DNA from: a virus
Lineage: Duplodnaviria > Heunggongvirae > Uroviricota > Caudoviricetes
Strand: one strand, 5' to 3'
IMG/VR virus record: IMGVR_UViG_2563366998_000011
Coordinates: 1 to 53,254 of that record
Length of the DNA stretch: 53,254 bases
The notes under the pieces were generated by a model, which was given only the letters and a program-made list of their open reading frames with translations, did no database searches and was not told where the DNA came from. A program made the position numbers and the translations under genes. Positions within the stretch are counted from its first letter, which is position 1; every line of letters begins with the position of its first letter. Positions 1 to 53,254 of this stretch are shown here, in pieces.

Positions 1-231
1 TTATGTGTTATCTTTGGCTGACGTTAAACCAATCCGATCAAAGAACTGCATTACGTCCTGATAGCGGTACATAACGCCACGCCCGGTCCCAAGTACGTCA
101 ACCGGGTCGGGGAACGGAGTTCCGTTCCGTTCCCATTTTTTACGCCATAAGTAAAACGTTCCCCTGCTAATTCCCCCAAGCATCCGGCAGATGGCAGGGC
201 GACTAAGAAGGATTGTCCCGGTTTTATCCAT
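1..231 (-). CDS. xis: Excisionase / AlpA-family winged-helix DNA-binding protein (Xis-like)
   Basis: 76 aa; pattern W..(K/R)....G.PFP.PV......G....Y resembles lambda Xis/AlpA winged helix; last gene of the minus-strand operon at the window edge, integrase expected just outside. Confidence 0.6.
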   Translation of the reverse strand: MDKTGTILLSRPAICRMLGGISRGTFYLWRKKWERNGTPFPDPVDVLGTGRGVMYRYQDVMQFFDRIGLTSAKDNT

Positions 232-893
232 TATTTATCCCCCGTGTATTCAACGTGTCCGATACATCCATCAATAATAGCTTGCGCCATATTGCGATAA
301 TCGCACGAAAAATCATTGTCGTGGTTAAAGTCAATCTCTTTTGCCGCGTCTTCACCCATAACATTGACAGCAAGTGCAAGCGCGATTTCAGCAAGTGCCT
401 TTTCTTTCGGATCTATATGCAGCTTGAAAGAGCATGTTGTCCATGATAGCGGCCTCTCGCCACAAAAATCTTCCTTGCTTTCACATATAGCCCATTTATC
501 ACCAACATATTTAAACCTGACGACATCAAGAATAGTTCCACTTGTCAAACCTACGCAATCAAGCCACACATTAACAGGAGGCTTATCACCTACGACCCAT
601 TCCGTTTTTTCTTGTTGTGTTTCGCAGTCACGGCGTTCATCTTCGATTAATCCATCAATAATTTCACTTTCTTTATTCATGCCGTCATCATCCTTGTTAG
701 ATAAATTAGCGTATTTATCAAATTTCCAGCTTGCCGCCATAACTGAATAAGTGCCGCGAGTATCAGCGCGGACGCCAACTAAATAGCATGATCCAAAATT
801 GTATTCCGTGCGGCATGTTGTTACCTCAAACGATGGGTAAACATCAGGGTTAGTGCGATGACGAATTATGCCAATTACTCTTGATTCACTCAT
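231..893 (-). CDS. Hypothetical protein
   Basis: ORF 231..908; likely start MSESRV at 893 preceded by GAGGA; no recognisable motif. Confidence 0.5.
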   Translation of the reverse strand: MSESRVIGIIRHRTNPDVYPSFEVTTCRTEYNFGSCYLVGVRADTRGTYSVMAASWKFDKYANLSNKDDDGMNKESEIIDGLIEDERRDCETQQEKTEWVVGDKPPVNVWLDCVGLTSGTILDVVRFKYVGDKWAICESKEDFCGERPLSWTTCSFKLHIDPKEKALAEIALALAVNVMGEDAAKEIDFNHDNDFSCDYRNMAQAIIDGCIGHVEYTGDK

Positions 894-908
894 TTTGTTT
901 ATCCTCAA

Positions 909-1070
909 TTACGCCACTGTTACATTGTCAACCTTAATAAAATATTCAGGATGATTTTCTATTTCGTGCTTAAAGTGCGCGTGACACAATCGCCACTCAC
1001 GCGCCTGGTTGTGAAAGTAATAAACGTATTCGCCATCAACCTTATACAAAATGCCTGTAGGTTTAGCCAT
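909..1070 (-). CDS. Small hypothetical protein (53 aa)
   Basis: ATG-initiated ORF MAKPTGILYKVDGEY... filling the gap upstream of ninB; below the track cutoff. Confidence 0.3.
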   Translation of the reverse strand: MAKPTGILYKVDGEYVYYFHNQAREWRLCHAHFKHEIENHPEYFIKVDNVTVA

Positions 1071-1084
1071 GTAATAACTAGCCA

Positions 1085-1516
1085 TTATTGCCCCCAGCGT
1101 TTTATAAATTCCTCGTTTAATTTCGTATCACCTGACCATTGAACATTATGTTCAGCACCGAACGAGTAGATCAGTTCGATTAATTCGCTAAATTCCGCTT
1201 TACTCATCCGGCTGGTTGATGTTCCCAGCACAACAAAGCCTGATTTGTCCAGGTTAGGGACAACGCCATATTTCTTAAGCCCGGCAGTGAATACCGCCTT
1301 CCAGTCTTCCGGCGACAGCCTCTTACCGTACCAATTAACCTGATCACTAATGTCGGTTAGCAACGCCCATAGAAGGCTATTTTGGCTTAGCGAGCGGGTT
1401 TTCTCCTGGATGGTGATTATCAGCGGGCTTTTGCTATCAGGCTGTATTTCCCTTATCTGCCTGATAGCATTTTCTTTCACGGCGTCGTTGACTATCTCAA
1501 ATCTAATTTGCCTCAT
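1085..1516 (-). CDS. ninB: Recombination protein NinB (Orf family)
   Basis: 143 aa; close match along full length to lambda NinB as recalled (VVTIQE..RSL.QN..LWA....S.QV.W.G..L....WK.VFTA.LK...VVPNL...GFVV.G.STSRM...EF.EL.ELI..FG). Confidence 0.85.
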   Translation of the reverse strand: MRQIRFEIVNDAVKENAIRQIREIQPDSKSPLIITIQEKTRSLSQNSLLWALLTDISDQVNWYGKRLSPEDWKAVFTAGLKKYGVVPNLDKSGFVVLGTSTSRMSKAEFSELIELIYSFGAEHNVQWSGDTKLNEEFIKRWGQ

Positions 1517-1710
1517 AATACACCGTTGCTATTTTTCCATTGCGCCCGCGCATACATGATCGCCCATAAAGAAATGAGCCTTGAACTAGCCATATGGTCG
1601 TTTTTTAGTTTTTTCATATCAACGACGACAGGACGATCAGGATCATCGTCGCGCATGTATTCCGCAATCGTGCTCAGGTCTTCAACTGTTAAATCTAATT
1701 CCTTATCCAT
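1513..1710 (-). CDS. Hypothetical protein
   Basis: 65 aa ORF; start overlaps ninB stop (translational coupling). Confidence 0.45.
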   Translation of the reverse strand: MDKELDLTVEDLSTIAEYMRDDDPDRPVVVDMKKLKNDHMASSRLISLWAIMYARAQWKNSNGVL

Positions 1711-1719
1711 AACGCCACC

Positions 1720-1926
1720 TCACACAATACGCATTGTGTTTCGTAATTCACCGCGCAGCGCGCGCAGTGCATCACGCATTGGTACAAAAAACCGGTTAAA
1801 TTTTACGTGTTTATATTTCCGCATTAGTGGCGGTGTATAAACCATCGCGCCGCAAGAATTGCATGGGAAACGGAAATGTGATTCATCAATGAATGTTTCA
1901 ACTGAATAAAAGATTACACGTCTCAT
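1720..1926 (-). CDS. Hypothetical small Cys-containing protein
   Basis: 68 aa ORF (CNSCG motif), coupled to flanking genes. Confidence 0.4.
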   Translation of the reverse strand: MRRVIFYSVETFIDESHFRFPCNSCGAMVYTPPLMRKYKHVKFNRFFVPMRDALRALRGELRNTMRIV

Positions 1927-2480
1927 AATTCCAATCCAGTTTCACCATTAAGTTTTTCGATCTCAAATACTGGTTTATCCGGCAGCAGGCCGTTATTTTT
2001 CCGGTATTCATTCAGGCGGCTGTCAAAATCAAATGCAAGATCATTAGCGTGACCGAAGCGCCCAGGTTTAAACAGTGAATAAAAATTAAGGCCATGTTTA
2101 TTTGTATCAATGCAAAGTGTCTCATCAAGCACCATTAAACGCAGGGTGCGCGAAAGATAATTCCACGGGATACCTGTTTCAGCGCTAATGTCACGCATAC
2201 GCTTTTTGACGCTGTAGTCACTAAATAACGCCGCCACACGATCGCGACGTTGTGCATACAAATATTTAATCCGATAACCAAGCAAGCGGCGGCGTGGTCC
2301 GAAATATGTATATACACGCTCGACAATGCCAGTGTCGATTAAGTGTTTAATTGTCTCAGGCAAGCATCCTGCTTCGTCATATTCCGCTGATAATCCTGTT
2401 TTCTGGCGTAACTGCTGCATTGTGTCGATGCCATCCAGTTCAAGGATGTTGATAATTTTTGTTTCAAGTTCAATGCTCAT
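1923..2480 (-). CDS. Hypothetical protein (possible N-terminal HTH)
   Basis: ORF 1923..2516; likely start MSIELET at 2480 with GAGG RBS. Confidence 0.5.
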   Translation of the reverse strand: MSIELETKIINILELDGIDTMQQLRQKTGLSAEYDEAGCLPETIKHLIDTGIVERVYTYFGPRRRLLGYRIKYLYAQRRDRVAALFSDYSVKKRMRDISAETGIPWNYLSRTLRLMVLDETLCIDTNKHGLNFYSLFKPGRFGHANDLAFDFDSRLNEYRKNNGLLPDKPVFEIEKLNGETGLEL

Positions 2481-2559
2481 TGTTTTTAGCCTCAATTTAA
2501 GCGCGAAAACAGCCACCAGAAAGCGGTAAACTTTCCGGTAAGCCGTTTGCTCAAGTTAA

Positions 2560-3981
2560 TTAAAAAGATGCTTTATTCTGGTTGTTTCGTGGCGAGAATC
2601 GGCTTACCGCCGGACGTTGTTGCATTGACTGGATGCAAGCTGACGCCGCGCGGGCCTGGTCACACGGTAATATGTTGCCGTTGTCGTCAAAACGCTGGTA
2701 AACAGTCCCGGTTTTTCCGTGACGGTTTTTTGAAACGATAATCTCCATGTATTCGCGTGCAACAGATTGTTCGTTGTAGTAGCCGTCGCGGTATACCATG
2801 ATGATCCGGTCTGCGTCCTGTTCAAGATTGCCGGAATCGCGCAGATCAGAATTGTTCGGTCGCTTGTTCGGTCGTTCCTCGACGCGGCGGGATAATTGCG
2901 CCAGCGCCGCCACTGGTACGCGCAATTCTTTCGCCATCATTTTCAATGACCACGACAATTGCCCTACAGCGAGATCGTGACGTTCTGCCTTAGCCAGCTT
3001 CATTAACCCGATGTAGTCAATCATTACCATACCCAGGTTGGGATAATCCTGCTTCATTCGTTCAGTTGTGGCGCGTATTTCCTCGACAGTTAACTGTGAT
3101 GCATCAACAATCCACACATCGAGATCAGCAAGTGCGCTCATTCCCTGGGCAACGTGCGCCCATCCTTCGTCATCCAGTTTTACCGGATTACGTAAGCAAT
3201 CCGTTGACAAATTCCCTGCGCCAGCGATAGCGCGTTCAGTCATCTGATCGAGCGACATTTCAAGCGTGAACAGCAAAACGCCGACCCGCTGACCTTCGCC
3301 TCCAGGGTATGGGCGTTCAGCCGCCGCGCGGGCAATTGCCAACGCCAACGCCGATTTACCAGACCCTGGGCGTCCGGCGATAAGCACCAGATCAGTAGCG
3401 TTAATGCCGCCTAACATTTCGTCGAGTGGGTCAATCCCTGTTTTGATGTTGTCAGAGTTCACGCCACACTCCATGCGTTTACTTAACACTTCCGTGTATT
3501 CCTGGACCGCATCGCGCAACAGCACCGGGATAATTTGATCTTTTGTTACCTTTAATTTTGAATACCGGGAATCAAAATCTTTCATCGTCTCCCTGACGAC
3601 TTCAAGCGTCCCTGTTTCCAGCTTGTAGCGAATGTCTTCCATTAGTTCCAGCATTTGCCGACGCTGGTGTTCTTCCTGTAGTAGTTGCGCATATCCTTTC
3701 AGGTTGGCAGCAGAAGGGCACGATCGTGCCGTTTGCATTAGCGGTACAAAGTTTTCATTGCCAATCTCATCGCCAACCAATAACGCGTCGATAAGATTTC
3801 TGTTTCTGGCTTGCGCCCGGATAACTTCAAACGCACGTTTATAAAGCGGGATCGTGAACACTTCAGGATCAAGTGTGGCGAGAACATCTTGCGCGTTAGG
3901 AGTAAGGCCACCTAACAGTAGCCCGCCGATAACTGACGCTTCACGTTCCTGCCGTAGTGAGTTTATTTGCTCAGTTACCAT
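2560..3981 (-). CDS. dnaB: Replicative DNA helicase, DnaB family
   Basis: 473 aa; Walker A GRPGSGKSALALAIA; C-terminal DnaB signature LRDSGNLEQDADRIIMVYRD...SKNRHGKTG; DnaB-like N-terminal domain; GGAGG RBS. Confidence 0.85.
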   Translation of the reverse strand: MVTEQINSLRQEREASVIGGLLLGGLTPNAQDVLATLDPEVFTIPLYKRAFEVIRAQARNRNLIDALLVGDEIGNENFVPLMQTARSCPSAANLKGYAQLLQEEHQRRQMLELMEDIRYKLETGTLEVVRETMKDFDSRYSKLKVTKDQIIPVLLRDAVQEYTEVLSKRMECGVNSDNIKTGIDPLDEMLGGINATDLVLIAGRPGSGKSALALAIARAAAERPYPGGEGQRVGVLLFTLEMSLDQMTERAIAGAGNLSTDCLRNPVKLDDEGWAHVAQGMSALADLDVWIVDASQLTVEEIRATTERMKQDYPNLGMVMIDYIGLMKLAKAERHDLAVGQLSWSLKMMAKELRVPVAALAQLSRRVEERPNKRPNNSDLRDSGNLEQDADRIIMVYRDGYYNEQSVAREYMEIIVSKNRHGKTGTVYQRFDDNGNILPCDQARAASACIQSMQQRPAVSRFSPRNNQNKASF

Positions 3982-3999
3982 TATGTTATTGCCTCCGGT

Positions 4000-5118
4000 T
4001 TACAAAATGGAATATTCAGGGTAATAAACAAAGCGCCCAATTTCCCCATGATCCGGGCTGTAAATAATCACCGCTGCCAGACGCCGCGACCGCCAGCCGC
4101 CATTAGTTGAATATGCGTCTTTGCCAGCTAATGTGCCGTGGTGCTCAACTATTCCAAGTGATGTTTCAACAACTGATTGATGGTGCAGATGTCCAGTGTG
4201 AGCGTAAACAGCCACAGACCTTCCGAAATCCTCCCGCCAGTCAGCTACGCAAGCAGACAATAAATTTTCCGGCTTTTTGATAGTGTGCCCGTGGTGGTAA
4301 GCAAGGAATGTTTTGCCATACTGTGTGTGGTGGACAATGGCAGGTGACACGTCAACAGTCACGCGCGGCTCATCTTCGTAAAAAGCCGCAAGCGCAGCAC
4401 GTAGCCAGATCATACCTGATTGGTCGTGATTACCGGATAATACCTGGATCTCGACATCCTTATGATTTAGTAACATCTTCCCGACCGCACGCCGGACCGA
4501 CCGGATCGCCACATAAACCAGTTTTGCGTAGCGTGAATCACAATCTAAAACGTGATTACTTGATGGCGTCACTGGTAACAGGCCGTCAGTGTGAAGCACA
4601 TCACCGCCGAGAAGTAAAACAGCTTTTTCAGACATCGGAGCAGCGCCAACAGCGTAGTCAAAGAAGTCATTCAACACGCGCTCAGCGATCCCAGTATCGT
4701 AGCTCTCACCGCATTCAGCTTTATGAGCAAGCGCCCCGATATGCAGATCAAACACCGGATAAAGTGCCAGGCTTTTTTGAAAATCAATTTCAGGCACTGG
4801 CACAGCCTCCGCGCGTGGTATTTCATCAGTGAAAGCGTCGCGGGCCGCTTCCATTAGCTGTTCCATTTCTTCGCGGTCACGGGCTGTTTTAATCCAGCGC
4901 ATGATAACATTGCCGTTCTTATCGACTAGCAACGACTCGCCATTGACGCCAAAACCAGGAGCGCGGCGTGTTGATAATAAACCACGTTTCGCCAGTTTTG
5001 CGCCCAGGCGCTCGACATTGCGTTTTGACATGCCATATTTTTCAGCAATCTGCTTGTACGTTAAACCGTTGTTATATTCAGCGATCAATTGCTCATCGCT
5101 GATTTTTCTTTGCGACAT
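4000..5118 (-). CDS. HTH-domain protein with metallophosphoesterase motifs (possibly replication-associated)
   Basis: 372 aa; N-terminal HTH (LTYKQIAEKYGMSKRNVERL); motifs DLHIG, GGDVLHTDG, SGNHDQ resembling SbcD/Mre11-type metallophosphoesterases; lies between replisome organizer and helicase. Confidence 0.6.
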   Translation of the reverse strand: MSQRKISDEQLIAEYNNGLTYKQIAEKYGMSKRNVERLGAKLAKRGLLSTRRAPGFGVNGESLLVDKNGNVIMRWIKTARDREEMEQLMEAARDAFTDEIPRAEAVPVPEIDFQKSLALYPVFDLHIGALAHKAECGESYDTGIAERVLNDFFDYAVGAAPMSEKAVLLLGGDVLHTDGLLPVTPSSNHVLDCDSRYAKLVYVAIRSVRRAVGKMLLNHKDVEIQVLSGNHDQSGMIWLRAALAAFYEDEPRVTVDVSPAIVHHTQYGKTFLAYHHGHTIKKPENLLSACVADWREDFGRSVAVYAHTGHLHHQSVVETSLGIVEHHGTLAGKDAYSTNGGWRSRRLAAVIIYSPDHGEIGRFVYYPEYSIL

Positions 5119-5152
5119 AATGTTAATTCCTCAGGTTTACATTTTGTATACA

Positions 5153-6208
5153 TCAGGATATAGCACAACGAAAAAACTTGCACCCCAAATAATCCTCAAT
5201 GCGTTTTTGTCTTATCGCATCGCTTTTTGCTTGCCGTTTGTGATGTGATTCATCAATTTCTACAGCAATATTATTCACAAGATCGTAGCCATCAATAAAA
5301 TACTTGTTGCCAGCAACATTAACAGGATATTGCCTTATTAATTTAACTCCTTTTAGTTTTTCGTACATAGTTAATCCAGCATGTTCATAACGCTTCCTAA
5401 TCATATTTTTACAATTATAACTCATTTCTGATAATTTCTCGTCACATTCCCTTTTTATTTCCTCAATTACATTCTTGTCGCTTTTTAATTCAATAAAGTT
5501 TTCTATGTCGTTATAATTACCGCATTCAAAATTATTACTAAGACCTTTATTTTGACCCCATGTATGATACTTTTCCGCTATCTTATCGCTAATATATCTT
5601 TCATATCCATAATTTGTTTTAACTGTAAAATATTCAATATTTAAATCAATGGTAAACTCATCATTATTAAGATGTTCATTTAAAAACGTATCTGGATCTG
5701 CAATATCGCTTGAATGAAACAACCTTACCCATAGTTTTTCTATTGATACTCCGCGAGTAACGAACAACCATTTTTTATACTTTTCAGCATCTTCCTTTGA
5801 CACATACACAGAGCATCGCCCGGGAGTATCACTAGTTTCAACATAGTTGTTACACCATAAAACATAATTATAAGCATAAGGACTATCTTTTCTGGTATTA
5901 TTTGAATATTTATTAAACACATCTTGTAAATCAACTAATCCACAAGATTCAATAACTGGCTTAACCCAATTTTCATTATATTCATAATGTCTATATTTAC
6001 CAGGTGTAACGAATCTAATAAACGTTATAGGTGTGATATACACATCATCACCATCAATAATAAAATCCTTGTATTCCTCAAATCCGTAAAGATCAGAGTA
6101 TTTAACAAATGATTTAAGCCTATCGATTTCAAGTTCAGAAACAAGATTATTAACAGATAGTAATTGCGTGTCCTTACAATTTAGTTTCACATGATAAGTG
6201 GCAATCAT
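5153..6208 (-). CDS. AT-rich moron protein with C-terminal restriction-endonuclease-like (DUF559/Vsr-like) domain
   Basis: ORF 5153..6289; likely start MIATYHV at 6208 with AAGAGG RBS; visibly AT-rich versus flanks; C-terminus YFIDGYDLVNNIAVEIDESHHK...DAIRQKRIEDYLGCKFFR fits the DUF559 endonuclease pattern. Confidence 0.55.
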   Translation of the reverse strand: MIATYHVKLNCKDTQLLSVNNLVSELEIDRLKSFVKYSDLYGFEEYKDFIIDGDDVYITPITFIRFVTPGKYRHYEYNENWVKPVIESCGLVDLQDVFNKYSNNTRKDSPYAYNYVLWCNNYVETSDTPGRCSVYVSKEDAEKYKKWLFVTRGVSIEKLWVRLFHSSDIADPDTFLNEHLNNDEFTIDLNIEYFTVKTNYGYERYISDKIAEKYHTWGQNKGLSNNFECGNYNDIENFIELKSDKNVIEEIKRECDEKLSEMSYNCKNMIRKRYEHAGLTMYEKLKGVKLIRQYPVNVAGNKYFIDGYDLVNNIAVEIDESHHKRQAKSDAIRQKRIEDYLGCKFFRCAIS

Positions 6209-6361
6209 ATGTACCTCTTTTCTTAATTTTATATATAACGCCTCAGACGTGCTACAACGCAAAAATCCCACCGCGTAACCCGTTTGCACAGGTTGCAGTG
6301 TCTTATTGCGTCAGAGGCGCTCTCAGGTGGCTAATTTTTGATTTACAGGCTGGTATGAAGG

Positions 6362-6463
6362 TTATGGATTGATAAGAAGGAACAAACCGCCGAACAAAGC
6401 GACGTTAACAGCGATTGCAGCAGCGATGGCAAAGGCCAGGGCGAAAACGTGTTTACCGTCCAT
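6362..6463 (-). CDS. Small hydrophobic membrane peptide (33 aa)
   Basis: MDGKHVFALAFAIAAAIAVNVALFGGLFLLINP; GAGAGGA RBS 7 nt upstream; below track cutoff. Confidence 0.35.
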   Translation of the reverse strand: MDGKHVFALAFAIAAAIAVNVALFGGLFLLINP

Positions 6464-6596
6464 TTTAAAATCCTCTCTAAAACGCTCTATAACGAGCTAA
6501 ATAGCTAAAGATATGCAATCGTAGCACCATGCGTGTTTTAGCTCGCTGGTGAGGTTGTTTTGTGGGTAATTTTGGATTTTTGCGAATCGTGGTTGG

Positions 6597-7649
6597 TCAA
6601 AGAGCGCCTGCGCGTGTGTCGCGTAGCGTTTTTGGTTTAAGCAGGAAATCAAGTGTCGCTGTGAAGCCATTGCCGAAGTAAAAATCTGAAGCCGTGTTTT
6701 TGAATGTTTCGAAGTAGGCGACAAAGCCGTTAATGCTTTTGTCTTTCAGGTAGTCAGTGAACGCATAGATCTTGCGTTCAAGATCCCGATCCAGTTCGAC
6801 AGGTGGTAACAGGCCGTCAAACGTGCTGTTAAATGCTTCCACCACGTCGGCAGCGTTTGCAGTGGCTGACAGTTTGCGCCATTGTTCAGCATCAGTCAGA
6901 TACCCATCAAATTTAGTTACCCGGCAAATATTGATAGGCTTAGGTGTTCCACCACGGCTACGCCATTGCGTTAAAGCCCACTCAATCACTAATGTGATCT
7001 CATCCTCCGTATACGCTTTACGTGTTTTTGTTTCTGTCAGTAGTTCGATGAATGGCTTCGCATCACGACATTTGCATCCTGCCTTGTCGTTGTAGAAGGC
7101 CAGGCAACGCAACGCCGCTTCGTTTACGCCATCATGATTGACCATTTTTTGTTCATTTTCGACAATACACGAAGTGTATATATCTTTTTCTCTTTCTTCT
7201 TCTACTTCTAATTCTAATTCATGACCCTTTCCTGACCCGGTCATGACCCTATCATGACCTTTTTGTGTTGGATTGATTAACTTTTCTAATTTTAATTGCT
7301 CCTTAGCTGTGTTTATGGCGGCCCTGTACGCGCTTTTAGAAGTCATTGATTGGTCAAGCCTTTTCAATAACTTTAAACAAGTTATGTGGCCTTGAGAACA
7401 TTCAAACAAACCAATTTCGATGAAGTATTTCATCATTTCTTCTATACGTTTTTCAGTCGATCCGACGTTTCGCGCAATGATTCTCGCGTCATGTCGTAGG
7501 TCAAAAGTCAGATTGTGCTGATCTACGTCATAAGTTATTAGTTCGAGGCAATACCAATAAAGCCCGTACCCTTCCAGGCCATAATCTAACAAAACGTTTT
7601 GAAGTTTTTCATCGCGGTTCGCATCGCTGTCATGCTTAAACCACTTCAT
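6597..7649 (-). CDS. Phage replication initiation / replisome organizer protein (DUF4373-like N-terminus)
   Basis: 350 aa; N-terminus MKWFKHDSDANRDEKL...YGLEGYGLYWYCLELI matches the Lin1244/DUF4373 pattern of phage replisome organizers. Confidence 0.65.
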   Translation of the reverse strand: MKWFKHDSDANRDEKLQNVLLDYGLEGYGLYWYCLELITYDVDQHNLTFDLRHDARIIARNVGSTEKRIEEMMKYFIEIGLFECSQGHITCLKLLKRLDQSMTSKSAYRAAINTAKEQLKLEKLINPTQKGHDRVMTGSGKGHELELEVEEEREKDIYTSCIVENEQKMVNHDGVNEAALRCLAFYNDKAGCKCRDAKPFIELLTETKTRKAYTEDEITLVIEWALTQWRSRGGTPKPINICRVTKFDGYLTDAEQWRKLSATANAADVVEAFNSTFDGLLPPVELDRDLERKIYAFTDYLKDKSINGFVAYFETFKNTASDFYFGNGFTATLDFLLKPKTLRDTRAGAL

Positions 7650-7652
7650 AGA

Positions 7653-7910
7653 TCATCCCTCCGGCAACATCACTACATAGACATCACTGAATGCATCAAG
7701 ACGACAAACAAATCCTTTATCCATTAACGCGGCGAAGGCATCATGTACCGTATGAACAGGAAGTTCACACATTGCGGCTACTTCTTTGCGTGATGCATCA
7801 TGTACCCGTCCTTTGTTATCTGCCTTTTCAGCCAGAGCCATTAAGACAAGTTTTTGAATCGGGCTATTAAGTTTTACGTTCCATGCTTTACTAATCATGT
7901 TTATACTCAT
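7653..7910 (-). CDS. HTH DNA-binding protein at the Cro position
   Basis: ORF 7653..7988; best start MSINMISK at 7910 with AGGAGAAAA RBS; KLVLMALAEKADNKG resembles HTH_36 winged helix; first gene divergent from the repressor. Confidence 0.5.
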   Translation of the reverse strand: MSINMISKAWNVKLNSPIQKLVLMALAEKADNKGRVHDASRKEVAAMCELPVHTVHDAFAALMDKGFVCRLDAFSDVYVVMLPEG

Positions 7911-8180
7911 CGCATTTTCTCCTATGGTTAGAGTGAACGCGCGGGCGGGCATCCCATTAGCATTAGATAGCAGTGACTGACCGCTCAACAGATCCCGCCG
8001 TTGCGTGATATTTGTTTTTCGCTTCGCAGCGACACCGGATTTTTAAAGAGCATAAGGTAAGTGCCTTTTTGTGCCTTCCGTTATCTTTTTCCTTGCGTCT
8101 TTGCAAGTATGGCCTTACCTTGTCTGCAAGTTTACAAAATGGAATTTTAAGATCAAGGCTTAAAATACACGTTTTGTGAC

Positions 8181-8216
8181 TTGCATCAAACTTTTTGAGG
8201 TTATAGGGTAGCGACA
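8181..8216 (+). promoter_or_regulatory. Candidate pRM-like promoter giving a leaderless cI mRNA
   Basis: TTGCAT (8181-8186), 17-bp spacer, TAGGGT (8204-8209); predicted start coincides with the cI ATG at 8216; no SD upstream. Confidence 0.35.
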
Positions 8217-8863
8217 TGAAAACAAAATGGTATGACTTAGCAAAGCAGCTCATGCGGGCGCAGGGCATGAGCCAGGATTCGCTCGCGGATCGTATGGGGA
8301 TAACTAAAGGCGGCCTGTCACACTGGCTGAACGGTCGCCGAGAGCCAAATCTTGAAGATATTGCGCGGATTATGCGCGAGCTTGGTCGTCGGCAGTTTAC
8401 TGTTACACATGATGGCATGGTCATTGATGATTCTGTTTCTAATACACTTCAGGCCGTGCCGCCGCGTGATTTAGGTAGTTACCCGGTTATTGACTGGAAG
8501 GACACAGTAAACAATATGGATGACGCAAGGCGTTCAGCATTACGACACGTTACGACTAGCGTTATTTGTTCAGATGACAGTTACTGGCTGGTTGCCAAAG
8601 GTGAATCAATGAACGCGCCGCAGGGGTTGAGCATCCCGGCGGGGACGATGATACTTGTGGACCCGCACGCGCCAGCTATTGACGGCAAACTGGTTATAGC
8701 CCAGCTTGAGGAAGGGCAGATACCGACGTTTAAACAGTTGATTATTGATGGAGGTCAAAGGCTTTTACGTTCGCTCAATCCGCTGTATCCGCCAATCCCT
8801 ATGAATCCAGAATCAAAAATTATAGGCGTGGTGGTTGATGCGAAGATCGTAAACCTGCCATAA
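8216..8863 (+). CDS. cI: CI-like repressor (HTH-XRE plus S24 LexA-like peptidase domain)
   Basis: 215 aa; N-terminal HTH (MSQDSLADRMGITKGGLSHWLNGRREP); C-terminal S24 domain with GESM serine and downstream lysine (TFKQL); divergent from the Cro-position gene. Confidence 0.85.
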   Translation: MKTKWYDLAKQLMRAQGMSQDSLADRMGITKGGLSHWLNGRREPNLEDIARIMRELGRRQFTVTHDGMVIDDSVSNTLQAVPPRDLGSYPVIDWKDTVNNMDDARRSALRHVTTSVICSDDSYWLVAKGESMNAPQGLSIPAGTMILVDPHAPAIDGKLVIAQLEEGQIPTFKQLIIDGGQRLLRSLNPLYPPIPMNPESKIIGVVVDAKIVNLP

Positions 8864-8867
8864 ACAT

Positions 8868-8893
8868 TAGCCGCCGAATGGCGGCTTTTCTTT
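8868..8893 (+). terminator. Intrinsic terminator downstream of cI
   Basis: hairpin GCCGCC-GAAT-GGCGGC followed by TTTTCTTT. Confidence 0.6.
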
Positions 8894-8987
8894 GCCTGGG
8901 AAACACCAAAACGTAAACAGAAAACGTTATTTATTATTTAAATATCAATGGCATATAAAATATTTTAAAAAAGTATACAAAATGGAT

Positions 8988-9016
8988 TGACTCGATGTTT
9001 TACGGGGCGTATATTG
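8988..9016 (+). promoter_or_regulatory. Candidate pL-like sigma70 promoter
   Basis: TTGACT, 17-bp spacer, TATATT; immediately preceded by the dispersed TACAAAATGGA motif (8976-8986). Confidence 0.4.
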
Positions 9017-9269
9017 CGAGTCAAAGGAAGGGCGCAGGTAACAAAAGCAACTTCCTGGCACTTTAAAAATCAGGCTTAACACCTTGTCAACCGTGGAGTA
9101 ACTCCCCGATGGGGGACCGAAAGCGGCACTGATAACAAGGCGCATGGGGTGTTTAAAGCGTTACATCCCCCACGAAACCGCACGCAAGGCGACGAGTCAG
9201 CTTGCTTGGAGTGAGCAAGGTCACGCCGGGAACGGCGATGATTGCGGGATTAGTTGAAAGATGTTAAGC

Positions 9270-9307
9270 CGCTCATTAACAATCTGGTCAGCCGCTGGAA
9301 GTGCGGC
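9270..9307 (+). promoter_or_regulatory. nutL-like site (boxA-like CGCTCATTA plus boxB-like hairpin)
   Basis: CGCTCATTA at 9270-9278 resembles boxA CGCTCTTA; hairpin GCCGC-UGGAAGU-GCGGC at 9291-9307; about 60 bp upstream of the N-like gene. Confidence 0.4.
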
Positions 9308-9363
9308 AATTAACGAAGATGATTTTTTATTAAGTATCATCAAGGATATACGGAGATCAGATT

Positions 9364-9654
9364 ATGAGCGTTACAATTATATATGGTAAATGTGATAGCA
9401 AAATGAATGCCAGGGAACGCAGAAGGATAAAAAGAGAAAACGAAAGAAAATCATCACCTGCAATCAATAAAACAGACAATGTGGATAAAGCTATTCGATT
9501 TGCAAACGAGGAAAGATGCAAACCAAATAGCATTAAAGAACGTCGCAAAGGATCAGTAAAATGGTATACGGAAAATGAAAGCGGCAGCTACTACCACGCA
9601 ACGCAACCACGCCATTTAGGGGAAAAACCCCTGGATAAAGTCCGCTACCATTAA
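9364..9654 (+). CDS. N: N-like transcription antiterminator (P22 gene 24 type)
   Basis: 96 aa; N-terminus MSVTIIYGK...NARERRRIKRENERK parallels the P22 N start and arginine-rich motif as recalled; first gene after cI. Confidence 0.7.
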   Translation: MSVTIIYGKCDSKMNARERRRIKRENERKSSPAINKTDNVDKAIRFANEERCKPNSIKERRKGSVKWYTENESGSYYHATQPRHLGEKPLDKVRYH

Positions 9655-9800
9655 TACAAAATGTAAACATCCGGAGATGACATTATGGTTATTCAGGCGC
9701 TTCAATTCAAACTGGCAGTAGCGGAAATGCTTCACGATGCCGAAATGTGGAGCGCCGCGAATAAAGCCTTATACATAGTGTTAACAGCACGGGAGATTAA

Positions 9801-10445
9801 ATGGTGAAAACAGAGTTACATAAAAAGCTATGGACGATTCAGCAAACGCTGAACGCGCCGAAAAATCAGCGTAATAATTTTGGTGGATATAATTACAGGT
9901 CGGCGGAGGATATTTTAGAGGCGGTTAAACCACTGCTTCAAAATATCACGCTGACTGTTAGTGATGAAATTGTCCTGATCGGCAATCGCTATTATGTGAA
10001 AGCAACGGCGACGCTAAGCGACGGTGAAGACGTAATAGCGGTAACTGCTTATGCCAGGGAGGAAGAAAACAAGAAGGGTATGGACGCCAGCCAGCTAACA
10101 GGAGCAACATCAAGTTACGCGCGTAAATATGCTTTGAACGGTTTATTCTGTATAGATGATGCTCGCGATCCTGATACTGATGCTTACGCGAAGCAGACAG
10201 GCCAGCAGCCGCGACAACAGAAAAACCCACCAAAACAACAACCGCAGCAGAAGAAAGCGCCGCCAAATCCTGATGAAGTATTAGCACGTTTCTGTGATGC
10301 AGCAGCGAAAGCGCAGGACGCTAACAAGCTGCGTGAAATATTTGGCAAATGCTGGAAATTACTACCGGAAGGATCGGAACATCGAATCAAGGCAAAAGAT
10401 GTTTATGACATCCGGGTCGCAGAGCTTAACGGGGAGATGGGTTAA
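9801..10445 (+). CDS. erf: ERF-family single-strand annealing protein
   Basis: 214 aa; NAPKNQ..FGGYNYRS.EDILE.VKPLL ... IGNRYYVKATATL.DGE ... GATSSYARKYALNGLF.IDD pattern consistent with P22 Erf-like proteins as recalled. Confidence 0.7.
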   Translation: MVKTELHKKLWTIQQTLNAPKNQRNNFGGYNYRSAEDILEAVKPLLQNITLTVSDEIVLIGNRYYVKATATLSDGEDVIAVTAYAREEENKKGMDASQLTGATSSYARKYALNGLFCIDDARDPDTDAYAKQTGQQPRQQKNPPKQQPQQKKAPPNPDEVLARFCDAAAKAQDANKLREIFGKCWKLLPEGSEHRIKAKDVYDIRVAELNGEMG

Positions 10446-10864
10446 TGAGTTTGAATTCAATTACGCTGGGCGGGAATATCGGAAACGACATGGAAGTTCG
10501 CTACACGCAAAACGGTAAAGCGATTGGTAGTTTTCCGTTAGCTGTAACGAATGGCTACGGTGATAACAAGCGGACAATGTGGATCACTTGCCTGGTATTT
10601 GGTGAGCGTGCGGAAAAATTAGCGCCACATATCCGCAAGGGTGGAAAAATAGTGGTAAGCGGTCGCCTGGATGTTCGGCAATATGACCGGAACGACGGCA
10701 CGAAGGGGACTGCGGTAGAAGTGGCGGTTAATGAATTTGAATTCATGAATGTTAACCAACAAGGCCAGCAGCAAGGACAGCAGCAGAAAGCGCCGCCGCA
10801 GCAGCAGAATAATAACGGGAATAATCCGCCTCCGATGGACTTCGACGACGATATTCCTTTTTAG
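10445..10864 (+). CDS. ssb: Single-stranded DNA-binding protein
   Basis: 139 aa; OB-fold N-terminus, Gln/Pro-rich linker and C-terminal acidic tail DFDDDIPF. Confidence 0.9.
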   Translation: MSLNSITLGGNIGNDMEVRYTQNGKAIGSFPLAVTNGYGDNKRTMWITCLVFGERAEKLAPHIRKGGKIVVSGRLDVRQYDRNDGTKGTAVEVAVNEFEFMNVNQQGQQQGQQQKAPPQQQNNNGNNPPPMDFDDDIPF

Positions 10865-10880
10865 AATCAATGTGTTAGCG

Positions 10881-11159
10881 ATGAGTGATTATCTAAAACC
10901 GCCGCCGCAACCACGAACAAAAGAGCAAGTATTAAAAGAAGCCCGCGATCAAATCGATCGCGGGCTTTTTTTATGCGGCACGGCAGCGGAACGGATGGCA
11001 AAAAGATTTAGTGACCTGTACGCAAAACAAATATGGTTCGACAACTGGCAGGCAAGTTTTTATCCGCTGCAAAGAAAACCGGATATGCATTGGCCTGAAT
11101 ATGTCGATCCGCGTATGCGCAAATATCGCGGGCGTATGGGCCAGGTTATTAACGATTAA
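10881..11159 (+). CDS. Hypothetical protein (boundaries uncertain)
   Basis: ORF 10749..11159 overlaps ssb; first ATG after ssb at 10881; contains the terminator hairpin in its 5' part. Confidence 0.35.
   Translation: MSDYLKPPPQPRTKEQVLKEARDQIDRGLFLCGTAAERMAKRFSDLYAKQIWFDNWQASFYPLQRKPDMHWPEYVDPRMRKYRGRMGQVIND
10941..10972 (+). terminator. Strong intrinsic terminator-like hairpin downstream of ssb
   Basis: perfect 10-bp stem GCCCGCGATC/GATCGCGGGC, 5-nt loop, then TTTTTTT; lies inside the next predicted ORF. Confidence 0.5.
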
Positions 11160-11173
11160 TGAGGTATTAAATC

Positions 11174-11398
11174 ATGATCGAAGATAAAGAAGTTGACAAT
11201 GAAATTCCTGACGGCGCTGATGAACTTATCACTTTCGGTGGCGGGCTGTACGAGTTTGAAACGTCGGCTGGGTGGACGGATAAGTGGCCTTTCCCAACGC
11301 GCCAGGAATTAAGCGTTCGTAAATCATTTGGCGAAGATGCCGAACGGCTGGCTAATAACAAGTGGCTTAATAAGTTTATTGCGGAGGGTGGCAAATGA
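11174..11398 (+). CDS. Hypothetical protein
   Basis: 74 aa ORF. Confidence 0.45.
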   Translation: MIEDKEVDNEIPDGADELITFGGGLYEFETSAGWTDKWPFPTRQELSVRKSFGEDAERLANNKWLNKFIAEGGK

Positions 11399-11508
11399 AC
11401 CTTGCAAAAATTGCCGCATTGCTTGCGGCTTTGTCTATCGCTGTGCTGTATCTCAGCGCATCTCTTTATATCACGGCAGCGATCATTAAACTCATTACTA
11501 ACATGTGA
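11395..11508 (+). CDS. Small hydrophobic membrane peptide (37 aa)
   Basis: MNLAKIAALLAALSIAVLYLSASLYITAAIIKLITNM; GGAGGGTGG RBS; ATGA overlap with upstream stop. Confidence 0.4.
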   Translation: MNLAKIAALLAALSIAVLYLSASLYITAAIIKLITNM

Positions 11509-11516
11509 GGCCAATT

Positions 11517-11636
11517 ATGAAAGTCGGTAAGGATATTGTGACTGTCGCGTTTTGCATTATTTGCTTCCTGTTTGTGTTTGTTTCTTGTGGCGCATTTGCT
11601 GCGCTGGTTAGCTTTATTTTCAGAGGGTTGCTGTGA
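11517..11636 (+). CDS. Small hydrophobic membrane peptide (39 aa)
   Basis: MKVGKDIVTVAFCIICFLFVFVSCGAFAALVSFIFRGLL; TGAGG RBS; stop overlaps next start. Confidence 0.4.
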   Translation: MKVGKDIVTVAFCIICFLFVFVSCGAFAALVSFIFRGLL

Positions 11637-11908
11637 TGAAAACATGGGATGCAAAGTCTGGTGATCTTGTCGTGTTGCCTGAATATCGTGATGACCCTGG
11701 CCTGGTTGTACTGAATAAGATGTATAACGATCTCGAGCGCCCGCTAGTGGTTAAATACCTGGACGGAACAATCATCGAACCGCGCTACTTTGATGATATT
11801 GAACTGAAGGCCCGCAATGTTCGCGTTAAGCCGTTCCGGGCTTATGCTGAAAACCACTGGCGGAAATTGTTCGCCGGACTGAATGGGATGTTCGGCGTAT
11901 GGCTATAA
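11636..11908 (+). CDS. Hypothetical protein
   Basis: ORF 11633..11908; ATG at 11636. Confidence 0.45.
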   Translation: MKTWDAKSGDLVVLPEYRDDPGLVVLNKMYNDLERPLVVKYLDGTIIEPRYFDDIELKARNVRVKPFRAYAENHWRKLFAGLNGMFGVWL

Positions 11909-12090
11909 AATTGGTGAAAGTTAAAGATTTAAAAGGCGGCGAAAAGATCCGAACGTGGTATGGGTATAAATTTATCATAGCTGCCTTTTCTTTTGGGCCT
12001 GGTGGTCAGGTAACATTATTTGACGAGGAAGATGATGAGGTGGGTCAATGGCATCTTGAACAATATGTTGAGGTGTTAAATGAAAATTAA
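11899..12090 (+). CDS. Hypothetical protein
   Basis: 63 aa ORF. Confidence 0.4.
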   Translation: MAIKLVKVKDLKGGEKIRTWYGYKFIIAAFSFGPGGQVTLFDEEDDEVGQWHLEQYVEVLNEN

Positions 12091-12412
12091 ATTCCATAAA
12101 GCATATGATAGCGAAACAAACAAGCTATCACTATTTATCGAATTCGAACGCCGGATCGTGGTTGTGCCCTGGGCGCGGCGCTTCAATGACGCTGGCGGAC
12201 GTAGACAATTCGCGGTCGATATGCTGTTACGCGGCTGCGGCCTTATGCGTCCGCTATCTGATTTAAAACGAATGATGCCGGGATCGTTCGGTCAGATTGA
12301 TGAAATAGAAATAAGCCCGGAAGAACTGAAACGGGAGCGTGATTTATTCCTTTCAAGCGAAGGAAACCCGTTTAATTCAGAAACTGAAATGAAATGGCAT
12401 CACCCACTATAA
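12080..12412 (+). CDS. Hypothetical protein
   Basis: 110 aa ORF. Confidence 0.45.
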   Translation: MKIKFHKAYDSETNKLSLFIEFERRIVVVPWARRFNDAGGRRQFAVDMLLRGCGLMRPLSDLKRMMPGSFGQIDEIEISPEELKRERDLFLSSEGNPFNSETEMKWHHPL

Positions 12413-12425
12413 AAGGATAAATATC

Positions 12426-13046
12426 ATGAACGACATCAAAACAGCTTACTCTCTCGGTAATGAAGGTATGTTGATCACTCGCTATACAGATGATGCAAAC
12501 TTTCACGAAGTGGAAATTAAAGATTATCACGAAGTATTGAAAGATATGGAAGCTGGCGCGTATGACGCTGATTTGAATCTGGCGCTACAGGTTGTTGATA
12601 TTGTGATGGGTGCGTCAATCCGCGATTACGTGTCTTTAAGTATGGAAGAAAAAACATCGGTAGCGCGTTATGTATTCTCTCTTACTTTTGTGAAGCGCAT
12701 GGAGGAAGAATTCGGACGCGTACCAGTGCCGGAAGAGGTTGATCCGCTCGCGTTCGGAAGTGCTGTCATTTTCCCGTTGAACAAGGAACAGCTTGGTAGT
12801 GTTTCACTGCATTCTATGCGCGTCCTGATGAAAAATATCTTTGAGGTTAAGATGTTGCAGAAATGCATTGAGGAAGGCCACAAAGAGGAAGAAGTAAAAG
12901 CGCTCATGCCATTGTTTTACGGTGAAATGGTTGGCAATGATATGCGTGCAAATGATTTCGGCGTACAGGCGGCTATCGCTGTGCTTAATTACGCACGGAA
13001 AAACGCACAGCCGACGCCTGAACAGGGAAAACGTGTACTGCATTAA
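12426..13046 (+). CDS. Hypothetical protein
   Basis: 206 aa ORF; no recognisable motif. Confidence 0.5.
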   Translation: MNDIKTAYSLGNEGMLITRYTDDANFHEVEIKDYHEVLKDMEAGAYDADLNLALQVVDIVMGASIRDYVSLSMEEKTSVARYVFSLTFVKRMEEEFGRVPVPEEVDPLAFGSAVIFPLNKEQLGSVSLHSMRVLMKNIFEVKMLQKCIEEGHKEEEVKALMPLFYGEMVGNDMRANDFGVQAAIAVLNYARKNAQPTPEQGKRVLH

Positions 13047-13145
13047 CCGAGTAATTCCGATCACATAAATATACATTTTGTATTGTGATTGTATATCCGT
13101 TTTGTAAGCCGAAATCAAAAGGTTTACGGTGCGGAGGAAGCAAAA

Positions 13146-13364
13146 ATGGAACGCGAATTGATGCTTTATTGCGTAGAAGGTGGCGTAGGTCACGATGCCT
13201 ACGTCGCCGGGAAAGACTATCCAGCCGATGAAGTGCTTTCTAATATGCACTTCAGAGAAAATGAAAGCCAGGTGTCTGTGTGGAAACGGTGTATTGATGG
13301 TATTGAGGTTGTAAGTATCGAACGGTATTTAGGCACGTTTGATTACGGTGTTATTGAGGCTTAA
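13146..13364 (+). CDS. Hypothetical protein
   Basis: ORF 13089..13364; likely start MERELML at 13146 after GGAGGAAG. Confidence 0.4.
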   Translation: MERELMLYCVEGGVGHDAYVAGKDYPADEVLSNMHFRENESQVSVWKRCIDGIEVVSIERYLGTFDYGVIEA

Positions 13365-13462
13365 TTATGGACGATACATTGTTTTATATGTGCTGTTTCT
13401 GGGGTTTTATTGCCTTATACCTGTTTATCAGGTGGTTTATTGAATACCATATGAGGTAATGT

Positions 13463-13657
13463 ATGGAACAAGAAACTGATTATCGAATACCTGATAGCCT
13501 AAAATTAGTTGGCATTGGTTTCGGGTGTAGATTTGTATCTGACGCAAAAGGAGCGATTTATTTAATACGTCTTATTGATGGCGTTCAACATATAAGGAGA
13601 TTAGGAATTTACATCAAAGCATTCAGAAGAGGTTATTTAAAAACTCATGAAATTTAA
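13463..13657 (+). CDS. Hypothetical protein
   Basis: 64 aa ORF. Confidence 0.35.
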   Translation: MEQETDYRIPDSLKLVGIGFGCRFVSDAKGAIYLIRLIDGVQHIRRLGIYIKAFRRGYLKTHEI

Positions 13658-13850
13658 ACATTACATGGAATGGAAAATTCCAGAAGCAGCAACAAAGGCA
13701 GCGCCAGGAAATTTTTCTGGCGTTTATTTTTATATGGATGGCAAATGGTATTTCGGCAGCAGGCCGGATCACTACTATCAAGAAATATGCAAGCCTCACG
13801 TATGGGATATTAAAGAGCGCGTGAAAGGCGGGGTAATTGAGGACGTTTAA
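13647..13850 (+). CDS. Hypothetical protein
   Basis: 67 aa ORF. Confidence 0.4.
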   Translation: MKFKHYMEWKIPEAATKAAPGNFSGVYFYMDGKWYFGSRPDHYYQEICKPHVWDIKERVKGGVIEDV

Positions 13851-14088
13851 AATGCTTAAGAGCTTTTTTAACTGGTTGGGGGCGTGGCTTTTGGCTACGC
13901 TTTTTGTTTTCCTGGCGGCCCTGACTGTTATCGGTGTTATTATGCTGGGGGCTATGTTTATTACGTGGTCGCTTCCTGAATTTAACGACATTGGGAATAT
14001 TCTTTTTGCAGCCCGCGCTTTATTGGCTGTTAGCGCATTCATTGGTTTTTGCTGGACTGCCGCGCCGGATTGGACTGACACATGGTGA
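13837..14088 (+). CDS. Hypothetical membrane protein (two predicted TM helices)
   Basis: 83 aa; two long hydrophobic stretches. Confidence 0.45.
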   Translation: MRTFKMLKSFFNWLGAWLLATLFVFLAALTVIGVIMLGAMFITWSLPEFNDIGNILFAARALLAVSAFIGFCWTAAPDWTDTW

Positions 14089-14092
14089 TCCT

Positions 14093-14326
14093 ATGGCCTT
14101 ATTCAATATGTCAGAGCCGCAATTTAACGCCGTAAAGACTGCCGCCCGCGCCGCGCTTTCGGCCTGCAAAGCGGAGGTAGAGAAGAACGGCTACAGCGAT
14201 AAAGCCACGCGGCTGATACTCGACAAGCATTATCGCAAGGTCGCCCCGCTAATCAGCATTGAGCGTTTTGTGTGGTTGGTGGGGTATCTGAATAACCGCT
14301 GGGGGACGGAGCAGGATTATTTCTAA
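14093..14326 (+). CDS. Hypothetical protein
   Basis: ORF 13934..14326; likely start MALFNMSEPQ at 14093. Confidence 0.4.
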   Translation: MALFNMSEPQFNAVKTAARAALSACKAEVEKNGYSDKATRLILDKHYRKVAPLISIERFVWLVGYLNNRWGTEQDYF

Positions 14327-14336
14327 GGGGGACGCA

Positions 14337-14876
14337 ATGAAAAATGATTACGGCGGCAGTCATACGCCGAAAGAAATAAAAGACCTATGGCAGACGCCGA
14401 AACCTGTTTTTAGAGGAATGGATCGGGAATTCGAATTCGTCGCGGACGTGGCGGCAAACAAGGCAAATGCATTAGTTCCGCGATATATAACCGAAGAAAT
14501 GAACACGCTTAATTACCCGTGGGGAGCGGTGGCGATGCCTGGTGAATATGTCTGGATGAATCCACCATATTCTAATCCGGGACCATTCGTTGATAAGGCG
14601 GCGTTTGAACACCACCGAAATCATATTGGCTGTGTAATGTTATTGCCAGCCGACACTTCTGTTAGTTGGTTTATGAACGGCGTGGAGACGGCAAATGAAT
14701 GCCGATTAATCACGCGCGGGCGGCTGGCGTTTATTAATGCCGCGACGGGTAAACCAGCAAGCGGAAACAATAAGGGGAGCTTGTTCTTGATCTGGCATCC
14801 ACGGTGCAGACATGAATGTATTTTCACGCAGATAACACGTAAAGAGCTATATGCAAGAGGTGCAGATAATGACTAA
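14337..14876 (+). CDS. dam: Phage-type DNA N6-adenine methyltransferase (Dam family)
   Basis: 179 aa; catalytic NPPY motif (WMNPPYSNPGPF); size and layout typical of small orphan phage Dam. Confidence 0.8.
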   Translation: MKNDYGGSHTPKEIKDLWQTPKPVFRGMDREFEFVADVAANKANALVPRYITEEMNTLNYPWGAVAMPGEYVWMNPPYSNPGPFVDKAAFEHHRNHIGCVMLLPADTSVSWFMNGVETANECRLITRGRLAFINAATGKPASGNNKGSLFLIWHPRCRHECIFTQITRKELYARGADND

Positions 14877-15201
14877 GGCAGCAGATTTATTGAGACTTGC
14901 AGCGGAAACCATAGAGCAAAGAGGTAAACAAAACGGCTACGACAAAAAAGAGGAAAAATCAGCGCCAAAAATAGCCACTATTTACAACGCTAAGAAGGGA
15001 GCAGATTTAACCCCGCTTGATGTATGGGATCTGCTAATTTGTCTCAAGGAGGCGCGTTTAGAGGCCATTTTAAGCAATAAATCAGATCCGACAGACACGC
15101 TAATTGATTTGATTAGCTATAACGCGCTAAAAGCGGAGCAAATATTAACGGAGCGGGAGGAAGCACAAAGAAAGAAACGGGCTGTTTTGATATACCGTTA
15201 A
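14869..15201 (+). CDS. Hypothetical protein
   Basis: ORF 14851..15201; likely start MTKAADLL at 14869 after AAGAGG. Confidence 0.4.
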   Translation: MTKAADLLRLAAETIEQRGKQNGYDKKEEKSAPKIATIYNAKKGADLTPLDVWDLLICLKEARLEAILSNKSDPTDTLIDLISYNALKAEQILTEREEAQRKKRAVLIYR

Positions 15202-15339
15202 ATTGCGGCTGTAAGAATGCCTCAATACCAGGCGACTTAATCGCCAGCAGCAAGGTAACGCTAAATAGTGTCCTTGCAAACAGGCTTGATGGTAAGTGTG
15301 ATAACGAATCACTACTACGCGCGGCGGGGTATCATAAAA

Positions 15340-15843
15340 ATGGAAAGGGTGACAATTGACAGGTTATTGGCCTGCATTTATGTCGCCGTTTTCGTGATCA
15401 TTAACCTTATTGTTAACCACTGCGGCCCGTGGGTAATTCCGATCACCACGGTAGCCGCCGTGTGCGTCAATATGATGATCCGTGACTTCCTGTTATATGA
15501 CGGCGGCCTGAAATGGTCGGCTACAACATGCGCCGCCGCTGGCGCAATCACGGTGCTGATAAACTACGATGCCGGGATGGTGGCGATCGCGTCATTCGTC
15601 GCGGTTGTTTCCGGTGCGCTTATTTCTGGCGGTGTTTACCGGATTTTACCTGGCGATTTCGATTCAAAACGCTGGCCTGCGAATATAGCGTCCGCCATTG
15701 GTGATGCGTTAATTTTTCCCACGCTATCGTTTATGGCATTTATGCCGGAAATATCAGCTATGCAATTCATCTCAAAAATGGCGGCTGTAACGGTGATCAC
15801 TATCATCATTCGTCGCTATTTTACGTTCGAGGGTAGGAAATGA
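15340..15843 (+). CDS. Multi-pass membrane protein, tentatively YhhQ/VUT-family (queuosine-precursor transporter-like)
   Basis: ORF 15268..15843 (start uncertain: 15289 or 15340); 4-5 hydrophobic helices; RWPANIASAIGDALIFPTLSFMAF resembles E. coli YhhQ RWWLAPTASTLFGNVSDTLAFFFIAF as recalled; stop overlaps next start. Confidence 0.45.
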   Translation: MERVTIDRLLACIYVAVFVIINLIVNHCGPWVIPITTVAAVCVNMMIRDFLLYDGGLKWSATTCAAAGAITVLINYDAGMVAIASFVAVVSGALISGGVYRILPGDFDSKRWPANIASAIGDALIFPTLSFMAFMPEISAMQFISKMAAVTVITIIIRRYFTFEGRK

Positions 15844-16604
15844 GTGGGCTTAGAAATTGGGTGGTGTGGTCGCTGTACGACGGCAGCGGGTACGCCGTTA
15901 AAGATTGGGCCGACGCTGGCTATAAGTGTTATTGTTTCAATTATGACGGCGCTAATCATGGCGATTATGAAGGCGTCAAGATCATTCATCCTAACATTGA
16001 ATATGTCAACGTATGGATTGACAGCCATTTCCTGGTAATGTTCTCCCCTGAATTGTCTGTTTATCCAGATCCTGACATTATCCTGGGCTTTCCTCCGTGC
16101 GACGATCTTGCGGTGTCCGGCGCTCGTTGGTTTTCAAGCAAGCGTGAAAAAGATCCTTACTTCCAGCAGAAGGCGGCATACAACGCAAAACTGGTAGAAA
16201 CGCTTGCTGACATGTACCACGTCCCGTGGATGGTGGAAAACCCGGTTGGAGCACTGTCAACGTTATGGCGTAAGCCGGATTTCATTTTTAATCCGTGCGC
16301 TTACGGTGGCTACCTGCCGGAAGATGATAAGCATCCAGCTTTCCCGGAATACATCGCCGACCGCGACGCCTACACGAAGAAAACTTGTATCTGGTGCGGC
16401 AACGGATTTAAACAGCCGCTATTTCGGCCTGTACCAATGCCTGATGAGTGGGAAGATAGTAAGCAGCACGCGAAGTTAGGCTGGAAGTCGAAGCGCACTA
16501 AGATGATCCGCTCACTCACGCCGCGAGGATTCGCCCGTGCTGTATTCCTGGCTAATGACCGGGCAATCACGCGGACTACTCTTAACCGCGTTTTACCGGA
16601 TTGA
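15840..16604 (+). CDS. Short DNA (cytosine-5)-methyltransferase-like protein
   Basis: 254 aa; motif I-like LYDGSGY, motif IV GFPPCDD, motif VI MVENPVG, motif IX-like IRSLTPRGFARAVF; unusually short variable region. Confidence 0.6.
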   Translation: MSGLRNWVVWSLYDGSGYAVKDWADAGYKCYCFNYDGANHGDYEGVKIIHPNIEYVNVWIDSHFLVMFSPELSVYPDPDIILGFPPCDDLAVSGARWFSSKREKDPYFQQKAAYNAKLVETLADMYHVPWMVENPVGALSTLWRKPDFIFNPCAYGGYLPEDDKHPAFPEYIADRDAYTKKTCIWCGNGFKQPLFRPVPMPDEWEDSKQHAKLGWKSKRTKMIRSLTPRGFARAVFLANDRAITRTTLNRVLPD

Positions 16605-16764
16605 TGTTTACAAAATGGCGTCATTGTGTGATGCGGATCACATAATGGCGCTTTATTGTTTGTTCGCATGTATCCGTTTTGTATACTTCAAACAAACAAA
16701 ATGCTCTTTAAAAATCCGGTAACGCTGAAATGCGTAAAAATCACCTGAAAAAGGAGAGAGCATT

Positions 16765-16941
16765 ATGTCTTTTGAGAATTACCAATGGCATGACGACTAT
16801 GAACGGGAAAGTGTCATGCGTGCAATGTGCAGTGTATGCAGCACGAAGAAGGGAGAATGTAACGAGTGCAACGAATGCGTAGATCGCTTGCTAAGGGCTG
16901 GACACGCCGAAAGGCTGAACGAAACAGAGAATCAAGAATAA
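16765..16941 (+). CDS. Small Cys-rich (zinc-ribbon-like) protein, 58 aa
   Basis: MSFENYQWHDDYERE...CSVCSTKKGECNECNEC; AAAGGAGAGAG RBS; below track cutoff. Confidence 0.4.
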   Translation: MSFENYQWHDDYERESVMRAMCSVCSTKKGECNECNECVDRLLRAGHAERLNETENQE

Positions 16942-16956
16942 TCGGGGTGGTTTTTA

Positions 16957-17561
16957 TGCAAAACCCTAAGAAACCAATAAGACGCCGTTGCAAATGCTGC
17001 GGCGTTTTTTTTGAGCCTAAATATCACAATCAAACGTGGTGCAGCGATGAATGTCTGGAAGAACTGAAGTTTGACCAGCTATGCCGCGACCGTGAGAAGG
17101 CTATGAAGGCTATGGAGCGGAAGAAACGCCGTGATAGCCAGAGGGAAGAACGCAACCGGAAGCGTAAACAGTTAAATCCGCGTAGTTATTGGATCAAACA
17201 AGTTCAAAATGTATTTAACGCCTATATTCGCGAACGTGACGCGCGCTTGCCGTGTATATCTTGCGGGACTTACTACGGTGAGCAATGCGGGTGGGATGCA
17301 GGTCATTACAGGACGGTAGCCGCCGCCGGACACCTTCGCTTCAACGAGGATAATTGCCATAAGCAATGTAGGCACTGCAACCAGACACTAGACGGCAGCA
17401 TCGGAGGGTATCGCCCGGCACTGATTCGAAAAATTGGCCTCGCAAGGGTGGTAGCACTGGAAAACAACAATGATACGCATAAATGGACGATCGCAGAATG
17501 TAAGGAGCTAATAAACATCTATCAGGCGAAATTGGACGCCTTAAGGAGAAAGGCAGCATGA
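16957..17561 (+). CDS. ninG: NinG / Rap recombination protein
   Basis: ORF 16866..17561; likely start MQNPKKPIRRRCKCCG at 16957; NinG-type Cys clusters (CKCCG, CISCG, CRHCN) and FNAYIRERD motif; about 200 aa as lambda NinG. Confidence 0.8.
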
Positions 17562-17965
17562 ATGAATATACTTTTAGCCTGCCTTACCCGCCATCGAATA
17601 ACCGCTATTACCGACATTCACGGGGTTTTCACTATATCAGCGAAGTGGGGAAGGAATACCGGGAACAAGTAAAAGACATCATCGAATTATTAAATCTAGA
17701 CATTAACCTGTCTTGCCGACTGGCAATCGCCATTTATGCCGCGCCGCCTGATAACCGGACCAGGGATCTTGATAATATCCCTAAATGCCTATTTGACAGC
17801 CTTACTTATGCCGGATTTTGGAAAGATGATGGACAAATTGACTCAATAAAAATTGTCCGCTGCCGGAAGGTAAAAGGCGGACGCTTGTTTATTAAGATCC
17901 GCGAACGCGGCGACCTACTACCGGATATTGACGAATACGCGACTAATATGTGGGGTGAGCAATGA
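17558..17965 (+). CDS. rusA: Holliday junction resolvase RusA
   Basis: 135 aa; LPYPPSNNRYYRH and RDLDN motifs match E. coli RusA closely. Confidence 0.9.
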   Translation: MNEYTFSLPYPPSNNRYYRHSRGFHYISEVGKEYREQVKDIIELLNLDINLSCRLAIAIYAAPPDNRTRDLDNIPKCLFDSLTYAGFWKDDGQIDSIKIVRCRKVKGGRLFIKIRERGDLLPDIDEYATNMWGEQ

Positions 17966-18144
17966 AAAACGAAGTTAAAGATCTGCAAATAGATATTCAG
18001 CGCGATGAGCATGATTTAGCTACAGTCCGACAAATCCGGGCTTTTCATATGCGCGAATTGCTTGCATTGAAAGAGCTTGAGAAAAAGTTAGTCCAGTCTA
18101 TTTCTGATCGTAAACAACTTATTGCTCGTTACGGGGGGAAATAA
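17962..18144 (+). CDS. Hypothetical protein
   Basis: 60 aa ORF coupled to flanking genes. Confidence 0.35.
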   Translation: MKNEVKDLQIDIQRDEHDLATVRQIRAFHMRELLALKELEKKLVQSISDRKQLIARYGGK

Positions 18145-18866
18145 TGAATTTAGAATCCATTCTGAAATTCCACTTTCCCAAATCACCGCGATTATCAGAC
18201 GAAAGCCGGGGCACATCCCCGGATGCGCTTAATACGACTGATGCGCTAACCGCTGCAGGTATGGCGCAATCGCGCGTAGAGCTTGGTTACAGCGCTTTTT
18301 TAGGGAAGATGGAACTATCGCAAGCCGAAAAACACAGGGCCGTAGTTTTGCTTACAGAGCGTTTAAGAGCTATGGCAAAAGATTACGAATACGTCATGGA
18401 GCTGGACGAGGACAAACGCAATGATCTTATTATTCTTGTTGCCGTTTTCGCGTTTCGGGATTACTGCCAGAGTGCCGCGACAGAAAAAACTTGTATGGAT
18501 TGCGGCGGATATAAATTTACGTTTGACGACTACGGAGAAAAACACCTTTGCAAAAAATGCAAGGGGCATGGAAAAGTTCGCAATCATTGTAAACGATGCA
18601 AAGGGCGCGGCGAGATACCGGATAAAGCAGCCAGTGAAGCAGCGGAAATGCCAGTGTTCAAAACGTGCCAGCATTGCGGCGGGCGCGGGTACTCGCGTTT
18701 CCCTGTAGATCTTGTCCGGCGTGCGGTTAATCAGCTTGTATTTCCGGTAAGCCGATCAACATGGTGGAAAAAATACCGGGTTTTCTATGAAGACGCCATC
18801 GCTGAATTGTTCAAGGAAGAGGCGCGGGCTGATAACGAAATTAAACGAGTTACGCGGGGTGAATGA
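18144..18866 (+). CDS. Q-like late antiterminator candidate with four CxxCxGxG zinc-finger repeats
   Basis: 240 aa; directly downstream of rusA (Q position in nin region); CMDCGGYK, CKKCKGHG, CKRCKGRG, CQHCGGRG repeats; assignment by position and zinc-finger content only. Confidence 0.45.
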   Translation: MNLESILKFHFPKSPRLSDESRGTSPDALNTTDALTAAGMAQSRVELGYSAFLGKMELSQAEKHRAVVLLTERLRAMAKDYEYVMELDEDKRNDLIILVAVFAFRDYCQSAATEKTCMDCGGYKFTFDDYGEKHLCKKCKGHGKVRNHCKRCKGRGEIPDKAASEAAEMPVFKTCQHCGGRGYSRFPVDLVRRAVNQLVFPVSRSTWWKKYRVFYEDAIAELFKEEARADNEIKRVTRGE

Positions 18867-19069
18867 TGGATAAACTGGAAATAAACGATCAGTTTGCCGT
18901 TATCTTGTTCGAAGATAAAACAGGCGGCGCATGGTGTAAGAAAGTCACTGGTGCTGAAGCACGCTTAATATTGGGTATGGCAAGCGCGTTAAATGATGGC
19001 GAATTGCCAGCCGTGCCAATTAAGCCAGTACATATTTACGGACGGAGTAACGACAATGAAAATACTTAA
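18863..19069 (+). CDS. Hypothetical protein
   Basis: 68 aa ORF, ATGATGG overlap with upstream stop. Confidence 0.4.
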   Translation: MMDKLEINDQFAVILFEDKTGGAWCKKVTGAEARLILGMASALNDGELPAVPIKPVHIYGRSNDNENT

Positions 19070-19403
19070 CATTGGGTGGCTGTATTGCGAAAACTGCGAC
19101 GACGATGGCATGGTCGTAAAAACCGAAAAAGGTTGCGGCCTCATGCTGTATCAAGGTGATAAATTCGTTTGTCCTCGCTGCGGCGGCGGTGGTGAGATAG
19201 AAATTGTTAATGATATTGCTACAGCATATAAGCCATCTCGCATTGCCCTTGATGAAAAAATAAAAATTCATCCTTATTTATTACAGCAAATTATCGATCA
19301 CGTATCGGCAGCCGCAATCTATAGCGGTAACAATTATCAGCGAGAAATGAACGTCAAACGTGCGATTGAGCAGTATTTCGAAGGTGACGACAATGAAGCC
19401 TAA
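19056..19403 (+). CDS. Hypothetical zinc-finger protein
   Basis: start MKILNIG at 19056 with GGAG RBS; CENC...CPRCGGGG. Confidence 0.45.
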   Translation: MKILNIGWLYCENCDDDGMVVKTEKGCGLMLYQGDKFVCPRCGGGGEIEIVNDIATAYKPSRIALDEKIKIHPYLLQQIIDHVSAAAIYSGNNYQREMNVKRAIEQYFEGDDNEA

Positions 19404-19662
19404 ATTAAAAGAGCATGAATTTAGGGATCTCATAAACGGAATAACCGATAAAGCTAGGATGTACTCAAATGCGCAACAGTTAAGGGCGGTTATAGTTACG
19501 GAATTAATGAAATACATTGAGCCATGCGGACCAGGCGACGAAATGACTATGGATAAGGCCATCAAGCGCCGTTCGGCTGATTGGTCGGTTAGTAACACTG
19601 GATTAACCGGATACATTGAAGGCTATAACGACTGTTTACAGGATCATGGCAATGAAAAGTAA
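19393..19662 (+). CDS. Hypothetical protein
   Basis: ORF 19360..19662, ATG at 19393. Confidence 0.4.
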   Translation: MKPKLKEHEFRDLINGITDKARMYSNAQQLRAVIVTELMKYIEPCGPGDEMTMDKAIKRRSADWSVSNTGLTGYIEGYNDCLQDHGNEK

Positions 19663-19867
19663 CCGCAAGCGCCTTGTAAGGGCATACGATAAAGCATTAA
19701 AGGCTTTTGATGATCTGCGACACAATAAGCGCCAGCGCCGCAAATGGGCGCGTATGCTTGTTTATGAGTGGCATTATTCTGATGCTTTCATGGAAAGTGC
19801 GCCGCTATTAACACAGGAACAAGCCGACGAAGTAGCTAACGATAACGTTTATTATATGATGTGGTGA
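19646..19867 (+). CDS. Hypothetical basic protein
   Basis: ORF 19616..19867, ATG at 19646. Confidence 0.4.
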   Translation: MAMKSNRKRLVRAYDKALKAFDDLRHNKRQRRKWARMLVYEWHYSDAFMESAPLLTQEQADEVANDNVYYMMW

Positions 19868-19871
19868 TAAT

Positions 19872-20237
19872 ATGCAAATAATCATTGATTATCTTTGCCA
19901 TGCTGCAAATACGCTTTTTGGTTTTTATCAACAACCATTCCTCAAAGAATGGGACGAAATGCTTAATGACATCATTGATAAAGGGTTAATAGTTGAGGTT
20001 GGCGAGCTAACGATAAAATTTAATTACGAAGGCAAAGAATATGATATATGGGTAGGTAACAGATGGTACGCATACGGGCATATTTATTCAATTGGCGGCA
20101 AATACATTAAACGTAGCCAGGAGTTCAGGCCGCGATTCCGCACAATGCGCCGCCTGCGTGACCTGCATATGAATATATTTGAAAATCAGGAAGCGTGTGA
20201 ACTATTCAAAATCTACGGAGATAAATCATGGAACTAA
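19872..20237 (+). CDS. Hypothetical protein
   Basis: 121 aa ORF. Confidence 0.45.
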   Translation: MQIIIDYLCHAANTLFGFYQQPFLKEWDEMLNDIIDKGLIVEVGELTIKFNYEGKEYDIWVGNRWYAYGHIYSIGGKYIKRSQEFRPRFRTMRRLRDLHMNIFENQEACELFKIYGDKSWN

Positions 20238-20458
20238 AAATCTGGCAGGGTATCGACGTAGTTGATAATGAATTGTCTATGTTCGCCACTAACGGGAAAC
20301 GCGTGGTGATCGCTACATGGACGCGCAACCATGATGATATAGCTTTTCGTCGCAAGGCTGCGGAGTGGCTTTTCTCTGATGAAGGCTACACGATGAATAT
20401 CTCCCAGCTTGCCAGAATGAAGGATGAAAAGCTGGTTGATAGTTACACAACTGCATAG
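20228..20458 (+). CDS. Hypothetical protein
   Basis: 76 aa ORF. Confidence 0.4.
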   Translation: MELKIWQGIDVVDNELSMFATNGKRVVIATWTRNHDDIAFRRKAAEWLFSDEGYTMNISQLARMKDEKLVDSYTTA

Positions 20459-20468
20459 TGGGGCAAAT

Positions 20469-20702
20469 ATGTGTATCTATGAACACAAGCGGGATAAAAC
20501 CCGCTTTTTTGTTCGTGCTGGCGTGGCTTACCAGTATCACGACTGCGGATATATCGAGGCGCTTGCTTACGATCTGGACTTCGAACAAGAAAAAGAATGG
20601 TTCGATTTCAAAATTTACCGGAAGCGTAAACCGACGCGCGACGAGCGACACGCTATCCGGGACTTTTTAATCAGCATAGACCGCTGGGAGACAGAGGAAT
20701 GA
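20469..20702 (+). CDS. Hypothetical protein
   Basis: ORF 20424..20702, ATG at 20469. Confidence 0.4.
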   Translation: MCIYEHKRDKTRFFVRAGVAYQYHDCGYIEALAYDLDFEQEKEWFDFKIYRKRKPTRDERHAIRDFLISIDRWETEE

Positions 20703-20986
20703 GAGCGAAGAAAACAGCAGATCAGAAAGCGTTAGTTATCACTACAACTGATGTGTCGTTATTCACGAAGGGTGAAGAAATAGATCTTAAATTACTTTTC
20801 GGCATGTTTGAGCCACACGAAAAGCCGTGGTTCGTGCATGAAGACAAACAGGGAAATATGCGCGTAGTAGTGCCGGACAAAAACAGCGACATATTTTTTG
20901 CTATTCCAGACCCGTTACATGACGGTGAATTGCTGGCGGTATTGTTGATCGCTGATGCTGTTACTTATAAAGGGAAAGAAATATGA
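20699..20986 (+). CDS. Hypothetical protein
   Basis: 95 aa ORF. Confidence 0.4.
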   Translation: MRAKKTADQKALVITTTDVSLFTKGEEIDLKLLFGMFEPHEKPWFVHEDKQGNMRVVVPDKNSDIFFAIPDPLHDGELLAVLLIADAVTYKGKEI

Positions 20987-21210
20987 AAGTTAAATTCTTG
21001 CACGATCACGGCTACCCATCATTAAAACGCGTGGTAGGGGAAACGGTAGACGTTGTTCATTCTGATGATGTGACCTGCGTCATTTTGGGTAAAGACCTTA
21101 TCGCTCACGGTGCTGATGATTACTACATTAACCCGGCGTGGTCATATACGTTTAGCCTGGGCGACTTCGTAGGCGATAAGGGGCGCGGCTTGCAAGTAGT
21201 CGAGGGTTAA
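20983..21210 (+). CDS. Hypothetical protein
   Basis: 75 aa ORF. Confidence 0.4.
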   Translation: MKVKFLHDHGYPSLKRVVGETVDVVHSDDVTCVILGKDLIAHGADDYYINPAWSYTFSLGDFVGDKGRGLQVVEG

Positions 21211-21214
21211 TATC

Positions 21215-21463
21215 ATGGACGTTTACGAAGATTTATACCTTCAAACAAATACCAGCACTTTTTATTTTTTGAAAAACGGCGTCGTATATCGCAGCGACAA
21301 CGGGGTGATAATGAAAGAGTGTTTATTTAAGCGTAAAGACCTACTCGAAGATCTGGTTTTTGCCGGGATATTTCGTAAACGTCCGGCTAACCTGGAAGAA
21401 GAAATGTTGATTGAGGTTATTAAACATGAAAATCAGGGTAAGTTATTTCCGGGCGAAAGATAA
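21215..21463 (+). CDS. Hypothetical protein
   Basis: 82 aa ORF. Confidence 0.4.
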   Translation: MDVYEDLYLQTNTSTFYFLKNGVVYRSDNGVIMKECLFKRKDLLEDLVFAGIFRKRPANLEEEMLIEVIKHENQGKLFPGER

Positions 21464-21677
21464 GGCAACAGGAAAGCGGATGGCGATCCTGGTTAATGAA
21501 GCTAATTATATGTTTGTGCTTCAGCCGTGGTGCATAGCTGACTATAACGATGATTATCGCCGTCACGGTGCGCGGGGTGCTGTAGGGATGAAGGGATGGC
21601 AACCGCGTGACATGGAAAACTATTGTGAATGGAAATTGATAGCAAAATATACGGTCGATTATAAAGGTGTTTTCTAA
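21426..21677 (+). CDS. Hypothetical protein
   Basis: ORF 21411..21677, ATG at 21426. Confidence 0.4.
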   Translation: MKIRVSYFRAKDKATGKRMAILVNEANYMFVLQPWCIADYNDDYRRHGARGAVGMKGWQPRDMENYCEWKLIAKYTVDYKGVF

Positions 21678-21883
21678 TGTACGTCAGATGCACTGAATCA
21701 AAATCATCATGCTTTGAGGTTGGCGGAATATATACCGTAGATCACCTGACTGGTGATGAACTTAACACCCAATACATTAAAGACGACCTCGGCGACGCGT
21801 GGCGCTATTGGGATTGCTACGCGCGTGGACACGTTACCAGTCAGTTTGGTACGGAACCGATCGCGCGTTTTGTTAAGTGGTGA
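21677..21883 (+). CDS. Hypothetical protein
   Basis: 68 aa ORF. Confidence 0.4.
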   Translation: MYVRCTESKSSCFEVGGIYTVDHLTGDELNTQYIKDDLGDAWRYWDCYARGHVTSQFGTEPIARFVKW

Positions 21884-21997
21884 GGCGTTGGACAACCATA
21901 AATGTGATCTGTATCACAATGTATACGAAATGGCATTGTTTCGACAGTGCCATTTTGTTATATATAAGCCACGGAAAGACGGAGGGGAGGCAAGAAG

Positions 21998-22138
21998 ATG
22001 AGCGCTAACGCTAAATATCCGGCATGGGTTTTTGAGTTATACGCCCGCTACTTTGAATTGCTGGCACAAGGTGAAGAAGCATTAAGCATTGACGAGTACG
22101 CGGAGTGCTTAGGGTTTAAAGGAGACGAAGAAGCATAA
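21998..22138 (+). CDS. Small hypothetical protein (46 aa)
   Basis: GGAGGGGAGG RBS then ATG at 21998; below track cutoff. Confidence 0.35.
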   Translation: MSANAKYPAWVFELYARYFELLAQGEEALSIDEYAECLGFKGDEEA

Positions 22139-22181
22139 AACACGGGGCCGGATGGCCCCATCAAATCAGAAGGGTGTAATC

Positions 22182-22475
22182 ATGAAAAGCGCTAAATTTA
22201 TTGCTTGCTGTTTTGTTGAAGTTCCCTATAACGATGCGTTCTATCACGCTACTTTTACCGATAAGAATGGGAATGATCACGTTATTGTCGGCAAGCGTGG
22301 TGACTGGCTTTATATAACTGATGATGATTGCATTTTCACTAAAAATCAGTTGCAAAAACTGGTTATCGGTAAACAGGAACAGGAAGGCTATCAAATCATC
22401 CCGGTGGAAAGACTGAAAAGGGAGCAGAGAATTAAACGCGCTCAAGAGGAATTAAATAACATAAAGGGTATGTGA
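22182..22475 (+). CDS. Hypothetical protein
   Basis: ORF 22152..22475, ATG at 22182. Confidence 0.4.
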   Translation: MKSAKFIACCFVEVPYNDAFYHATFTDKNGNDHVIVGKRGDWLYITDDDCIFTKNQLQKLVIGKQEQEGYQIIPVERLKREQRIKRAQEELNNIKGM

Positions 22476-22476
22476 T

Positions 22477-22731
22477 ATGAAAACAATCAGACTATGGCGC
22501 GGCAATAGCCGACTTGATGGTGAGTACATCCGCGTGATTGAAGATGTTAATCGTGGTCGGTTTTATGAATTGGCATACAGCGAAAAAAGGGAGAAAGAAT
22601 ATCTGAACGAATCGACCCCTATGTGGCGTAAAGTGGCTGGCCTTGCCTCAATTCTGCGCCACGGGTTTTATGCAGATCATAACACGCTAATTGATGCCGA
22701 ACTGGTGACAACTCTTTACGAAGGAGAATAA
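22477..22731 (+). CDS. Hypothetical protein
   Basis: 84 aa ORF. Confidence 0.4.
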   Translation: MKTIRLWRGNSRLDGEYIRVIEDVNRGRFYELAYSEKREKEYLNESTPMWRKVAGLASILRHGFYADHNTLIDAELVTTLYEGE

Positions 22732-22734
22732 ACA

Positions 22735-23058
22735 ATGAGTAAATTTATCAGCGTTAAGGTTTTCCGTGGCAATTTTCCAGAAGATAAAGAAATTGGACAA
22801 TTCGCAGGTGAACGTGGCGTATGTTTCCGTGTAGCTACTGAAGACGATGCGCACGTTAAATGCTTTCACGTATCTGAACCGCCTTTTAATGCAGACCATC
22901 TTGAAGACCTGAATAGAATTAAAAGCCTTATTTTTGCCTATCTGGCGTTCCCTGGCATAGCTGATGCTGATGTTGAATTGGTTGGGGCCGAACTGGTGGC
23001 AGAATACAAAATGACTGAAGGCGAAAACGGAGGGGTGGAAATTGAGCGCATCAAATAA
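22735..23058 (+). CDS. Hypothetical protein
   Basis: 107 aa ORF. Confidence 0.4.
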   Translation: MSKFISVKVFRGNFPEDKEIGQFAGERGVCFRVATEDDAHVKCFHVSEPPFNADHLEDLNRIKSLIFAYLAFPGIADADVELVGAELVAEYKMTEGENGGVEIERIK

Positions 23059-23293
23059 GCTGTATAAAGTCAGGTGTAAAGGCGAATACCCTGGCTTTAC
23101 GGTTGGTTGCGAATATCTGGGCCACATTGGGTACGGCCCTTTCGGTGAGTTGGGAATGAATACGATTGACGACGACGGCGACAGCAGGACGCTTGATCTT
23201 GATAGCGATGATTTCGAATACATCCCGCCAGTCACTTACCGCGTCGTCGATGATTTCCTGGCTGAACATGAAGACGAGGATGATGATGATTGA
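23042..23293 (+). CDS. Hypothetical acidic protein
   Basis: 83 aa; C-terminal EHEDEDDDD. Confidence 0.4.
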   Translation: MSASNKLYKVRCKGEYPGFTVGCEYLGHIGYGPFGELGMNTIDDDGDSRTLDLDSDDFEYIPPVTYRVVDDFLAEHEDEDDDD

Positions 23294-23480
23294 ATGCCTT
23301 ATCGCTGTGATTGTTTTGCTTTATATCGCTGGCGCGATCCTGATGTCATGTTTTATTAAGTTTAGCGGCGCTGAACCTGGTGGCCTTGAGATTCCTTTTT
23401 GGCCTGTGACTGTGTTTATCGCTTTCTTCGACGCTACGGCAGAGCAGATCAATCGAGCTATTAAGGAGCGCAAGAAATGA
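23286..23480 (+). CDS. Small membrane protein
   Basis: ORF 23166..23480; ATG cluster at 23280-23286; two hydrophobic helices. Confidence 0.4.
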   Translation: MIECLIAVIVLLYIAGAILMSCFIKFSGAEPGGLEIPFWPVTVFIAFFDATAEQINRAIKERKK

Positions 23481-23656
23481 TTGAAGATGGGGTGTACGCA
23501 ACAGTAGTAGACGGGCTGTTTTACCGCGTAGAAGGTGATGATATTCGCATCCGCGTTGGCGGTGGTGAGTGGGTAGCGCCAATCATTAAGACGACGCGAG
23601 AAACAATTAAAATATTTCTTGATGCTGGTGAACTGGTGAGGGTTAGCGACCTATGA
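23477..23656 (+). CDS. Hypothetical protein (59 aa)
   Basis: MIEDGVYATVVDG...; paralogous N-terminus with next gene. Confidence 0.35.
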   Translation: MIEDGVYATVVDGLFYRVEGDDIRIRVGGGEWVAPIIKTTRETIKIFLDAGELVRVSDL

Positions 23657-23829
23657 ACGAGATCGAAGATGGTATCTATTTACATAAGGTATTTAACATC
23701 GTCTATTTGGTTAGAGGTGAATCGGTGATGATAAGACCTGATGATGATCCTTATTGGGAATTAAGCGACATGGATCGGTGGCATATGCAAACATTGCTTG
23801 ATAATGGCCTGATATATAGAAAGCCGTAA
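23653..23829 (+). CDS. Hypothetical protein (58 aa)
   Basis: MNEIEDGIYLHK...; shares IEDG(V/I)Y start with previous gene. Confidence 0.35.
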   Translation: MNEIEDGIYLHKVFNIVYLVRGESVMIRPDDDPYWELSDMDRWHMQTLLDNGLIYRKP

Positions 23830-23851
23830 AGCCGTATTTGTTGGGGGGAAT

Positions 23852-24079
23852 ATGGAAGAAATGGTTTTACTGTCATCAATATGGCATCGGTTCGGAACTG
23901 AAAAAGGATACTCACCTGCTTGCTGGCTGGATAGTAAAAGCGGAAAGGAGTATCAAAACGAGTGCGAATTTAGAAGGGAGTGGCGAGGTGGTAAGGAAGT
24001 GCAAGGATATTTTGCACCAAAACACGTTGCCGCCAAATACAAAGAATGGCTTGTGCGTTTGCTTGGCCCTTATCGTTAA
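23852..24079 (+). CDS. Hypothetical protein
   Basis: 75 aa ORF flanked by 15-bp direct repeats TAAAGCCGTATTTGT. Confidence 0.4.
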   Translation: MEEMVLLSSIWHRFGTEKGYSPACWLDSKSGKEYQNECEFRREWRGGKEVQGYFAPKHVAAKYKEWLVRLLGPYR

Positions 24080-24087
24080 AGCCGTAT

Positions 24088-24116
24088 TTGTAGGGCGTAA
24101 ACAAACAGATTAAAAT
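24088..24116 (+). promoter_or_regulatory. Candidate late promoter (pR'-like)
   Basis: TTGTAG, 17-bp spacer, TAAAAT; upstream of tR'-like terminator and lysis cassette. Confidence 0.3.
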
Positions 24117-24144
24117 ATTCTCTAACAATGCGAAACTGTAACTA

Positions 24145-24172
24145 CCCGGCCCAGCGCCGGGTTTTTGCTTTG
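24145..24172 (+). terminator. tR'-like intrinsic terminator immediately upstream of the holin gene
   Basis: hairpin CCCGGC-CCAGC-GCCGGG followed by TTTTTGCTTTG; 15 nt before holin RBS. Confidence 0.55.
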
Positions 24173-24186
24173 TTGGAGGTAAATCT

Positions 24187-24387
24187 ATGTTCGACAAAAT
24201 ACGGGCGGCGTGCGCTTATGTAACAGGGACCGTAACCGCTTTTTTTGGTGCGATAACCATTAATGACGTTGCCGTCTTTGTGGGTATCTTATCAACCATT
24301 GGCACATTTGCCGTTAACTATTACTTCAAATCACAGGAGAACAAGCGAGCGCAAGAGGAACACGACGCACGAATGGGGAATAAGTAA
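24187..24387 (+). CDS. Holin, pinholin-like (phage 21 S type)
   Basis: 66 aa; two TM segments then YFK and charged tail; GGAGG RBS; directly precedes SAR endolysin. Confidence 0.7.
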
Positions 24388-24388
24388 C

Positions 24389-24880
24389 ATGATTAGCCAA
24401 TCGCTAAAGAATAAAATTATTGCTGCGGCGGCTGGTGGGGCTATCGCTATTGCGGCTGTGATGGTTAAACCATTGGAAGGCGTGGAATATGATCCTTATC
24501 GTGATGTTGTCGGTGTATGGACTGTTTGCCACGGTCACACCGGAAAGGACATCATGCTTGGTAAGACTTACACGCAATTTGAATGCGATGCTTTGTTGAA
24601 CAAAGATCTACACAAAACCGCAAAAGCGATTGACCCATATATCAAAGTCGAAATATCAGATTTTACCCGCGCAGCACTTTATTCATTCGCCTATAACGTA
24701 GGCGCAACCAACTTCAAAACATCAACCTTATTAAAGCTACTTAATGACGGCAAGAAATCGGAAGCGTGCGCACAGCTTAAACGCTGGGTATACGCTGGCG
24801 GTAAGAAGTGGCAAGGCCTGGTTAACCGCCGTGATATTGAATATGCCGTTTGCGAATGGGGTGAAACATGGACAAGGTGA
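24389..24880 (+). CDS. R: SAR endolysin (lysozyme, phage 21 R type)
   Basis: ORF 24263..24880, ATG at 24389; N-terminal signal-anchor-release segment [15 protein letters not shown]; [33 protein letters not shown] matches phage 21 lysozyme as recalled. Confidence 0.9.
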
Positions 24881-25338
24881 AGACGTTAATCATCGCCGTT
24901 GTTGTTTGCATTATTGCCGGGCTTACCGCCGTAACGTGTTATTACCAGGGTGAGGCGGCAAGGTTACAGGAAGAAGTCACGGTGACGAAAGGCGCACTAA
25001 AAACAGCAAGTAACACTATCCAGCAGATGAAGGAGCGAAACGCCGAACTGTCAAAACTTGATAAGAGGTATCACGATGAGATTAAAGCTATCAGATCTGA
25101 CATTGCCGATCTTCGCGCTGGCATTGATAGCGGTGCTATCAGGTTGCACGTCAACGCCGAGCCAGTGTACGTGCACGACGCCACCGGAACCGCCAGCAGC
25201 ATTAATGGAGCCACCTGTAGACTTACTGCCAGTGCTCAATCAAATTATCTATCCCTCAGAGAACAACTAAAAGAGAAAGACGCGAAGATCACCGGATTAC
25301 AGGACTACATCAAAACGCAGTGCATACGCAAAGAATAA
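24868..25338 (+). CDS. Rz: Rz-like inner-membrane spanin
   Basis: 156 aa; N-terminal TM helix then coiled-coil periplasmic domain; follows endolysin. Confidence 0.8.
25076..25270 (+). CDS. Rz1: Rz1-like outer-membrane lipoprotein spanin embedded in Rz
   Basis: ORF 25058..25270 in alternate frame inside Rz; start MRLKLSDL at 25076 with AAGAGG; lipobox LSGC; Pro-rich. Confidence 0.75.
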   Translation: MRLKLSDLTLPIFALALIAVLSGCTSTPSQCTCTTPPEPPAALMEPPVDLLPVLNQIIYPSENN

Positions 25339-25606
25339 CAGCGCGCGGACGTGTCGCCGTTTCCGCCAGCCAGCCATAACCGGGCCAATCCTTCCCGCGA
25401 GCGACAGCGGAAATTCAAAAACACGTAATACCGGATCAACAGTCCCATTAACAGGTCGGGCGCTACCTGGGTAGAAGAAAGCGCCATTCACCAATTTTAT
25501 AAAATTCTGGAAACGGTACTGATGAAGCGCCGTTCTCAGTGTTTTATGTCATTCCTGCCGCTGTATAAACAGGAAGTAAAAGCAAACCAGACAGGAGATT
25601 ATTCTG

Positions 25607-26179
25607 ATGGCTAAGGCTAAAGGCATTAAGTTGCCTCAATTCAAAGTCCCGCTCTTTGAGCATACAACCGTTTTCTTTTGCCCGACCCGCGAGATGTTCT
25701 ATGAATTTTGCGAAAAGGCCGGAATACCAATCGAACCTGATTTCGAACTAGCTGGCGGTCTGACGTTAACCTGTACTGGTGAGACCGGCGGTAATTTCTA
25801 CGTGATCGCAGTATTCAACAATGAGACTGGAACGCTGGTCCATGAATGCGCTCACACTACATTCCACGTTTTAAGTGATGTAGGCGTCGTGGCGACCACT
25901 GATCCTACTCATCCTGCGAATGAGACTTACGCTTACATGGTTGGACGTATCTTTGACGCATTCTTCCCAATCCTGGCTGAATCAAACGAAGCACAGATCA
26001 CAGCGATGCAGGCGGCTGAAGTCGTTGAGCAGGCGTTAGAAAAGGCAGAGCAGGCGACTGATGCAGCAGAACAGGCAGAGGAGCCGAAAGAAGAGAAAAA
26101 ACCAGCTAAGAAAGGCAAACGTAAGCCGAAAGCAAAAGAGGCGCTTGTACCGCGCGTTATGAGCTTTAAGAGAGGGTAA
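25607..26179 (+). CDS. Hypothetical protein with HExxH motif and Lys-rich tail
   Basis: 190 aa; VHECAHTTFH (HExxH); C-terminal KEEKKPAKKGKRKPKAK. Confidence 0.5.
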   Translation: MAKAKGIKLPQFKVPLFEHTTVFFCPTREMFYEFCEKAGIPIEPDFELAGGLTLTCTGETGGNFYVIAVFNNETGTLVHECAHTTFHVLSDVGVVATTDPTHPANETYAYMVGRIFDAFFPILAESNEAQITAMQAAEVVEQALEKAEQATDAAEQAEEPKEEKKPAKKGKRKPKAKEALVPRVMSFKRG

Positions 26180-26181
26180 TT

Positions 26182-26250
26182 ATGTTTACTTTTCTGTTAG
26201 GCGTATTTGTTGGCATAGCTGCCGCTGTGATCTTGATATACGGACATTGA
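26182..26250 (+). CDS. Mini-ORF a (22 aa) hydrophobic peptide
   Basis: MFTFLLGVFVGIAAAVILIYGH; AGAGGG RBS 6 nt upstream. Confidence 0.4.
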   Translation: MFTFLLGVFVGIAAAVILIYGH

Positions 26251-26254
26251 TATT

Positions 26255-26359
26255 ATGGATGCTTACATCATCGCCGGATTAATCGGCGTTTCTGTGTTTC
26301 TTGTGGGTTCTATTATAGTTGCGCTGATAAACGTATATATCAAGTATTTGGTGGGGTGA
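26255..26359 (+). CDS. Mini-ORF b (34 aa) hydrophobic peptide
   Basis: MDAYIIAGLIGVSVFLVGSIIVALINVYIKYLVG. Confidence 0.4.
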   Translation: MDAYIIAGLIGVSVFLVGSIIVALINVYIKYLVG

Positions 26360-26364
26360 AAAAT

Positions 26365-26439
26365 ATGATTGACCCGCTAATTATCCTTTCTGCCTGCGTC
26401 GCTGTATGGCTGGCGATCATGATATTCATTGAAAGCTGA
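26365..26439 (+). CDS. Mini-ORF c (24 aa) hydrophobic peptide
   Basis: MIDPLIILSACVAVWLAIMIFIES. Confidence 0.4.
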   Translation: MIDPLIILSACVAVWLAIMIFIES

Positions 26440-26450
26440 AGGTATCCACA

Positions 26451-26531
26451 ATGAACGCATACGAAATGCTATTGCTGGTGGCTGTTATTACAGTTATTGC
26501 CGTAGATGTTTATCGGGAGTTTAAAAAATGA
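26451..26531 (+). CDS. Mini-ORF d (26 aa) hydrophobic peptide
   Basis: MNAYEMLLLVAVITVIAVDVYREFKK; stop overlaps next start (ATGA). Confidence 0.4.
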   Translation: MNAYEMLLLVAVITVIAVDVYREFKK

Positions 26532-26596
26532 AATGGCTTGATTTCTTTTTCCTGATCGTTGCGATTGTTCTCACTATGACAGCGCTTGCTCAATAG
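26528..26596 (+). CDS. Mini-ORF e (22 aa) hydrophobic peptide
   Basis: MKWLDFFFLIVAIVLTMTALAQ. Confidence 0.4.
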   Translation: MKWLDFFFLIVAIVLTMTALAQ

Positions 26597-26604
26597 GTGA
26601 AAGC

Positions 26605-26679
26605 ATGAACGCTATTGATATTATGTTGATCGTGTGTACCGTTGCATTAGTTATTATTGGGGTGATTATCAATGTCTGA
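26605..26679 (+). CDS. Mini-ORF f (24 aa) hydrophobic peptide
   Basis: MNAIDIMLIVCTVALVIIGVIINV; AGGTGA RBS. Confidence 0.4.
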   Translation: MNAIDIMLIVCTVALVIIGVIINV

Positions 26680-26740
26680 TGGTGATTTCTTAATCATGGC
26701 TATATGCACGCTGTTAACTGTTATTGTTTTCTTCGCGTAA
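26672..26740 (+). CDS. Mini-ORF g (22 aa) hydrophobic peptide
   Basis: MSDGDFLIMAICTLLTVIVFFA; overlaps ORF f by 8 nt. Confidence 0.35.
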   Translation: MSDGDFLIMAICTLLTVIVFFA

Positions 26741-26749
26741 AGGTAAACA

Positions 26750-26833
26750 ATGAAAGAATTATTCGATTGGTTGGAAGTATTAACATACTGTGCAAGTTTT
26801 GTTGCTTGCGTATATATCATCAATAAATATTGA
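26750..26833 (+). CDS. Mini-ORF h (27 aa) hydrophobic peptide
   Basis: MKELFDWLEVLTYCASFVACVYIINKY; AAGGT RBS. Confidence 0.4.
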   Translation: MKELFDWLEVLTYCASFVACVYIINKY

Positions 26834-26843
26834 GAGGTGAATT

Positions 26844-27359
26844 ATGGCCCGCACTAAAAAGGCAAAAGCTGACGACAAAAAGCCAGCCGCAAAAAGGGTG
26901 GGCCGTCCGCATGGTTATACCGAAGAAAAGGCGTTAGAAATCTGTGAACTGGTGGCGGACGGTCAGAGCGTTAACAAAATTTCGAAGATGCCTGGTATGC
27001 CTACCCGTTCAACAATCCTGAAATGGTTTAGAGACGTGCCGGAATTCTCGGACATGTACATGCGCGCGAAGGAAATCGGCTTCGAGGTATTAGCTGATGA
27101 GATCCTCGATATAGCTGATGATGCTAAGAACGTTGATAAAGACCAACTACGCCGCCACCAATTAATGATTGAAACGCGTAAATGGTTATTGGCTAAGCTA
27201 CAACCGCGCAAATACGGCGAACGCGTCACACAGGAGATCGTCGGTAACAAGGAAGAAGCACCCGTCCAGGTAGAAGTAAATCAGACTACTGTCCTTGAGA
27301 TAATCGATAACCTGAATAAGGAGTACAATACTCATGGAGACTGCGACGACAAAGATTGA
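26844..27359 (+). CDS. Terminase small subunit
   Basis: 171 aa; basic N-terminus with HTH-like segment; GAGAGGTGA RBS; immediately precedes large terminase. Confidence 0.7.
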   Translation: MARTKKAKADDKKPAAKRVGRPHGYTEEKALEICELVADGQSVNKISKMPGMPTRSTILKWFRDVPEFSDMYMRAKEIGFEVLADEILDIADDAKNVDKDQLRRHQLMIETRKWLLAKLQPRKYGERVTQEIVGNKEEAPVQVEVNQTTVLEIIDNLNKEYNTHGDCDDKD

Positions 27360-28848
27360 CAGAGAGGTTCTAAGGGGGTTGTGTGTTAAAGGTTGTGCTC
27401 CCAAAGACATATCAGCACCTTTGTTTTTTAGTTCCTACTTTTATAAGCAACAGGTTGGCAAGGACTTTTTGGTTGGGCGTCATCACAGAATAATTGCCGA
27501 TACGCTACAACGAGTTATTAATGGTGAAATCACCAGGTTGATAATCAACATCCCACCGGGCTATGGCAAAACAATGATTGCCACAATTCACATGATGGCC
27601 CGCTGCCTCGCAATAGAACCCCGCACCAGATTCCTGCATGTATCGTATTCACACGGACTCGCCTTGCTTAATTCCTCAGAGACAAGAAACATAATCACGA
27701 TGCCGCAATATCAGGAATTGTGGCCTATGCAAATGCGCAACGATTCGAACGCGAAAAACCTGTGGTGGACCACTCAGGGTGGCGGCGTGTATGCGACGTC
27801 ATCGCTTGGACAGGTGACAGGGTTCCGCGCCGGGTACATGGAACCTGGGTTTAACGGCGCAATGATTATTGATGACCCCCTGAAACCAGCTGACGCTTAT
27901 TCTGATGTGGTGCGAAAGCAGGTTAATACCAATTACAACGACACGCTTTCTTCGCGCCTGGCTGTGCAAACAACGCCAGTGATCGTCATCATGCAGCGTA
28001 TCCACTACGATGATTTATCCGGCTACCTGTTACGTGGCGGTAGTGGTGAGAAATGGCATCACCTTTGCCTGCCAGTGAAGATCGACAACAGTCTTGACTA
28101 TTGGGATCTGTACCCGGAAAACAAATTCGCTATTCCTGTTCCTCACAACCTGCCGGATGGCTGGCTATGGTTGCATAAGCATAGTGATAAAGATGAATCA
28201 ACTCTTAAATCACATCGCCGAACATTCGAAGCTCAATATATGCAGTGTCCGCGCAAGTTCGATCAAGAGGGCGCATTGTGGACTGAAGCGATGATAACCG
28301 CCGCGCACATGATGCAGATAACGCGGGAGAAAATTCGCACGGTGATAGCCATCGACCCGGCGACAACATCATCTGATGAGTCAGACGAAACAGGGATTGT
28401 AGCCTGTTCCGCTTATGGTGGTGGCAAGAATGCTCAGTATTCAGTAGACGGTGACTACTCAGGCCGCATGTCACCTAATGACTGGGCGCAAGCAGCAATG
28501 AACGCCTACAACATCCATGAAGCTGACGCGATGGTTATCGAAACCAACCAGGGTGGTGATATGGCAGAGGCCACACTACGCAATGCAGGATTTAAGGGCC
28601 GCATTGTTAAGGTGCACGCAAGCAAGGGTAAATTTGCCCGCGCCGAACCAATATCTGCATTGTATGCACAGGGTAGGGTAGCCCACACTGGCAGCCTGTA
28701 CACGCTGGAAAATCAAATGATGGAATATGTGCCAGCTACCGCTAAAAAATCCCCTGACCGTATGGATGCGATGGTATGGGGGATCACTGAATTAAGCCAA
28801 CCACAGGCGATGGGGCTTATGTTACCTAAACGCCTGCGCGGATTTTAA
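27334..28848 (+). CDS. Terminase large subunit
   Basis: 504 aa; Walker A-like INIPPGYGKTMIA; acidic nuclease-type motifs downstream (IIDDP, AIDPA); overlaps small subunit. Confidence 0.8.
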   Translation: METATTKIDREVLRGLCVKGCAPKDISAPLFFSSYFYKQQVGKDFLVGRHHRIIADTLQRVINGEITRLIINIPPGYGKTMIATIHMMARCLAIEPRTRFLHVSYSHGLALLNSSETRNIITMPQYQELWPMQMRNDSNAKNLWWTTQGGGVYATSSLGQVTGFRAGYMEPGFNGAMIIDDPLKPADAYSDVVRKQVNTNYNDTLSSRLAVQTTPVIVIMQRIHYDDLSGYLLRGGSGEKWHHLCLPVKIDNSLDYWDLYPENKFAIPVPHNLPDGWLWLHKHSDKDESTLKSHRRTFEAQYMQCPRKFDQEGALWTEAMITAAHMMQITREKIRTVIAIDPATTSSDESDETGIVACSAYGGGKNAQYSVDGDYSGRMSPNDWAQAAMNAYNIHEADAMVIETNQGGDMAEATLRNAGFKGRIVKVHASKGKFARAEPISALYAQGRVAHTGSLYTLENQMMEYVPATAKKSPDRMDAMVWGITELSQPQAMGLMLPKRLRGF

Positions 28849-28975
28849 GTTATTGATTATTATCAACTTCGAAAAATTTTCGAAGATGAACAAGAATAAT
28901 TCTCAATTGGCTACATAAAATCTGTCTCACAATCCCCCACAAGTTTTTCTATTTTTCGCGTAGCAACGCGTAAAC

Positions 28976-30382
28976 ATGTATTCAGGAGTAAACATTATGC
29001 CATCCAATTTAGAATTGGCGGTTAATGCTGCCTTGTCACAACGCAAGGCGGCCTTTGCCCGCTATGCAGCCGCTAACCCATTCTCAATGGGTATTGATGC
29101 AAAACGTGATGCTGCGTGGAGTGAATACGGATTCAAAGAAGAAATCACCTATGACGATTTATACAAACTGTATCGTCGCGGTGGTATCGCTCACGGTGCT
29201 ATTGAGAAGATCATCACTACGTGCTGGCGCACCAGGCCAACGCTGATCGAAGGTACGGAAGACGAGAAAGCAGAAAAGGAAACGCCGTGGGAAAGAGAAA
29301 TCAAAAAACAATTTGATAATCGTTTCTGGCGCGTCATAGCTGAATGTGATCGCCGCCGCCTCATTGGTCGTTATGCTGGCCTGTTGATTCATGTCAGAGA
29401 TAACCAGCCGTGGGATCAGCCAGTAACAAAAGGCGTAGGCATTGCCAAATTTACTCCAGTATGGGCTGGTGCTCTGACGCCGAAGGACTTCGAAGAAAAC
29501 CCGGATAAAGAAAACTATGGCCTGCCTACATGGTGGGAATACAAGGAGCGCATCAATAGTAAGACCATAGCAAGAAAGATACATCCAGACCGGATATTCA
29601 TCTTCGGTGACTATTCTGATGATGCTATCGCTTTCCTTGAGCCGTCCTATAACGCTTTTGTATCGCTGGAGAAAGTGGAAGGAGGTAGCGGTGAATCCTT
29701 TCTAAAAAACGCCGCACGTCAACTGGCTATCTCGTTCGATAAAGAGATTGATTTCCGTTCCCTGGCTGCAACATACGGTTGCGACGTTACAGAGCTACGC
29801 GAAAAATTCAATGAAGCGGCAGAGGATATAAACAAAGGGAATGATGTGATGATGGCATTACAGGGAGCCACCGTTAGCCCGCTGGTCACTGCCGTAGCAG
29901 ATCCGTCCGCAACCTATGACGTCAACCTGCAAACCGCCGCCGCTGGTATCGACATTCCAACGCGTATCCTGGTTGGGAATCAGCAGGGCGAACGCGCATC
30001 AACTGAAGACCTCCGCTACTTCAATAATCGCTGTATGACCCGCCGTGAGGAAATAGGAGGCGAGCTTGAGGAACTATTCCGCAAGATGGCAGATCTCCGC
30101 CTTATCAGTATGCCAGTCGATGTATCAGTGTTATGGGATGACCTTAACGCCATGACAAAAGCCGAACTACTGGAAGCGGCACACAAGATGGCGCAAATCA
30201 ATCAGGCATGTCTCGCTACTGGTGAGGAAATATTTAGCGGCGATGAGATCCGCGAAGCTGCCGGATATGAAGGGCCAACGCAGGAAGTAGAAGTGGAAGA
30301 CGAGGACGATAAAGATGAAGATGAAGATGAAAGTAAAGAGAATAATCAAAAAGATTCCGCCGTCCGCGATAATGCCATCTAA
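28976..30382 (+). CDS. Portal protein (putative)
   Basis: 468 aa; position between terminase and MuF-like head protein; acidic C-terminal tail. Confidence 0.6.
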   Translation: MYSGVNIMPSNLELAVNAALSQRKAAFARYAAANPFSMGIDAKRDAAWSEYGFKEEITYDDLYKLYRRGGIAHGAIEKIITTCWRTRPTLIEGTEDEKAEKETPWEREIKKQFDNRFWRVIAECDRRRLIGRYAGLLIHVRDNQPWDQPVTKGVGIAKFTPVWAGALTPKDFEENPDKENYGLPTWWEYKERINSKTIARKIHPDRIFIFGDYSDDAIAFLEPSYNAFVSLEKVEGGSGESFLKNAARQLAISFDKEIDFRSLAATYGCDVTELREKFNEAAEDINKGNDVMMALQGATVSPLVTAVADPSATYDVNLQTAAAGIDIPTRILVGNQQGERASTEDLRYFNNRCMTRREEIGGELEELFRKMADLRLISMPVDVSVLWDDLNAMTKAELLEAAHKMAQINQACLATGEEIFSGDEIREAAGYEGPTQEVEVEDEDDKDEDEDESKENNQKDSAVRDNAI

Positions 30383-31268
30383 CACCGAAGACCCGACCAT
30401 GACAGGTAAGTTGCGGTCTGGAGCTATTAAGCGTTTTAAATCCTGCCTGAAGAAAATAGCCGATCCATATATCGCCATACTGGACAAAATACAATATAGC
30501 CTGGCTGTTAATAAGAAATATACCTTCCAGATTTACATGGATGAATTGCACGACATGCTGGAGGACGCCAGCGACATGATTGATGATATATTCGAGCTAA
30601 CCGACCCGGAAAGTTTTTGGTTCTGGCAGGAATACGTGAAGGTCGCGTATCTGCGAGGCACGGCACAGGAATACGCCAACCTTGCTAACCAGTCTGTCAC
30701 GTACTCAAGCGTTTATCCCGATGTATCTGCCGTACTATCAAGCACAACCTACCGCACGCGCCTTGCCCTGGTCCGTACCCGTGTATTTGAGGAAATGCGC
30801 GGGCTGACAGCACAGATCAAAAAGGATATGGCCCGCCGACTAACTGAAGGCATGGCCCGTGGCTTAAACCCACTTGAAATAGCGCGCACATTGCAGCAGG
30901 AAACGCAATTGCCGCTATACAGGTGCAAACGTATTGCTCGAACTGAAATATGCACAGCGTTGCGCACAGCGCGTATGGATGAGGCAGAAGCAGCGTCAGA
31001 AGAGCTTAATTTGCGCACCATGCAAATGCATATTTCGGCATTATCACCGACTACCAGGTTATCACACGCACAGCGGCACGGGAAAACATACACCATAGAA
31101 GAGCAGCGCGAATGGTGGAGCAGATCCCCTAATTCAATTAACTGCAAATGTAGCACGATTACCGTATTAGTTGACGAAGACGGTAATATATTAAACAAAC
31201 GAATATTAGATCGGGCGCAAGAAAACTATAAGGTTGCGCACGCTAAATATGGCGAAGATTGGGAGTAA
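30372..31268 (+). CDS. Minor head / head morphogenesis protein (Mu F / SPP1 gp7-like)
   Basis: ORF 30315..31268, likely ATG at 30372 overlapping portal stop; position and size typical of MuF-like proteins. Confidence 0.55.
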   Translation: MPSNTEDPTMTGKLRSGAIKRFKSCLKKIADPYIAILDKIQYSLAVNKKYTFQIYMDELHDMLEDASDMIDDIFELTDPESFWFWQEYVKVAYLRGTAQEYANLANQSVTYSSVYPDVSAVLSSTTYRTRLALVRTRVFEEMRGLTAQIKKDMARRLTEGMARGLNPLEIARTLQQETQLPLYRCKRIARTEICTALRTARMDEAEAASEELNLRTMQMHISALSPTTRLSHAQRHGKTYTIEEQREWWSRSPNSINCKCSTITVLVDEDGNILNKRILDRAQENYKVAHAKYGEDWE

Positions 31269-31273
31269 AAATC

Positions 31274-32563
31274 GTGAGTAAAGAACTGATTCAGGTTAAT
31301 ACCAAATTAACCGCTAATACCATCCGCCGGGAAACATATAACGGGCGTGAACACATTGTAGTCCCGTCGTATACGTTGCCCTTCAATATCGTTATGAATC
31401 GTGAATATTACCCGGAAGCCGAAATCATTGCTAATTATCAATCTCTGGAAGGCACGCTCGCACCGCTGGGCCATCCTACGGTTGACGGCGAATTTGTTTC
31501 CGCATTTAGCCCTGAAGGTCTGAATATTGGCTTTTGTGGCGCATGGAACAGGAATGTAGAATTACGCGGGAACCGTGTTTATGTGGAAAAGTGGGTGGAT
31601 GTTGAAACCGCCAGCCATTCAGAACAAGGCCGCGAATTATTAAGCCGACTGGAAGCACTGGAAAAAGGCGAAAGCAAATATCCGATCTGGTCATCTGTTG
31701 CCGTATATCGTCAGCGTATGCCAGCTACTGAAGAAATGAAAGCCCAGGGCGCTGACAGCGTTGTCAAAATCATGTCGATTGACCATGACGCCATCTTACT
31801 GCATGAACCGCCAGCCGCATCGCCTGAACAGGGCGTTGGCCTGATGGTTAACACTGACCAGGCGAAACCGTTAATGGCGGTGGCAATGAAAGAAAACAGT
31901 TACCGTACGCTTGAGAAACAATTAACCGACGCGGCGCGTGAATTATTTCCTGATGCCGATTACGTGTATGTTGTGGACTTCACTGATAAAGAAGTGACGA
32001 TTGCCACTAATACCGAAAGTGCTCAAGTTTGCGCATATGAAAAACAGGCTGATAAAATTATTCTCAATAATGGCGAGCTTGCAACCAATGAGGAAAGTAA
32101 ATCATGGTTCGCTCAGTTCGCTGAACACCTGTCTAATCTTTTCTCCCTGAATGAAAAAATTAAGGCCAATAAATCGGAGGACGATCCCATGCCTTTGACC
32201 AAAGAAGAACGCGCCGAACTGGTAAAAGAAATTAACGAAGGCTTATCCGCCAATATCGCTAATGCAGTAGCAGAGGCATTAAAACCAGTACAGGCAAGCG
32301 TTGAAGAATTACAGACCAACCAAGAAGAATTACAGACCAACCAGAAAGCAATTAAAGAAGAAATTGCAGCAAACGCAAATAAAGAAGTAGCAGAAAAACG
32401 CGCCGCAGTAGCAAAAGTTCACGGAGAAATTGTTGCTAACGCATTAAGCGGTGAAGCATTAGAGGCAATGTTTAAATCCCTGGGTAAAGCAACTCCGCTA
32501 GCCGCCAACACAGCAAGTGAAGACAAAAAAGGTGAAGTCCCTGACTTTAACACTTATTTCTAA
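31274..32563 (+). CDS. Scaffolding protein (putative)
   Basis: ORF 31259..32563, probable GTG start at 31274 after GGGAG; C-terminal half coiled-coil-like (EELQTNQEELQTNQKAIKEEI); precedes capsid genes. Confidence 0.5.
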   Translation: MSKELIQVNTKLTANTIRRETYNGREHIVVPSYTLPFNIVMNREYYPEAEIIANYQSLEGTLAPLGHPTVDGEFVSAFSPEGLNIGFCGAWNRNVELRGNRVYVEKWVDVETASHSEQGRELLSRLEALEKGESKYPIWSSVAVYRQRMPATEEMKAQGADSVVKIMSIDHDAILLHEPPAASPEQGVGLMVNTDQAKPLMAVAMKENSYRTLEKQLTDAARELFPDADYVYVVDFTDKEVTIATNTESAQVCAYEKQADKIILNNGELATNEESKSWFAQFAEHLSNLFSLNEKIKANKSEDDPMPLTKEERAELVKEINEGLSANIANAVAEALKPVQASVEELQTNQEELQTNQKAIKEEIAANANKEVAEKRAAVAKVHGEIVANALSGEALEAMFKSLGKATPLAANTASEDKKGEVPDFNTYF

Positions 32564-32577
32564 CTGGAGGGAATACA

Positions 32578-33006
32578 ATGTCTCGTTTTCGTCGTGTAAA
32601 TATTGATGGTAAATCCATTACCGAAACCTACACTGCTAAGGTCGCAGTAAAACCAGGTGAACTGGTAAAACTGGACGGAGGTAAGTTTGCAAAAGCAACC
32701 AGTGCTGATGTCGGTGCAGCTCAGTTGTACATCGTCAACCCGGCATTCCACGAAGGCAAAACCATTACTGATGCAATCGCTGCAAATGAAACTGTTGTTG
32801 CTGATTATGTGGAACAGGGCCGAGAGTTTGCTCTCCTTGTTCCTGCAGCCGCTTATGTTAAGGGTGCAGCTATTGCTCTCGCAGCTGACGGGGTGAAACT
32901 GTTTGTTGCGCCAAGTGAACAGGCAGCGCCAGATCCGATCATCGCATACTGCCAGGAAGACGTAACCCTGGAAGCGGAAGATTTTATCCGCGTTCGCGTG
33001 GCTTAA
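32578..33006 (+). CDS. Head decoration / structural protein (putative)
   Basis: 142 aa; strong GGAGG RBS; immediately upstream of major capsid gene. Confidence 0.5.
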   Translation: MSRFRRVNIDGKSITETYTAKVAVKPGELVKLDGGKFAKATSADVGAAQLYIVNPAFHEGKTITDAIAANETVVADYVEQGREFALLVPAAAYVKGAAIALAADGVKLFVAPSEQAAPDPIIAYCQEDVTLEAEDFIRVRVA

Positions 33007-33023
33007 TTTAAAAGGGGAATAAC

Positions 33024-34088
33024 ATGTACTTTACTAAAGAAAACCTTGTCGCCAACTCCCGGATGCAGAGCCATTGGAAAGAACTGTGGGCGCAACGCAA
33101 TATCTTCAACGAGCAGCACAACGCCATGATTGCAGCAAATCAGGCAAATATGACCGCTGAAATGTTGACCTGTAACGCCGTCGGCGGCTTCGCAAAAGAA
33201 TTCTGGAAAGAAATCGATAACCAAATCATTGAACTGAACACCGAAGAGGTCGGTATCGAGATCGTAAACGACCTGATGGGTGTACAGACCGTATTACCAA
33301 TCGGTAAAACGCTGAAAATGTACAACGTATCCGGCGACATTAACGATGAGGTCGTAATGTCTATGGATGGTCAAGCGCCACACAGCTTTGATCACACCGA
33401 ATACGGCAGCGATGGCGACCCGATCCCGATGTTCGCAGCGGGTTACGGTGTTAACTGGCGTTTAGCTCAGGGCTTAAATACTGTAGGTATCGACCTTGCA
33501 TTAGACAGCCAGCGCCTTAAACTGAAAAAATTCAACAAAGCACGCGTCCAGTTCTACCTGAATGGTAACGATCGCATCGTGGTTGATGATCATAAAGCAA
33601 TGGGTATTAAAAACCACAAAAACACCCAGCAACTTAAACTGAAAACTGTTGCTAAAATCGACCTTACCACTGCGGCTTTCGATAAGATTATTGAATTCTT
33701 TACCACTGGTGAGTTCGGGAAACTGGCCCGCGCCAACTTCGTAGCTAAATACGATGTAATGTGGGTATCGCCAGAAATCATGGCTAACCTGGCACGCCCA
33801 CACATCGTTAATGGCGCAATTGTTGGTAGTGTGCTGGATGTTATCAAGCCGTTTGTCCCGGTTGGTGATATTCGCCAGACCTATGCGCTGACTGGCAACG
33901 AATTTATCGCTTATCAGCGTAGCCGCAGCGTCATCACCCCGCTGATTGGCATGACCACTGGCGTAGTTCCGTTACCGCGCATGATGCCGACTGATAACTA
34001 CAACTTCCGCATCATGTCCGCTGAGGGTCTGCAAATCACCCGTGACATGGAAGGTCGTTCAGGAGTGGTCTACGGCAGCAATACCTGA
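33024..34088 (+). CDS. Major capsid protein (putative)
   Basis: 354 aa; strong RBS; followed by strong terminator as typical for coat genes. Confidence 0.65.
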   Translation: MYFTKENLVANSRMQSHWKELWAQRNIFNEQHNAMIAANQANMTAEMLTCNAVGGFAKEFWKEIDNQIIELNTEEVGIEIVNDLMGVQTVLPIGKTLKMYNVSGDINDEVVMSMDGQAPHSFDHTEYGSDGDPIPMFAAGYGVNWRLAQGLNTVGIDLALDSQRLKLKKFNKARVQFYLNGNDRIVVDDHKAMGIKNHKNTQQLKLKTVAKIDLTTAAFDKIIEFFTTGEFGKLARANFVAKYDVMWVSPEIMANLARPHIVNGAIVGSVLDVIKPFVPVGDIRQTYALTGNEFIAYQRSRSVITPLIGMTTGVVPLPRMMPTDNYNFRIMSAEGLQITRDMEGRSGVVYGSNT

Positions 34089-34105
34089 TTGATATGTTTC
34101 TGTAG

Positions 34106-34136
34106 CTCCCCGGCGCAATGCCGGGGATTTTTTTTG
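34106..34136 (+). terminator. Intrinsic terminator after major capsid gene
   Basis: hairpin CCCCGGCGCAATGCCGGGG followed by T8. Confidence 0.7.
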
Positions 34137-34153
34137 TATGTGGAGAAAACAAA

Positions 34154-34540
34154 ATGGTTACCACACAACAGGCGCGGGAATATCTCGAAAGCCAGGGGAT
34201 TGAAATACCAGACGTGGTTTTATCTTTGCTGGTGGAGCAGGCAAATAGCGTTAATGAATGCCTTGATGCCAATTATCCGTCCTCCACTGCAACATTGATT
34301 CAGCTTTATCTCATTGGCCTGTTAGGACTCAGCCAGGCTGATAAATACGTTTCCTCGCAGACTGGTCCGAACGGTGCAAGCCAGTCTTACCGCTATGTCG
34401 ATTTTAATAAGCGATGGAAGGCGGCCTATTCGTTGCTTTACTCACTGGACAAACACCATTGTACAGCCGAACTAATTCCACCAGATCCAGAAAACACCGC
34501 GCACGCCGGGCTGTGGATTGGTAAGAGCAGGAGGATGTGA
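34154..34540 (+). CDS. Head completion / head-tail connector protein (putative)
   Basis: ORF 34118..34540, ATG at 34154 after GGAG; position. Confidence 0.45.
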   Translation: MVTTQQAREYLESQGIEIPDVVLSLLVEQANSVNECLDANYPSSTATLIQLYLIGLLGLSQADKYVSSQTGPNGASQSYRYVDFNKRWKAAYSLLYSLDKHHCTAELIPPDPENTAHAGLWIGKSRRM

Positions 34541-34728
34541 CAATGTGGAACGACCTGACATTACCAAATCCAGTATTGCCGAAACCATTTACCCGCGTGT
34601 GGGTTAAAACGGATAGCGGACGCCAGGTGGCGGCCTACCTCAATGATGCTGGCTTATGGGTAATTCTTTGCCCGCGCGTGGCGAAAACTCATCCAAAGGT
34701 CATTAGCTGGAGTTACGGCTATGAGTAA
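34537..34728 (+). CDS. Hypothetical structural protein
   Basis: 63 aa ORF, coupled. Confidence 0.4.
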   Translation: MTMWNDLTLPNPVLPKPFTRVWVKTDSGRQVAAYLNDAGLWVILCPRVAKTHPKVISWSYGYE

Positions 34729-35089
34729 GATTGCGCGATTCAGTTACAAGGCATTAGCCACCATCTACCCCGTAACGCATGACGACTGGACAAACGCCGA
34801 CGTATACGGCGCACCATACCTGATTAACTGCGCATGGGAGCGCACCGACGGCACTGCAACAGACACAAACGGTAATGAGGTTAGCAATACAATAACCGTA
34901 TTTACCGAACTGCTTCATAATATGCAGCCAGTGCAGCGCCCGAAAAACGGCTGGATGATTGCCACTGGCGACACCACTAATATTTCCGACCCGCTGGTGG
35001 CTGGGGCCAACGTTATTACCGGGATCGTTGAATGGGATATGAGCATGTTTAACGACACGCCGGATTATAAGATCGTGACAGGGGGTTAA
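34721..35089 (+). CDS. Head-tail adaptor (putative)
   Basis: 122 aa ORF; position. Confidence 0.4.
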   Translation: MSKIARFSYKALATIYPVTHDDWTNADVYGAPYLINCAWERTDGTATDTNGNEVSNTITVFTELLHNMQPVQRPKNGWMIATGDTTNISDPLVAGANVITGIVEWDMSMFNDTPDYKIVTGG

Positions 35090-35091
35090 TC

Positions 35092-35556
35092 ATGCCTATC
35101 AAGGGGGTTAAACGCGTCCGTGAGAGATTAAAGCAGGAACTAAAGGAAATCACCGATAAAAAGACGCACGAAGTTTTATGGCGCGTCGGTATGCTGGCTG
35201 GTGGCTTCGCGGCAAACATGACACCAGTTGATACGGGTTTTTTAATTAACAGCCAATTTCAATATATAGGTAACACGGCGGACGGTATGCAATTACGCCT
35301 GGGATATACGGCCCGCTACGCTGAATGGGTGCACAATATGCCGGGTACATTAAAAGGCCAGCCGCGCGAAGATTTCGGCAAAACGAATAACCTTTCAGAT
35401 TTCGGACCGAAACAGGTAATTAGTTTTGGTGGTGGTACTGGAAAGGGTAATTATTGGGATCCAAATGCGGAGCCTGGATTCTTGCGTAAGGCATTCGAAG
35501 ATCCTAACCACGCCGATGATATTTATAAAGAAATTGTAGAAGGTTACAAAGTATGA
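35092..35556 (+). CDS. Head-tail joining protein (HK97 gp10-like, putative)
   Basis: 154 aa; position and size. Confidence 0.45.
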   Translation: MPIKGVKRVRERLKQELKEITDKKTHEVLWRVGMLAGGFAANMTPVDTGFLINSQFQYIGNTADGMQLRLGYTARYAEWVHNMPGTLKGQPREDFGKTNNLSDFGPKQVISFGGGTGKGNYWDPNAEPGFLRKAFEDPNHADDIYKEIVEGYKV

Positions 35557-35939
35557 AACGCAGCGAAGTTTACGACGAAATAAGGGATTGGATTCAATCC
35601 CACGGATACGATGAAGGCTATATTTTGCAGGCCCGTTTCTGGAATGAGCGAAGTAATTCGAATAATGACAGATACATCGTGATCCAGCAAAACGGCGGCG
35701 CGGCTGGTGAGGAAGCAATAACCCGTGATTATTTCCGCATCCTGGTTATTTCAGCGCGTAATGATGCAAATATCAGTGAGGTGGAAGACCTTGCCGATGC
35801 CATCCGTCAAAGTATGTTAACAGAATATAAAACTGATAAAATTACACACATGAAGCCAGTTGGCGCTATTCCTGCAATACAGACAAGAGAAGGGCGCTTT
35901 ATTTTTACCGTAGCCTTTCAAACCATCATATCAAGATAA
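35553..35939 (+). CDS. Tail completion protein (putative)
   Basis: 128 aa; position before major tail gene. Confidence 0.4.
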   Translation: MKRSEVYDEIRDWIQSHGYDEGYILQARFWNERSNSNNDRYIVIQQNGGAAGEEAITRDYFRILVISARNDANISEVEDLADAIRQSMLTEYKTDKITHMKPVGAIPAIQTREGRFIFTVAFQTIISR

Positions 35940-35952
35940 GAGGTAAATTAAC

Positions 35953-36429
35953 ATGTCTCAGACTTGCGAAAAAGGCACGTTTACAGGCCGTGACGTTGCT
36001 GTATTCTTCGCTATCGCTTGTCCAAATGCGAAGCCGGAAGCTGAAGCGTACAAAGCGTTAGGCATGATGCGTGGTAAAACACTTTCCGTTGAATGGGAAA
36101 CCGCTGACGCCACCGCCGATAAATCAGCCGATTACACGAAAGAATCAATGGTTACTTACAAATCCGTTTCTTTCTCCGGCGACGGTGTGTCCCGCACTGA
36201 AGAAATCCATAATCAGAAAGCGCTGAAACGCCACGTAATTACGCCAGGTGAAACCACCGGATCACAACCTTATGTATGGCTGAAGATCGTTTCTCCTGTA
36301 GACGTAACTGAAGGCCCATTCCTTTGCACTTCCTTTAAAGAAGAAGATCCGCATGATGATGTTTCCACCTGGTCTATTGAGTGCGAAAGCGCTGGCAAGG
36401 TAACGGTAGGCGACGTTCCGCCAGCATAA
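35953..36429 (+). CDS. Major tail protein (putative)
   Basis: 158 aa; position before chaperone and tape measure. Confidence 0.5.
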   Translation: MSQTCEKGTFTGRDVAVFFAIACPNAKPEAEAYKALGMMRGKTLSVEWETADATADKSADYTKESMVTYKSVSFSGDGVSRTEEIHNQKALKRHVITPGETTGSQPYVWLKIVSPVDVTEGPFLCTSFKEEDPHDDVSTWSIECESAGKVTVGDVPPA

Positions 36430-36475
36430 CAGCCAATATTAACAATCGGGGCCATTTGGCCCCTTTTCTTTTAAG

Positions 36476-37183
36476 GTGAATACTATGATCCATGTTCGTA
36501 CAGGACAATTTGCTGCCGTGGTGAACGGTAAGCGCTATGAGTTTAATCCTTGCTTTGCTGCGATGGCTAAAATCGGCAACGATAGTGAGCTTGTCGAATA
36601 TTTCGCACTTATCCACGGCGGCAAATATCCATCACGATTGCCAGCAGATCCAGACCTACGCAATCGCATTCTGGCGCGGTGTTATGGTGAAATAGTTCAG
36701 ACATCAATGCACATCCTGAAATGTTGCTCAGACGACGAAATAGGCCCGTTATTGGGCGAATGCTGGTTTACTCCTTCGGGTAAGTTAAAGTTAAAGCCCG
36801 GATTAATGCCGATCGAGGATATCATCACGCTTGCGCAGCACTGCATGTACCACGGTCTTATTGGTGATGGCCCGGAAGAAGAGTCCGGGGAAATTCCGGA
36901 AGGGGAATATAAGCCGACTTTTAACGTCCTTGAATTCGTCTATTCTGCCGTTGCTCACCTGGGCTTGTCAGAATCGGAAGCATGGAATATGACAATGACC
37001 GGATATAGGGCCGCTGTACGCGCTAAAACGCCGCCAGACGAAAGAAACGAGAAAAGCAAGCCAAACATTCACATAAATAAACGTGCTTATGACGAGCAAA
37101 TGGAGGCCGCTAAAAAGGCACTAGAAAGAATGAAAAATCGTGAGCAAGAAAAGCCCGGTAGATCCGGGCGTTTTGCTAATTGA
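36476..37183 (+). CDS. Tail assembly chaperone (putative)
   Basis: 235 aa; position upstream of tape measure. Confidence 0.45.
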   Translation: MNTMIHVRTGQFAAVVNGKRYEFNPCFAAMAKIGNDSELVEYFALIHGGKYPSRLPADPDLRNRILARCYGEIVQTSMHILKCCSDDEIGPLLGECWFTPSGKLKLKPGLMPIEDIITLAQHCMYHGLIGDGPEEESGEIPEGEYKPTFNVLEFVYSAVAHLGLSESEAWNMTMTGYRAAVRAKTPPDERNEKSKPNIHINKRAYDEQMEAAKKALERMKNREQEKPGRSGRFAN

Positions 37184-37550
37184 AATCTTTAATTGCTGTA
37201 CCTGGTGAACTGTGTGTGATTGTATTGTATACAGACTTTGCCTTACTGCGATCTTTCCATTCTTTTAGGATGCAGTTATCAAACTTTGCGATAACCCTTG
37301 AAGGGGATAATTCTTCAACATCCATGTAAGTAAATCCTATCGTGCTGGTTACTGAATACCATACGTGATAACTATAATTACCGTCATGCTCGATTCTTTG
37401 TGGTTCCCCCATTATTTTATTCACTTGCTCACAAGTCATTCCAACTTGCAAATTTTTATCAGCTAACTTAACGAAATCAGTTGATCTTGCGCACCCTGTA
37501 AGAGCTAAAGCCATAACACCAATGAGAACCGCTTTGATTATTTTTTTCAT
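37176..37550 (-). CDS. Lipoprotein (antisense moron in tail cluster)
   Basis: 124 aa; signal peptide and lipobox LTGC; opposite strand to tail genes. Confidence 0.7.
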   Translation of the reverse strand: MKKIIKAVLIGVMALALTGCARSTDFVKLADKNLQVGMTCEQVNKIMGEPQRIEHDGNYSYHVWYSVTSTIGFTYMDVEELSPSRVIAKFDNCILKEWKDRSKAKSVYNTITHSSPGTAIKDFN

Positions 37551-37560
37551 GATTTACCCC

Positions 37561-38220
37561 TTAATTCCAGTTGCAAGCGTTTTTCACTTTGTCGATGTGG
37601 TTATAAAGACCATCAATGTTAAACACTGCTTTCTCAATGTCGCCAGCTTCCGGCACTACTTCAATGATGAATTGTTTTTCGTTAACCAGTTTTTTAATCA
37701 TTGGGATGGCTTTTTTGCCGTCCCATAATCCAAGAGCTTTATAATTAGTTGACCGCCACCACTCAGTAGCTACAGCTTTGTGAACGCCGATCCGGTAGTT
37801 AATATAAGTAGTGTCCCCGGCGTCAGTTACATGGTGTGACCATGCTACGAACATTTTTGTTTTATTACCCTGGCAAGCGATTGTTAATACCGGTTTATTC
37901 TTATCCTGTGCCTTCAGTGTCGGGAAAGCATCAAGACTTCCGCTGAATTGTTCTGCTTTCACAAAAAGGAATACGTTTTTTGCGTCCTGCATATCATCTT
38001 TTCTTTCAACTACAAGCCACTGTTTACCAGCATTTTCTTTTTCTAACTGTGCATCGTATGCGGCTTGTTTTGCTTGTTGTTCTGCAAGCCATTTAGCATT
38101 TTTCTCTGCTAATGCTTGTTGCTCTTGATTGGTCACTATAGGCGCTTTTTCATTATCCTCATTGCAACCAACCAGACCCAATACCGCCGCAATCATTGCC
38201 ACTTTTGCTAACCGTTTCAT
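37561..38220 (-). CDS. Lipoprotein (antisense moron in tail cluster)
   Basis: 219 aa; signal peptide and lipobox LVGC. Confidence 0.7.
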   Translation of the reverse strand: MKRLAKVAMIAAVLGLVGCNEDNEKAPIVTNQEQQALAEKNAKWLAEQQAKQAAYDAQLEKENAGKQWLVVERKDDMQDAKNVFLFVKAEQFSGSLDAFPTLKAQDKNKPVLTIACQGNKTKMFVAWSHHVTDAGDTTYINYRIGVHKAVATEWWRSTNYKALGLWDGKKAIPMIKKLVNEKQFIIEVVPEAGDIEKAVFNIDGLYNHIDKVKNACNWN

Positions 38221-38347
38221 AACCCACCACGCTAACTTGATTTACTGACCATTCCCTTTAGCTTCCTTATACAAAATGGAGTCGTTGAAGTAAAGCCATT
38301 TTGTATAAAATAGATACACAGATCACATTTTTGCATGAGGTTAAATC

Positions 38348-40690
38348 ATGGCTACCAGTGTAGGTACAATTTATTACGAAGTTGATGCGAAAACTGGTCA
38401 ACTTCTCGTTGCACAACGACAGGCAGACCAGGCCTTTGATCGTATAGAGCGCGGCGCAAAACAGGCTGACCGCCAGGTAAACACCCTGAAAACATCCATC
38501 AAGGCACTGACCAGGGTTATCCATCTGCTAATTGCTGCGGAGGCTGTGCGCCAATTTATGGATATGGCGGAGCAAGCAAAAATGCTTCGCGTAAAAATCA
38601 AAATGCTTACGGGCGATGCGGAGTCCGCCGGACGGGTTTTCGACGGCCTGAAAGCAATATCCAGGGAGACGGGGCAGAGCCTGAAAGATACTGGCGAATT
38701 ATGGCAAGGCCTGGCTATCTCACTAAAAAACACCTCCGCTACGGAAGGGCAATTGCTTAACCTGGTTGGCACTATTCAGAAAATGGGTGCATTAGGCGGC
38801 GCGTCAGCGGAACAGATGTCTAACTCAATGCGTCAATTCCGTCAGTCTATCGACGGCGGTGTTCTTCGTGCCGAAGAATTTAACAGCCTGCTTGAAAATA
38901 CGCCGACCATCGTACAAACAATGGCCCGCCATATGGGATTATCAATGGGCCAGTTCCGCGCCGAAATGCTGGACGGCAAGATCACGGCTGAAAGGATGGT
39001 TAACGCAATACAGGCGGCTACGCAGGAAACAAACGATAAGTTTGCTCAGTTGCCGCGCACATCCGGCATGGCTATCAATGAGCTTAAAGTAGAAATTATG
39101 GGCCTTGTTGAGCAGTTGGATGATCTTTTTGGCGTGTCAGATGGCGTTGTTTCAGCTATCGACTTGATCACGAAAGGCGTTAAAGGGCTTGGCGATGGCG
39201 CTAAATTCGCTAAAACCTGCTTCGACACACTCAAAACGGCTGGTAGCGAATTTATCGACATGTTTGATGATGTGGCTGTTAAGGCTGGAGAGGTGGCAGA
39301 GAAGATCATCGCAATGGTGACGCCAATCAAGGCGCTAATGGATGGCTATAAATGGATGAAGGAGGTAGTAGGAGAGCAAACCGACGAATATAACAGCAAC
39401 TACGAGAAGAAATACGGGAAGACCGTTGGCAAGGTCATGCAACTACAGGATGATCTGACCGCAGCAATCCAGGCTACAGAAGAAGCAAGGAAAAATGAAC
39501 AGAATGCTGCCAATGACGGAGCGATTACCGGATTCGACAAGCCAGTAGACAAGCCGAAAAAACAGAAAAAAGAGAAGAAATCGGAAGCTGATCGGCTTGG
39601 TGACAAAGGTATAAGCGTTTCTGATCAGTACAACAAAGACGCCGCCGCCATGCGCAAAGCGTTGGAGAACGGCAAGGCCATTGATGCTGCATTTGCCCAG
39701 GGTAAAATCACGCTCCTTGAGTACCGCGCCGCGCAAAAAGGGATCGGCAAGGAACTGAAAGAAGAATTAGCACAAATTCCGGTAGATGAATTGCGTGATA
39801 AATGGTCACAAATAGTAAGCCCGATGGATCAGCTAAAAGGCGAAGTTGACCCCATCCAGCAGGCGCAAAATGAATGGGCCATCCGTAAGCAAATGCTTAT
39901 AGACCTGGGCGCTACTGAAGCGCAACAGAAACAGGAATTGTTAGCCTATGAGCAACAGATCCGCGATCTGAAATGGGAACAATGGCAGGCGCAAAGCGAC
40001 ACAAACGGCCTTATCGGTGATTGTGTTAATGGCCTTAAAGGCGGAATGAGTAATGCGCTTGTTGGCCTGTTAAACGGCACTCAATCATTGAGTGATGTTT
40101 TTGCTAACTTAGGAAGCAATATACTCGGCAATATCGGTAACAGACTCTCAGACATAGCTGCAAACTGGATAGCAGATCAGATCATGATGGAGACACAAAG
40201 CAAGGCCACGCAAACAAGTACAACAGCAAGCGCGGTAGCAGCTCAGGGAAGCATTGCTGCGGCGGCGGCCCCAGCAGCGGCGGCAACTGCGGCGTCAACT
40301 GGCGGTAGCTGGGCGGCGGCTGGTTCGGCGGCGCTCACTGCGATCATGTCGCTGGCTACGTCAATTTTCGGCGGCGGTCGCTTTAATGGTGGTAGCGTCA
40401 TTGGTGGTAATATGTACCGCGTAGGGGAACACAACAGGCCGGAGCTATTCCAGACATCTAACGGCAATCAATATATGATCCCTGGCGAGAACGGCAGAGT
40501 TATTCCGGGCCGTGATATTGGCGGCGGTGGCGGTATTAGTATGCCTGTCAGTATCAGCATTCAGACCACGAACGGATTCAGCGACGAAGACAGCCGCAGA
40601 CTTGAATTAACAATGGAACGTGTAGCCATGAAAATGATAACAAGGGAATCTCAAAGACCAGGCGGAATGTTGCAACCTCGCCGCAAATAA
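38348..40690 (+). CDS. H: Tail tape measure protein (lambda H-like)
   Basis: 780 aa; alpha-helical with Gly/Ala-rich C-terminal region; precedes M-L-K-I-J. Confidence 0.85.
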   Translation: MATSVGTIYYEVDAKTGQLLVAQRQADQAFDRIERGAKQADRQVNTLKTSIKALTRVIHLLIAAEAVRQFMDMAEQAKMLRVKIKMLTGDAESAGRVFDGLKAISRETGQSLKDTGELWQGLAISLKNTSATEGQLLNLVGTIQKMGALGGASAEQMSNSMRQFRQSIDGGVLRAEEFNSLLENTPTIVQTMARHMGLSMGQFRAEMLDGKITAERMVNAIQAATQETNDKFAQLPRTSGMAINELKVEIMGLVEQLDDLFGVSDGVVSAIDLITKGVKGLGDGAKFAKTCFDTLKTAGSEFIDMFDDVAVKAGEVAEKIIAMVTPIKALMDGYKWMKEVVGEQTDEYNSNYEKKYGKTVGKVMQLQDDLTAAIQATEEARKNEQNAANDGAITGFDKPVDKPKKQKKEKKSEADRLGDKGISVSDQYNKDAAAMRKALENGKAIDAAFAQGKITLLEYRAAQKGIGKELKEELAQIPVDELRDKWSQIVSPMDQLKGEVDPIQQAQNEWAIRKQMLIDLGATEAQQKQELLAYEQQIRDLKWEQWQAQSDTNGLIGDCVNGLKGGMSNALVGLLNGTQSLSDVFANLGSNILGNIGNRLSDIAANWIADQIMMETQSKATQTSTTASAVAAQGSIAAAAAPAAAATAASTGGSWAAAGSAALTAIMSLATSIFGGGRFNGGSVIGGNMYRVGEHNRPELFQTSNGNQYMIPGENGRVIPGRDIGGGGGISMPVSISIQTTNGFSDEDSRRLELTMERVAMKMITRESQRPGGMLQPRRK

Positions 40691-41400
40691 ACTAAACCCC
40701 GGTGCAATGCCGGGGTTATTTTTGTGCACAGAAAACCCCCAGCTAGGCTGGGGGTTCCGGAAAGCTTTCAGCTTTAAGCCAGTTATTAAAACCCCTTTTG
40801 ATTTGTTAAAACACCTTGCGGTCTGGCAACTGCAAGTGTCAAACAAGAAATCAAAAGGGGGTCCCAATGGGGAACGAAAAGAGCTTAGCGCACACCCGAT
40901 GGAACTGTAAATATCACATAGTTTTTGCGCCAAAATACCGAAGACAGGTGTTCTACAGAGAGAAGCGTAGAGCAATAGGCAGTATTTTGAGAAAGCTGTG
41001 TGAGTGGAAAAGTGTACGGATTCTGGAAGCTGAATGCTGTGCAGATCATATCCATATGCTTGTGGAGATCCCGCCCAAAATGAGCGTATCCGGGTTTATG
41101 GGATATCTGAAAGGGAAAAGCAGTCTGATGCTTTACGAGCAGTTTGGTGATTTGAAATTCAAATACAGGAACAGGGAGTTCTGGTGCAGAGGGTACTACG
41201 TCGATACAGTGGGTAAGAACACGGCGAAGATACAGGATTACATAAAGCACCAGCTTGAAGAGGATAAAATGGGAGAGCAGTTATCGATTCCCTATCCGGG
41301 CAGCCCGTTTACGGGCCGTAAGTAACGAAGTTGGATGCAAATGTCAGATCGTGTGCGCCTGTTAGGGCGCGGCTGGTAAGAGAGCCTTATAGGCGCATTT
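40691..41400 (+). mobile_element. IS200 insertion sequence (boundaries approximate)
   Basis: contains IS200-type tnpA; left-end hairpins at 40697-40715 and 40733-40756; about 0.7 kb; inserted between tape measure and gene M. Confidence 0.65.
40867..41325 (+). CDS. tnpA: IS200/IS605-family transposase TnpA
   Basis: ORF 40816..41325, likely start MGNEKSLAHTRWNCKYHIVF; HxH motif (HIHMLVEIPP) and catalytic Tyr region (GYYVDTVG); matches Salmonella IS200 TnpA as recalled. Confidence 0.9.
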   Translation: MGNEKSLAHTRWNCKYHIVFAPKYRRQVFYREKRRAIGSILRKLCEWKSVRILEAECCADHIHMLVEIPPKMSVSGFMGYLKGKSSLMLYEQFGDLKFKYRNREFWCRGYYVDTVGKNTAKIQDYIKHQLEEDKMGEQLSIPYPGSPFTGRK

Positions 41401-41425
41401 GAAAAACCTCCGGCTATGCCGGAGG
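41399..41425 (-). terminator. Minus-strand intrinsic terminator
   Basis: hairpin CCTCCGGCATAGCCGGAGG followed by TTTTTC on minus strand. Confidence 0.5.
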
Positions 41426-41488
41426 ATATTTATTTCGTATTTATAAACGACCATTCCGCGCGATATATCCCCTTTCGAATATCTCGAC

Positions 41489-41743
41489 TCACTTATGAGT
41501 GCCTTTCACGCCACATAACTTGTTATAGGCATGGTGCTCAACAATTAACCAAACCTTCAAATCTTCGCTAAACAGCCTCCAATCAAGATTGATATCCATT
41601 TTGTATCCGTAACCGTCGCGTAACTTTTTGGGGTAAACTTCTTTTCTCAGAAAGGCTTTAAGTAATTCCTTACCTTTCTTGATGATCCGGTCCTGTGCGT
41701 TTTTCTGTGCTTTCAGATTTCTGTCAATCGCTACCAGTTTCAT
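41489..41743 (-). CDS. Hypothetical protein, possible RelE/YafQ-like toxin
   Basis: 84 aa; basic; C-terminal ...VKGTHK loosely resembles the YafQ/RelE C-terminus; second gene of a two-gene antisense operon. Confidence 0.3.
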   Translation of the reverse strand: MKLVAIDRNLKAQKNAQDRIIKKGKELLKAFLRKEVYPKKLRDGYGYKMDINLDWRLFSEDLKVWLIVEHHAYNKLCGVKGTHK

Positions 41744-41760
41744 AACTCACCCCATCATCC

Positions 41761-41916
41761 TTAGTTAAGTGCCTTCAGGAAGAAGTCCCGGTATTCATCT
41801 TCTTTCGCATTCATCATGAATTGACCGTATTTGAATGCGTCGTCGAAACCCTTAACGATTGCTATTTCCACTTGTTCGAATGCGTTATTTAGCATTACTA
41901 CTACATAGCGTTTCAT
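41761..41916 (-). CDS. Small hypothetical protein (51 aa), possible antitoxin partner
   Basis: MKRYVVVMLNNAFEQ...; strong GAAGGAGG RBS; 18 nt upstream of the 84-aa gene. Confidence 0.35.
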   Translation of the reverse strand: MKRYVVVMLNNAFEQVEIAIVKGFDDAFKYGQFMMNAKEDEYRDFFLKALN

Positions 41917-42083
41917 TTTGGGCCTCCTTCGTTGGTACTACTTTCTTCTTGCTTTCTATATACATCTTGTTGCGTGCTATGTGAAGCCATTTTGTAAACT
42001 AGCTATAATCATTGTGACAATGATCTTATTTTTCGCGTAGAAGCGCGTAAAGATATATACAAAATGTAACTTGTGGGGGGTTT

Positions 42084-42437
42084 ATGCCGGAAGTGTTCAG
42101 ATGGACGCCGCAAAGAAGCTACAGCGTGACCAGGAAGCCAGACGTATCTGTTGTTAAGCTGGGCGATGGTTATGAGCAAAGACAGGTAAAAGGTATCAAT
42201 CCATTGCTTGATAGCTACACCCTGGTGTTTAAAGGCAGTAGCGCCGGATGTGGTGATGGTGGAAACGTAGCAATCCAGGCGGAAGCATTCTTGAGGGCGC
42301 GCGGCGCGGTCGAGGCTTTTTACTGGTCGCCGTCAATGGATAACGTGCAAAGGCTTTTTGTCTGTCGGCAATGGAGCATGACTAAAGACGGGCCTTTGTA
42401 CACGCTAAACGCAACGTTTGAGCAAGTTGTTGGCTAA
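42084..42437 (+). CDS. M: Minor tail protein M
   Basis: 117 aa; FRW...KLGDGYEQR...EAFL...WSP...FEQVVG matches lambda gpM. Confidence 0.85.
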   Translation: MPEVFRWTPQRSYSVTRKPDVSVVKLGDGYEQRQVKGINPLLDSYTLVFKGSSAGCGDGGNVAIQAEAFLRARGAVEAFYWSPSMDNVQRLFVCRQWSMTKDGPLYTLNATFEQVVG

Positions 42438-42634
42438 TGGGGGTTGTTATGTACGGGACTTGTGTAGTTGACAAAACTTACGCTTTTACATTGTTTGACG
42501 ACTATGAGATCAACGACCTTACTGTAAAAGCTGACAACGGCGATATATGGTATCTTCACGACGTTGGTGATGGGTACGTTGGGTGTAGATCCCGGGAAGG
42601 GAAGGAGGTTTTATTTTTGGTTGATGGCGTATAA
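42437..42634 (+). CDS. Hypothetical protein
   Basis: 65 aa ORF coupled to M stop; followed by terminator. Confidence 0.4.
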   Translation: MGVVMYGTCVVDKTYAFTLFDDYEINDLTVKADNGDIWYLHDVGDGYVGCRSREGKEVLFLVDGV

Positions 42635-42638
42635 ACAC

Positions 42639-42668
42639 GACCCCGCGCGAAGCGGGGTTATTTTTATT
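42639..42668 (+). terminator. Intrinsic terminator within tail cluster
   Basis: hairpin CCCCGC-GCGAA-GCGGGG followed by TTATTTTTATT. Confidence 0.55.
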
Positions 42669-42790
42669 CTATTTCCATTAATGCTATATTTTCTGCTATC
42701 GTTTTCCAGTCCAGATCTACAGCATGAACGCCAAATACTATCAACCACATTATTATTAGCGCCAAAACTTCTATTTTTATAATCAGTCAC

Positions 42791-43039
42791 CTATAAGTTA
42801 TCACGCAGATAATTAACGCCCTTATCAGTGACGAATGAATGGTTAACCTGGTTTTCATCCGTCATGATGATGAATAACTTTTCATGTAGGTATTTCGCTT
42901 TCGGGTACAGCGTTAAACAGACCTGGTACAGTATCCCGCGCTCAATCAGCAAATCAATAAATTCGTGTTCATGATAACCGATGAGGCGGGCGGCCTGTTT
43001 CAACGTGTACACATAATCACCGTGATTGCGCCGCCCCAT
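42791..43039 (-). CDS. Hypothetical protein (possible HTH), antisense moron
   Basis: 82 aa ORF on opposite strand between M and L. Confidence 0.4.
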   Translation of the reverse strand: MGRRNHGDYVYTLKQAARLIGYHEHEFIDLLIERGILYQVCLTLYPKAKYLHEKLFIIMTDENQVNHSFVTDKGVNYLRDNL

Positions 43040-43048
43040 GTTGCCGCC

Positions 43049-43396
43049 TTATTTATCGAATGCTGAAAGGTTATCGATACAGAAATCTTTCGCCGCTTTT
43101 TCGTATTCGCGTTTTGCTTCTGGATCGTCAGCCGGGAAACCTTTTGCGTGTATTTCACCAGGGCAAGACTGGTCCATAGAATCTGCATAATAAGCAGTGA
43201 AGCTACCATTAATATCTTTCGGGTTCATATCTTCCACCTCATCAACTATATGTACCGGATTAGCAGCATATTTCACTGGATGGCCTAAACTACATTCAAG
43301 AATCCTGCCTTCTTCCAGGGCTACTTCTTCGCTATCAAATAATCCGAAACACTCCTTGCTACCACTTAACCACACATCAAGACTGTATTTTTTCAT
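43049..43396 (-). CDS. Hypothetical protein, antisense moron
   Basis: ORF 43049..43498; likely start MKKYSLDV at 43396 with GAGG RBS. Confidence 0.4.
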   Translation of the reverse strand: MKKYSLDVWLSGSKECFGLFDSEEVALEEGRILECSLGHPVKYAANPVHIVDEVEDMNPKDINGSFTAYYADSMDQSCPGEIHAKGFPADDPEAKREYEKAAKDFCIDNLSAFDK

Positions 43397-43565
43397 TTTT
43401 GTTAGCCTCATATTTGACAGGTTCGATCTGGTATCCCAAAAGGCGGTCATCCTCAGCAAGTAAAAGCGCGTCAACCAATGCTTCACCCTCGTCGTCATAC
43501 AGGGCGATAACCTTTTCCCTACCGTCTGTCATGAATACCGTCAACTTCCATAGCTTTTCAGTCAT
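43377..43565 (-). CDS. Hypothetical protein (62 aa), antisense moron
   Basis: ORF 43377..43685; likely start MTEKLWK at 43565 with GGAGGTG RBS. Confidence 0.4.
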   Translation of the reverse strand: MTEKLWKLTVFMTDGREKVIALYDDEGEALVDALLLAEDDRLLGYQIEPVKYEANKNEKIQS

Positions 43566-43694
43566 AACGCACCTCCGCGCCATTTTGTTAACTATGCTTC
43601 CGTTTGAGTAAAATATACATATTGTAAAAACCGCGATCAATCCATTTTGGTATGATTTAGCGTGACGCAGATCACAGAATGACAAGGTGAGAAA

Positions 43695-44399
43695 ATGCGC
43701 AATATTCCGAGAGAAATGATTATTGATTCCGTCGATGCCGGAGTCGGCGCGGTAATTGACTTGTTTGAATTAGACCTCACGCCCCTGGGTGGCGAGGTTA
43801 TCCGCTTCCATTCCGGCGTGAATGGCTATTACGGCCCGGTTATCTGGAAGGGGGTGGCTTACAACAGCTACCCTATCGAGGCCACTGGCTTCGAAATGAA
43901 AAACGAGGGTGTCTATTCACGCCCGCAAATGGTTGTAGCCAACATTGGCGGCCTAATCACCGGGATGAATAACGATTTCAACGACCTGCGAGGAATGAAA
44001 GTTACACGCCGCCAGGTGGAAGTAAAATACCTGGACGCCATCAACTTCCCCAACGGCAACCCGGATGCAGATCCGTCTATCGAGGCGGTGTCTTTTTACG
44101 TCGTTGAGGCGATGAGCGAAGAAACAGCCGACCAGGTGCAATATGAGCTGTCAACGCCAATTGATGCTGACAAGGCGGTTATCCCAGGGCGCACAATCCT
44201 TGCTGACGTTTGCCAATGGCAATATCGCGGCGACGGTTGCGGATACAGTGGCGGCCCTGTAGCTACTGATAAAGACGAATCGACCAGCGATCCAAAGCTG
44301 GATAAATGCAGCCACCGCCTGAGCGGTTGCCGTTTACGTTTCCCGCGCCCGAATCCGTTACCAATTTCATGTTTCCCAGGATCGAGCAAGGTGGGTTGA
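43695..44399 (+). CDS. L: Minor tail protein L
   Basis: 234 aa; LDLT..GGE...WQG..Y..YPI...GFE ... FPGR...A..C.W.YRGD.CGYSG ... DKCS..LSGC matches lambda gpL. Confidence 0.9.
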   Translation: MRNIPREMIIDSVDAGVGAVIDLFELDLTPLGGEVIRFHSGVNGYYGPVIWKGVAYNSYPIEATGFEMKNEGVYSRPQMVVANIGGLITGMNNDFNDLRGMKVTRRQVEVKYLDAINFPNGNPDADPSIEAVSFYVVEAMSEETADQVQYELSTPIDADKAVIPGRTILADVCQWQYRGDGCGYSGGPVATDKDESTSDPKLDKCSHRLSGCRLRFPRPNPLPISCFPGSSKVG

Positions 44400-44401
44400 T
44401 T

Positions 44402-45133
44402 ATGGCACTTGAAGATAAAATGATTCGCTATGCAGCAGCCCACCCGCGCGAGGAAGTGTGCGGGCTGGTGATAGATAACGATTATTTTTACCCGTGCGCT
44501 AACGTGTCTGAAACGCCGCACAACAGCTTTAAAATCTCGCCTGACGATTATATCAAAGCTGACGAATTGGGCGTTATAACAGCCGTTTTCCACTCTCACG
44601 TTGAAGATATTCCGGTATTGTCGGCACGGGATCGACAACAGCAGGTTATTTCCGGCCTGCCGTGGTTTTTATGTTCCGGTGGCATGGTGAGGAAATTCCG
44701 CCCGGTGGCGCACCTGTTAGGCCGTAAATTTGAACACGGGAAAACAGATTGCTACTCGCTTTTTCGTGACGCCTATCACCTTTGCGGCGTGGATCTGCCT
44801 GACTTTGAACGCCACGATGGGTGGTGGCTGCGTGGGGAAAACCTGTACATAAAAAACCTGCCATTGAACGGGTTTTTCATGGTTGATGCGCAAAGCATTC
44901 AGCCTGGTGACGTGATTATTCGCCAGCCGTTCAAGGGTGCTGACCCATGTCACGCGATGATTTACCTGGGCGATAACACTGTTTTGCATCATGACAATGC
45001 CGGACTGCTAAGCCGCCGCGAGCAAATGCGGCCCGCGTATGTTCGACAAACGCATTCAATATGGAGATCTGACAAATGCTCAAATTTAGATTTACGGGCA
45101 ATCTTCGAAGATATTACGGCAAAGTGTGTTTAA
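44402..45133 (+). CDS. K: Tail assembly protein K (JAB/MPN plus NlpC/P60-like)
   Basis: ORF 44306..45133; start MALEDK at 44402 right after L stop; AVFHSHV MPN-type motif; position between L and I. Confidence 0.8.
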   Translation: MALEDKMIRYAAAHPREEVCGLVIDNDYFYPCANVSETPHNSFKISPDDYIKADELGVITAVFHSHVEDIPVLSARDRQQQVISGLPWFLCSGGMVRKFRPVAHLLGRKFEHGKTDCYSLFRDAYHLCGVDLPDFERHDGWWLRGENLYIKNLPLNGFFMVDAQSIQPGDVIIRQPFKGADPCHAMIYLGDNTVLHHDNAGLLSRREQMRPAYVRQTHSIWRSDKCSNLDLRAIFEDITAKCV

Positions 45134-45606
45134 ACGTTGATACGCCAGCACAAGGACTTAGCCTATTGACCGCGCAGAATCAGGAGTTCAAGAAGGCTTT
45201 TTTAAATACACCTTTGCGGTTACGGATTGCCGGGAAAGATTATAACGAAAAGACGGCCCCGGCAGCGGTTAATAGTAAATACCCTGACGGAACTACCGTC
45301 ATTATTGCGCCAGTAGTTGAAGGCGGTATTGCTGGGATTGGTGTTGTAGGCTGGATCCTGATTGGTGTTTCGGTGGTTAGCGTTGCGTTCTCAATCTTTA
45401 TGTCCCGCAACATGAAGATAAAAACATCGGCAGAAAGCGCACAAGATAACACCATAACGAACAACACCTACACCAGCATTGAAAACAAGGTGGGCCAGGG
45501 TAGACCAGTGCCAATACTATTAGGTGAAATGAAAATAGGTTCAAACGTCGGATCGTTAGGCATAGACACAAGCAACAATAGAGACGCCTTAGACGTTGTA
45601 AGTTAA
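45076..45606 (+). CDS. I: Tail assembly protein I
   Basis: 176 aa; overlaps K end; hydrophobic GIGVVGWILIGV segment; position before J. Confidence 0.75.
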   Translation: MLKFRFTGNLRRYYGKVCLNVDTPAQGLSLLTAQNQEFKKAFLNTPLRLRIAGKDYNEKTAPAAVNSKYPDGTTVIIAPVVEGGIAGIGVVGWILIGVSVVSVAFSIFMSRNMKIKTSAESAQDNTITNNTYTSIENKVGQGRPVPILLGEMKIGSNVGSLGIDTSNNRDALDVVS

Positions 45607-45619
45607 CAGGAGAAAAACC

Positions 45620-48600
45620 ATGAGTAGCGGCGGCGGCAAAGCCAAAACACCAACATTATTGAACGATAACCTGTATCACAAACAGTTTTATCGTGTTTTA
45701 GATATTCTCAGCGAAGGGCCGATATACGGTCCGGTAAACCAGAAAGCGCCATTGAATGACGTGATGCTTAATGACACTCCTGTTACTGACGCAAACGGGA
45801 ATACATCAATTCCGGGGATTAGTATAGCCTGGCGCAACGGCACGGCTGACCAATCGCCGATTAATGGTTTTAACGCCATTGAGTCAACCGTTATTGTCAA
45901 CGCAAAGGTAACTCACGACACACCAATAATCAGGACTGTTTCAGATCCAAACGTTACCCGCGTCAGGTTGAATCTTGGTGTTGATGCTCTCGTTCAGTCA
46001 GATGAAAAGGGCAATCAATATAATACATCCGTCATGTTGATGGTTGATGTTAAACCGTCATCATCTTCTACGTGGTCGCTGATTAAAGACATACACATTG
46101 GCCCTGGTAAACAAAGCGGTGAATACCTGGAAGCTCACATCATTAAAGCGCCGGATGAAAAACCGTTTGATATTCGCGTTCGTCGCATAACACCAGACAG
46201 CAACGGCGATCTATTGCGGAATGATACGCGGTGGAGTAGTTACAGCGAAATAATAGATGATAATCTGTCTTATCCTCATACCGCTGTAGCTGGCGCCGTA
46301 ATTGACCATGATCAGTATACTGATACGCCTACCCGCACCTATCACCTTCGCGGCCTGATTGTTGATGTGCCTGACAACTACAACCCTGAAACGCGCACAT
46401 ATTCAGGTTTATGGCTTGGTGGATTTAAAAAGGCGTATACCAATAACCCTGCATGGCTTTTCCGGTATCTGGTTAAAAACGAGCGCTTTGGACTTGCTCG
46501 ACATGCTGGTTACATTGATGTTGATGATGGCGCTTTGTACGTGCTTTCTCAATACTGCGATCAGTTGGTTGATGATGGCTATGGTGGCCTTGAACCTCGC
46601 ATGACGCTTAACGCTTACATTACGGAGCAAATGAGCGCCCGCGACCTACTGGATAACATCGCAGGTATGTTCCGTGGTATCGCGTTATGGGACGGACAAC
46701 GTCTTACCGTGATGATTGATGCGCCACAAGATCCAATCGCCACCATCACAAATGCAAACGTCGTTGATGGCGCGTTTACTCGTTCAAGTATCGCACGCGC
46801 AGAATGCTACAACGCCGTGATCGTATCCTGGACTGACCCTGAAAACGGCTGGGAGCAATCAAAAGAATATGTCGCAGATGATAAACTAATCGCCCGTGAT
46901 GGTTATAACGAAACCACGTTGGAGGCGTTCGGTTGCACTTCACGCGGGCAAGCGCACCGCGCTGGTAAATGGCTGATCGAAACAGCGAAACGCGAGCCGT
47001 CAAAATTCACATTTAAAATGGCCCGTGACGCCATTCACTTTACGCCGGGGGATATAATCGAGATCCTCGATAATAATCGCGCAGGCGCTCGTTTAGGCGG
47101 TCGCATCGTGGCGAACAATGGCAGAGCGATCACGGTCGACAAGGTTGATTCTGAATATATCGCGGCTGGCGACACCATCAGCTTACTTGATAGCGATGGT
47201 AAATTTAAAAAACACCAGATCATCGGAGTTAACGGGAACATTATCACCCTTGCAGCCGCCCCGGCGTGGATTCGTAACGGCACTGTTTTTGCTGTATCAA
47301 CCAACGCAGCAAAACCCGTTTTATGTCGAATCACCAGTGTAGCAGAAACAGAAAATAACAGCGTATACACCATCGAGGCCGCACAGCATGATCCACATAA
47401 GCAGGCCGTAGTCGATAATGGCGCAATCTTCGAGATCAATAACGACACGCTTAATCACTTCCGCGTGCCGAACATTGAAAATCTGAAGGTGTTAAACGTT
47501 GGATCTGAAACGGTTCAATGTCGCGCAACATGGGAAACACAGACGACAACGCGTCGCCTGACCTTTGAGATTCGCGTGTATAACGCCGAAGGCGCTGTAG
47601 TTAAAAGCTACGAAACCACGAATTACAGTTATGATTTTTATGGCATTGATGCTGGCAACTACTCATTAGGCATTCGTGGCAGAAATGACACGGGCATGAA
47701 GGGTGCGGAAAGCATTGTCGATCTGGTTATTGGCGCACCAGCGGCCCCAGTTGGCGTTAATTGGGTTCCCGGTGTATTCCAGGCTACAGTTTACCCGATC
47801 AGCAGAACAACGCTCACCACTGATACCAGTTACGAGTTTTATTACTCAGGTGAAACGCAGATCACTGATCCGGCATCAATAACCACTAAAGCACAATATA
47901 CCGGGCGTGGTCATCAGTGGACGTTTGGCGGCATGAATACAGGTCACACATATTACGTTTATGTGCGCGCGCGTAACGCTTTTGGTGTGTCTGACTTTGT
48001 GGAAGCGTCAGGTAAGCCAACAGAAAACTTTGATGAAATTACCGATTACGTCACCAAAGACGTAATGAATTCCAAACAATTTAAAGAAATGGTTGGTGAC
48101 ATTAAAGATCTAGGCGACCGCACTGATCTTATCGAAAGCGCTACGAATGACCTTAAAACTGCTACTGACAACCTCAAAACTGCAACTGATAATCTGACCA
48201 ACATAACTGACGATTTAAGGACTGAAACTGACAACCTAACCATAGAAACAGGATCAATAAAAGCTGATACTGATACGCTCAAAAAAGAAACGGAAGATCT
48301 TTATAAAAAAGTTAAGGAAAACGCCGATGATATTGGACAGCATGAGTCGAGAATCGACTCGCTGGAGGTGTCTAGCGAAAAAGTTGGCAGCGAACTGGCG
48401 CAAGCAAAAGCAAGTCTGCAAAACGCCTCACTTGCTCTTATTAATAACTCGCTTGCACAGACTAACACTCGCGTAACTCTTACCGCTCAGTACAAGAAAG
48501 GCAGGACAGAGACGAAAGCGGAAATTGACCGCATTGACAACGTTATCGCTGAAGAGAAAAAAGCGACAGCGGAATCACTGGAAACCATCACGGCAGAAAT

Positions 48601-50698
48601 GAATGTGATGGACACAAACCTTAAAGGTCAGATCTCTAATGTGCAACGCGCAGTAGCTGACGAGGCCAGCGCCCGCGCTGAAGCTATTAACGGTGTAAAT
48701 GCCTCAATAAGCAATCTTGACAAGAAAACTGACGCCAGCGTAAACCGTCTTGATCAGGCAATTGCAGACGAAACAAGTGCGCGTACTCAGGCTATCAGCG
48801 ACGTGAACGCAAGTATCTCAACACTTGACAAGAAAACTGACGCCAGCGTTAAGCGCCTCGATAATGCAATATCAGATGAAACGCAGGCAAGAAGCGACGC
48901 AATAACAGTGGTTAAAGCTGATTTAACAACGCTTGAAAATAACACAAATGCCAGTGTTAGCCGTCTTGATCAAGCTATCGCTGATGAATCAAGCGCACGT
49001 GCTCAGGCGATATCAGGTATCAGCGCGACGCTTGGCGGCGTTAAAAGTGAGGTTGATAAAAACAGCGACGAGATAGATCAGGCGAAAGCAAGTCTGCAAA
49101 ACGCATCTCTGGCGCTTATTAATAACTCAATGGCGCAAAGCAAGATGAGCACTGTTATTGAGGCGAAATACAGGAAAGGACAAACAAAAACAAAAGCGGA
49201 AATAGCAAGGGTAGACACAGCAATCGCAGATGAGGCGAGCGCACGCGCAGAAGCTATTAGCAACGTTAACGCCAGCGTCAGTAGTCTTGAAAGCAAAACC
49301 GACGCGAGCGTTTCCCGTCTTGATAAAGCAATCGCAGATGAGGCGAGCGCACGCGCAGAAGCTATTAGCAACGTTAACGCCAGCGTCAGTAGTCTTGAAA
49401 GCAAAACCGACGCGAGCGTTTCCCGTCTTGATAAAGCAATCGCAGATGAGGCGAGCGCACGCGCAGAAGCTATTAGCGGGGTTAATGCGTCAATTTCCAC
49501 GCTCGATAGCAAGGTGACAAGCAACGTAACCAGGATGGATAAAGCGATCGCAGATGAGAAGAATGCACGCACTGACGCAATCAGCAGCCTTAACTCATCG
49601 CTTACCAGTACGATTAATTCGAAAGTATCCGAAGTGTCAACTGCACTTTCTACGCATGAAACATCAAGCGCGGAAAAATTTGGCCAGATCTCGGCATCTT
49701 TCGACGATGTAAACTCAAGCATCACGGAATGGTCACAGGCTATGGCAACGGCAGACGAGGCATTGTCAACCAGAATCGACCAGTTGAAAGTAACTATTAA
49801 CGGAAACACAACGGCGATAGAAACGACATCAAAAGCACTGACTGACTTCAAAGGTAACGTTGATGCGTCATATTCAATTAAGATTGCCACTGATAAAAAC
49901 GGTATGAAATACGCTACAGGAATGTCGCTCGGCCTTACTGGTAGCGGGACTAACGTTCAATCGCAGTGTATTTTCCTCGTTGACCGTTTCGTGCTTATGA
50001 CTGCGGCAGGTGGCTCCTATCAGACCCCGTTCTATGTTACTAACGGTGCTTGCTACATCCGTGATGCGTGGATCAGAGACGCATCAATCACTACCGCGAA
50101 GATTGCGCAGCAAATTCAGTCAACCAACTATAAAGCTGGTTCGGCTGGCTGGATGCTAAATAAAAACGGCAATGCGGAGTTCAACAACGTCACTGTACGC
50201 GGTACGGTGTACGCAACATCTGGTAAATTCACTGGTGAGATTCAGGCCACAAGCGGGAAGTTTAAAGGTACAGTAGAGGCAAAGTCATTTGTCGGTGACG
50301 TTGCTAACATGGGGGTTGGTCCAGATCGAGTGCTTGGGCATAACGGAAGTTATAGCGCAACCATCACATATAAAGACAGCACGGATAATGCATTGACGAA
50401 ATCAGTTATGCTTATGGCGACTATTTCATTAATGTCTGGTGAATATAGATCCACTTATAACGTAACGTTTAGTTGCGGAGATAAAAACAAAACAATTTCA
50501 TATTACGTGCCTTATGGTGGATGCACATTAACAGTGCAATGCGCTTTTTCTGGTTTAAAAGCATCAGATATTATCGGGAAAATATATTGTCCTCAAACAT
50601 CATCATCTGAAGGATACGCATATTGTACCGCGTTGTATTCTCCAACAATGATAGTAGCAAGAGGCACCGGATCATTTAGAACATCAACGACAGCATAA
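45620..50698 (+). CDS. J: Host specificity / central tail fiber protein J with expanded repetitive central region
   Basis: 1692 aa; N-terminal 900 aa and C-terminal domain colinear with lambda J (AISEGPI, FGCTSRGQAHRAG, AVQH.P.K.A.VDNGA); about 460 aa of 36-aa repeats inserted (lambda J is 1132 aa). Confidence 0.9.
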   Translation: MSSGGGKAKTPTLLNDNLYHKQFYRVLDILSEGPIYGPVNQKAPLNDVMLNDTPVTDANGNTSIPGISIAWRNGTADQSPINGFNAIESTVIVNAKVTHDTPIIRTVSDPNVTRVRLNLGVDALVQSDEKGNQYNTSVMLMVDVKPSSSSTWSLIKDIHIGPGKQSGEYLEAHIIKAPDEKPFDIRVRRITPDSNGDLLRNDTRWSSYSEIIDDNLSYPHTAVAGAVIDHDQYTDTPTRTYHLRGLIVDVPDNYNPETRTYSGLWLGGFKKAYTNNPAWLFRYLVKNERFGLARHAGYIDVDDGALYVLSQYCDQLVDDGYGGLEPRMTLNAYITEQMSARDLLDNIAGMFRGIALWDGQRLTVMIDAPQDPIATITNANVVDGAFTRSSIARAECYNAVIVSWTDPENGWEQSKEYVADDKLIARDGYNETTLEAFGCTSRGQAHRAGKWLIETAKREPSKFTFKMARDAIHFTPGDIIEILDNNRAGARLGGRIVANNGRAITVDKVDSEYIAAGDTISLLDSDGKFKKHQIIGVNGNIITLAAAPAWIRNGTVFAVSTNAAKPVLCRITSVAETENNSVYTIEAAQHDPHKQAVVDNGAIFEINNDTLNHFRVPNIENLKVLNVGSETVQCRATWETQTTTRRLTFEIRVYNAEGAVVKSYETTNYSYDFYGIDAGNYSLGIRGRNDTGMKGAESIVDLVIGAPAAPVGVNWVPGVFQATVYPISRTTLTTDTSYEFYYSGETQITDPASITTKAQYTGRGHQWTFGGMNTGHTYYVYVRARNAFGVSDFVEASGKPTENFDEITDYVTKDVMNSKQFKEMVGDIKDLGDRTDLIESATNDLKTATDNLKTATDNLTNITDDLRTETDNLTIETGSIKADTDTLKKETEDLYKKVKENADDIGQHESRIDSLEVSSEKVGSELAQAKASLQNASLALINNSLAQTNTRVTLTAQYKKGRTETKAEIDRIDNVIAEEKKATAESLETITAEMNVMDTNLKGQISNVQRAVADEASARAEAINGVNASISNLDKKTDASVNRLDQAIADETSARTQAISDVNASISTLDKKTDASVKRLDNAISDETQARSDAITVVKADLTTLENNTNASVSRLDQAIADESSARAQAISGISATLGGVKSEVDKNSDEIDQAKASLQNASLALINNSMAQSKMSTVIEAKYRKGQTKTKAEIARVDTAIADEASARAEAISNVNASVSSLESKTDASVSRLDKAIADEASARAEAISNVNASVSSLESKTDASVSRLDKAIADEASARAEAISGVNASISTLDSKVTSNVTRMDKAIADEKNARTDAISSLNSSLTSTINSKVSEVSTALSTHETSSAEKFGQISASFDDVNSSITEWSQAMATADEALSTRIDQLKVTINGNTTAIETTSKALTDFKGNVDASYSIKIATDKNGMKYATGMSLGLTGSGTNVQSQCIFLVDRFVLMTAAGGSYQTPFYVTNGACYIRDAWIRDASITTAKIAQQIQSTNYKAGSAGWMLNKNGNAEFNNVTVRGTVYATSGKFTGEIQATSGKFKGTVEAKSFVGDVANMGVGPDRVLGHNGSYSATITYKDSTDNALTKSVMLMATISLMSGEYRSTYNVTFSCGDKNKTISYYVPYGGCTLTVQCAFSGLKASDIIGKIYCPQTSSSEGYAYCTALYSPTMIVARGTGSFRTSTTA
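49220..49477 (+). repeat. Perfect 108-bp tandem duplication (2 exact copies plus partial third) inside J
   Basis: 49220-49327 and 49328-49435 identical; encodes 36-aa unit ...AIADEASARAEAISNVNASVSSLESKTDASVSRLDK; degenerate copies upstream 48640-49030. Confidence 0.9.
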
Positions 50699-50727
50699 AA
50701 AAACGGGGCATAAGCCCCGTTTTTTTA
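50697..50727. terminator. Bidirectional intrinsic terminator after J
   Basis: AAAAAAACGGGGC-ATAA-GCCCCGTTTTTTT. Confidence 0.75.
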
Positions 50728-50737
50728 TGCATTGTTT

Positions 50738-50983
50738 TTATTTTTTACACCCATCATTTACACCAGAAAAATGGATAGGTAAATTACATTCACTGTCAAT
50801 AATTTTACCTTGTAGTTGTTTTTCTTTCCATGAGTCAGTATTGAAATAACTCGAACGTTGGTTATCAAGGCCAGTATCACCATATTGAGCAGTGCCAGCA
50901 TCACTCTTATCTGTCGAATTTACAGAAGCAAAAGCACCAAAAGACAGAGCTGATAAGATGCAAGCAACAATTAGTTTTTTCAT
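50738..50983 (-). CDS. Small secreted protein (lom-position antisense moron)
   Basis: ORF 50738..51040; likely start MKKLIVACILSALSFGAFA at 50983 with AAGGTGA RBS; signal peptide; between J and side tail fiber. Confidence 0.5.
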   Translation of the reverse strand: MKKLIVACILSALSFGAFASVNSTDKSDAGTAQYGDTGLDNQRSSYFNTDSWKEKQLQGKIIDSECNLPIHFSGVNDGCKK

Positions 50984-51180
50984 TGTATTCACCTTACTGT
51001 TTGTTTTACTGTCATTTGTTGTTCGTGATGATCCACCCATCCGATGAGCAAATCACCGCAGAAGCTATCATTTCGTATGTTGATATAGATCAAAAAATAC
51101 ATTATGTATAAGCCCAAAGTGTAACACAGATTACAAAATGGTAGAATTGTTTAGTTAATTAACAAAACGGAGTTATTGCG

Positions 51181-52977
51181 ATGATTTACACAACAGGCAC
51201 TATAGCTGTTAGCGGAAACACAGTTACCGGGGCAGGGACTGAATTCAACGCCGCATTATCTCTGATCAGAGTGGGTTGCACTCTTATTGCCATTAGCGAT
51301 CCGGTGCAGATTTTTTCAATCACAAAGGTAAAAAGCGCAACAAGTTTGTCGGTAACTCCTGCGGCAAGTCCGGCTATTCCGGCTGGAACTAAATTTAGCA
51401 TCCTGCTTTCAGATTCGATCTCTGTGGATGGTCTTGCTCAGGATGTCGCCGAAACACTGCGTTACTATCAGGGCAAAGAATCAGAAATAGCGGACGCAGT
51501 TGAATTTTTTAGCGACAACAAAGATGTGATTTCAGCCTCAAAATTAGCATCACAATCAGCTACCACTGCAACCAACGCTGCAACAACAGCGACAAGCGCA
51601 GCCGATTCAGCTAAGACATACAGAGACGAAGCCCACGAATACGCCAATCAGACGGCGCAGCCTTACGCGTATGTTTTACAGCCGCTGCCGGATGTGTGGA
51701 TGCCCTTTAATGATTCGCTGGATATGATTACGGGCTATTCTCCGGGTTATAAAAAAGTGAAGATTGGCGATAATGTGGTTCAGGTTGCCAGTGATAAACA
51801 GGTTAATTTCAGTCGCGCATCAACGGCAACATATATCAACAAATCTGGCGAACTGAAAACGGCGGAAATTAATGAGCCGCGATTTGAGTGTGATGGCCTG
51901 CTTATTGAGGGACAAAGAACGAACTTCTTCCAGAACAGTACAGACCCTTCGAAGTGGAATAAGTCAACTTCACTGGACGTTACAGAAACAGGCGCAGATA
52001 GTTTCGGGTTTAATTATGGCCGGTTTGTCGTACAGGATTCGATTGTTGGTACAAGTAAAGCGCATACCATTATCGGACTGTATTCGAGTGCCGGAGGGGT
52101 TGATACTTCAGGGGACGAAAAGCATGTAACTATATCCTGTCGGGTAAAAAGTGAAGTTGATAATATCGCCGTTCGTATTTTATTTGAACATTATGATGGG
52201 GAGGTAAGGACATCAATAGGAGCAGCAAACCTGAACCTTACCACCCGCATAATTAGCAAGACAGGTCAGACAAGCCGTGTTACAGCAAGGTCTGTTAAGG
52301 ATGATGCAACTGGCTGGATATTTTTTGAGGCTACATTAAAAGCAGATACAACAGAAAATACGGTTGGTGGTTTTGTCCAGTATTCTCCGGATACAGGGCA
52401 GATGGTTACATCAGGGGATTATCTCGATGTAACCACTCCACAGATTGAGGCTGGTACAGGCGCATCATCTTTTATTGTTACGGGGACGGCACCGGCAACG
52501 CGGGCAAGCGATATGGTGACAGTCCCAATCAAGAATAACCTTTATAATCTTCCTTTTACGGTTCTTTGTGAGGTACATAAGAACTGGTATAAAACGCCAA
52601 ATGCAGCACCGCGTGTTTTTAATATCAGCGGTCATCAAACCGGAGCGGGGATCGAAATGGGGTTTGGTTCATCAGGTGGGTACGACGGTTTTCCGTATTG
52701 CAATATAAGTGGTTCAGACCGACGAATAAATGAAAATGCCGGGCTGGAAAAAATGGTTATGGGGATGCGTGTAAAAGCAGATCAATTGACATGTGCAATA
52801 AGTAACGGACGTATATCCAGCGAAATAAAAACAACCTGGACTTATATTCAAAGCTCCGCAACTATTCGTATCGGTGGTCAGACAACGACAGGACAACGTC
52901 ATTTATTTGGTCATATCAGAAATTTTCGAGTATGGCATAAGGCATTAACTGATGCGCAATTAAGCGAAATTGTTTAA
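51181..52977 (+). CDS. Side tail fiber protein (putative)
   Basis: 598 aa; Ala/Thr/Ser-rich collar SASKLASQSATTATNAATTATSAADSAKTYRDEA as in lambdoid side fibers; follows J. Confidence 0.6.
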   Translation: MIYTTGTIAVSGNTVTGAGTEFNAALSLIRVGCTLIAISDPVQIFSITKVKSATSLSVTPAASPAIPAGTKFSILLSDSISVDGLAQDVAETLRYYQGKESEIADAVEFFSDNKDVISASKLASQSATTATNAATTATSAADSAKTYRDEAHEYANQTAQPYAYVLQPLPDVWMPFNDSLDMITGYSPGYKKVKIGDNVVQVASDKQVNFSRASTATYINKSGELKTAEINEPRFECDGLLIEGQRTNFFQNSTDPSKWNKSTSLDVTETGADSFGFNYGRFVVQDSIVGTSKAHTIIGLYSSAGGVDTSGDEKHVTISCRVKSEVDNIAVRILFEHYDGEVRTSIGAANLNLTTRIISKTGQTSRVTARSVKDDATGWIFFEATLKADTTENTVGGFVQYSPDTGQMVTSGDYLDVTTPQIEAGTGASSFIVTGTAPATRASDMVTVPIKNNLYNLPFTVLCEVHKNWYKTPNAAPRVFNISGHQTGAGIEMGFGSSGGYDGFPYCNISGSDRRINENAGLEKMVMGMRVKADQLTCAISNGRISSEIKTTWTYIQSSATIRIGGQTTTGQRHLFGHIRNFRVWHKALTDAQLSEIV

Positions 52978-53254
52978 GGTGGTTAACATGAAAGACGTTA
53001 GCTTGCAATTTACTGACAAACAGCAATACAACGACATTGTGATTAATAGCGGCTTGCTGGATGCCAATTGGTCAACCGTGTTTATTGATGATATCGGTTT
53101 TGTCCTTGTATTCGACGATCCAGAAAGCGAGACACCTGTACTTATTGGGAAAAAAGGTTATTACGTCAACGTGCGTATAACTGGTGACGATGTTGATATT
53201 TCTCAGCTTGAGCCTTTCATTGTTCCAGATCCAGGCGTCCGCGCATGGGCTTAA
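52970..53254 (+). CDS. Hypothetical protein (possibly fiber-associated)
   Basis: 94 aa ORF coupled to fiber gene stop; ends at window edge with TAA. Confidence 0.4.
   Translation: MFKVVNMKDVSLQFTDKQQYNDIVINSGLLDANWSTVFIDDIGFVLVFDDPESETPVLIGKKGYYVNVRITGDDVDISQLEPFIVPDPGVRAWA

Follow-up and report, generated by a model that had tools for sequence, protein, structure and literature searches.

Phage mEp021 was reportedly published by Valencia-Toxqui in 2023. It is the archetype (GenBank MH706966) of the mEpimmI group, which was described by Negrete-Méndez in 2025. Immunity-I phages do not recombine with lambda, and co-infection with a lambda tester yields no viable progeny; the group neither hybridises to lambda DNA probes nor cross-reacts with anti-lambda antibodies, and most of its members are not UV-inducible (PMC11893012). 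Integration at ydaM, abgT or mppA via one of four integrase types is a criterion of the group. The N-like protein of mEp021, Gp17, acts at three nut sites, its mEpimmI counterparts share conserved arginines at positions 17, 19, 20 and 24, and terminator t5 is reported as experimentally shown (PMC11893012). Note that antitermination by Gp17 at three nut sites, the terminators t1, t2 and t5 and the function of the repressor are taken from the literature, and that our own results concern gene identities, strand and order, nut-like sequences, hairpins and conservation across more than 80 genomes.

We analysed a stretch of 53,254 nucleotides, hereafter the window (IMG/VR record IMGVR_UViG_2563366998_000011). 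A sequence-only reading had described its early gene order as non-canonical, which is correct relative to lambda and P22, whereas within the group introduced above this order is the standard one. The swapped early-gene order is real, yet it is the normal, conserved and already published layout of mEp021-like (mEpimmI) phages; as a member of that known group the window is unexceptional, and the feature is already known. Specifically, with a probability of roughly 0.9, the window represents a temperate E. coli siphophage of the mEp021-like (mEpimmI) type, its genome being truncated a short way into the integrase gene, and the module order is the native, invariant architecture of the group.

Conservation of the gene order among relatives

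The window was compared with seven sequenced members of the group, namely mEp021, mEp010, 013, 044, 515, 554 and MagusPhagus. Positions 1-24000 were colinear with each of the six mEp phages at a single place (87-88% nucleotide identity, 74-85% of the query), and identity to MagusPhagus was 91%; both nucleotide similarity and architecture are those of mEp021-type genomes. A colinear chromosomal prophage was present in 35 of 5426 complete E. coli genomes, with at least 80% of the query covered in 28. The closest of these prophages, that of E. coli M15, adjoins dgcM (ydaM). Forty-two IMG/VR loci encode the N-like protein, and order and strands were identical in all 39 that reach the other arm. 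The arrangement is thus conserved in more than 80 genomes in all (phages, E. coli chromosomes and IMG/VR loci). Across the phage and E. coli collections, identity to the window stayed below 95%, the best record being 93.5% identical over 92% of the query.

The integrase gene is absent from the window, whose first nucleotide matches mEp021 position 1340, within the 3′ end of int. Several IMG/VR contigs begin within 3 nt of the same point, which shows that the window came from automated prophage or contig extraction. Such a cut lends some credit to an assembly artefact, in which a segment of a metagenomic or prophage contig was mis-joined or wrongly inverted. However, the same order and strands recur in the seven independently sequenced isolates, the 35 finished E. 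coli chromosomes and the 39 informative IMG/VR loci, and the order agrees with the direction of the nut sites and terminators and with the GC skew, which reverses its sign near 8 kb, as a genuine change of coding strand would predict. The probability of an artefact is negligible. An assembly inversion, which the sequence-only reading had named as a way of being wrong, is excluded by these genomes, and a misidentification of N, Erf, NinB or the helicase, named alongside it, is excluded by database searches.

Repressor, control region and nut sites

The repressor gene (8216..8863, plus strand) encodes a CI-type protein with HTH_3 and Peptidase_S24 domains, 40% identical to P22 c2 and 34% to lambda cI. 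This is the Cro/CI HTH and S24 composition of the mEpimmI repressor, and a shared immunity I role is predicted. The gene is followed by a terminator (8869..8886, plus strand) recovered by a hairpin scan and corresponding to t1 of mEp021 (TERM_1). The repressor gene and the leftward arm diverge from a control region (8053..8215) that contains a 61-bp imperfect palindrome with the TACAAAATGGA motif. The same motif abuts, on its upstream side, a promoter-like site before the N arm (TTGACT-17-TATATT; 8987..9015, plus strand) that matches the consensus at 10 of 12 positions. A consensus scan found no promoter for the leftward arm; promoter positions are putative.

Three predicted nut sites occupy the places known from mEpimmI phages, i.e., the gap between the gp14 equivalent and the repressor gene, the region upstream of gp17, and the region before nin/Q. 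nutL (8019..8052, minus strand, transcribed leftward) comprises boxA TGCTCTTTAAAAA, a 7-nt spacer and the boxB hairpin UCGCU-GCGA-AGCGA; it recurs at the equivalent place in both mEp021 and the M15 prophage of E. coli, and its position agrees with that published (PMC11893012). nutR1 (9270..9307, plus strand), before N, comprises boxA CGCTCATTAACAA and the boxB hairpin GCCGC-UGGAAGU-GCGGC. nutR2 (16702..16739, plus strand; boxB ACGC-UGAAAU-GCGU) marks the junction of the accessory region and the nin-Q block, after a strong terminator-like hairpin and just before the ninF-position gene, ninG, rusA and Q, and its boxA and spacer equal those of nutL over 19 nt. All three sites are position-conserved in mEp021 and one E. 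coli prophage. Note that the boxB hairpins were not above shuffled controls (z −0.3 to −1.1), their stems being too short to score.

The nutL/nutR2 pair forms a 39-nt inverted repeat, 8.6 kb apart, which is the longest in 1-20 kb and would suit a programmed DNA switch, with the early region as an invertible segment and the window as one of two orientations. On the other hand, the alternative orientation of the 8.05-16.7 kb segment was found in none of the more than 80 genomes, no invertase or serine-recombinase family was present among the proteins scanned from the region, and the repeat arms do not border the block whose orientation differs from P22 (roughly 1 to 16.7 kb). In addition, a flipped 8053-16701 would resemble no known phage arrangement. 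A switch of this kind is very improbable, and we retain the reading that the order is the invariant one of the mEpimmI group.

Leftward arm

The minus strand had been described as carrying a Cro-position gene, a replisome organizer, the helicase and ninB, running leftward to xis. Order and strand hold, as do the O-like initiator, the helicase and NinB, but the gene in the Cro position is no Cro homologue and the "xis" is only excisionase-like. The first gene of the arm (7653..7898) encodes an 81-aa winged-helix protein equivalent to mEp021 gp14. It matched phrog_4617 (N-terminal domain of replication initiators; E 4e-22), and its AF2 model matches MarR-type winged-helix folds. Domain and family searches gave no match to the Cro family, so that the Cro homologue divergent from cI of lambdoid phages was not found here; a Cro-like function for this protein is conceivable. 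The O-like initiator gene (6597..7649) encodes a Lin1244_N domain and matches phrog_345/428 (PHROG "replication initiation O-like"); the C-terminal 90 aa of its product are 36% identical to the P22 gp18 C-terminus, and iteron-like tandem repeats within the gene (7183-7263) are the probable origin.

Next on the same strand are a low-GC (0.37) variable cassette encoding a DUF559 protein (5153..6289; PF04480), found in only 3 related IMG/VR loci, and a gene for a phosphoesterase/DNA-repair-exonuclease-like protein (4000..5118; phrog_704, E 8.5e-140) with 66-70% nucleotide identity to T1-like phages. The DnaB-type replicative helicase (2560..3981; PF03796, E 2e-75; PF00772) is P22 gp12-like, with 57% identity. 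Directly after its gene is a terminator-like hairpin (2513..2541, minus strand; a 12-pair stem, then a T run), at the relative position of the P22 terminator after gene 12 (lambda tR2-like). Between the helicase gene and ninB, in the position of lambda ren, lies a gene for a MarR-like, weakly Ren-like protein (1923..2516; phrog_1687, E 1e-7; phrog_142 "Ren-like", E 2.5e-4). NinB (1085..1516; PF05772, E 3e-46), an Orf-family recombination mediator, is 52% identical to both lambda and P22 NinB.

The last gene of the arm (1..231, minus strand) encodes a small HTH protein of 76 aa. Pfam and PHROG scans gave no family match to excisionase, the hits being HTH_23 (E 2.5e-6) and phrog_4745 "DNA binding protein". 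The best PDB match of its single-sequence AF2 model (pLDDT 81.5) was the GIsul2 excisionase 8c3t (prob 0.99, E 0.09). Its allele co-varies with integrase type in 30 of 30 loci, the window's allele being the one accompanying the mEp021/M15-type integrase. Context and predicted fold support an excisionase-like protein. In relatives, the convergent integrase gene extends with its 3′ end into the 5′ part of this gene; int is on the opposite strand in mEp021 and the E. coli M15 prophage. The proposed co-transcription of replication genes with integration functions is therefore limited to the small excisionase-like gene, for which we infer it, since int runs convergently on the other strand and is missing from the window.

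Rightward arm

The N-like antiterminator (9364..9654; phrog_271, E 1e-13), equivalent to Gp17 and 92.7% identical to mEp021 gp17, reads ...NARERRRIKRE..., with arginines R17, R19, R20, R21 and R24, among them all four conserved in the group. It is followed on the plus strand by Erf (9801-10445; 53% to P22 Erf) and, as identified by domain and family searches, SSB (10445-10864) and an Abc2 anti-RecBCD homologue (10881-11159). The hairpin scan and the mEp021 annotation place a terminator-like hairpin in the t2 position (11413..11429), and a Dam-type N6-adenine methyltransferase is encoded at 14337..14876 (PF05869, E 2e-52). The strong terminator-like hairpin in the t4 position (16617..16652) has an inverted pair of the TACAAAATGKA motif on its flanks; this motif, which is dispersed, was noticed in passing. 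Beyond nutR2 are the NinF-position small gene (16765-16941; labelled from the mEp021 annotation only), NinG (16866-17561, with a probable start near 16956; 51% to P22 NinG), RusA (17558-17965; domain and family searches) and the Q-type antiterminator (18144-18866; PF03589; 34% to lambda Q and to P22 gp23). Just before the holin gene, a late-promoter-like site (TTGTAG-17-TAAAAT; 24088-24116) was read from the sequence, and a terminator hairpin (24144-24166) occupies the t5 position (mEp021 TERM_5). The lysis cassette (24187..25338) consists of holin, lysozyme and Rz, the latter two at 24263-25338.

The claimed joining of N, erf and ssb to Dam, ninG, rusA, Q, lysis and structural genes on the plus strand was borne out, since the identities hold in Pfam, PHROG and P22/lambda comparisons, and the nin genes are indeed split, with ninB on the minus strand and ninG and rusA on the plus strand. 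The position of nutR1 before N and of nutR2 before nin-Q, at least three plus-strand terminator-like hairpins between N and Q, and the match to the published Gp17 system (PMC11893012) argue for the further proposal that late genes would depend on the N-bearing operon.

Relation to the P22 and lambda gene order

As in lambdoid phages, N-type and Q-type genes occur with nut sites (phrog_271; PF03589; boxA/boxB). The lambdoid order int-xis-recombination-N-cI-cro-replication-nin-Q-lysis-structural was not found: erf through ninB is inverted relative to ninG-Q-Rz, and int is opposite to the excisionase-like gene. Relative to P22, five markers (ninB, 12, the 18 C-terminus, c2 and erf) are colinear but inverted, and three (ninG, 23(Q) and 15(Rz)) keep both order and orientation, which bears out the earlier impression that arm segments look exchanged. 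Judged from marker order, the layout amounts to a single inversion spanning the early control region as a whole, recombination genes to ninB inclusive, and we infer such an inversion as a historical event. Close relatives with the un-inverted order were not found; outside the group, the best helicase matches are only 57% identical. Neither the single-inversion relation to P22 nor the TACAAAATGKA motif is stated in the main text of the 2025 paper.

A fuller scenario, which we consider rather unlikely, is that the mEpimmI early region derives from a P22-type lambdoid ancestor by a single ~16 kb inversion with breakpoints at xis|ninB and accessory genes|ninF/ninG. nutR2, a near-copy of nutL exactly at the right-hand junction, would then have been recruited to restore N-dependent read-through into nin-Q, and the dispersed palindromic TACAAAATGKA at cassette junctions would be a family-specific regulatory or recombination signal. 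Somewhat less doubtful, although still unlikely, is that the layout was built independently from modules by mosaic recombination, the inverted-P22 likeness reflecting functional clustering only. Identities to P22 and lambda of only 34-57%, a Lin1244-type initiator N-terminus unlike lambda O or P22 gp18, a phosphoesterase gene resembling T1-like phages and an int convergent with the excisionase-like gene, unlike lambda or P22, suit this origin; no Cro, cII or cIII homologues were found, and whole-proteome trees set the group apart from lambdoids. However, all eight markers are strictly colinear with P22 within their blocks. Finer features agree as well: Erf is followed further downstream by Abc2, as it is in the pL operon of P22 (SSB intervenes in the window), the helicase gene has a terminator immediately behind it, ninB is preceded by the Ren-position gene, and the initiator gene contains origin-like iterons.

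Discussion

The arrangement is best explained by two early transcription units that point away from a CI-type repressor gene lying between them. The leftward unit would run from nutL through the winged-helix gene, the O-like initiator (origin inside), accessory genes, the P22 gp12-type helicase and a terminator to NinB and the excisionase-like gene. The rightward unit would start at the strong promoter-like site past the repressor's terminator and run through nutR1, the N-like Gp17, Erf, SSB and Abc2, about 20 accessory genes and methyltransferases, a strong terminator and nutR2 to NinG, RusA, Q, lysis and structural genes. At the three nut sites, Gp17 with host Nus factors would modify RNA polymerase, enabling it to read through terminators in both arms; N would thereby lie in cis with Q and late genes, and replication genes would be expressed from the opposite arm.

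The structural inference first made from raw sequence was correct, and this gene order defines a group that has already been sequenced, named and characterised in part. Its value is therefore mainly one of classification, as the window can be filed as a mEpimmI-type phage. The residual interest is small and evolutionary: the group resembles a lambdoid early region turned round, so that Q and the late genes have N in cis and the arm ending at the excision gene carries the replication genes. This layout offers a natural test of how far lambda's regulatory logic depends on gene order.

The closest system is the mEpimmI group itself, with which the window shares the whole colinear early region (87-91% nucleotide identity, genes on the same strands), an N-like protein 92-100% identical, three nut sites at the same places and a repressor with the same CI-type domains. 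It differs in its cut-off integrase and, from mEp021, in carrying the DUF559 cassette in place of zinc-ribbon and HNH genes and in lacking the N4/N6 methyltransferase gene after NinB. P22 shares homologues of NinB (52%), gp12 (57%), the gp18 C-terminus (36%), c2 (40%), Erf (53%), NinG (51%), Q/gp23 (34%) and Rz, the gene order within each block, an Abc2 homologue after the recombination genes and the terminator after the helicase. In contrast to P22, the window has N on the Q/late strand and replication genes toward xis, three nut sites where P22 has two, neither a Cro nor a c1 homologue, siphovirus-type virion genes and, in the mEp021 group, int opposite in strand to the excisionase-like gene. 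Features in common with lambda are an antitermination cascade of the N and Q types, nut sites with boxA/boxB, a CI-type repressor flanked by two early promoters that point outward, homologues of NinB, NinG, Q and Rz, and an origin inside the initiator gene, whereas in the window the arm contents are swapped, Erf/SSB/Abc2 take the place of Exo/Bet/Gam, and a DnaB-type helicase takes that of the P loader.

Gene Organization of the Two Arms

We mapped the ORFs of the window and searched their products against protein families, and the gene calls of the earlier sequence-only reading were in general upheld, with corrections to two labels, 'xis' and the Cro-position gene. On the minus strand, the leftward arm (genes left of ~8 kb) begins with an 81-aa winged-helix gene (7898-7653) and an O-like initiator (7649-6597), which carries a Lin1244_N domain, matches the PHROG 'replication initiation O-like' and shares 36% identity with the P22 gp18 C-terminus over its last 90 residues. 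These are followed by a DUF559 protein (6289-5153), a phosphoesterase/exonuclease-like protein (5118-4000), a DnaB-type helicase (3981-2560; 57% identity to P22 gp12), a MarR-like, weakly Ren-like protein (2516-1923) with two small ORFs behind it, NinB (1516-1085; 52% identity to lambda and P22 NinB) with two further ORFs downstream, and, at the end of the arm, a 76-aa HTH protein (231-1). The plus-strand rightward arm encodes a CI-type repressor (8216-8863), an N-like protein (9364-9654), Erf, SSB, an Abc2 anti-RecBCD homologue, many small ORFs, Dam and a second DNA methyltransferase, and then a NinF-position gene, NinG, RusA and a Q-type antiterminator (18144-18866). Holin, lysozyme, Rz and structural genes come after a small-ORF stretch 3' of Q. 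Note that the small NinF-position gene had no tblastn match in lambda or P22, and its label comes solely from the annotation of mEp021 (GenBank MH706966), the archetype of the mEpimmI group of temperate E. coli phages. GC skew was negative to about 8 kb and positive onward to 25 kb, as expected if the coding strand truly switches at the immunity region.

Several features within the arms were also recorded. The DUF559 gene lies in a stretch with a GC content of 0.37 and was found in just 3 related IMG/VR loci, and at the corresponding place mEp021 carries zinc-ribbon and HNH genes instead; it is a variable cassette within the replication arm. The phosphoesterase gene shares 66-70% nucleotide identity with T1-like (Drexlerviridae-type) virulent phages of Citrobacter, Salmonella and Escherichia, a similarity that suggests gene exchange between temperate and virulent phages. 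Iteron-like tandem repeats (7183-7263; 3-4 copies of 11-12-nt units) lie inside the O-like gene and probably indicate the origin of replication, which in lambda and P22 likewise lies within the initiator gene (O and gene 18). In the window, Q is separated from the late-promoter-like site, terminator and holin by about 5.3 kb (18866-24187) that holds some 20 small ORFs on the plus strand, whereas in lambda the late promoter lies directly 3' of Q. The 14-mer AAAGCCGTATTTGT occurs twice, at 23828 and 24079, and the latter copy overlaps the putative late promoter. In the tail region, a full-length Rfam match (146 bits) to the Hfq-binding sRNA STnc490 was found on the plus strand at 40734-40857, just 3' of a 780-aa ORF (38348-40690). 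Two minus-strand genes (124 and 219 aa) occupy 37176-38220 inside the plus-strand structural cluster, bordered by a perfect 12-bp-stem hairpin (38270-38305) formed by two copies of the TACAAAATGG motif; these genes are possibly the superinfection-exclusion or moron island reported among the structural genes of mEpimmI phages (PMC11893012).

Excisionase-like and Cro-position Genes

The 76-aa gene called 'xis' had a generic HTH_23 match only. Its alleles fell into two classes, 88-100% and 45-57% identical to the window copy, which co-varied perfectly with integrase type across 30 loci. A single-sequence AlphaFold prediction gave a pLDDT of 81.5, with only one of five models confident, and the top PDB match of the model was the GIsul2 excisionase (probability 0.99, E 0.09). 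The protein is thus likely to be an excisionase, as judged from allele co-variation and predicted fold. Searches of NCBIfam left the small or uncertain proteins unnamed, and PDB sequence searches with the excisionase-like protein and gp14, the product of the first leftward-arm gene, returned noise only. It had been proposed that replication and integration functions share one arm; this holds for the predicted excisionase-like gene but not for the integrase, whose gene lies beyond the window on the opposite strand, in convergent orientation. Since several IMG/VR contigs begin within 3 nt of the window's first base, its left end is an extraction cut inside int and not a phage end. The Cro-position gene is the first of the leftward arm but lacks Cro homology; its matches are to MarR-type folds and to the winged-helix domain found N-terminally in replication initiators. 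No Cro, cII or cIII homologue was detected in the early region.

Conservation of the Gene Order

We next compared the window with independent genomes. With positions 1-24000 as the megablast query against phage records, the six mEp phages (mEp010, 554, 044, 515, 013 and 021) each matched in one colinear place with 87-88% identity over 74-85% of the query, and MagusPhagus, an mEpimmI-type phage, matched at 91%. A colinear chromosomal prophage was present in 35 of 5,426 complete E. coli genomes, 28 of which cover at least 80% of the query. The closest, in strain M15 (93.5% identity over 92%), adjoins dgcM (ydaM). This prophage has its integrase gene on the plus strand, with the 3' end overlapping the convergent small HTH gene, and all its genes in the stretch examined, from the repressor gene (locus 12340) through the start of the late region, are on the plus strand. 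Furthermore, an IMG/VR scan with the N-like protein gave 42 loci, 39 of which extend into the other arm. In all 39, the xis-like, NinB, helicase, phosphoesterase, O-like and gp14 genes are on the opposite strand to cI, N, Erf, SSB and Dam, and the marker order is that of the window.

The non-canonical module order claimed from the sequence is therefore borne out by the mEp phages, the E. coli prophages and every informative IMG/VR locus. The order common to independent phage, E. coli and IMG/VR genomes excludes both an assembly inversion and a switch of orientation within the population. A second orientation was not found in the compared genomes; in addition, no invertase match was obtained among the scanned proteins of the region, and the inverted repeat formed by two of the nut sites, nutL and nutR2, does not flank the inverted block.

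Nut Sites, Terminators and a Proposed Circuit

The 13-mer TGCTCTTTAAAAA, which resembles an rrn-type boxA, has exactly two copies in 53 kb: the boxA of nutL (8052-8040, minus strand), between the repressor gene and the leftward arm, and that of nutR2 (16702-16714, plus strand), at the exact junction of the accessory region and the nin/Q block. Each copy has the spacer TCCGGT directly behind it, and then a short hairpin. BoxA and spacer are identical over 19 nt between nutL and nutR2, and the two sites (8015-8053 and 16701-16739) form the longest inverted repeat of the first 20 kb (39 nt, 85% complementary). The third site, nutR1 (9270-9307), lies 57 nt upstream of the N-like gene and consists of CGCTCATTAACAA, a spacer and GCCGC-UGGAAGU-GCGGC. 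The folding energy of the boxB folds was indistinguishable from that of shuffles; all three sites were found again at homologous positions in mEp021 and the M15 prophage. Their positions agree with the placement in PMC11893012, where nutL precedes the repressor gene, nutR1 precedes gp17 and nutR2 lies at a more downstream point; there, Valencia-Toxqui et al. 2023 are cited for Gp17, the N-like antiterminator, working at three nut sites.

Terminators t1 to t5 are also listed there (PMC11893012). In the window, a terminator (8869-8886) lies 3' of the repressor gene, and after it, ahead of nutR1, is the region's best sigma-70-like site (TTGACT-17-TATATT, 8987-9015). Terminator-like hairpins between N and Q occur at 11413, 13700/13878 and 16617-16652, the last being strong and immediately ahead of nutR2. 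On the minus strand, a 12-pair hairpin (2541-2513) is directly 3' of the helicase gene, and a promoter-like site with a terminator hairpin (24088-24166) ahead of the holin gene corresponds to mEp021 t5. In the consensus promoter scan, sites were no commoner than in shuffled sequence, and the leftward promoter was not located.

From this arrangement of sequence features we infer a circuit in which two divergent early units would flank the repressor gene, and both would need Gp17, whose antitermination function is taken from the literature, together with Nus factors for terminator read-through. In this layout N is in cis with Q and the late genes, and the replication genes are on the other arm together with the excisionase-like gene.

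A Dispersed Motif

The 11-mer TACAAAATGKA, whose core is the palindrome TACA-N3-TGTA, had 19 hits at ≤1 mismatch in the window versus 3.0 ± 2.0 in shuffles (maximum 10). Copies lie at 4001, 5138, 8133, 8976, 9655, 13072, 13096, 16609, 16673, 38270, 38295, 41595, 41986, 42058, 51098 and 51132. Most are intergenic, often as inverted pairs flanking terminators or cassettes. One copy sits to the left of the repressor gene, within the control region, and another adjoins the -35 of the rightward promoter; others are found just 3' of N, around the t4 hairpin, on both sides of the phosphoesterase gene and around the minus-strand islands of the tail region. The motif is also enriched, at conserved positions, in 19 related loci of 20 kb, with 8-13 occurrences versus about 1 expected. 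It could be an operator or regulator site, or a signal at cassette or mosaic boundaries. A 34-nt inverted repeat (5116-5149 and 9654-9687; 82% complementary) was also found, whose arms form the 5' leaders of the phosphoesterase gene (minus) and of a small ORF after N (plus); within it, the TACAAAATGTA motif precedes a ribosome-binding site and ATG.

Relation to P22, Lambda and the mEpimmI Group

Window proteins were compared with lambda and P22 by tblastn. NinB (1085), the helicase (2560) and the O-like C-terminus (6597) matched P22 at 34750, 33294 and 33031, and the repressor (8216) and Erf (9801) at 31016 and 27269. All five markers are on the opposite relative strand, indicating that the NinB-to-Erf block is colinear with P22 yet inverted, whereas NinG (16866), Q (18144) and Rz (24868) matched in direct orientation at 36003, 37186 and 39105. 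Finer details are similar: Abc2 follows Erf, an order shared with the P22 pL operon, a terminator is right behind the helicase gene as behind P22 gene 12, the weakly Ren-like gene lies between helicase and ninB, and the iteron-like repeats are within the initiator gene. As a whole, the layout is equivalent to a single inversion that spans the early control region, recombination genes and ninB included. The exchange of distal arm segments proposed earlier amounts to the same layout viewed from the middle, and the tblastn comparison with P22 supports it. This equivalence also accounts for the repressor gene being oriented like N, as in lambda.

However, identities to lambda and P22 span just 34-57%, and the nearest out-of-group helicases are P22-like at 57% with nothing intermediate, so that independent mosaic assembly of the layout stays a live alternative. 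Scans of GTDB species representatives, in which the N-like protein had no relatives and the initiator had only distant Lin1244_N-domain matches in unrelated bacteria, were uninformative on relatives with canonical order. Literature searches for an explicit statement of the inversion turned up nothing relevant, and the main text of PMC11893012 makes no mention of an inverted lambdoid order, the words 'inverted', 'opposite', 'orientation', 'NinB' and 'helicase' being absent from it. The inversion framing may thus add a little, and gene content and order are unaffected by it.

We assign the window to the mEpimmI group, of which it is an ordinary member. In 2025, Negrete-Méndez et al. described 48 genomes of this kind as 'Nus-dependent non-lambdoid' and as forming a cohesive and highly syntenic group; they reported a CI-like repressor, a Q-like protein and the N-like Gp17 (PMC11893012). 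The window N-like protein is 92.7% identical to mEp021 gp17, and R17, R19, R20 and R24, reported as conserved (PMC11893012), are all present in its translation. The mEp021 annotation matches the window in its genes and their strands, and the architecture, the N-like system and the phage group are already known and published.

What the first reader, a model, noticed from the sequence alone, without database searches (positions are those of the whole stretch)
4001..51141. Dispersed 10-bp motif TACAAAATGG (core of T(T/A)TACAAAATGGA) at eight exact intergenic sites, stoperator-like
Exact TACAAAATGG occurs at 4001-4010, 8133-8142, 8976-8985, 16609-16618, 38270-38279 and 51132-51141 on the plus strand, and as its reverse complement at 38296-38305 and 41987-41996. 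About 0.1 occurrence is expected by chance in 53 kb on both strands. One-mismatch variants lie at 1045-1054, 5136-5149, 9655-9668, 13072-13082, 13098-13107, 16675-16684, 42058-42070, 43580-43589 and 43642-43650. Sites sit in the cro/cI divergent region, immediately upstream of the -35 of the candidate pL, and at the boundaries of every antisense moron cassette in the tail cluster (a 45-bp palindromic pair at 38266-38310; 41987; 43580; 51132). This is reminiscent of the dispersed asymmetric stoperator sites of mycobacteriophage L5, or of a shared promoter or recombination-boundary element.
Basis: seen in the sequence. Interest (0 to 1): 0.7.

Follow-up and report, generated by a model that had tools for sequence, protein, structure and literature searches.

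The report
Dispersed operators of a lambda-like repressor
The repeated TACAAAATGG is the core of a 17-base binding site for this prophage's lambda-like CI repressor, and unlike in lambda the site is scattered over about twenty places in the genome, putting accessory-gene cassettes and even tail genes under predicted repressor control.

Summary
The window is a relative of the mEp021/mEpimmI coliphages, whose operators have not been described in the papers I could search. The 10-mer is the conserved core of a 17-bp pseudo-palindrome, GTWTACA-AAA-TGKAWWY (fully symmetric form GTATACAAAATGTATAC). It sits in fixed register with sigma-70 promoters: centred near -42, overlapping the TTG of the -35, and/or near -16, supplying the -10. 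Pairs lie 24-25 bp apart. The decisive evidence is comparative. A sister lineage (CI 55% identical, DNA about 67%) keeps the motif at syntenic sites, and its CI N-terminal arm and recognition helix are 100% identical. In four unrelated prophage backbones with CI relatives of the same helix type, 10 of 12 strong hits flank cI (p=3e-14). A P22-C2-type control has none. The motif is therefore very probably the CI operator. The unusual feature is dispersal: 23 of 25 strong sites lie away from cI, at predicted promoters of an antirepressor cassette, a ParE-like toxin cassette, a lipoprotein cassette and tail genes, and in intra-operon gaps. It works like the dispersed-operator systems of P1, phiC31 and L5, but it is not an L5-type stoperator.

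The parts
8216..8863 (+). cI repressor gene (215 aa, HTH_3 + Peptidase_S24), the proposed binder of the motif
   Evidence: Pfam. Full-length homologue of lambda CI 3BDN, E=1.4e-20. N-terminal arm MKTKW and MGITKGGLSHWLNGRREPN are 100% conserved in the 55%-identical sister CI.
8130..8146 (+). Operator OL1, GTTTACAAAATGGAATT (23.0 bits). Overlaps the spacer and -10 of the predicted leftward early promoter (TTGATC 8157->8152, 16 nt, TAAACT 8134->8129), upstream of nutL boxA (8051->8035).
   Evidence: The -35 (TTGAYC) and -10 (TAAACT) are conserved in 24 distinct relatives while the spacer varies. Motif position 5 varies (A/G/T).
8165..8181 (-). Operator OL2, AGTCACAAAACGTGTAT (weak here at 8.1 bits; AGTCACAAAATGTATTT in relatives). 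Abuts the candidate cI promoter -35, TTGCAT 8181-8186.
   Evidence: Inverted repeat I1.
8973..8989 (+). Operator OR, GTATACAAAATGGATTG (22.1 bits), centred near -41/-42 of the strong rightward early promoter (TTGACT 8987-8992, 17 nt, TATATT 9010-9015). Followed by nutR1 boxA (~9058) and the N-like gene (9364-9654).
   Evidence: 10/12 promoter; invariant in 33 distinct relatives while the promoter spacer varies; no second site in the promoter core.
3998..4014 (+). Intra-operon site GTTTACAAAATGGAATA, just upstream of the RBS of the DnaB-type helicase gene (2560-3981, -), antisense to the operon
   Evidence: (17-mer 0.975 vs flanks 0.935 identity). A syntenic site is present in the sister group (L166 6706-6722).
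5135..5151 (-). Palindromic intra-operon site GTATACAAAATGTAAAC, upstream of gene 4000-5118 (-)
   Evidence: 21.3 bits; 10.2 bits on the other strand.
9652..9668 (+). Palindromic intra-operon site TAATACAAAATGTAAAC, between the N-like gene and a small, weakly Kil-like ORF (9685-9807)
   Evidence: Syntenic palindromic site in the sister group (L166 11279-11295, GTATACAAAACGTATAA).
13069..13109 (-). Direct pair of operators (13093-13109 and 13069-13085, 24 bp apart) on a predicted leftward promoter (TATACA 13095->13090, 16 nt, TATATT 13073->13068), antisense to the early right operon
   Evidence: (9/12).
16606..16686 (.). Cluster of three sites (16606-16622 +, 16636-16652 + weak, 16670-16686 -) with a perfect CRP-like palindrome (16627-16642). 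The last site supplies the -10 TATACT (16682-16687) of a predicted promoter just upstream of nutR2 boxA (~16703-16719).
   Evidence: The nutR2 position agrees with PMC11893012.
21903..21964 (+). Composite element: CRP-like palindrome (21903-21918), operator 21921-21937, -35 TTGTTT 21936-21941, inverted operator 21946-21962, -10 TATATA 21959-21964. Also a 21-bp hairpin.
   Evidence: Found in few relatives.
38266..38335 (-). Composite leftward promoter for the VasI-like/BamE-like lipoprotein cassette (38220->37176): CRP-like half-site, operator 38292-38308 (about -42), -35 TTTACT 38294->38289, inverted operator 38267-38283 (about -17), -10 TATAAG 38271->38266
   Evidence: operators, -35 and -10 conserved across about 25 distinct relatives while flanks vary; 9/12.
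41983..41999 (-). Shared operator GTTTACAAAATGGCTTC between back-to-back promoters. P41987- (TTCACA 41985->41980, 17 nt, TATATA 41962->41957; operator near -41) drives a small ORF plus the ParE-like toxin. P42004+ (GTGAAG 41981-41986, 17 nt, TATAAT 42004-42009; operator over the -35 and spacer) lies upstream of tail gene 42084-42437.
   Evidence: (both hexamer pairs invariant, spacers variable).
42055..42071 (+). Site ATATACAAAATGTAACT, immediately upstream of the RBS of minor tail gene 42084-42437
   Evidence: 19.2 bits.
43576..43676 (-). Control region of the KilAC-antirepressor cassette (43565->42791): CRP-like site 43661-43676, operators 43638-43654 (about -42), 43613-43629 (about -16) and 43576-43592 (about +20), promoter TTGATC 43640->43635, 17 nt, TATATT 43617->43612. 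Divergent extended -10 promoter TGGTATGAT (43648-43656) lies toward tail gene L (43695).
   Evidence: (KilAC/ANT domain).
51095..51174 (.). Three sites (51095-51111 -, 51129-51145 +, 51158-51174 +) between a leftward 100-aa gene and the tail-fibre gene (51181-52977). The middle site overlaps the extended -10 promoter TGGTAGAAT (51139-51147).
41592..41608 (-). Exact copy inside the ParE-like toxin gene. Probably coincidental (codons Tyr-Lys-Met-Asp).

Best explanation
TACAAAATGG is the conserved core of the 17-bp, partly dyad-symmetric operator (GTWTACA-AAA-TGKAWWY; symmetric form GTATACAAAATGTATAC) of the prophage's lambda-type CI repressor (HTH + S24 domain, gene 8216-8863). Shown by sequence and comparison: the motif's length, symmetry and enrichment; its fixed register with sigma-70-type promoter hexamers; its conservation; and its strict association with this CI family in unrelated phages. 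Inferred: CI dimers bind these sites. Where a site overlaps the spacer and -10 (centre about -16 to -25), CI blocks RNA polymerase. This applies to the leftward early promoter, the promoter before nutR2/Q, the antirepressor cassette, the lipoprotein cassette, and internal promoters before tail genes. Paired sites 24-25 bp apart are probably bound cooperatively through the lambda-like C-terminal domain. Sites centred near -42 overlap the TTG of the -35. They could repress (which is required at the early rightward promoter) or, as lambda CI does at PRM, activate (possible at the ParE-like toxin cassette). Symmetric sites in short intra-operon gaps could act as roadblocks or looping anchors. Relatives of this CI in other phages have operators only beside cI. 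In this phage lineage the operator has spread to about 20-25 sites, so one repressor would silence many separate transcription units.
For: Enrichment. Motif shape: 14-nt information content; 25 site families giving the dyad T4-A14, C6-G12, A7-T11 and many fully palindromic members. Location: the longest sequence shared by the two control regions flanking cI is AAGTWTACAAAATGGA. Promoter register: 4 of 18 sites scored >=9/12 for motif-gap-(-35)-16/17-(-10), binomial p=2e-6; a fifth (43642-) fits when read by hand at the corrected coordinate. Reverse-complement copies supply TAWACT -10 hexamers. Footprinting: the OR site is invariant in 33 distinct relatives while the promoter spacer varies; most sites are better conserved than their flanks. 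CI is a full-length lambda CI homologue. Sister lineage L166-L169: same gene order, about 67% DNA identity, CI 55% identical, but arm MKTKW and MGITKGGLSHWLNGRREPN 100% identical, and the motif is retained at syntenic sites, with two copies before an inserted ANT antirepressor gene. Independent test on loci not used to build the matrix: in Citrobacter, Enterobacter, Serratia and Tatumella prophages with CI relatives of the same helix type, 10 of 12 hits >=14 bits lie within 250 bp of cI (p=3e-14), and the other two precede the N gene. Their early promoters show the same -35/-10 overlap geometry, with sites 25 bp apart. The P22-C2-type control has 0 hits in 20.6 kb. The window has no homologue of the Cro-like HTH_3 genes of those phages, so CI is the only shared regulator. 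Background is 0.06 hits per 10 kb in 841 kb of other phages and 0 in 50 kb of host DNA, against 4.4 per 10 kb in the window away from cI.
Against: No binding data exist and no promoter here has been mapped; all -35/-10 assignments are predictions. The main early rightward promoter has a single site at about -42 and none in its core. That is lambda's activating geometry, so how CI would shut this promoter off is unexplained. Most dispersed copies have G rather than the symmetric T at position 13, and the central AAA is conserved in one orientation relative to that G. This is not what a simple symmetric dimer predicts. The site upstream of cI is less conserved than its flanks (0.866 vs 0.914). 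Cro-like proteins in the other phages would be expected to share the operators, so those phages alone cannot separate CI from Cro. The argument rests on the window lacking a Cro homologue.
Confidence: 0.8

Rival explanations
1. The motif is bound by a different regulator: another phage protein (for example the MarR-like protein at 1923-2516, the HTH_23 protein at 1-231, or the winged-helix protein at 7653-7988) or a host transcription factor. CI would then recognise something else.
For: There are no binding data. The asymmetric TGG and the oriented central AAA look like a single 10-bp recognition unit. CRP-like sites accompany several copies, so host factors do act at these promoters.
Against: The motif follows the CI family into four unrelated backbones that lack the mEp genes, and there it sits only beside cI. 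It is absent from the P22-C2-type control, from 841 kb of other enterobacterial phages and from 50 kb of host DNA, which argues against a general host factor. CI's recognition helix is frozen together with the motif. I recalled no E. coli factor with this consensus (from memory, not tested).
Confidence: 0.08
2. It is an L5-type stoperator system: an asymmetric site bound by a monomeric repressor that stops elongating RNA polymerase in an orientation-dependent way.
For: There are many sites across the genome, several in short intergenic gaps inside operons (3998, 5135, 9652, 42055, 43576), and these positions are conserved in the sister group.
Against: The repressor is a lambda-type HTH+S24 protein, not the two-domain monomer (criteria from PMC9283540). 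The site is dyad-symmetric. Orientation relative to transcription is mixed: 3998+ is antisense, 5135- and 9652+ are sense, and promoter sites occur in both senses. Most sites overlap promoters.
Confidence: 0.04
3. The repeats are primarily recombination or mobility elements: shared boundary sequences or mobile promoter cassettes (like the PeSL elements of T4-type phages, recalled from memory) that mediate exchange of accessory cassettes.
For: Homology breakpoints are enriched 2.6-fold within 100 bp of sites (15.5% of breakpoints in 5.9% of the DNA). Different cassette genes follow the same conserved promoter/operator module in different relatives. P38296- and P41987- share TACAAAATGGCTTCAC.
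Against: Each cassette has the motif at only one end, and the other boundary is a terminator without the motif. The same motif is present at the core immunity promoters and, in unrelated phages, only beside cI. Breakpoints fall in intergenic DNA in any case. Any recombination role is at most secondary.
Confidence: 0.05
4. The motif acts at the RNA level (hairpins, terminators, translational operators) or is merely an A/T-rich UP-element-like promoter component.
For: Inverted pairs fold well (z = -4.2 to -7.7). The 21918-21966 pair is a 21-bp hairpin followed by a U-rich run. At -47 to -38 the motif resembles what I recall of the proximal UP subsite consensus.
Against: Single copies do not fold (9645-9695, z = -0.45). 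Copies occur in both orientations relative to transcription and both upstream and downstream of start points. The conserved C6, G12 and G13 are not explained by A/T richness. The clustering beside cI in unrelated phages is not explained at all.
Confidence: 0.03

Closest known systems
Lambda CI operators OR1-3 / OL1-3
   Same: The repressor is a full-length lambda CI homologue (HTH + S24). The sites are 17-bp with a strong and a weaker half, overlap the -35/-10 of early promoters on either side of cI, and form pairs 24-25 bp apart, close to what I recall for lambda (about 24 bp). A site centred near -42 is the geometry by which lambda CI activates PRM. In the alignment the residues at lambda positions E34 and D38 are D and D; that these positions form lambda's positive-control patch is from my own knowledge.
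   Different: Different sequence. Only one or two sites per early promoter rather than triplets. Above all, 23 of 25 strong sites lie outside the immunity region, including in the late/tail region. No Cro homologue is present.
Mycobacteriophage L5 / cluster A operators and stoperators (PMC9283540)
   Same: More than 20 repressor sites are spread through the genome, at promoters and in short intergenic gaps within operons. One repressor would silence many units.
   Different: L5 sites are asymmetric 13-mers bound by a monomer with two DNA-binding domains, and work only in one orientation relative to transcription. Here the site is a 17-bp dyad for a lambda-type CI and its orientation is mixed.
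Phage P1 C1-controlled operators (from memory)
   Same: An E. coli temperate phage with roughly 17 or more dispersed 17-bp operators controlling separate lytic operons, including an antirepressor-type gene (coi). Some operators are paired.
   Different: As I recall, P1 C1 is an unrelated monomeric repressor and its operators are asymmetric. P1 is a plasmid prophage with auxiliary immunity loci.
Streptomyces phage phiC31 conserved inverted repeats (CIRs) and SPbeta MrpR repeated elements (from memory)
   Same: A 17-bp inverted repeat present at about 18 intergenic loci and bound by the phage repressor (phiC31). A master repressor with repeated sites across the prophage (SPbeta).
   Different: Unrelated repressor families and hosts.
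Operators of the same CI family in Citrobacter, Enterobacter, Serratia and Tatumella prophages
   Same: The same 17-bp consensus (for example CAATACAAAATGTATAC) and the same overlap geometry with -35 and -10, with sites 25 bp apart.
   Different: There the operators are confined to the two control regions flanking cI (or before N) and are mostly fully palindromic. Here they are dispersed, and most copies carry TGG instead of TGT in the right half.

Membership tests
Lambda-type CI operator | The phage encodes a CI repressor with an N-terminal HTH and a C-terminal S24 (LexA-like) domain | tested here: met
   Pfam HTH_3 + Peptidase_S24; phmmer to lambda CI 3BDN, E=1.4e-20 over residues 15-208.
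Lambda-type CI operator | A site of about 17 bp with (partial) dyad symmetry | tested here: met
   In 25 site families T4/A14, C6/G12 and A7/T11 pair. Palindromic members include GTATACAAAATGGATAC and TTATACATAATGTATAC. Caveat: G is preferred at position 13 and the central AAA is conserved.
Lambda-type CI operator | Sites overlap the early promoters on both sides of cI | tested here: met
   OR abuts and overlaps the -35 of the 10/12 promoter at 8987-9015. OL1 overlaps the -10 of the conserved leftward TTGAYC-16-TAAACT. The promoters are predicted, not mapped.
Lambda-type CI operator | The site sequence travels with the repressor's recognition helix, independently of the rest of the genome | tested here: met
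   Sister lineage: helix 100% identical and motif retained. Four unrelated backbones: 10 of 12 hits beside cI, p=3e-14. Different-helix control: 0 hits.
Lambda-type CI operator | Tandem operators spaced for cooperative binding (about 24 bp in lambda, from memory) | tested here: inconclusive
   Pairs at 24-25 bp occur at 13069/13093, 21921/21946, 38267/38292 and 43613/43638, and in the heterologous phages. But OR is single and OL1/OL2 are 35 bp apart.
Lambda-type CI operator | Operators confined to the immunity region | tested here: not met
   23 of 25 hits >=14 bits lie more than 250 bp from cI, 4.4 per 10 kb against a background of 0.06.
Lambda-type CI operator | Physical binding by CI, and repression | not testable with these tools
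   Needs EMSA, footprinting, ChIP or reporter assays.
L5-type stoperator (PMC9283540) | A monomeric repressor with two DNA-binding domains | tested here: not met
   The repressor is lambda-CI-like, with an S24 dimerisation/cleavage domain.
L5-type stoperator (PMC9283540) | An asymmetric 13-mer site | tested here: not met
   The site is a 17-bp pseudo-palindrome.
L5-type stoperator (PMC9283540) | More than 20 sites, in promoters and in short intergenic spaces across the genome | tested here: met
   25 hits >=14 bits. There are promoter sites plus intra-operon gap sites at 3998, 5135, 9652, 42055 and 43576.
L5-type stoperator (PMC9283540) | Site orientation correlates with the direction of transcription | tested here: not met
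   3998+ is antisense to its operon, and 5135-, 9652+ and 42055+ are sense. Promoter sites occur in both senses.
L5-type stoperator (PMC9283540) | Blocks transcription elongation | not testable with these tools
   Would need in vivo read-through reporters with and without CI.
Recombination-boundary / mobile promoter cassette | The repeat is present at both ends of exchanged modules, and breakpoints fall inside it | tested here: not met
   The motif is only at the promoter end of each cassette; the distal boundaries (about 37150, 41450, 42750) have none. Overall breakpoint enrichment is 2.6-fold.
Host repetitive element | Common in host chromosomal DNA | tested here: not met
   0 exact copies and 1 one-mismatch copy in 50 kb of E. 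coli M15 chromosome; 0 matrix hits >=14 bits. Only 50 kb was sampled.

The most novel reading that the evidence does not exclude
Spreading the operator over about 20 loci has turned a lambda-type immunity switch into a genome-wide network, with two consequences. (1) Immunity specificity is frozen, because changing it would require changing about 20 sites at once. This would explain why CI's DNA-reading residues are 100% identical across lineages whose CI is otherwise 55% identical, and why all 48 known mEpimmI phages form a single immunity group, unlike the lambdoid phages. (2) CI works in both directions. It represses promoters with a site at -16 (antirepressor, tail-gene and early promoters), while from -42-only sites it activates lysogen-specific cassettes such as the ParE-like toxin module, switching back-to-back promoter pairs (41987-/42004+) as lambda does at PR/PRM.
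Probability: 0.3. Interest if true: 0.65.

Novelty: new member of a known kind. Interest (0 to 1): 0.5.

Why it matters
It gives the first concrete, testable operator sequence and promoter/operator map for the mEp021/mEpimmI coliphages. These are a prevalent gut phage group whose repressor (Rep021) has been shown to confer immunity, but whose operators are not described in the papers I could search (PMC11893012). It predicts that a lambda-type CI controls about ten separate transcription units. These include an antirepressor cassette, a toxin cassette, a lipoprotein cassette and promoters inside the tail-gene cluster, which changes how the 'morons' of these prophages should be read. Comparing phages where the same CI family has confined operators with this lineage, where they are dispersed, offers a natural system for studying how repressor regulons expand. 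It may also show whether such expansion constrains the evolution of new immunities.

Tried and rejected
(1) Loci L048-L050 (CI 38% identical) were meant as a covariation test, but tblastn showed they are unrelated phages. (2) The single genome-contig scan, made with the Lin1244 replication protein, returned only remote homologues in unrelated bacteria. (3) A search for mosaic E. coli prophages with this late region but another immunity region, or the reverse, found none. Both regions occur in the same 35 of 5,426 genomes. (5) Literature searches for the 10-mer and for the palindromic 13-mers found nothing relevant. (6) I considered TGCAAGT (three copies upstream of cI) as the true operator. 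It is not enriched in the window (9 vs 8.97 expected) and PR has no exact copy. (7) I considered the TTGACTCG/CGAGTCAA inverted repeat around PR. It is not conserved in relatives. (8) I considered the motif as a -10 or -35 element in its own right. It fits only as an overlap with operators. (9) From memory I compared it with the 434 operator (ACAA-N6-TTGT), the LexA box, IHF, OmpR, TyrR, CpxR and GAD-box consensus sequences. None fits, and these comparisons were not tested with tools. (10) My greedy ORF caller wrongly marked 8133 and 8976 as coding. PGAP annotation of a close relative shows both are intergenic. (11) In one search I entered the coordinate of the 43642- site 3 bp off, so that run scored 4 rather than 5 promoters at >=9/12. 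The hand reading gives TTGATC-17-TATATT.

Full report
OBSERVATION. Exact TACAAAATGG occurs nine times in the 53,254-bp window, against 0.29 expected from dinucleotide shuffles. Copies with at most one mismatch number 24 against 5.98 expected. The ninth copy (41596-41605, minus strand) was missed. It lies inside a ParE-like toxin gene, encodes Tyr-Lys-Met-Asp, and has synonymous changes around it in relatives, so it is probably coincidental. The listed one-mismatch variants are right to within a base, and 43642-43651 has two mismatches. The motif is not a host repeat. There are no exact copies in 50 kb of E. coli chromosome or in 841 kb of other enterobacterial phage DNA. The exact inverted pair TACAAAATGG-N14-18-CCATTTTGTA is found in only 17 of 2.9 million IMG/VR contigs, all of this phage group.

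WHAT THE WINDOW IS. It is 85-93% identical to the mEp021/mEpimmI coliphages and to prophages in 35 of 5,426 complete E. coli genomes. The layout is as follows. A leftward early operon starts near 8100: nutL, a winged-helix protein resembling the N-terminal domain of replication initiators, a Lin1244 replication protein, DnaB and NinB. cI lies at 8216-8863 and is followed by a terminator. A strong rightward promoter, TTGACT-17-TATATT, lies at 8987-9015, followed by nutR1, the N-like gene, Erf, SSB, Dam, nutR2, NinG, RusA, Q, and the lysis, head and tail genes. Leftward accessory cassettes are inserted in the tail cluster. The paper describing the group shows that the repressor Rep021 confers immunity against all members, and it places the three nut sites where I find them. 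It defines no operators and does not mention this motif.

ANATOMY OF THE MOTIF. Aligning the copies shows information over about 14 nt, GT(T/A)TACAAAATGG(A/C). All TACAAAATGT variants continue with A. Two of them, GTATACAAAATGTAAAC at 5135-5151 and TAATACAAAATGTAAAC at 9652-9668, are 17-bp palindromes. Compiling every copy in 75 related sequences gave about 25 conserved site families. Many are plainly symmetric, for example GTATACAAAATGGATAC, TTATACATAATGTATAC and GTTAACAAAATGTATAC. The count matrix shows the dyad T4/A14, C6/G12, A7/T11 around a conserved AAA, with G or T at position 13.

REGISTER WITH PROMOTERS. The copies sit in two fixed positions relative to sigma-70-type hexamers. In the first, the motif is followed after one base by a -35 hexamer, so the 17-mer is centred near -42 and overlaps the TTG of the -35. 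Examples are 8987+ (TTGACT/17/TATATT), 13097- (TATACA/16/TATATT), 38296- (TTTACT/17/TATAAG), 41987- (TTCACA/17/TATATA) and 43641- (TTGATC/17/TATATT), with 21924+ fitting at a gap of two bases. Four of 18 sites scored at least 9/12 in this geometry, against a background rate of 0.5% (binomial p=2e-6). A fifth was mis-entered by 3 bp in that run but fits when read by hand. In the second position the reverse complement runs into the -10, so the strong half TGTAWAC supplies TAWAC(T). Examples are the conserved leftward early promoter TTGAYC/16/TAAACT (8157->8129), the promoter TATACT (16682-16687) just upstream of nutR2, and the second copies at 13069, 21946, 38267 and 43613, which lie 24-25 bp centre to centre from their partners. 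One operator (41983-41999) serves two back-to-back promoters. It lies at -41 of P41987-, which drives a small ORF and the ParE-like toxin. It also covers the -35 and spacer of P42004+ (GTGAAG/17/TATAAT), which precedes a tail gene. In relatives both hexamer pairs are invariant while the spacers vary. Two extended -10 promoters use the motif's TGG: TGGTATGAT at 43648 before tail gene L, and TGGTAGAAT at 51139 before the tail-fibre gene. Phylogenetic footprinting supports function. AAAAAAGTATACAAAATGG plus TTGACT is invariant in 33 distinct relatives while the promoter spacer varies. Most 17-mers are better conserved than their flanks. The site upstream of cI is the exception: its fifth core base varies.

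WHO BINDS IT. All 48 known group members share one repressor, and cI and the late region are perfectly linked in E. coli genomes. A covariation test therefore needed more distant relatives. A search with CI found them.

First, P0008 (55% identical) belongs to a sister lineage with the same gene order (integrase, NinB, DnaB, cI, N-like, Kil-like, Erf, SSB, Dam, NinG, RusA) but only about 67% DNA identity in shared genes, and with a Cro-like HTH_3 gene opposite cI. This lineage keeps the motif at the syntenic places: the cro-cI gap, abutting the -35 of the promoter downstream of cI, the gap between the N-like and Kil-like genes, upstream of DnaB, and the cluster before NinG. It also has two copies in front of an inserted pRha/ANT antirepressor gene. 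In its CI the N-terminal arm MKTKW and the stretch MGITKGGLSHWLNGRREPN are 100% identical, although the protein overall is 55% identical. That stretch aligns with the turn, recognition helix and following loop of lambda CI.

Second, CI relatives with the same type of helix (ITKG[GA][LV]SHWLN[GA]) occur in unrelated prophage backbones of Citrobacter, Enterobacter, Serratia and Tatumella. I scanned those loci with a 17-bp matrix built only from the window's group. Ten of the twelve hits of at least 14 bits lie within 250 bp of cI (p=3e-14), and the other two form a pair in front of the N gene. The sites are mostly full palindromes, many of them 25 bp apart, one overlapping the TTG of a -35 and the next overlapping the -10. 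This is the same geometry as in the window. A Salmonella prophage with a P22-C2-type recognition helix has no hit in 20.6 kb.

Third, the window has no homologue of the Cro-like genes of those phages; only CI's own HTH matches. CI is thus the only regulator common to all motif-bearing phages. I conclude, with about 0.8 confidence, that the motif is the operator of this CI family.

WHAT IS UNUSUAL. In the other phages the operators are confined to the immunity region, as in lambda. In the window, 23 of 25 hits of at least 14 bits lie more than 250 bp from cI (4.4 per 10 kb). In the sister lineage the figure is 10 of 13 (5.1 per 10 kb). Background is 0.06 per 10 kb. The dispersed sites mark the following:
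- an antisense promoter at 13097-;
- the promoter before nutR2 and Q;
- a composite element at 21903-21964;
- the promoters of three leftward cassettes in the tail cluster, carrying a VasI-like protein plus a BamE-like lipoprotein, a small ORF plus a ParE-like toxin, and a KilAC antirepressor domain protein;
- predicted promoters before tail genes at 42084, 43695 and 51181;
- short gaps inside the early operons (3998, 5135, 9652).

MECHANISM (inferred). CI dimers occupy the 17-mers. Occupancy at -16 to -25 blocks RNA polymerase. Paired sites 24-25 bp apart would be bound cooperatively through the lambda-like C-terminal domain. The antirepressor cassette, which must be silent in a lysogen, has the most sites (-42, -16 and +20). 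The symmetric gap sites could be roadblocks or looping anchors. The sign of regulation at promoters with only a -42 site is open. The early promoter at 8987 must be shut off in a lysogen, yet this is the geometry of activation by lambda CI at PRM. In the alignment the residues at lambda positions E34 and D38 are D and D; that these form lambda's positive-control patch is from my own knowledge. Repression there may need occlusion of the -35 or UP-element region, or looping to the operators 840 bp away. At the ParE-like toxin cassette, activation in lysogens is conceivable.

COMPARISON WITH KNOWN SYSTEMS. The element works like the dispersed operator networks of mycobacteriophage L5 (operators and stoperators), and, from memory, P1 (C1 operators, including control of the antirepressor-like coi) and phiC31 (17-bp conserved inverted repeats). 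It is not an L5-type stoperator. The repressor is not a two-domain monomer, the site is not an asymmetric 13-mer, and orientation is not tied to transcription (criteria from PMC9283540). As a lambda-type CI operator it meets every sequence-level criterion except confinement to the immunity region. The recombination-boundary idea fails because each cassette has the motif at its promoter end only. RNA-level explanations fail because single copies do not fold and orientation is mixed.

NOVELTY AND INTEREST. The operator of this phage group is not described in the papers I could search. The finding is a new member of a known kind: repressor operators, here dispersed. It is solidly supported by comparison and directly testable with existing reagents (pRep021). 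The more novel reading is that dispersal freezes immunity specificity and that CI both represses and activates. It is compatible with the frozen recognition helix and the single immunity group, but it is unproven.

LIMITS. There are no binding or transcript data. All promoters are predictions. Only about 20 kb of the sister lineage was available. The host-DNA control was 50 kb. Statements about P1, phiC31, SPbeta and lambda's positive-control residues rest on my own knowledge.

Noticed in passing
16627-16642, 21903-21918, 43661-43676, 38320-38335: CRP-like palindromes TGTGA-N6-TCACA (two perfect, one with one mismatch, one half-site), each containing a GATC, lie about 60 bp upstream of the predicted start of operator-bearing promoters. 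Four of the five hits in the window adjoin operators. The phage encodes its own Dam methylase (14337-14876). This suggests cAMP-CRP and possibly methylation input into these promoters once they are derepressed.
   Followed up: partly
40719-41435: An IS element is inserted after the tape-measure gene. It is 99.4% identical to a 'mobile element protein' region of phage Lambda_ev058, and its end matches more than 2,000 E. coli records.
   Followed up: no
8216-8234: The first codons of cI (ATGAAAACAAAATGG, encoding the arm MKTKW) themselves score 13.9 bits as an operator. The same holds in the sister lineage. This may be a coding coincidence or an autoregulatory site.
   Followed up: no
7653-7988: The gene in the 'Cro position', divergent from cI, matches the N-terminal DNA-binding domain of replication initiators (phrog_4617, E=9.5e-20), not a Cro. 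The window has no Cro-like HTH_3 gene, whereas the sister lineage has one.
   Followed up: partly
9685-9807: A 40-aa ORF directly after the palindromic operator 9652-9668 has a weak lambda Kil-like Pfam hit (E=2e-4, below the curated cut-off).
   Followed up: no
21918-21966: The operator pair here is part of a perfect 21-bp hairpin (-23.5 kcal/mol, z=-7.7) followed by a U-rich run on both strands, so it looks like a bidirectional terminator. The element is present in few relatives.
   Followed up: partly
8902-8956: Upstream of the rightward early promoter there is a conserved CCAAAACGTAAAC (a half-operator-like sequence) and an IHF-like TATCAA-N4-WTA whose four central bases vary among relatives.
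   Followed up: no
37176-38220, 41489-41916, 42791-43565: The leftward cassettes in the tail cluster encode a VasI-like (T6SS-associated family) protein plus a BamE-like lipoprotein, a small ORF plus a ParE-like toxin, and a short KilAC antirepressor-domain protein. Cassette content differs between relatives downstream of a conserved promoter/operator module.
   Followed up: partly
L166-L169 (Logan contigs such as SRR23253299_32704, ~52-54 kb): A sister lineage of the mEpimmI-type phages: same gene order, about 67% DNA identity, CI 55% identical, and a Cro-like gene present. It does not appear to be among the described group members. L166 carries an extra pRha/ANT antirepressor gene in the left operon, preceded by two operators.
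   Followed up: partly
1042-1058: TTATACAAAATGCCTGT (14.5 bits) lies within or next to the small ORF 909-1085 (-) near NinB. The sequence is identical in the 14 relatives that carry it, and its function is unknown.
   Followed up: no

Follow-up and report, generated by a model that had tools for sequence, protein, structure and literature searches.

An AT-rich gene with a predicted Vsr-like nuclease module in a hypervariable early slot of mEp-immI-type phages: a candidate free-standing homing endonuclease

The architecture of I-Bth0305I (PDB 3R3P) consists of an N-terminal targeting region followed by a C-terminal Vsr-like domain of about 100 aa (PMC3239194), and the EDxHD or Vsr-like family takes in, in addition, the free-standing phage endonuclease Hef and the Vsr-like genes described among the "fractured genes" (PMC3239194, PMC2677866). 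A second class is formed by genes joining a zinc-finger array of the CapR/DUF723 type to a T5orf172 domain; these have been described as homing endonuclease genes of phages, concentrated close to essential genes and at the boundaries of exchange (Barth, Dunham and Seed 2023; PMC10448857). In a 53,254-nucleotide stretch of DNA from a temperate phage of E. coli—hereafter the window, by which we mean the whole of that stretch—we analyzed a gene of 351 codons whose product resembles the EDxHD proteins and I-Bth0305I in placing a Vsr-like domain of some 100 aa at the C-terminus, behind a longer and putatively targeting N-terminal region, and in carrying acidic and His residues at equivalent active-site positions; the gene itself, as with the EDxHD-type genes, is phage-borne, free-standing, and adjacent to genes of DNA metabolism (PMC3239194, PMC2677866). 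The resemblance to I-Bth0305I is without detectable sequence similarity: the profile of the window family, when run against the PDB sequences, gave no match to 3R3P at E<=10, the identity in the structural alignment is 10%, and the NUMOD and HTH motifs are absent from the N-terminus of the window protein. The window gene, moreover, lies outside any intron or intein, and was compared with that system by sequence and predicted fold.

The reading frame is open from 5153 to 6289 on the minus strand, to give 378 aa if counted from a GTG, but we place the start at the ATG at 6208, which codon is served by an AAGAGG ribosome-binding site and encodes the same Met with which the database homologues of the 351-aa product begin (Table 1). 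A chance reading frame could be ruled out: at this composition a stop-free run of 351 codons has a probability of about 4e-15, the other five frames contain from 18 to 65 stops, and the dN/dS is around 0.1—0.10 against the homologue with 78% identity and 0.13 against the one with 94%—being alike in the N-terminal and C-terminal parts of the protein, with a value of 0.10 for aa 1-266. The gene has 30.8% GC and a GC3 of 23%, in comparison to 49.2 and 43.2% in the two flanking genes and 45.7% in the whole window, of which it constitutes the stretch of 1,056 bp with the lowest GC, at 4.7 SD under the mean. The first-pass annotation had held this gene to be AT-rich and separately acquired, and to belong to the early replication operon; both statements are borne out, the gene being a cassette of foreign composition, with the replication-initiator gene on one side and the exonuclease gene and then DnaB on the other.

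Table 1. Features of the locus, with positions as numbered in the window
Feature	Position	Strand	Remarks
HTH + "DNA repair exonuclease" (phrog_704) gene	4000..5118	-	DnaB gene comes next
Cassette (28-nt leader, 351-codon ORF, and stop codon), 1,084 bp	5153..6236	-	Limits set by where the alignment of the flanks with relatives ends
Protein-coding gene, 351 aa	5153..6208	-	ATG start at 6208; TGA stop at 5153-5155
Vsr-like/DUF559 PD-(D/E)xK nuclease module (predicted), aa 267-351	5156..5410	-
N-terminal orphan region, aa 1-266	5411..6208	-	Acidic
Cargo-specific leader	6209..6236	-	Ribosome-binding site AAGAGG at 6214-6219
Terminator-like element: stem-loop 6269-6300, then GGAUUUUUGCG 6258-6268	6258..6300	-	Backbone; just upstream of the slot
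33-aa hydrophobic peptide gene	6362..6463	-	Backbone, outside the cassette; own ribosome-binding site
Lin1244_N/O-like replication initiator gene	6597..7649	-

We made a census of 35 E. coli prophages sharing this backbone. The same position is occupied by a gene for three zinc fingers (a CapR-type array) plus a T5orf172 domain, of the homing-endonuclease type, in 12 of the 35; by proteins of the Bro-N, Rha, KilAC, or Ant types in 11; and by the 351-codon gene in two, while in seven the slot is empty. In phage mEp044 the occupant (mEp044_12) consists of a Bro-N domain and the same nuclease module, at 55% identity, whereas in phage mEp010 the two backbone anchors of the slot are only 33 bp apart, and a gene for an HNH-AP2 endonuclease lies one gap beyond. 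The slot is accordingly hypervariable among mEp-immI-type phages, and the window gene is sporadically present at a fixed intergenic position for which empty alleles exist among collinear relatives. With at least five types of cargo swapped at identical junctions, the slot is among those sites of the mEp-immI backbone that are most prone to exchange; the gene is dispensable to the phage, being absent from most relatives, and matters little for the carrier. The paper describing the mEp-immI genomes does not discuss this gene.

The junctions are sharp. Positions 5110-5152 are common to all the relatives, and positions 6237-6249 (CGTCTGAGGCGTT) are common to the LP26 allele, which bears a different cargo; different cargos thus share identical slot junctions, and the cassette is a minimal ORF plus ribosome-binding site, bordered by a conserved intergenic element on one side and by the ribosome-binding site of the next early gene on the other. 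A left junction at about 6246 was considered and rejected, since 6237-6249 also occur in a prophage with a T5orf172 cargo, so that the cargo runs from 6236. Likewise, a candidate flanking direct repeat or target-site duplication, TTTTTGCGTTGTAGC and TTTTTTCGTTGTGCT, was judged to be due to chance, the similarity being weaker in the 78% allele.

The C-terminus had been ascribed at first reading to the DUF559/Vsr-like fold, with the lack of a nuclease fold given as grounds for refutation; the assignment was upheld by both the profile searches and the structure prediction. The Pfam DUF559 model (PF04480) matched aa 283-339 with an E-value of 1.3e-4 and a score of 22.2 bits, the cut-off being 20.6, and gave 25.1 bits with the isolated fragment aa 240-351. 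AlphaFold2, supplied with 126 sequences, modeled that fragment with a pLDDT of 91 as a helix, three strands, a helix, and a strand; that is, the predicted model contains the alpha-beta-beta-beta-alpha-beta core of the restriction-endonuclease-like fold, and its best Foldseek matches are PD-(D/E)xK nucleases. Eight residues are invariant among the 126 sequences of the module family—E275, E283, D306, E317, D319, E320, H323, and R333—and D330 is nearly so; the window protein retains every invariant residue, including the catalytic-type D306, E317, D319, and H323, whose correspondence to D51, H64, H69, and D97 of Vsr is drawn from motif alignment and the literature (PMC3239194) rather than from superposed coordinates. 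According to the model, the protein is a larger polypeptide that ends in an intact Vsr-like PD-(D/E)xK nuclease module. With respect to the DUF559 proteins, such as NGO0050 (PDB 3HRL), the match is above cut-off and the motif D...ExD..H...D..R is shared; the window module, however, does not continue beyond the last strand, falls short of the 109 positions of the Pfam model, and represents a distinct phage subfamily (...YPV..Y.IDGYD..NN.AYEIDE..H...D..R..I...LGCKF.RI.V), which subfamily is found fused to phage DNA-binding domains.

By sequence, the nearest characterized nuclease cores are those of PvuRts1I and AbaSI, with which the window protein shares an EIDExHH...D..R motif that aligns with PvuRts1I, the PADLOC model mREase_II being matched with an E-value of 2.3e-7; and in the fold alignments the identity to AbaSI is 25-28%. 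These data would fit a modification-dependent Type IV restriction enzyme directed against T-even phage DNA that contains hydroxymethyl-cytosine or glucosyl-hydroxymethyl-cytosine. We nevertheless consider such a function very improbable: only positions 37-101 of the 294 in that profile, or the nuclease core, are matched; the order of the domains is reversed, with the nuclease C-terminal in the window protein; no match to an SRA-like reader domain was obtained; the genomic setting is another; and the matches to PDB sequences were not significant (E about 0.9). Furthermore, pEJ01, which is T4-like and lytic, carries the same module at a classical site for homing endonucleases.

A word-index search with the 90-aa module alone returned a single candidate, and an alignment was needed as the query to find the relatives, which then amounted to 321 protein clusters. 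Among the 126 that we aligned, the N-termini were Rha in 98, Bro-N in three, and AntA in two, PF04480 also matched 83, and the window clade was the only one above 203 aa. The others are mini-proteins of 145-203 aa, mostly annotated as "Rha family transcriptional regulator"—for example mEp044_12, which resides in the very same slot, UYE95259 of pEJ01, and NVP1206O_46 of a Vibrio phage—and have the same nuclease module (43-57% identity; hhalign probability 99.9 and E 6e-37 over aa 250-351), but with N-termini of 50-120 aa of the Rha, Bro-N, or AntA type in the place of the 265-aa homologue-less region of the window protein. In the literature searched, we found no paper that names Rha together with DUF559. 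In the Krischvirus (RB49-like) phages, the slot between gene 32 and frd, downstream of gene 32, contains the Rha-Vsr gene in only pEJ01 out of 64 records, is empty in JSE, and holds in RB49 an "endonuclease" with four CapR-type zinc fingers, in which we detected no T5orf172 domain and whose sequence showed no similarity to the N-terminus of the window protein. The place downstream of gene 32 is one that we take to be the position of the T4 SegG-type free-standing endonucleases. The mEp-type slot and the gene 32/frd slot are thus two independent slots that alternate between the same two classes of cargo. In this sense the window gene is comparable with the CapR/DUF723/DUF4379-plus-T5orf172 genes, which share its slot in 12 of the 35 sister prophages, and with the SegG-type genes, in combining a modular, presumably targeting region with a small nuclease beside essential genes; by contrast, the catalytic fold of T5orf172 is unrelated (GIY-YIG-like and not PD-(D/E)xK), as are the DNA-binding modules.

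These same relatives raise the question of whether the product might act as a non-cutting or nicking DNA-binding regulator, or as a replication or recombination accessory, within the Rha/Bro-N/KilAC "antirepressor" network, working on phage or host DNA in early development and using the nuclease fold for binding. The 11 of 35 slot occupants that are of the Bro-N/Rha/KilAC/Ant type, the annotation of the module relatives as Rha family transcriptional regulators, and the position of all the full-length homologues, which are flanked by the exonuclease-DnaB genes and, on the other side, by the gene for the replication initiator, are in keeping with such a role, and CapR, a relative of the T5orf172 homing endonucleases, is a documented repressor (PMC10448857). 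The invariance of the catalytic-type residues in 126 family members, however, would be unexpected for a domain that only binds, and the N-terminus matches no Rha, Bro-N, KilAC, or HTH model; while the existence of seven empty backbones out of 35, and of mEp010, argues that nothing in the slot is needed for replication. We thus regard this alternative as improbable. The first-pass annotation would have taken homologues confined to replication contexts as a sign of an accessory role in replication; the confinement is real, in that all the full-length homologues are in the same slot, but it is no argument for that role, since in 33 of the 35 related prophages the slot either is empty or has another occupant.

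The N-terminal region, reported at the outset as unrecognized, has remained so: aa 1-275 gave no match in Pfam even at E<=10 (nor to NUMOD models), and the region matched nothing in PHROGs, NCBIfam, PADLOC, or the PDB sequences and could not be aligned with the N-termini of the Rha/Bro-N/AntA module family. A HMMER search of 1.84e9 (1.84 billion) representative proteins with aa 1-275 recovered the protein's own cluster only, in addition to one artefact, P0006 (E 6e-4), which we rejected as a distant homologue because it is a 1,045-aa tandem-repeat protein whose match is a 30-residue Tyr/Thr-rich stretch occurring six times over. Apparent internal repeats, YVSKEDAEKYKKW and YISDKIAEKYHTW, were discarded as well, as hhalign of the segments gave them no support; and the full-length AlphaFold2 model, from an alignment of three homologues, had a pLDDT of 34, so that the N-terminal fold was not predictable. 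The region has 15% aromatic residues and, over aa 1-265, a pI of 4.9.

As to the expression context, no sigma-70-like consensus promoter was detected upstream of the gene on the coding strand, in a scan that could miss a weak promoter, and no terminator was found after the gene, the ribosome-binding site of the next gene occurring within 35 nt; the term "moron", as initially applied, is accordingly not supported in the strict sense of a gene with its own promoter and terminator. Upstream of the slot and outside the cassette, there is instead a terminator-like hairpin (z = -2.9 against shuffles), conserved in sequence among the relatives, which a simple terminator scan did not call. Because the gene lies downstream of that hairpin, its expression would depend on antitermination, and none would be expected in the lysogen, where the operon that contains it should be repressed as in lambda-type phages. 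The 33-aa peptide gene is indeed located just upstream, as had been noted, but it did not arrive with the insert, since it is conserved in every related backbone, including the empty-slot mEp010; in all seven of the related loci examined it has a ribosome-binding site and mostly synonymous changes.

Of the functions proposed, we give the most weight, if tentatively and at somewhat below an even chance, to homing: the gene would be a selfish, free-standing endonuclease gene of the homing type whose targeting region is novel. The comparative evidence favors homing over an abortive-infection or exclusion factor because the cassette comprises an ORF and 28 nt, with no promoter detected and a terminator-like hairpin upstream, and because of the company that the gene keeps, the slot-mates and module relatives occupying what by sequence are homing-endonuclease slots. 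According to this scheme, the gene would share the transcript of the early-right operon upon induction or infection; the N-terminal region of about 265 aa would supply target recognition, the long helix before the nuclease core perhaps mediating dimerization; and the enzyme would cut the DNA of a related, cassette-less phage or prophage near the slot in the same cell, whereupon recombinational repair off the cassette-bearing genome would copy the gene and adjacent markers—an intron-less homing with marker exclusion—whereas sequence differences at the target would protect the carrier.

Several observations count against homing. The support is all circumstantial, the target site, the cleavage, and the gene conversion being so far predictions; the N-terminus has no recognizable DNA-binding motif, and its pI is at the low end among the N-terminal partners of the module, for which the median is 7.9 and 27 of 121 are below 6, so that an acidic region is no less suited to a sensor or a protein-binding domain. 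The gene is also rare, occurring in two of the 35 backbones and in two of 5,426 complete E. coli genomes. Its two alleles, represented by the window gene and the 78% homologue, diverged anciently, with a dS of 1.27, while strongly constrained by purifying selection, and at least the upstream flank has diverged along with them, a pattern that looks like a long vertical residence and not a recent invasive spread; no degenerate copies or pseudogenes were seen among the copies found; and the link to EDxHD is at only the level of the fold.

Part of the same evidence bears on the alternative that the gene is a phage-borne nuclease for exclusion, defense, or use against competitors, whose N-terminus would sense an invader—a protein, a DNA feature, a satellite, or a competing prophage—and license DNA cutting by the Vsr-like domain. 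A small effector nuclease joined to a non-nuclease region that is large, acidic, and strongly conserved would suit that design; the purifying selection maintained across a dS of 1.27 (dN/dS 0.10) suggests that the carrier gains from the gene; rarity is frequent for accessory cargo in variable phage slots; the sole PADLOC match is to the nuclease core of a restriction enzyme; and homing-endonuclease domains have been repurposed in conflicts between phages and satellites (PMC10448857), so that such a nuclease could be a domesticated one of the homing type, by analogy with Odn of ICP1 and CapR of PLE. No full-length match was obtained, however, among 5,027 PADLOC models, and both the other occupants of the slot and the relatives of the module speak for selfish nuclease genes; in addition, with no promoter detected and the hairpin upstream, the gene is probably unexpressed in the lysogen, where the defense genes of prophages act, which objection applies equally to a Type IV enzyme. 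We consequently judge a defensive function to be unlikely, though with a clear claim to attention; and the more specific proposal that the N-terminus is a new targeting or sensor domain and the gene a domesticated homing-type weapon against a prophage, a satellite, or a superinfecting phage, like the Odn of ICP1, to be slightly less likely still.

If homing were confirmed, a PD-(D/E)xK/Vsr-type class would be added, in coliphages, to the usual count of HNH, GIY-YIG, and T5orf172 genes, and the widespread "Rha family transcriptional regulators" of about 160 aa would be an unrecognized family of Vsr-type mobile endonucleases; likewise, should the N-terminus be a new domain for recognizing long DNA targets, it could be of interest to engineers of site-specific nucleases. 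The gene addresses no long-standing open question, and is most likely a real but fairly ordinary passenger.

The full-length homologues, P0001 (94% identity) and P0002 (78-79%), both come from E. coli prophages, where they occupy this same slot. A "partial" copy of 61 aa, P0007, could not be taken as a decaying pseudogene, as it is cut off by the end of a contig, in an assembly that has 99.98% identity to the window. No more than 20 bp from the 3' end of the gene, the identity between the window and the nearest prophage shifts from 94.7% to 89.9%, which break lends weak support to a boundary of exchange at that point; as proof it was rejected, because a 250-bp sliding profile exhibits many such patches. 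For the 94% allele the dS is 0.21 in the cargo versus 0.71 in the exonuclease gene, so that the downstream flank is discordant, within a patchy mosaic.

The 351-aa gene has a GC content of 30.8% (GC3 23%), against 49.2% and 43.2% in the flanking genes and 45.7% in the whole window, and is the most AT-rich 1,056-bp stretch of the window, at 4.7 SD under the mean; the first-pass annotation had thus rightly described it as more AT-rich than its neighbours. The second-lowest GC dip within the first 14 kb (13400-13800; 36.7-38.5%) lies in the early-left region, in a run of 64-91-aa ORFs. The gene is real and not a chance ORF, because a stop-free frame of 351 codons at this composition has a probability of ~4e-15, each of the five other frames contains 18-65 stops, and the dN/dS is low—0.10 against a 78%-identical homologue (dS 1.27) and 0.13 against a 94% homologue, with similar values for the N-terminal and C-terminal parts of the protein.

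Comparison with relatives confined the cargo-specific DNA to positions 5153-6236, namely the ORF with its stop codon and a leader of 28 nt. Downstream, the common sequence restarts at 5152, right behind the stop codon, with the next gene's ribosome-binding site and start; upstream, the window has 6237-6249 in common with a prophage bearing another cargo. In phage mEp010 the two backbone anchors are separated by 33 bp, and the slot is therefore empty there. The 33-aa peptide gene is indeed located just upstream, as the first-pass annotation had placed it, and belongs to the backbone: its conservation in the related loci (Table) sets it outside the acquisition.

Table. Features at and upstream of the slot, in window coordinates.
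Feature	Position	Strand	Remarks
Open frame	6289 to 5153	-	product starts at ATG at 6208; 351 aa, in agreement with database homologues
Ribosome-binding site AAGAGG	6214-6219	-	ahead of the ATG at 6208
U tract GGAUUUUUGCG	6258-6268	-	backbone; follows the stem-loop
Stem-loop, 13-bp stem	6269-6300	-	backbone, just upstream of the slot; z = -2.9 vs shuffles; conserved
33-aa hydrophobic peptide gene	6362..6463	-	own ribosome-binding site; mostly synonymous changes in 7/7 related loci, empty-slot locus included

Around the stem-loop and the U tract, 6308-6320 pairs imperfectly with 6237-6249, and the resulting structure (6237-6320, minus strand) resembles an intrinsic terminator within the early-right operon, the hairpin itself not being called by a simple terminator scan. 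In view of this upstream element, of the cassette boundaries, and of the failure to find a consensus promoter upstream on the coding strand, the 351-aa gene is probably read within the early-right operon, and only with antitermination. Phages of the mEp-immI type have been described as Nus-dependent (PMC11893012).

The C-terminal domain, for its part, is a nuclease of the Vsr type. Its Pfam DUF559 match, at aa 283-339, scores 22.2 bits in the whole protein and 25.1 bits in the isolated fragment, the curated cut-off being 20.6 bits. A profile search with the module recovered 321 protein clusters, of which 126 were aligned to model aa 240-351 with AlphaFold2: in the model (pLDDT 91) a long helix is followed by three strands, a second helix, and a final strand, and its best Foldseek matches are all PD-(D/E)xK nucleases. 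Residues E275, E283, D306, E317, D319, E320, H323, and R333 are invariant over the 126 sequences and D330 nearly so, and the window protein keeps every one of them. This settles in favour of the first-pass annotation the question of whether its nuclease-like C-terminus has a nuclease fold. The sole PADLOC match is to a PvuRts1I-like model (E 2.3e-7); since that match is confined to the nuclease core (positions 37-101 of 294) and the domain order is reversed, we consider a PvuRts1I-like Type IV enzyme very improbable.

The N-terminal 265 aa, within the 280 aa that the first-pass reading called unrecognised, gave no match in Pfam (even at E<=10), PHROGs, NCBIfam, PADLOC, or PDB sequences, and HMMER, run exhaustively over 1.84 billion representatives, returned only the gene's own cluster and one artefact. 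No internal repeats were found, and an AlphaFold run with three sequences gave no usable fold (pLDDT 34). This orphan region, which is new, is acidic (pI 4.9, net charge -14), rich in aromatics, and under a constraint as strong as that on the nuclease part, which is basic (pI 9.5).

In 35 complete E. coli genomes that share this backbone, the slot held a 303-307-aa protein with three CapR/DUF4379 treble-clef zinc fingers and a T5orf172 domain in 12, Bro-N+KilAC, Ant, or BRO proteins in 8, Rha-type proteins in 3, the 351/353-aa gene in 2, and other contents in 3; in the remaining 7 it was empty. A regulatory or replication-accessory role, which fits poorly with a slot so often empty as well as with the invariant catalytic motif, appears improbable. 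The mEp044 slot contains two genes, one a fusion of Bro-N with this nuclease module (55% identity) and the other Rha+KilAC (L001 1853-3207), and that of mEp554 a single Bro-N+KilAC gene (L002 1853-2596); the two phages share 64% identity in their Bro-N parts and 94% in their KilAC parts, as if domains had been shuffled in situ by exchange of the middle of the gene. The gap between the exonuclease-like gene and dnaB, 18 bp in the window (3982-3999), forms another polymorphic slot for nuclease genes, one gene off, in which mEp010 carries an HNH_3 + AP2 homing-endonuclease-type gene (L003 160-750). According to Barth, Dunham and Seed (PMC10448857), genes combining CapR/DUF723-type zinc-finger arrays with T5orf172 are phage homing endonuclease genes and cluster close to essential genes as well as at genetic exchange boundaries.

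Neither the catalytic domain nor this class of element nor the way in which such slots behave is novel; what is new is that a DUF559 subfamily whose members mostly go under the name of Rha regulators appears to behave like homing endonuclease genes. The N-terminal partner is Rha in 98 of the 126 aligned members, Bro-N in 3, and AntA in 2, and all members are 83-203 aa long with the sole exception of the window's clade. The usual annotation, 'Rha family transcriptional regulator', is shared by several hundred proteins of phages and prophages (~145-165 aa; relatives P0008-P0127) with a C-terminal DUF559 module and an invariant catalytic-type motif, and probably conceals a small-nuclease family; we found no link of Rha with DUF559 in the published literature searched. 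In the T4-like Krischvirus pEJ01, alone among 64 related records, a Rha-module gene lies downstream of gene 32, in the gap before frd, which corresponds to the T4 segG position. The same gap is empty in JSE and holds a 485-aa 'endonuclease' of CapR/DUF723/DUF4379 zinc fingers in RB49 and a GIY-YIG gene in another phage. The same two cargo classes thus alternate in two unrelated polymorphic slots, which is the strongest argument, albeit a circumstantial one, for assigning the module to free-standing mobile endonuclease genes. Homing endonucleases of the Vsr-like type form a recognised family (I-Bth0305I, Hef, the 'fractured gene' endonucleases), in which an N-terminal region binds DNA and a Vsr-like domain of ~100 aa forms the C-terminus, a layout like that of the 351-aa protein (PMC3239194, PMC2677866).

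We tentatively favour, as quite possible if somewhat short of probable, that the 351-aa protein is a homing-type endonuclease from a free-standing gene and would recognise its target through the N-terminal region. What speaks for this interpretation is observed directly: a gene of foreign composition, forming a minimal cassette at a fixed junction and encoding an intact nuclease module, in a polymorphic slot and in the company described above. The gene would be expressed along with the early operon, the enzyme would cut cassette-less relatives close to the slot, and recombinational repair would then copy the cassette, the carrier being self-immune through target differences. Against homing stands the acidic N-terminus without any DNA-binding signature, a feature not disqualifying since 27 of 121 partner domains of the module also have a pI <6. 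Also against it, the gene is rare, being present in 2 of 5,426 complete E. coli genomes; its two alleles are old and diverged together with the upstream flank; decayed copies were not seen; and the fall in identity to the prophage of E. coli M15, from 94.7% to 89.9% at the 3' end of the gene, is only one among many patches of a fine mosaic. The main rival, a sensor-plus-nuclease protein with an exclusion or anti-competitor function, we judge rather unlikely; of the two it would, if true, be of greater interest.

The window, a phage genome that appears complete, belongs to the mEp-immI/mEp021 group of temperate E. coli phages; it is collinear with the M15 prophage, and its slot flanks are 84-93% identical to mEp554, mEp013, mEp515, mEp044, and mEp010. 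Positions 1153-5340 recur at 99.98% identity in an E. coli draft assembly, whose contig breaks within the AT-rich gene. The phage is a mosaic of very fine grain in which exchanges have occurred recently. Its identity to the M15 prophage (L024) is 100% over positions 3251-3750 (part of dnaB) and 7501-9000 (the cro/cI immunity region), and 83-94% in adjacent stretches. The gene after the slot (4000-5118, minus strand; metallophosphoesterase in RefSeq) fuses an N-terminal HTH to a 'DNA repair exonuclease' (phrog_704) and directly precedes DnaB, the place expected for the helicase loader in a lambda-like replication module. Some relatives carry between cargo and exonuclease-like gene an AT-rich non-coding extra of 140-177 bp (loci L009, 9075-9215, and L011, about 1119-1294), which tracks a different allele of the latter gene, independently of cargo type. 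Finally, the Hfq-binding sRNA STnc490 has a full-length Rfam match at 40734-40857 (plus strand; 146 bits vs a gathering threshold of 56, E 6e-30), in the phage late/tail region.

Follow-up and report, generated by a model that had tools for sequence, protein, structure and literature searches.

The block of genes from dam to dcm in the window (the whole stretch of 53,254 nucleotides that was analyzed) is best explained, with a probability of roughly 0.75, as two independent anti-restriction methylases accompanied by a VUT/YhhQ-family transporter which has lost its DpdA partner, with the overlap of the transporter and methylase genes being a matter of packing. The window is a mEp021-like (mEpimmI) prophage of E. 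coli, that is, a temperate coliphage. The block most probably forms a segment of the delayed-early right operon, in which the two orphan DNA methylases would act independently of each other and, most likely, both protect the phage from restriction.

Organization of the dam-to-dcm block

The gene order from 14337 to 16604 is Dam, DUF6378, VUT, and MTase, and the features of the block are the following:

14337..14876, + strand: phage orphan Dam-type N6-adenine DNA methyltransferase, 179 aa (Pfam PF05869, TIGR01712, PHROG 111)
14869..15201, + strand: DUF6378 protein, 110 aa from the RefSeq start (Pfam PF19905 at 1.3e-07, above cutoff; RefSeq annotation)
15340..15843, + strand: short VUT/YhhQ-family membrane protein, 167 aa, putative 7-deazaguanine-precursor transporter (PHROG 4899, relatives, AF2 model)
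15840..15843, + strand: ATGA stop/start overlap of the transporter and MTase genes (direct sequence reading), with GAGGGTAGG just upstream
15840..16604, + strand: short phage Dcm-like DNA C5-cytosine methyltransferase, 254 aa (catalytic Cys87 in PPCD, Glu133 in ENP, conserved Lys180 and Lys181)
16617..16652, + strand: terminator-like hairpin with a T-rich tail (pattern scan), 13 nt past the MTase stop, at the end of the dam-to-dcm block

All ORFs reported in the first-pass annotation were recovered at their positions in the ORF listing. The genes are not chance ORFs, as each of them has many homologues and a low dN/dS across the mEp021-like phages (membrane protein 0.042, MTase 0.057, Dam 0.056). 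In RefSeq, both the C5 gene and the membrane-protein gene are named “hypothetical protein”, a label that can now be replaced by Dcm-like C5 methyltransferase for the former and VUT-family protein for the latter.

The upstream gene had been called a Dam-type N6-adenine methylase, and the profiles agree with this assignment (PF05869 at 2.4e-52, TIGR01712 at 7e-42 and above its cutoff, as well as a match to PHROG 111). Its expected product would be N6-methyladenine. At the other end of the block, the annotated terminator TERM_4 of mEp021 is located at the position equivalent to the hairpin, and in mEpimmI t4 and nutR2 have been placed downstream of the methyltransferase gene (PMC11893012). The order Dam-DUF6378-VUT-MTase is kept in relatives down to 52–54% VUT identity, which could have a functional meaning beyond common ancestry. 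The window contains 121 CCWGG sites, close to the expected number, and its GATC count is also as expected; these counts have no bearing on specificity.

The short Dcm-like methyltransferase

The 254-aa protein, previously described as C5-MTase-like, shows a class I SAM-methyltransferase fold with C5-MTase topology and the respective catalytic motifs. The motifs quoted in the first-pass annotation (LYDGSG, GFPPCDD, MVENPVG, IRSLTPRGFARAVF, and RWPANIASAIGDALIFPTLSFMAF) are all present in the translations. In an alignment of 33 sequences, motifs I, IV, and VI are found in canonical order (DGSG, P86-C87, and E133-N134-P135), and residues G15, S16, C87, E133-N134-P135, and K180 are invariant. A reading of this protein as a DpdA in disguise was rejected, since it does not resemble Phleasolo gp70 or PEAT2 gp19 in sequence and folds like a C5-MTase.

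Direct Pfam and NCBIfam scans provided nothing usable for either the MTase or the membrane protein, and both were placed in families through PHROGs, relatives, and structure. In detail, PF00145 gave no hit to the window MTase even at E ≤ 10 and thus stayed below its gathering threshold, but it hit 8 of the 33 family members at E ≤ 0.01 (best 1.3e-06). The MTase matches PHROG 757 at 4.6e-87 over residues 5–247. Its profile produced a weak match against the PDB, with E values of ~0.4 (DNMT3B and HaeIII) and only over the span of motifs I–IV. The search for homologues retrieved 2,302 sequences; the family is found in 1,516 phage records and is labeled Dcm-like in many phages. PHROG 757 also covers the “Dcm-like C5 cytosine methyltransferase” of BASEL phages and the dcm of phage Tls.

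The first-pass annotation considered the protein unusual for its short variable region and for its PCD and ENP motifs, a view that does not hold at the level of the family. ENP, with P instead of V at the third position of motif VI, is invariant, and the variable region is short family-wide. Among the best 120 family hits, the catalytic Cys is followed by T in 113 cases and by D in six. Compared with canonical C5-MTases (PF00145; M.HhaI, M.HaeIII, and DNMT3A/B), which are ~70–100 residues longer, the target-recognition region of the window MTase is minimal.

The closest functional reference is the Dcm of the near-identical phages K42 and KarlJaspers (Bas06). The window MTase is 59% identical to KarlJaspers Dcm over 234 residues (E 2e-100), and the two share the short length, the C/E/KK residues, the DNMT3-like fold, and PHROG 757. 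Its C87, E133, K180, and K181 align with C82, E128, K175, and K176 of K42 Dcm, which are the residues mutated in the inactive enzyme (bioRxiv 10.1101/2023.08.16.553469). In the same work, K42 Dcm alone in E. coli led to 5mC, as detected by LC-MS, and was the trigger of retron Ec86. Judging from this homologue, which is the basis for the predicted activity and specificity of the window MTase, the enzyme would be expected to produce 5-methylcytosine from SAM on replicating phage DNA; the tested member of the family acts at CCWGG.

There are differences between the two enzymes. The window MTase carries PPCD where the tested K42/KarlJaspers enzyme has PPCT, its stretch before motif IX reads EWEDSKQHAKLG instead of DNPGWAKTG, and it bears an 18-residue C-terminal tail, unlike the K42/KarlJaspers Dcm. 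The phages also differ, the former being temperate and mEp021-like and the latter lytic Drexlerviridae. Within the clade, the 37-residue stretch before motif IX is found in two sequence types, which is an indication that the target may differ from CCWGG. If the window MTase methylates the same msDNA site as K42 Dcm, then these prophages may trigger retron Ec86 while gaining protection from restriction.

The transporter and its missing DpdA partner

The longest ORF of the membrane protein extends from 15268 to 15843, and the RefSeq start, an ATG at 15340, results in 167 aa. The resemblance to YhhQ-type transporters noted earlier was upheld through the relatives of the protein and its fold. The window protein itself scores 12.9 bits (E 0.15) and falls short of the Vut_1 gathering threshold of 27.2 bits, but 26 of the 30 members of its alignment match Vut_1 at E ≤ 0.001. 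The protein matches PHROG 4899 at 2.9e-46, and the best 120 profile hits all carry PF02592, at 32–40% identity to it. It is also 31–35% identical to phage proteins named “VUT family”, and PEAT2 gp18 scores 38 bits to Vut_1.

The AF2 model (pLDDT 85) contains five long helices, whereas six TM segments are predicted in the mEp021 annotation. In BFVD, the top-ranking fold is that of a “putative vitamin uptake transporter”, with a probability of 1.0 and a TM score of 0.60. All 26 family-invariant columns, shared with the PF02592-positive relatives, are kept in the window protein (e.g., R48-D49, N115, D122, F126-P127, and Q142-F143-K146). In the mEp021-like phages, 43 of 43 copies are intact, which together with the low dN/dS speaks for a functional gene.

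The relation to E. coli YhhQ (b3471), cited in PMC6884629 (Zallot 2017) as a transporter of preQ0/preQ1, is distant. Both belong to the same Pfam family by way of the relatives, and their C-terminal halves align, including the N..AS..D..F..AF segment. The hhalign match of the VUT profile to E. coli YhhQ is weak (E 0.001 at a probability of 20%) and confined to the C-terminal half, and the E. coli protein is longer (221 aa vs. 167 aa). No hits were obtained for the VUT profile against the PDB.

Modification of DNA with 7-deazaguanines has DpdA as its recognized signature protein (PMC10516641). The absence of DpdA from the window, as stated in the first-pass annotation, was confirmed in several ways. 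A tblastn search with three DpdA-like proteins showed nothing significant in the window, a 34-sequence HMM run over all window ORFs with filters off reached a best E of 0.4, and PHROG and Pfam scans revealed no DpdA among the larger unassigned window ORFs. In the left arm of mEp021, none was found by annotation or HMM. No queuosine-pathway gene was located in the window, and no further sign of a DpdA-based system appears, by annotation only, in the examined regions of mEp021 and of the closest prophage in RefSeq.

The distant relatives of the transporter do accompany DpdA genes, as had been stated for phage YhhQ. From the 36 distant viral VUT loci, 31 have a DpdA-like (PHROG 887) neighbor. In two others, the neighbor shows a weak TGT match (25.2 bits, Pfam cutoff 26.3) together with a strong DUF6884 match; in one, a DpdA-like ORF runs off the contig end, and in the remaining two the contig ends beside VUT. 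The VUT-DpdA pair was also located in six separately fetched phage records. The DpdA-like profile, when searched against the PDB, gave only chance chitinase hits.

The transporters of the phage 7-deazaguanine clusters (PEAT2 gp18 with gp19, the Drexlerviridae VUT-DpdA pairs, and CAjan yhhQ) belong to the same short VUT subfamily of ~160 aa, at 31–37% identity to the window protein. Like the latter, they retain all family-invariant residues and have a stop/start overlap with the neighboring gene, but this neighbor is DpdA in the clusters and a C5-MTase in the window. The origin of the transporter most likely lies in other phages' VUT-DpdA modules, the DpdA partner having been lost. As every family-invariant residue is kept, import of a 7-deazaguanine-type base (preQ0, preQ1, or queuine) is probably still its function. 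The present benefit of the transporter may lie in feeding the host tRNA-queuosine pathway or a host DpdA.

The transporter–methyltransferase junction

The MTase start overlaps the membrane-protein stop, in agreement with the first-pass annotation, through the ATGA at 15840–15843. The wider suggestion that the methyltransferase depends on the transporter found no support, because K42 Dcm makes 5mC alone and VUT persists where the MTase is deleted or replaced. In detail, the MTase slot of two loci (L016 and L028) is filled by an HNH endonuclease gene which uses the same ATGA overlap, and in another (L041) the MTase is cleanly deleted and VUT is kept. In phage Phc, the MTase is placed ~4 kb from the VUT-DpdA pair, on the opposite strand. 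Records with the MTase family exceed those with the window VUT type ~70-fold (1,516 vs. 21 phage records). A link of the PCD variant to VUT adjacency was rejected, because the PCT-type relatives L097 and L098 also adjoin VUT. The pairing looks like gene packing rather than a functional link, and the overlap would reflect tight packing at a slot of gene swapping, not the supply of a substrate. Of the findings that had been named as speaking against a joint function, half were thus made: the MTase has the look of a conventional enzyme that does not depend on the gene upstream, whereas the membrane protein stays inside the YhhQ/VUT family.

It is extremely unlikely that the two genes form a DNA-modification system in which an imported substrate or cofactor is placed onto cytosine, giving a non-methyl product. 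The ATGA overlap would fit such a system, as would the VUT-MTase adjacency, which is shared by 41 of the 44 close relatives and by the relatives at 52–54% VUT identity, and the fact that the MTase occupies the position held by DpdA beside VUT in several other phages. However, the 59%-identical homologue produces 5mC on its own in E. coli, the MTase occurs in ~1,500 phage genomes that lack the window VUT type, VUT remains where the MTase is lost or exchanged, and the PCD variant shows no correlation with a neighboring VUT. Moreover, the nearest VUT relatives are DpdA-linked, which indicates guanine-analogue substrates and not cytosine adducts. An extended form, in which VUT and the Dcm-like enzyme jointly make a non-methyl C5 cytosine modification and Dam-DUF6378-VUT-MTase is a four-gene modification module, is hardly to be expected at all. 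It is also very unlikely that the MTase-like protein of this sub-clade is inactive, or that its target is other than the C5 of DNA cytosine, because D has replaced T beside the catalytic Cys. The D in place of the usual T of PPC[T] characterizes the sub-clade of the window, but this position varies among active C5-MTases in the alignment (mostly Q, and N in DNMT3) and close PCT-type relatives are found in the same slot. All other invariant MTase residues are present, the gene is intact in 14 of the 14 full-length, gap-free copies analyzed, and it evolves under purifying selection, as its dN/dS indicates.

A VUT-family protein with a new role in this clade, which is no longer a 7-deazaguanine importer but acts on another substrate, or as a membrane factor for superinfection exclusion or host manipulation, is improbable, even if several observations are in its favor. 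The window has neither DpdA nor a queuosine-pathway gene, and the protein is just 31–40% identical to every DpdA-linked relative, yet highly conserved within the clade. E. coli already possesses YhhQ, which makes a second preQ0 importer look redundant, and in phage CAjan the deletion of the phage yhhQ did not change the preQ0 modification (PMC7544227). On the other hand, the retention of 26/26 invariant columns argues against a change of function, and the gene belongs to the early lytic operon, which is under antitermination, instead of occupying a moron site with a separate promoter. No evidence points directly to another substrate. A somewhat better candidate, still tentative, is a DpdA-independent role of the phage VUT, for instance in adjusting the queuosine of host tRNA, or the 7-deazaguanine pool of the host, in the course of lytic growth.

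A strongly conserved transporter of the queuosine-precursor type in a phage clade without DpdA is a point of real curiosity. If the transporter has a role of its own, phage 7-deazaguanine transport would serve something besides DNA modification.

The DUF6378 gene, the fourth of the block, was overlooked in the first-pass annotation. A profile search against solved structures in the PDB gave only a chance hit and no match for its product. DUF6378 was rejected as a common component of VUT-DpdA modules: among the fetched loci it never occurs beside the VUT-DpdA pairs of other phages, and the 46 loci which contain it are all mEp021-like. In all mEp021-like relatives, it is positioned between dam and the transporter gene.

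The gene block and its phage

Region 14300-16700 of the window is 99.9% identical to a prophage of E. coli strain M15 and 84-91% identical to the temperate coliphages mEp021, mEp010, mEp013, mEp044, mEp515, mEp554, and MagusPhagus. mEp021 and its kin form the "mEpimmI" group of Nus-dependent non-lambdoid phages (PMC11893012). The window extends from just past the position of the mEp021 integrase gene to the tail fibre genes and thus covers most of the phage genome.

The first-pass annotation described a DNA-modification island at 14337-16604. All of its ORFs exist at their places, and the peptide motifs quoted from them were all found in the translations. Its inventory was right for Dam, the membrane protein, and the methyltransferase (MTase), including the overlap of the last two genes, but a DUF6378 gene was overlooked.

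Features of the block from dam to the MTase gene
14337-14876, + strand, Dam methylase (PF05869 at 2.4e-52; TIGR01712 above cutoff)
14869-15201, + strand, DUF6378 gene, between dam and the membrane-protein gene
15268-15843, + strand, membrane protein, longest ORF (167 aa from the RefSeq start, an ATG at 15340)
15840-15843, + strand, ATGA overlap of the membrane-protein stop and the MTase start, read from the sequence
15840-16604, + strand, MTase-like gene, 254 aa
16617-16652, + strand, terminator-like hairpin 3′ of the MTase gene, from a pattern scan

The hairpin corresponds to the annotated TERM_4 of mEp021 and also agrees with the t4/nutR2 region of that phage (PMC11893012), so the block from dam to the MTase gene is assigned to the N-antiterminated delayed-early operon, where it precedes ninG, rusA, and Q.

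In mEp021-like phages the DUF6378 gene always lies between dam and the gene for the transporter; some relatives have a version lengthened at the C-terminus by about 50 aa, which overlaps the start of the transporter gene. PHROG and PDB searches gave no clue to its function, the PHROG labels being uninformative and the PDB search without a match.

The methyltransferase as a member of a phage Dcm-like family

Scans of the 254-aa protein against Pfam and NCBIfam gave no match, even at E≤10, whereas PHROG 757 ("DNA methyltransferase") matched it at 4.6e-87 over nearly its full length. Homologues number at least 2,302 in the protein database, mostly of 227-250 aa, and by tblastn the family is present in 1,516 of 50,697 phage records, often labeled "Dcm-like C5 cytosine methyltransferase" or "dcm". 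Carriers include Drexlerviridae, Kagunavirus, rV5-like, and other Escherichia, Klebsiella, and Salmonella phages.

One relative is partly characterised. In a study of retron Ec86, escape mutants of phage K42, whose genome is 95% identical to that of KarlJaspers (Bas06), had lost a 711-bp dcm gene; its product was modelled on DNMT3A, with C82A/E128A/K175A/K176A as the inactive mutant, and LC-MS showed 5mC to be placed on the msDNA when a plasmid supplied the wild-type gene alone (bioRxiv 10.1101/2023.08.16.553469). The effect of mutating the CCWGG site of the msDNA was tested there by a phage plaque assay on cells with the mutated system (Fig. 1F; bioRxiv 10.1101/2023.08.16.553469). The KarlJaspers genome has a 711-bp gene of the same Dcm-like label, and its product is 59% identical to the window MTase (E 2e-100). 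The residues C82, E128, K175, and K176 align with C87, E133, K180, and K181 of the window protein. Because of this identity and these aligned residues, the window MTase is placed, on its sequence, as a new member of this known phage family, with ordinary 5mC as its predicted output. The stretch before motif IX is of two sequence types within the clade, so target specificity could differ from that of the K42 enzyme.

In an alignment of 33 sequences, the invariant positions include G15 and S16 (motif I), C87 (motif IV), E133-N134-P135 (motif VI), and an R-S-L-T-x-R-G-x-A-x-A block near the C-terminus. The ENP that had been regarded as an oddity is therefore not peculiar to the window protein, and the suggestion of an unusual methylase is not supported. 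The residue following the catalytic Cys is T in 113 and D in 6 of the 120 best matches, with D marking the sub-clade of the window protein. A link of D with adjacency to the transporter gene was considered and rejected, since T-type relatives in two viral loci (L097 and L098, with 81% and 61% MTase identity) also adjoin it. Profile ties of the family to canonical C5 enzymes are weak: PF00145 matches 8 of the 33 members, and the PDB profile search gave E of about 0.4 across motifs I-IV.

The transporter and its neighbors

Alone, the membrane protein scores 12.9 bits against Pfam Vut_1, below the cutoff of 27.2. Phage proteins annotated as VUT family are 29-35% identical to it in alignments that cover at least 83%, and mostly about 90%, of the protein, and one of them, PEAT2 gp18, exceeds the cutoff. 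With a profile of the phage relatives, over 5,000 proteins were retrieved; PF02592 is present in every one of the 120 best matches, which are 32-40% identical to the window protein. Vut_1 matches 26 of the 30 members of the final alignment, all 26 invariant columns of which are retained in the window protein. The predicted structure is all-helical, with a "putative vitamin uptake transporter" as top viral fold match. Taken together, the profile, alignment, and structure evidence supports VUT membership well through the relatives, in keeping with the YhhQ-type label given initially. The profile alignment to E. coli YhhQ is weak and confined to the C-terminal half, and a function identical to that of YhhQ is presumed.

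The ORFs of 80 viral loci with transporter relatives were scanned with HMMs for MTase, VUT, and DpdA-like proteins. The MTase gene lies directly downstream of VUT in 41 of the 44 close (mEp021-like) loci, and in none of the 36 distant ones (31-37% VUT identity). In 31 of the latter, the neighbor is a DpdA-like gene (PHROG 887, "queuine tRNA-ribosyltransferase", E down to 3e-86). One more has a DpdA-like ORF interrupted by the contig end, and in two the contig ends immediately beside VUT. The VUT-DpdA pair is found in all six separately fetched phages (Phleasolo, PEAT2, Phc, LHE71, RCIP0319, and Tbat1_6). No DpdA gene was detected in the window by tblastn, an HMM run on all its ORFs, or PHROG scans of the larger unassigned ORFs, and none is annotated or found by HMM in the left arm of mEp021. 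Since relatives show the pair and the window lacks DpdA, the original statement that phage YhhQ-type genes accompany DpdA, absent here, holds.

In two of the 36 distant loci, both metagenomic contigs (L080:163-1440 and L081:40-906), the VUT neighbor is a 425-aa protein with a weak TGT match (PF01702 1e-05, 25.2 bits against a cutoff of 26.3) and a strong DUF6884 match (3e-44), which may be a different DpdA architecture.

A modification enzyme using an imported substrate, as first proposed, would tie the transporter to the MTase, and the evidence argues against this. This VUT type is outnumbered about 70-fold by the MTase family, and the characterised homologue is active alone (bioRxiv 10.1101/2023.08.16.553469). 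VUT is intact in a locus with an exact, clean deletion of the MTase gene (L041), and in two others (L016 and L028) an HNH endonuclease occupies the slot with the identical ATGA overlap (175 aa, L016:4501-5028 and the same position in L028, PHROG 99 at 1e-51; slot equivalent to window 15840-16519). Gene replacement seems to have a hot spot at this position, 3′ of the transporter gene. In Phc, the MTase lies on the opposite strand from the VUT-DpdA pair.

In several Drexlerviridae-type genomes a Dcm-like gene is located within a few kb of the pair: Phc (L005:1022-1705), LHE71 (L092:184-899, broken into two ORFs), and another locus (L060:4226-4822). The VUT-MTase adjacency of mEp021-like phages could have arisen from such an early region with all three genes.

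The only mildly novel element is the conserved transporter without its DpdA partner. Its gene shows a dN/dS of 0.042, a mark of strong purifying selection, all 43 copies are intact, and the order Dam-DUF6378-VUT-MTase-NinG is maintained down to 52-54% VUT identity. DpdA is regarded as the signature of every phage that has 7-deazaguanines in its DNA (PMC10516641), and deletion of yhhQ in phage CAjan left preQ0 modification unchanged (PMC7544227). The best guess is that the gene descended from a VUT-DpdA module and that its product would still supply a host pathway with an imported 7-deazaguanine-type base; that it has taken on a new role is a reasonable alternative to such continued import.

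Other genes of the window and its relatives

The methylase set varies within the phage group, as mEp021 gp05 (L096:2836-3573), a third DNA methyltransferase of the N-4/N-6 type (245 aa) beside ninB in the left arm, has no counterpart in the window by tblastn.

Among the leftward replication genes, a 378-aa ORF (5153-6289, − strand) lies in a markedly low-GC stretch (0.32 for 5001-6000 vs about 0.45 elsewhere). Its C-terminus gives a weak match to DUF559, no PHROG family matched it, and it may be a recent acquisition with an accessory or defence role.

Just after a 780-aa ORF (38348-40690), likely the tape-measure gene as judged from the M15 annotation, a 169-aa ORF (40816-41325, + strand) matches transposase families (PHROG 2577, 4.8e-49), which suggests that the tail gene region contains an insertion sequence or what is left of one.
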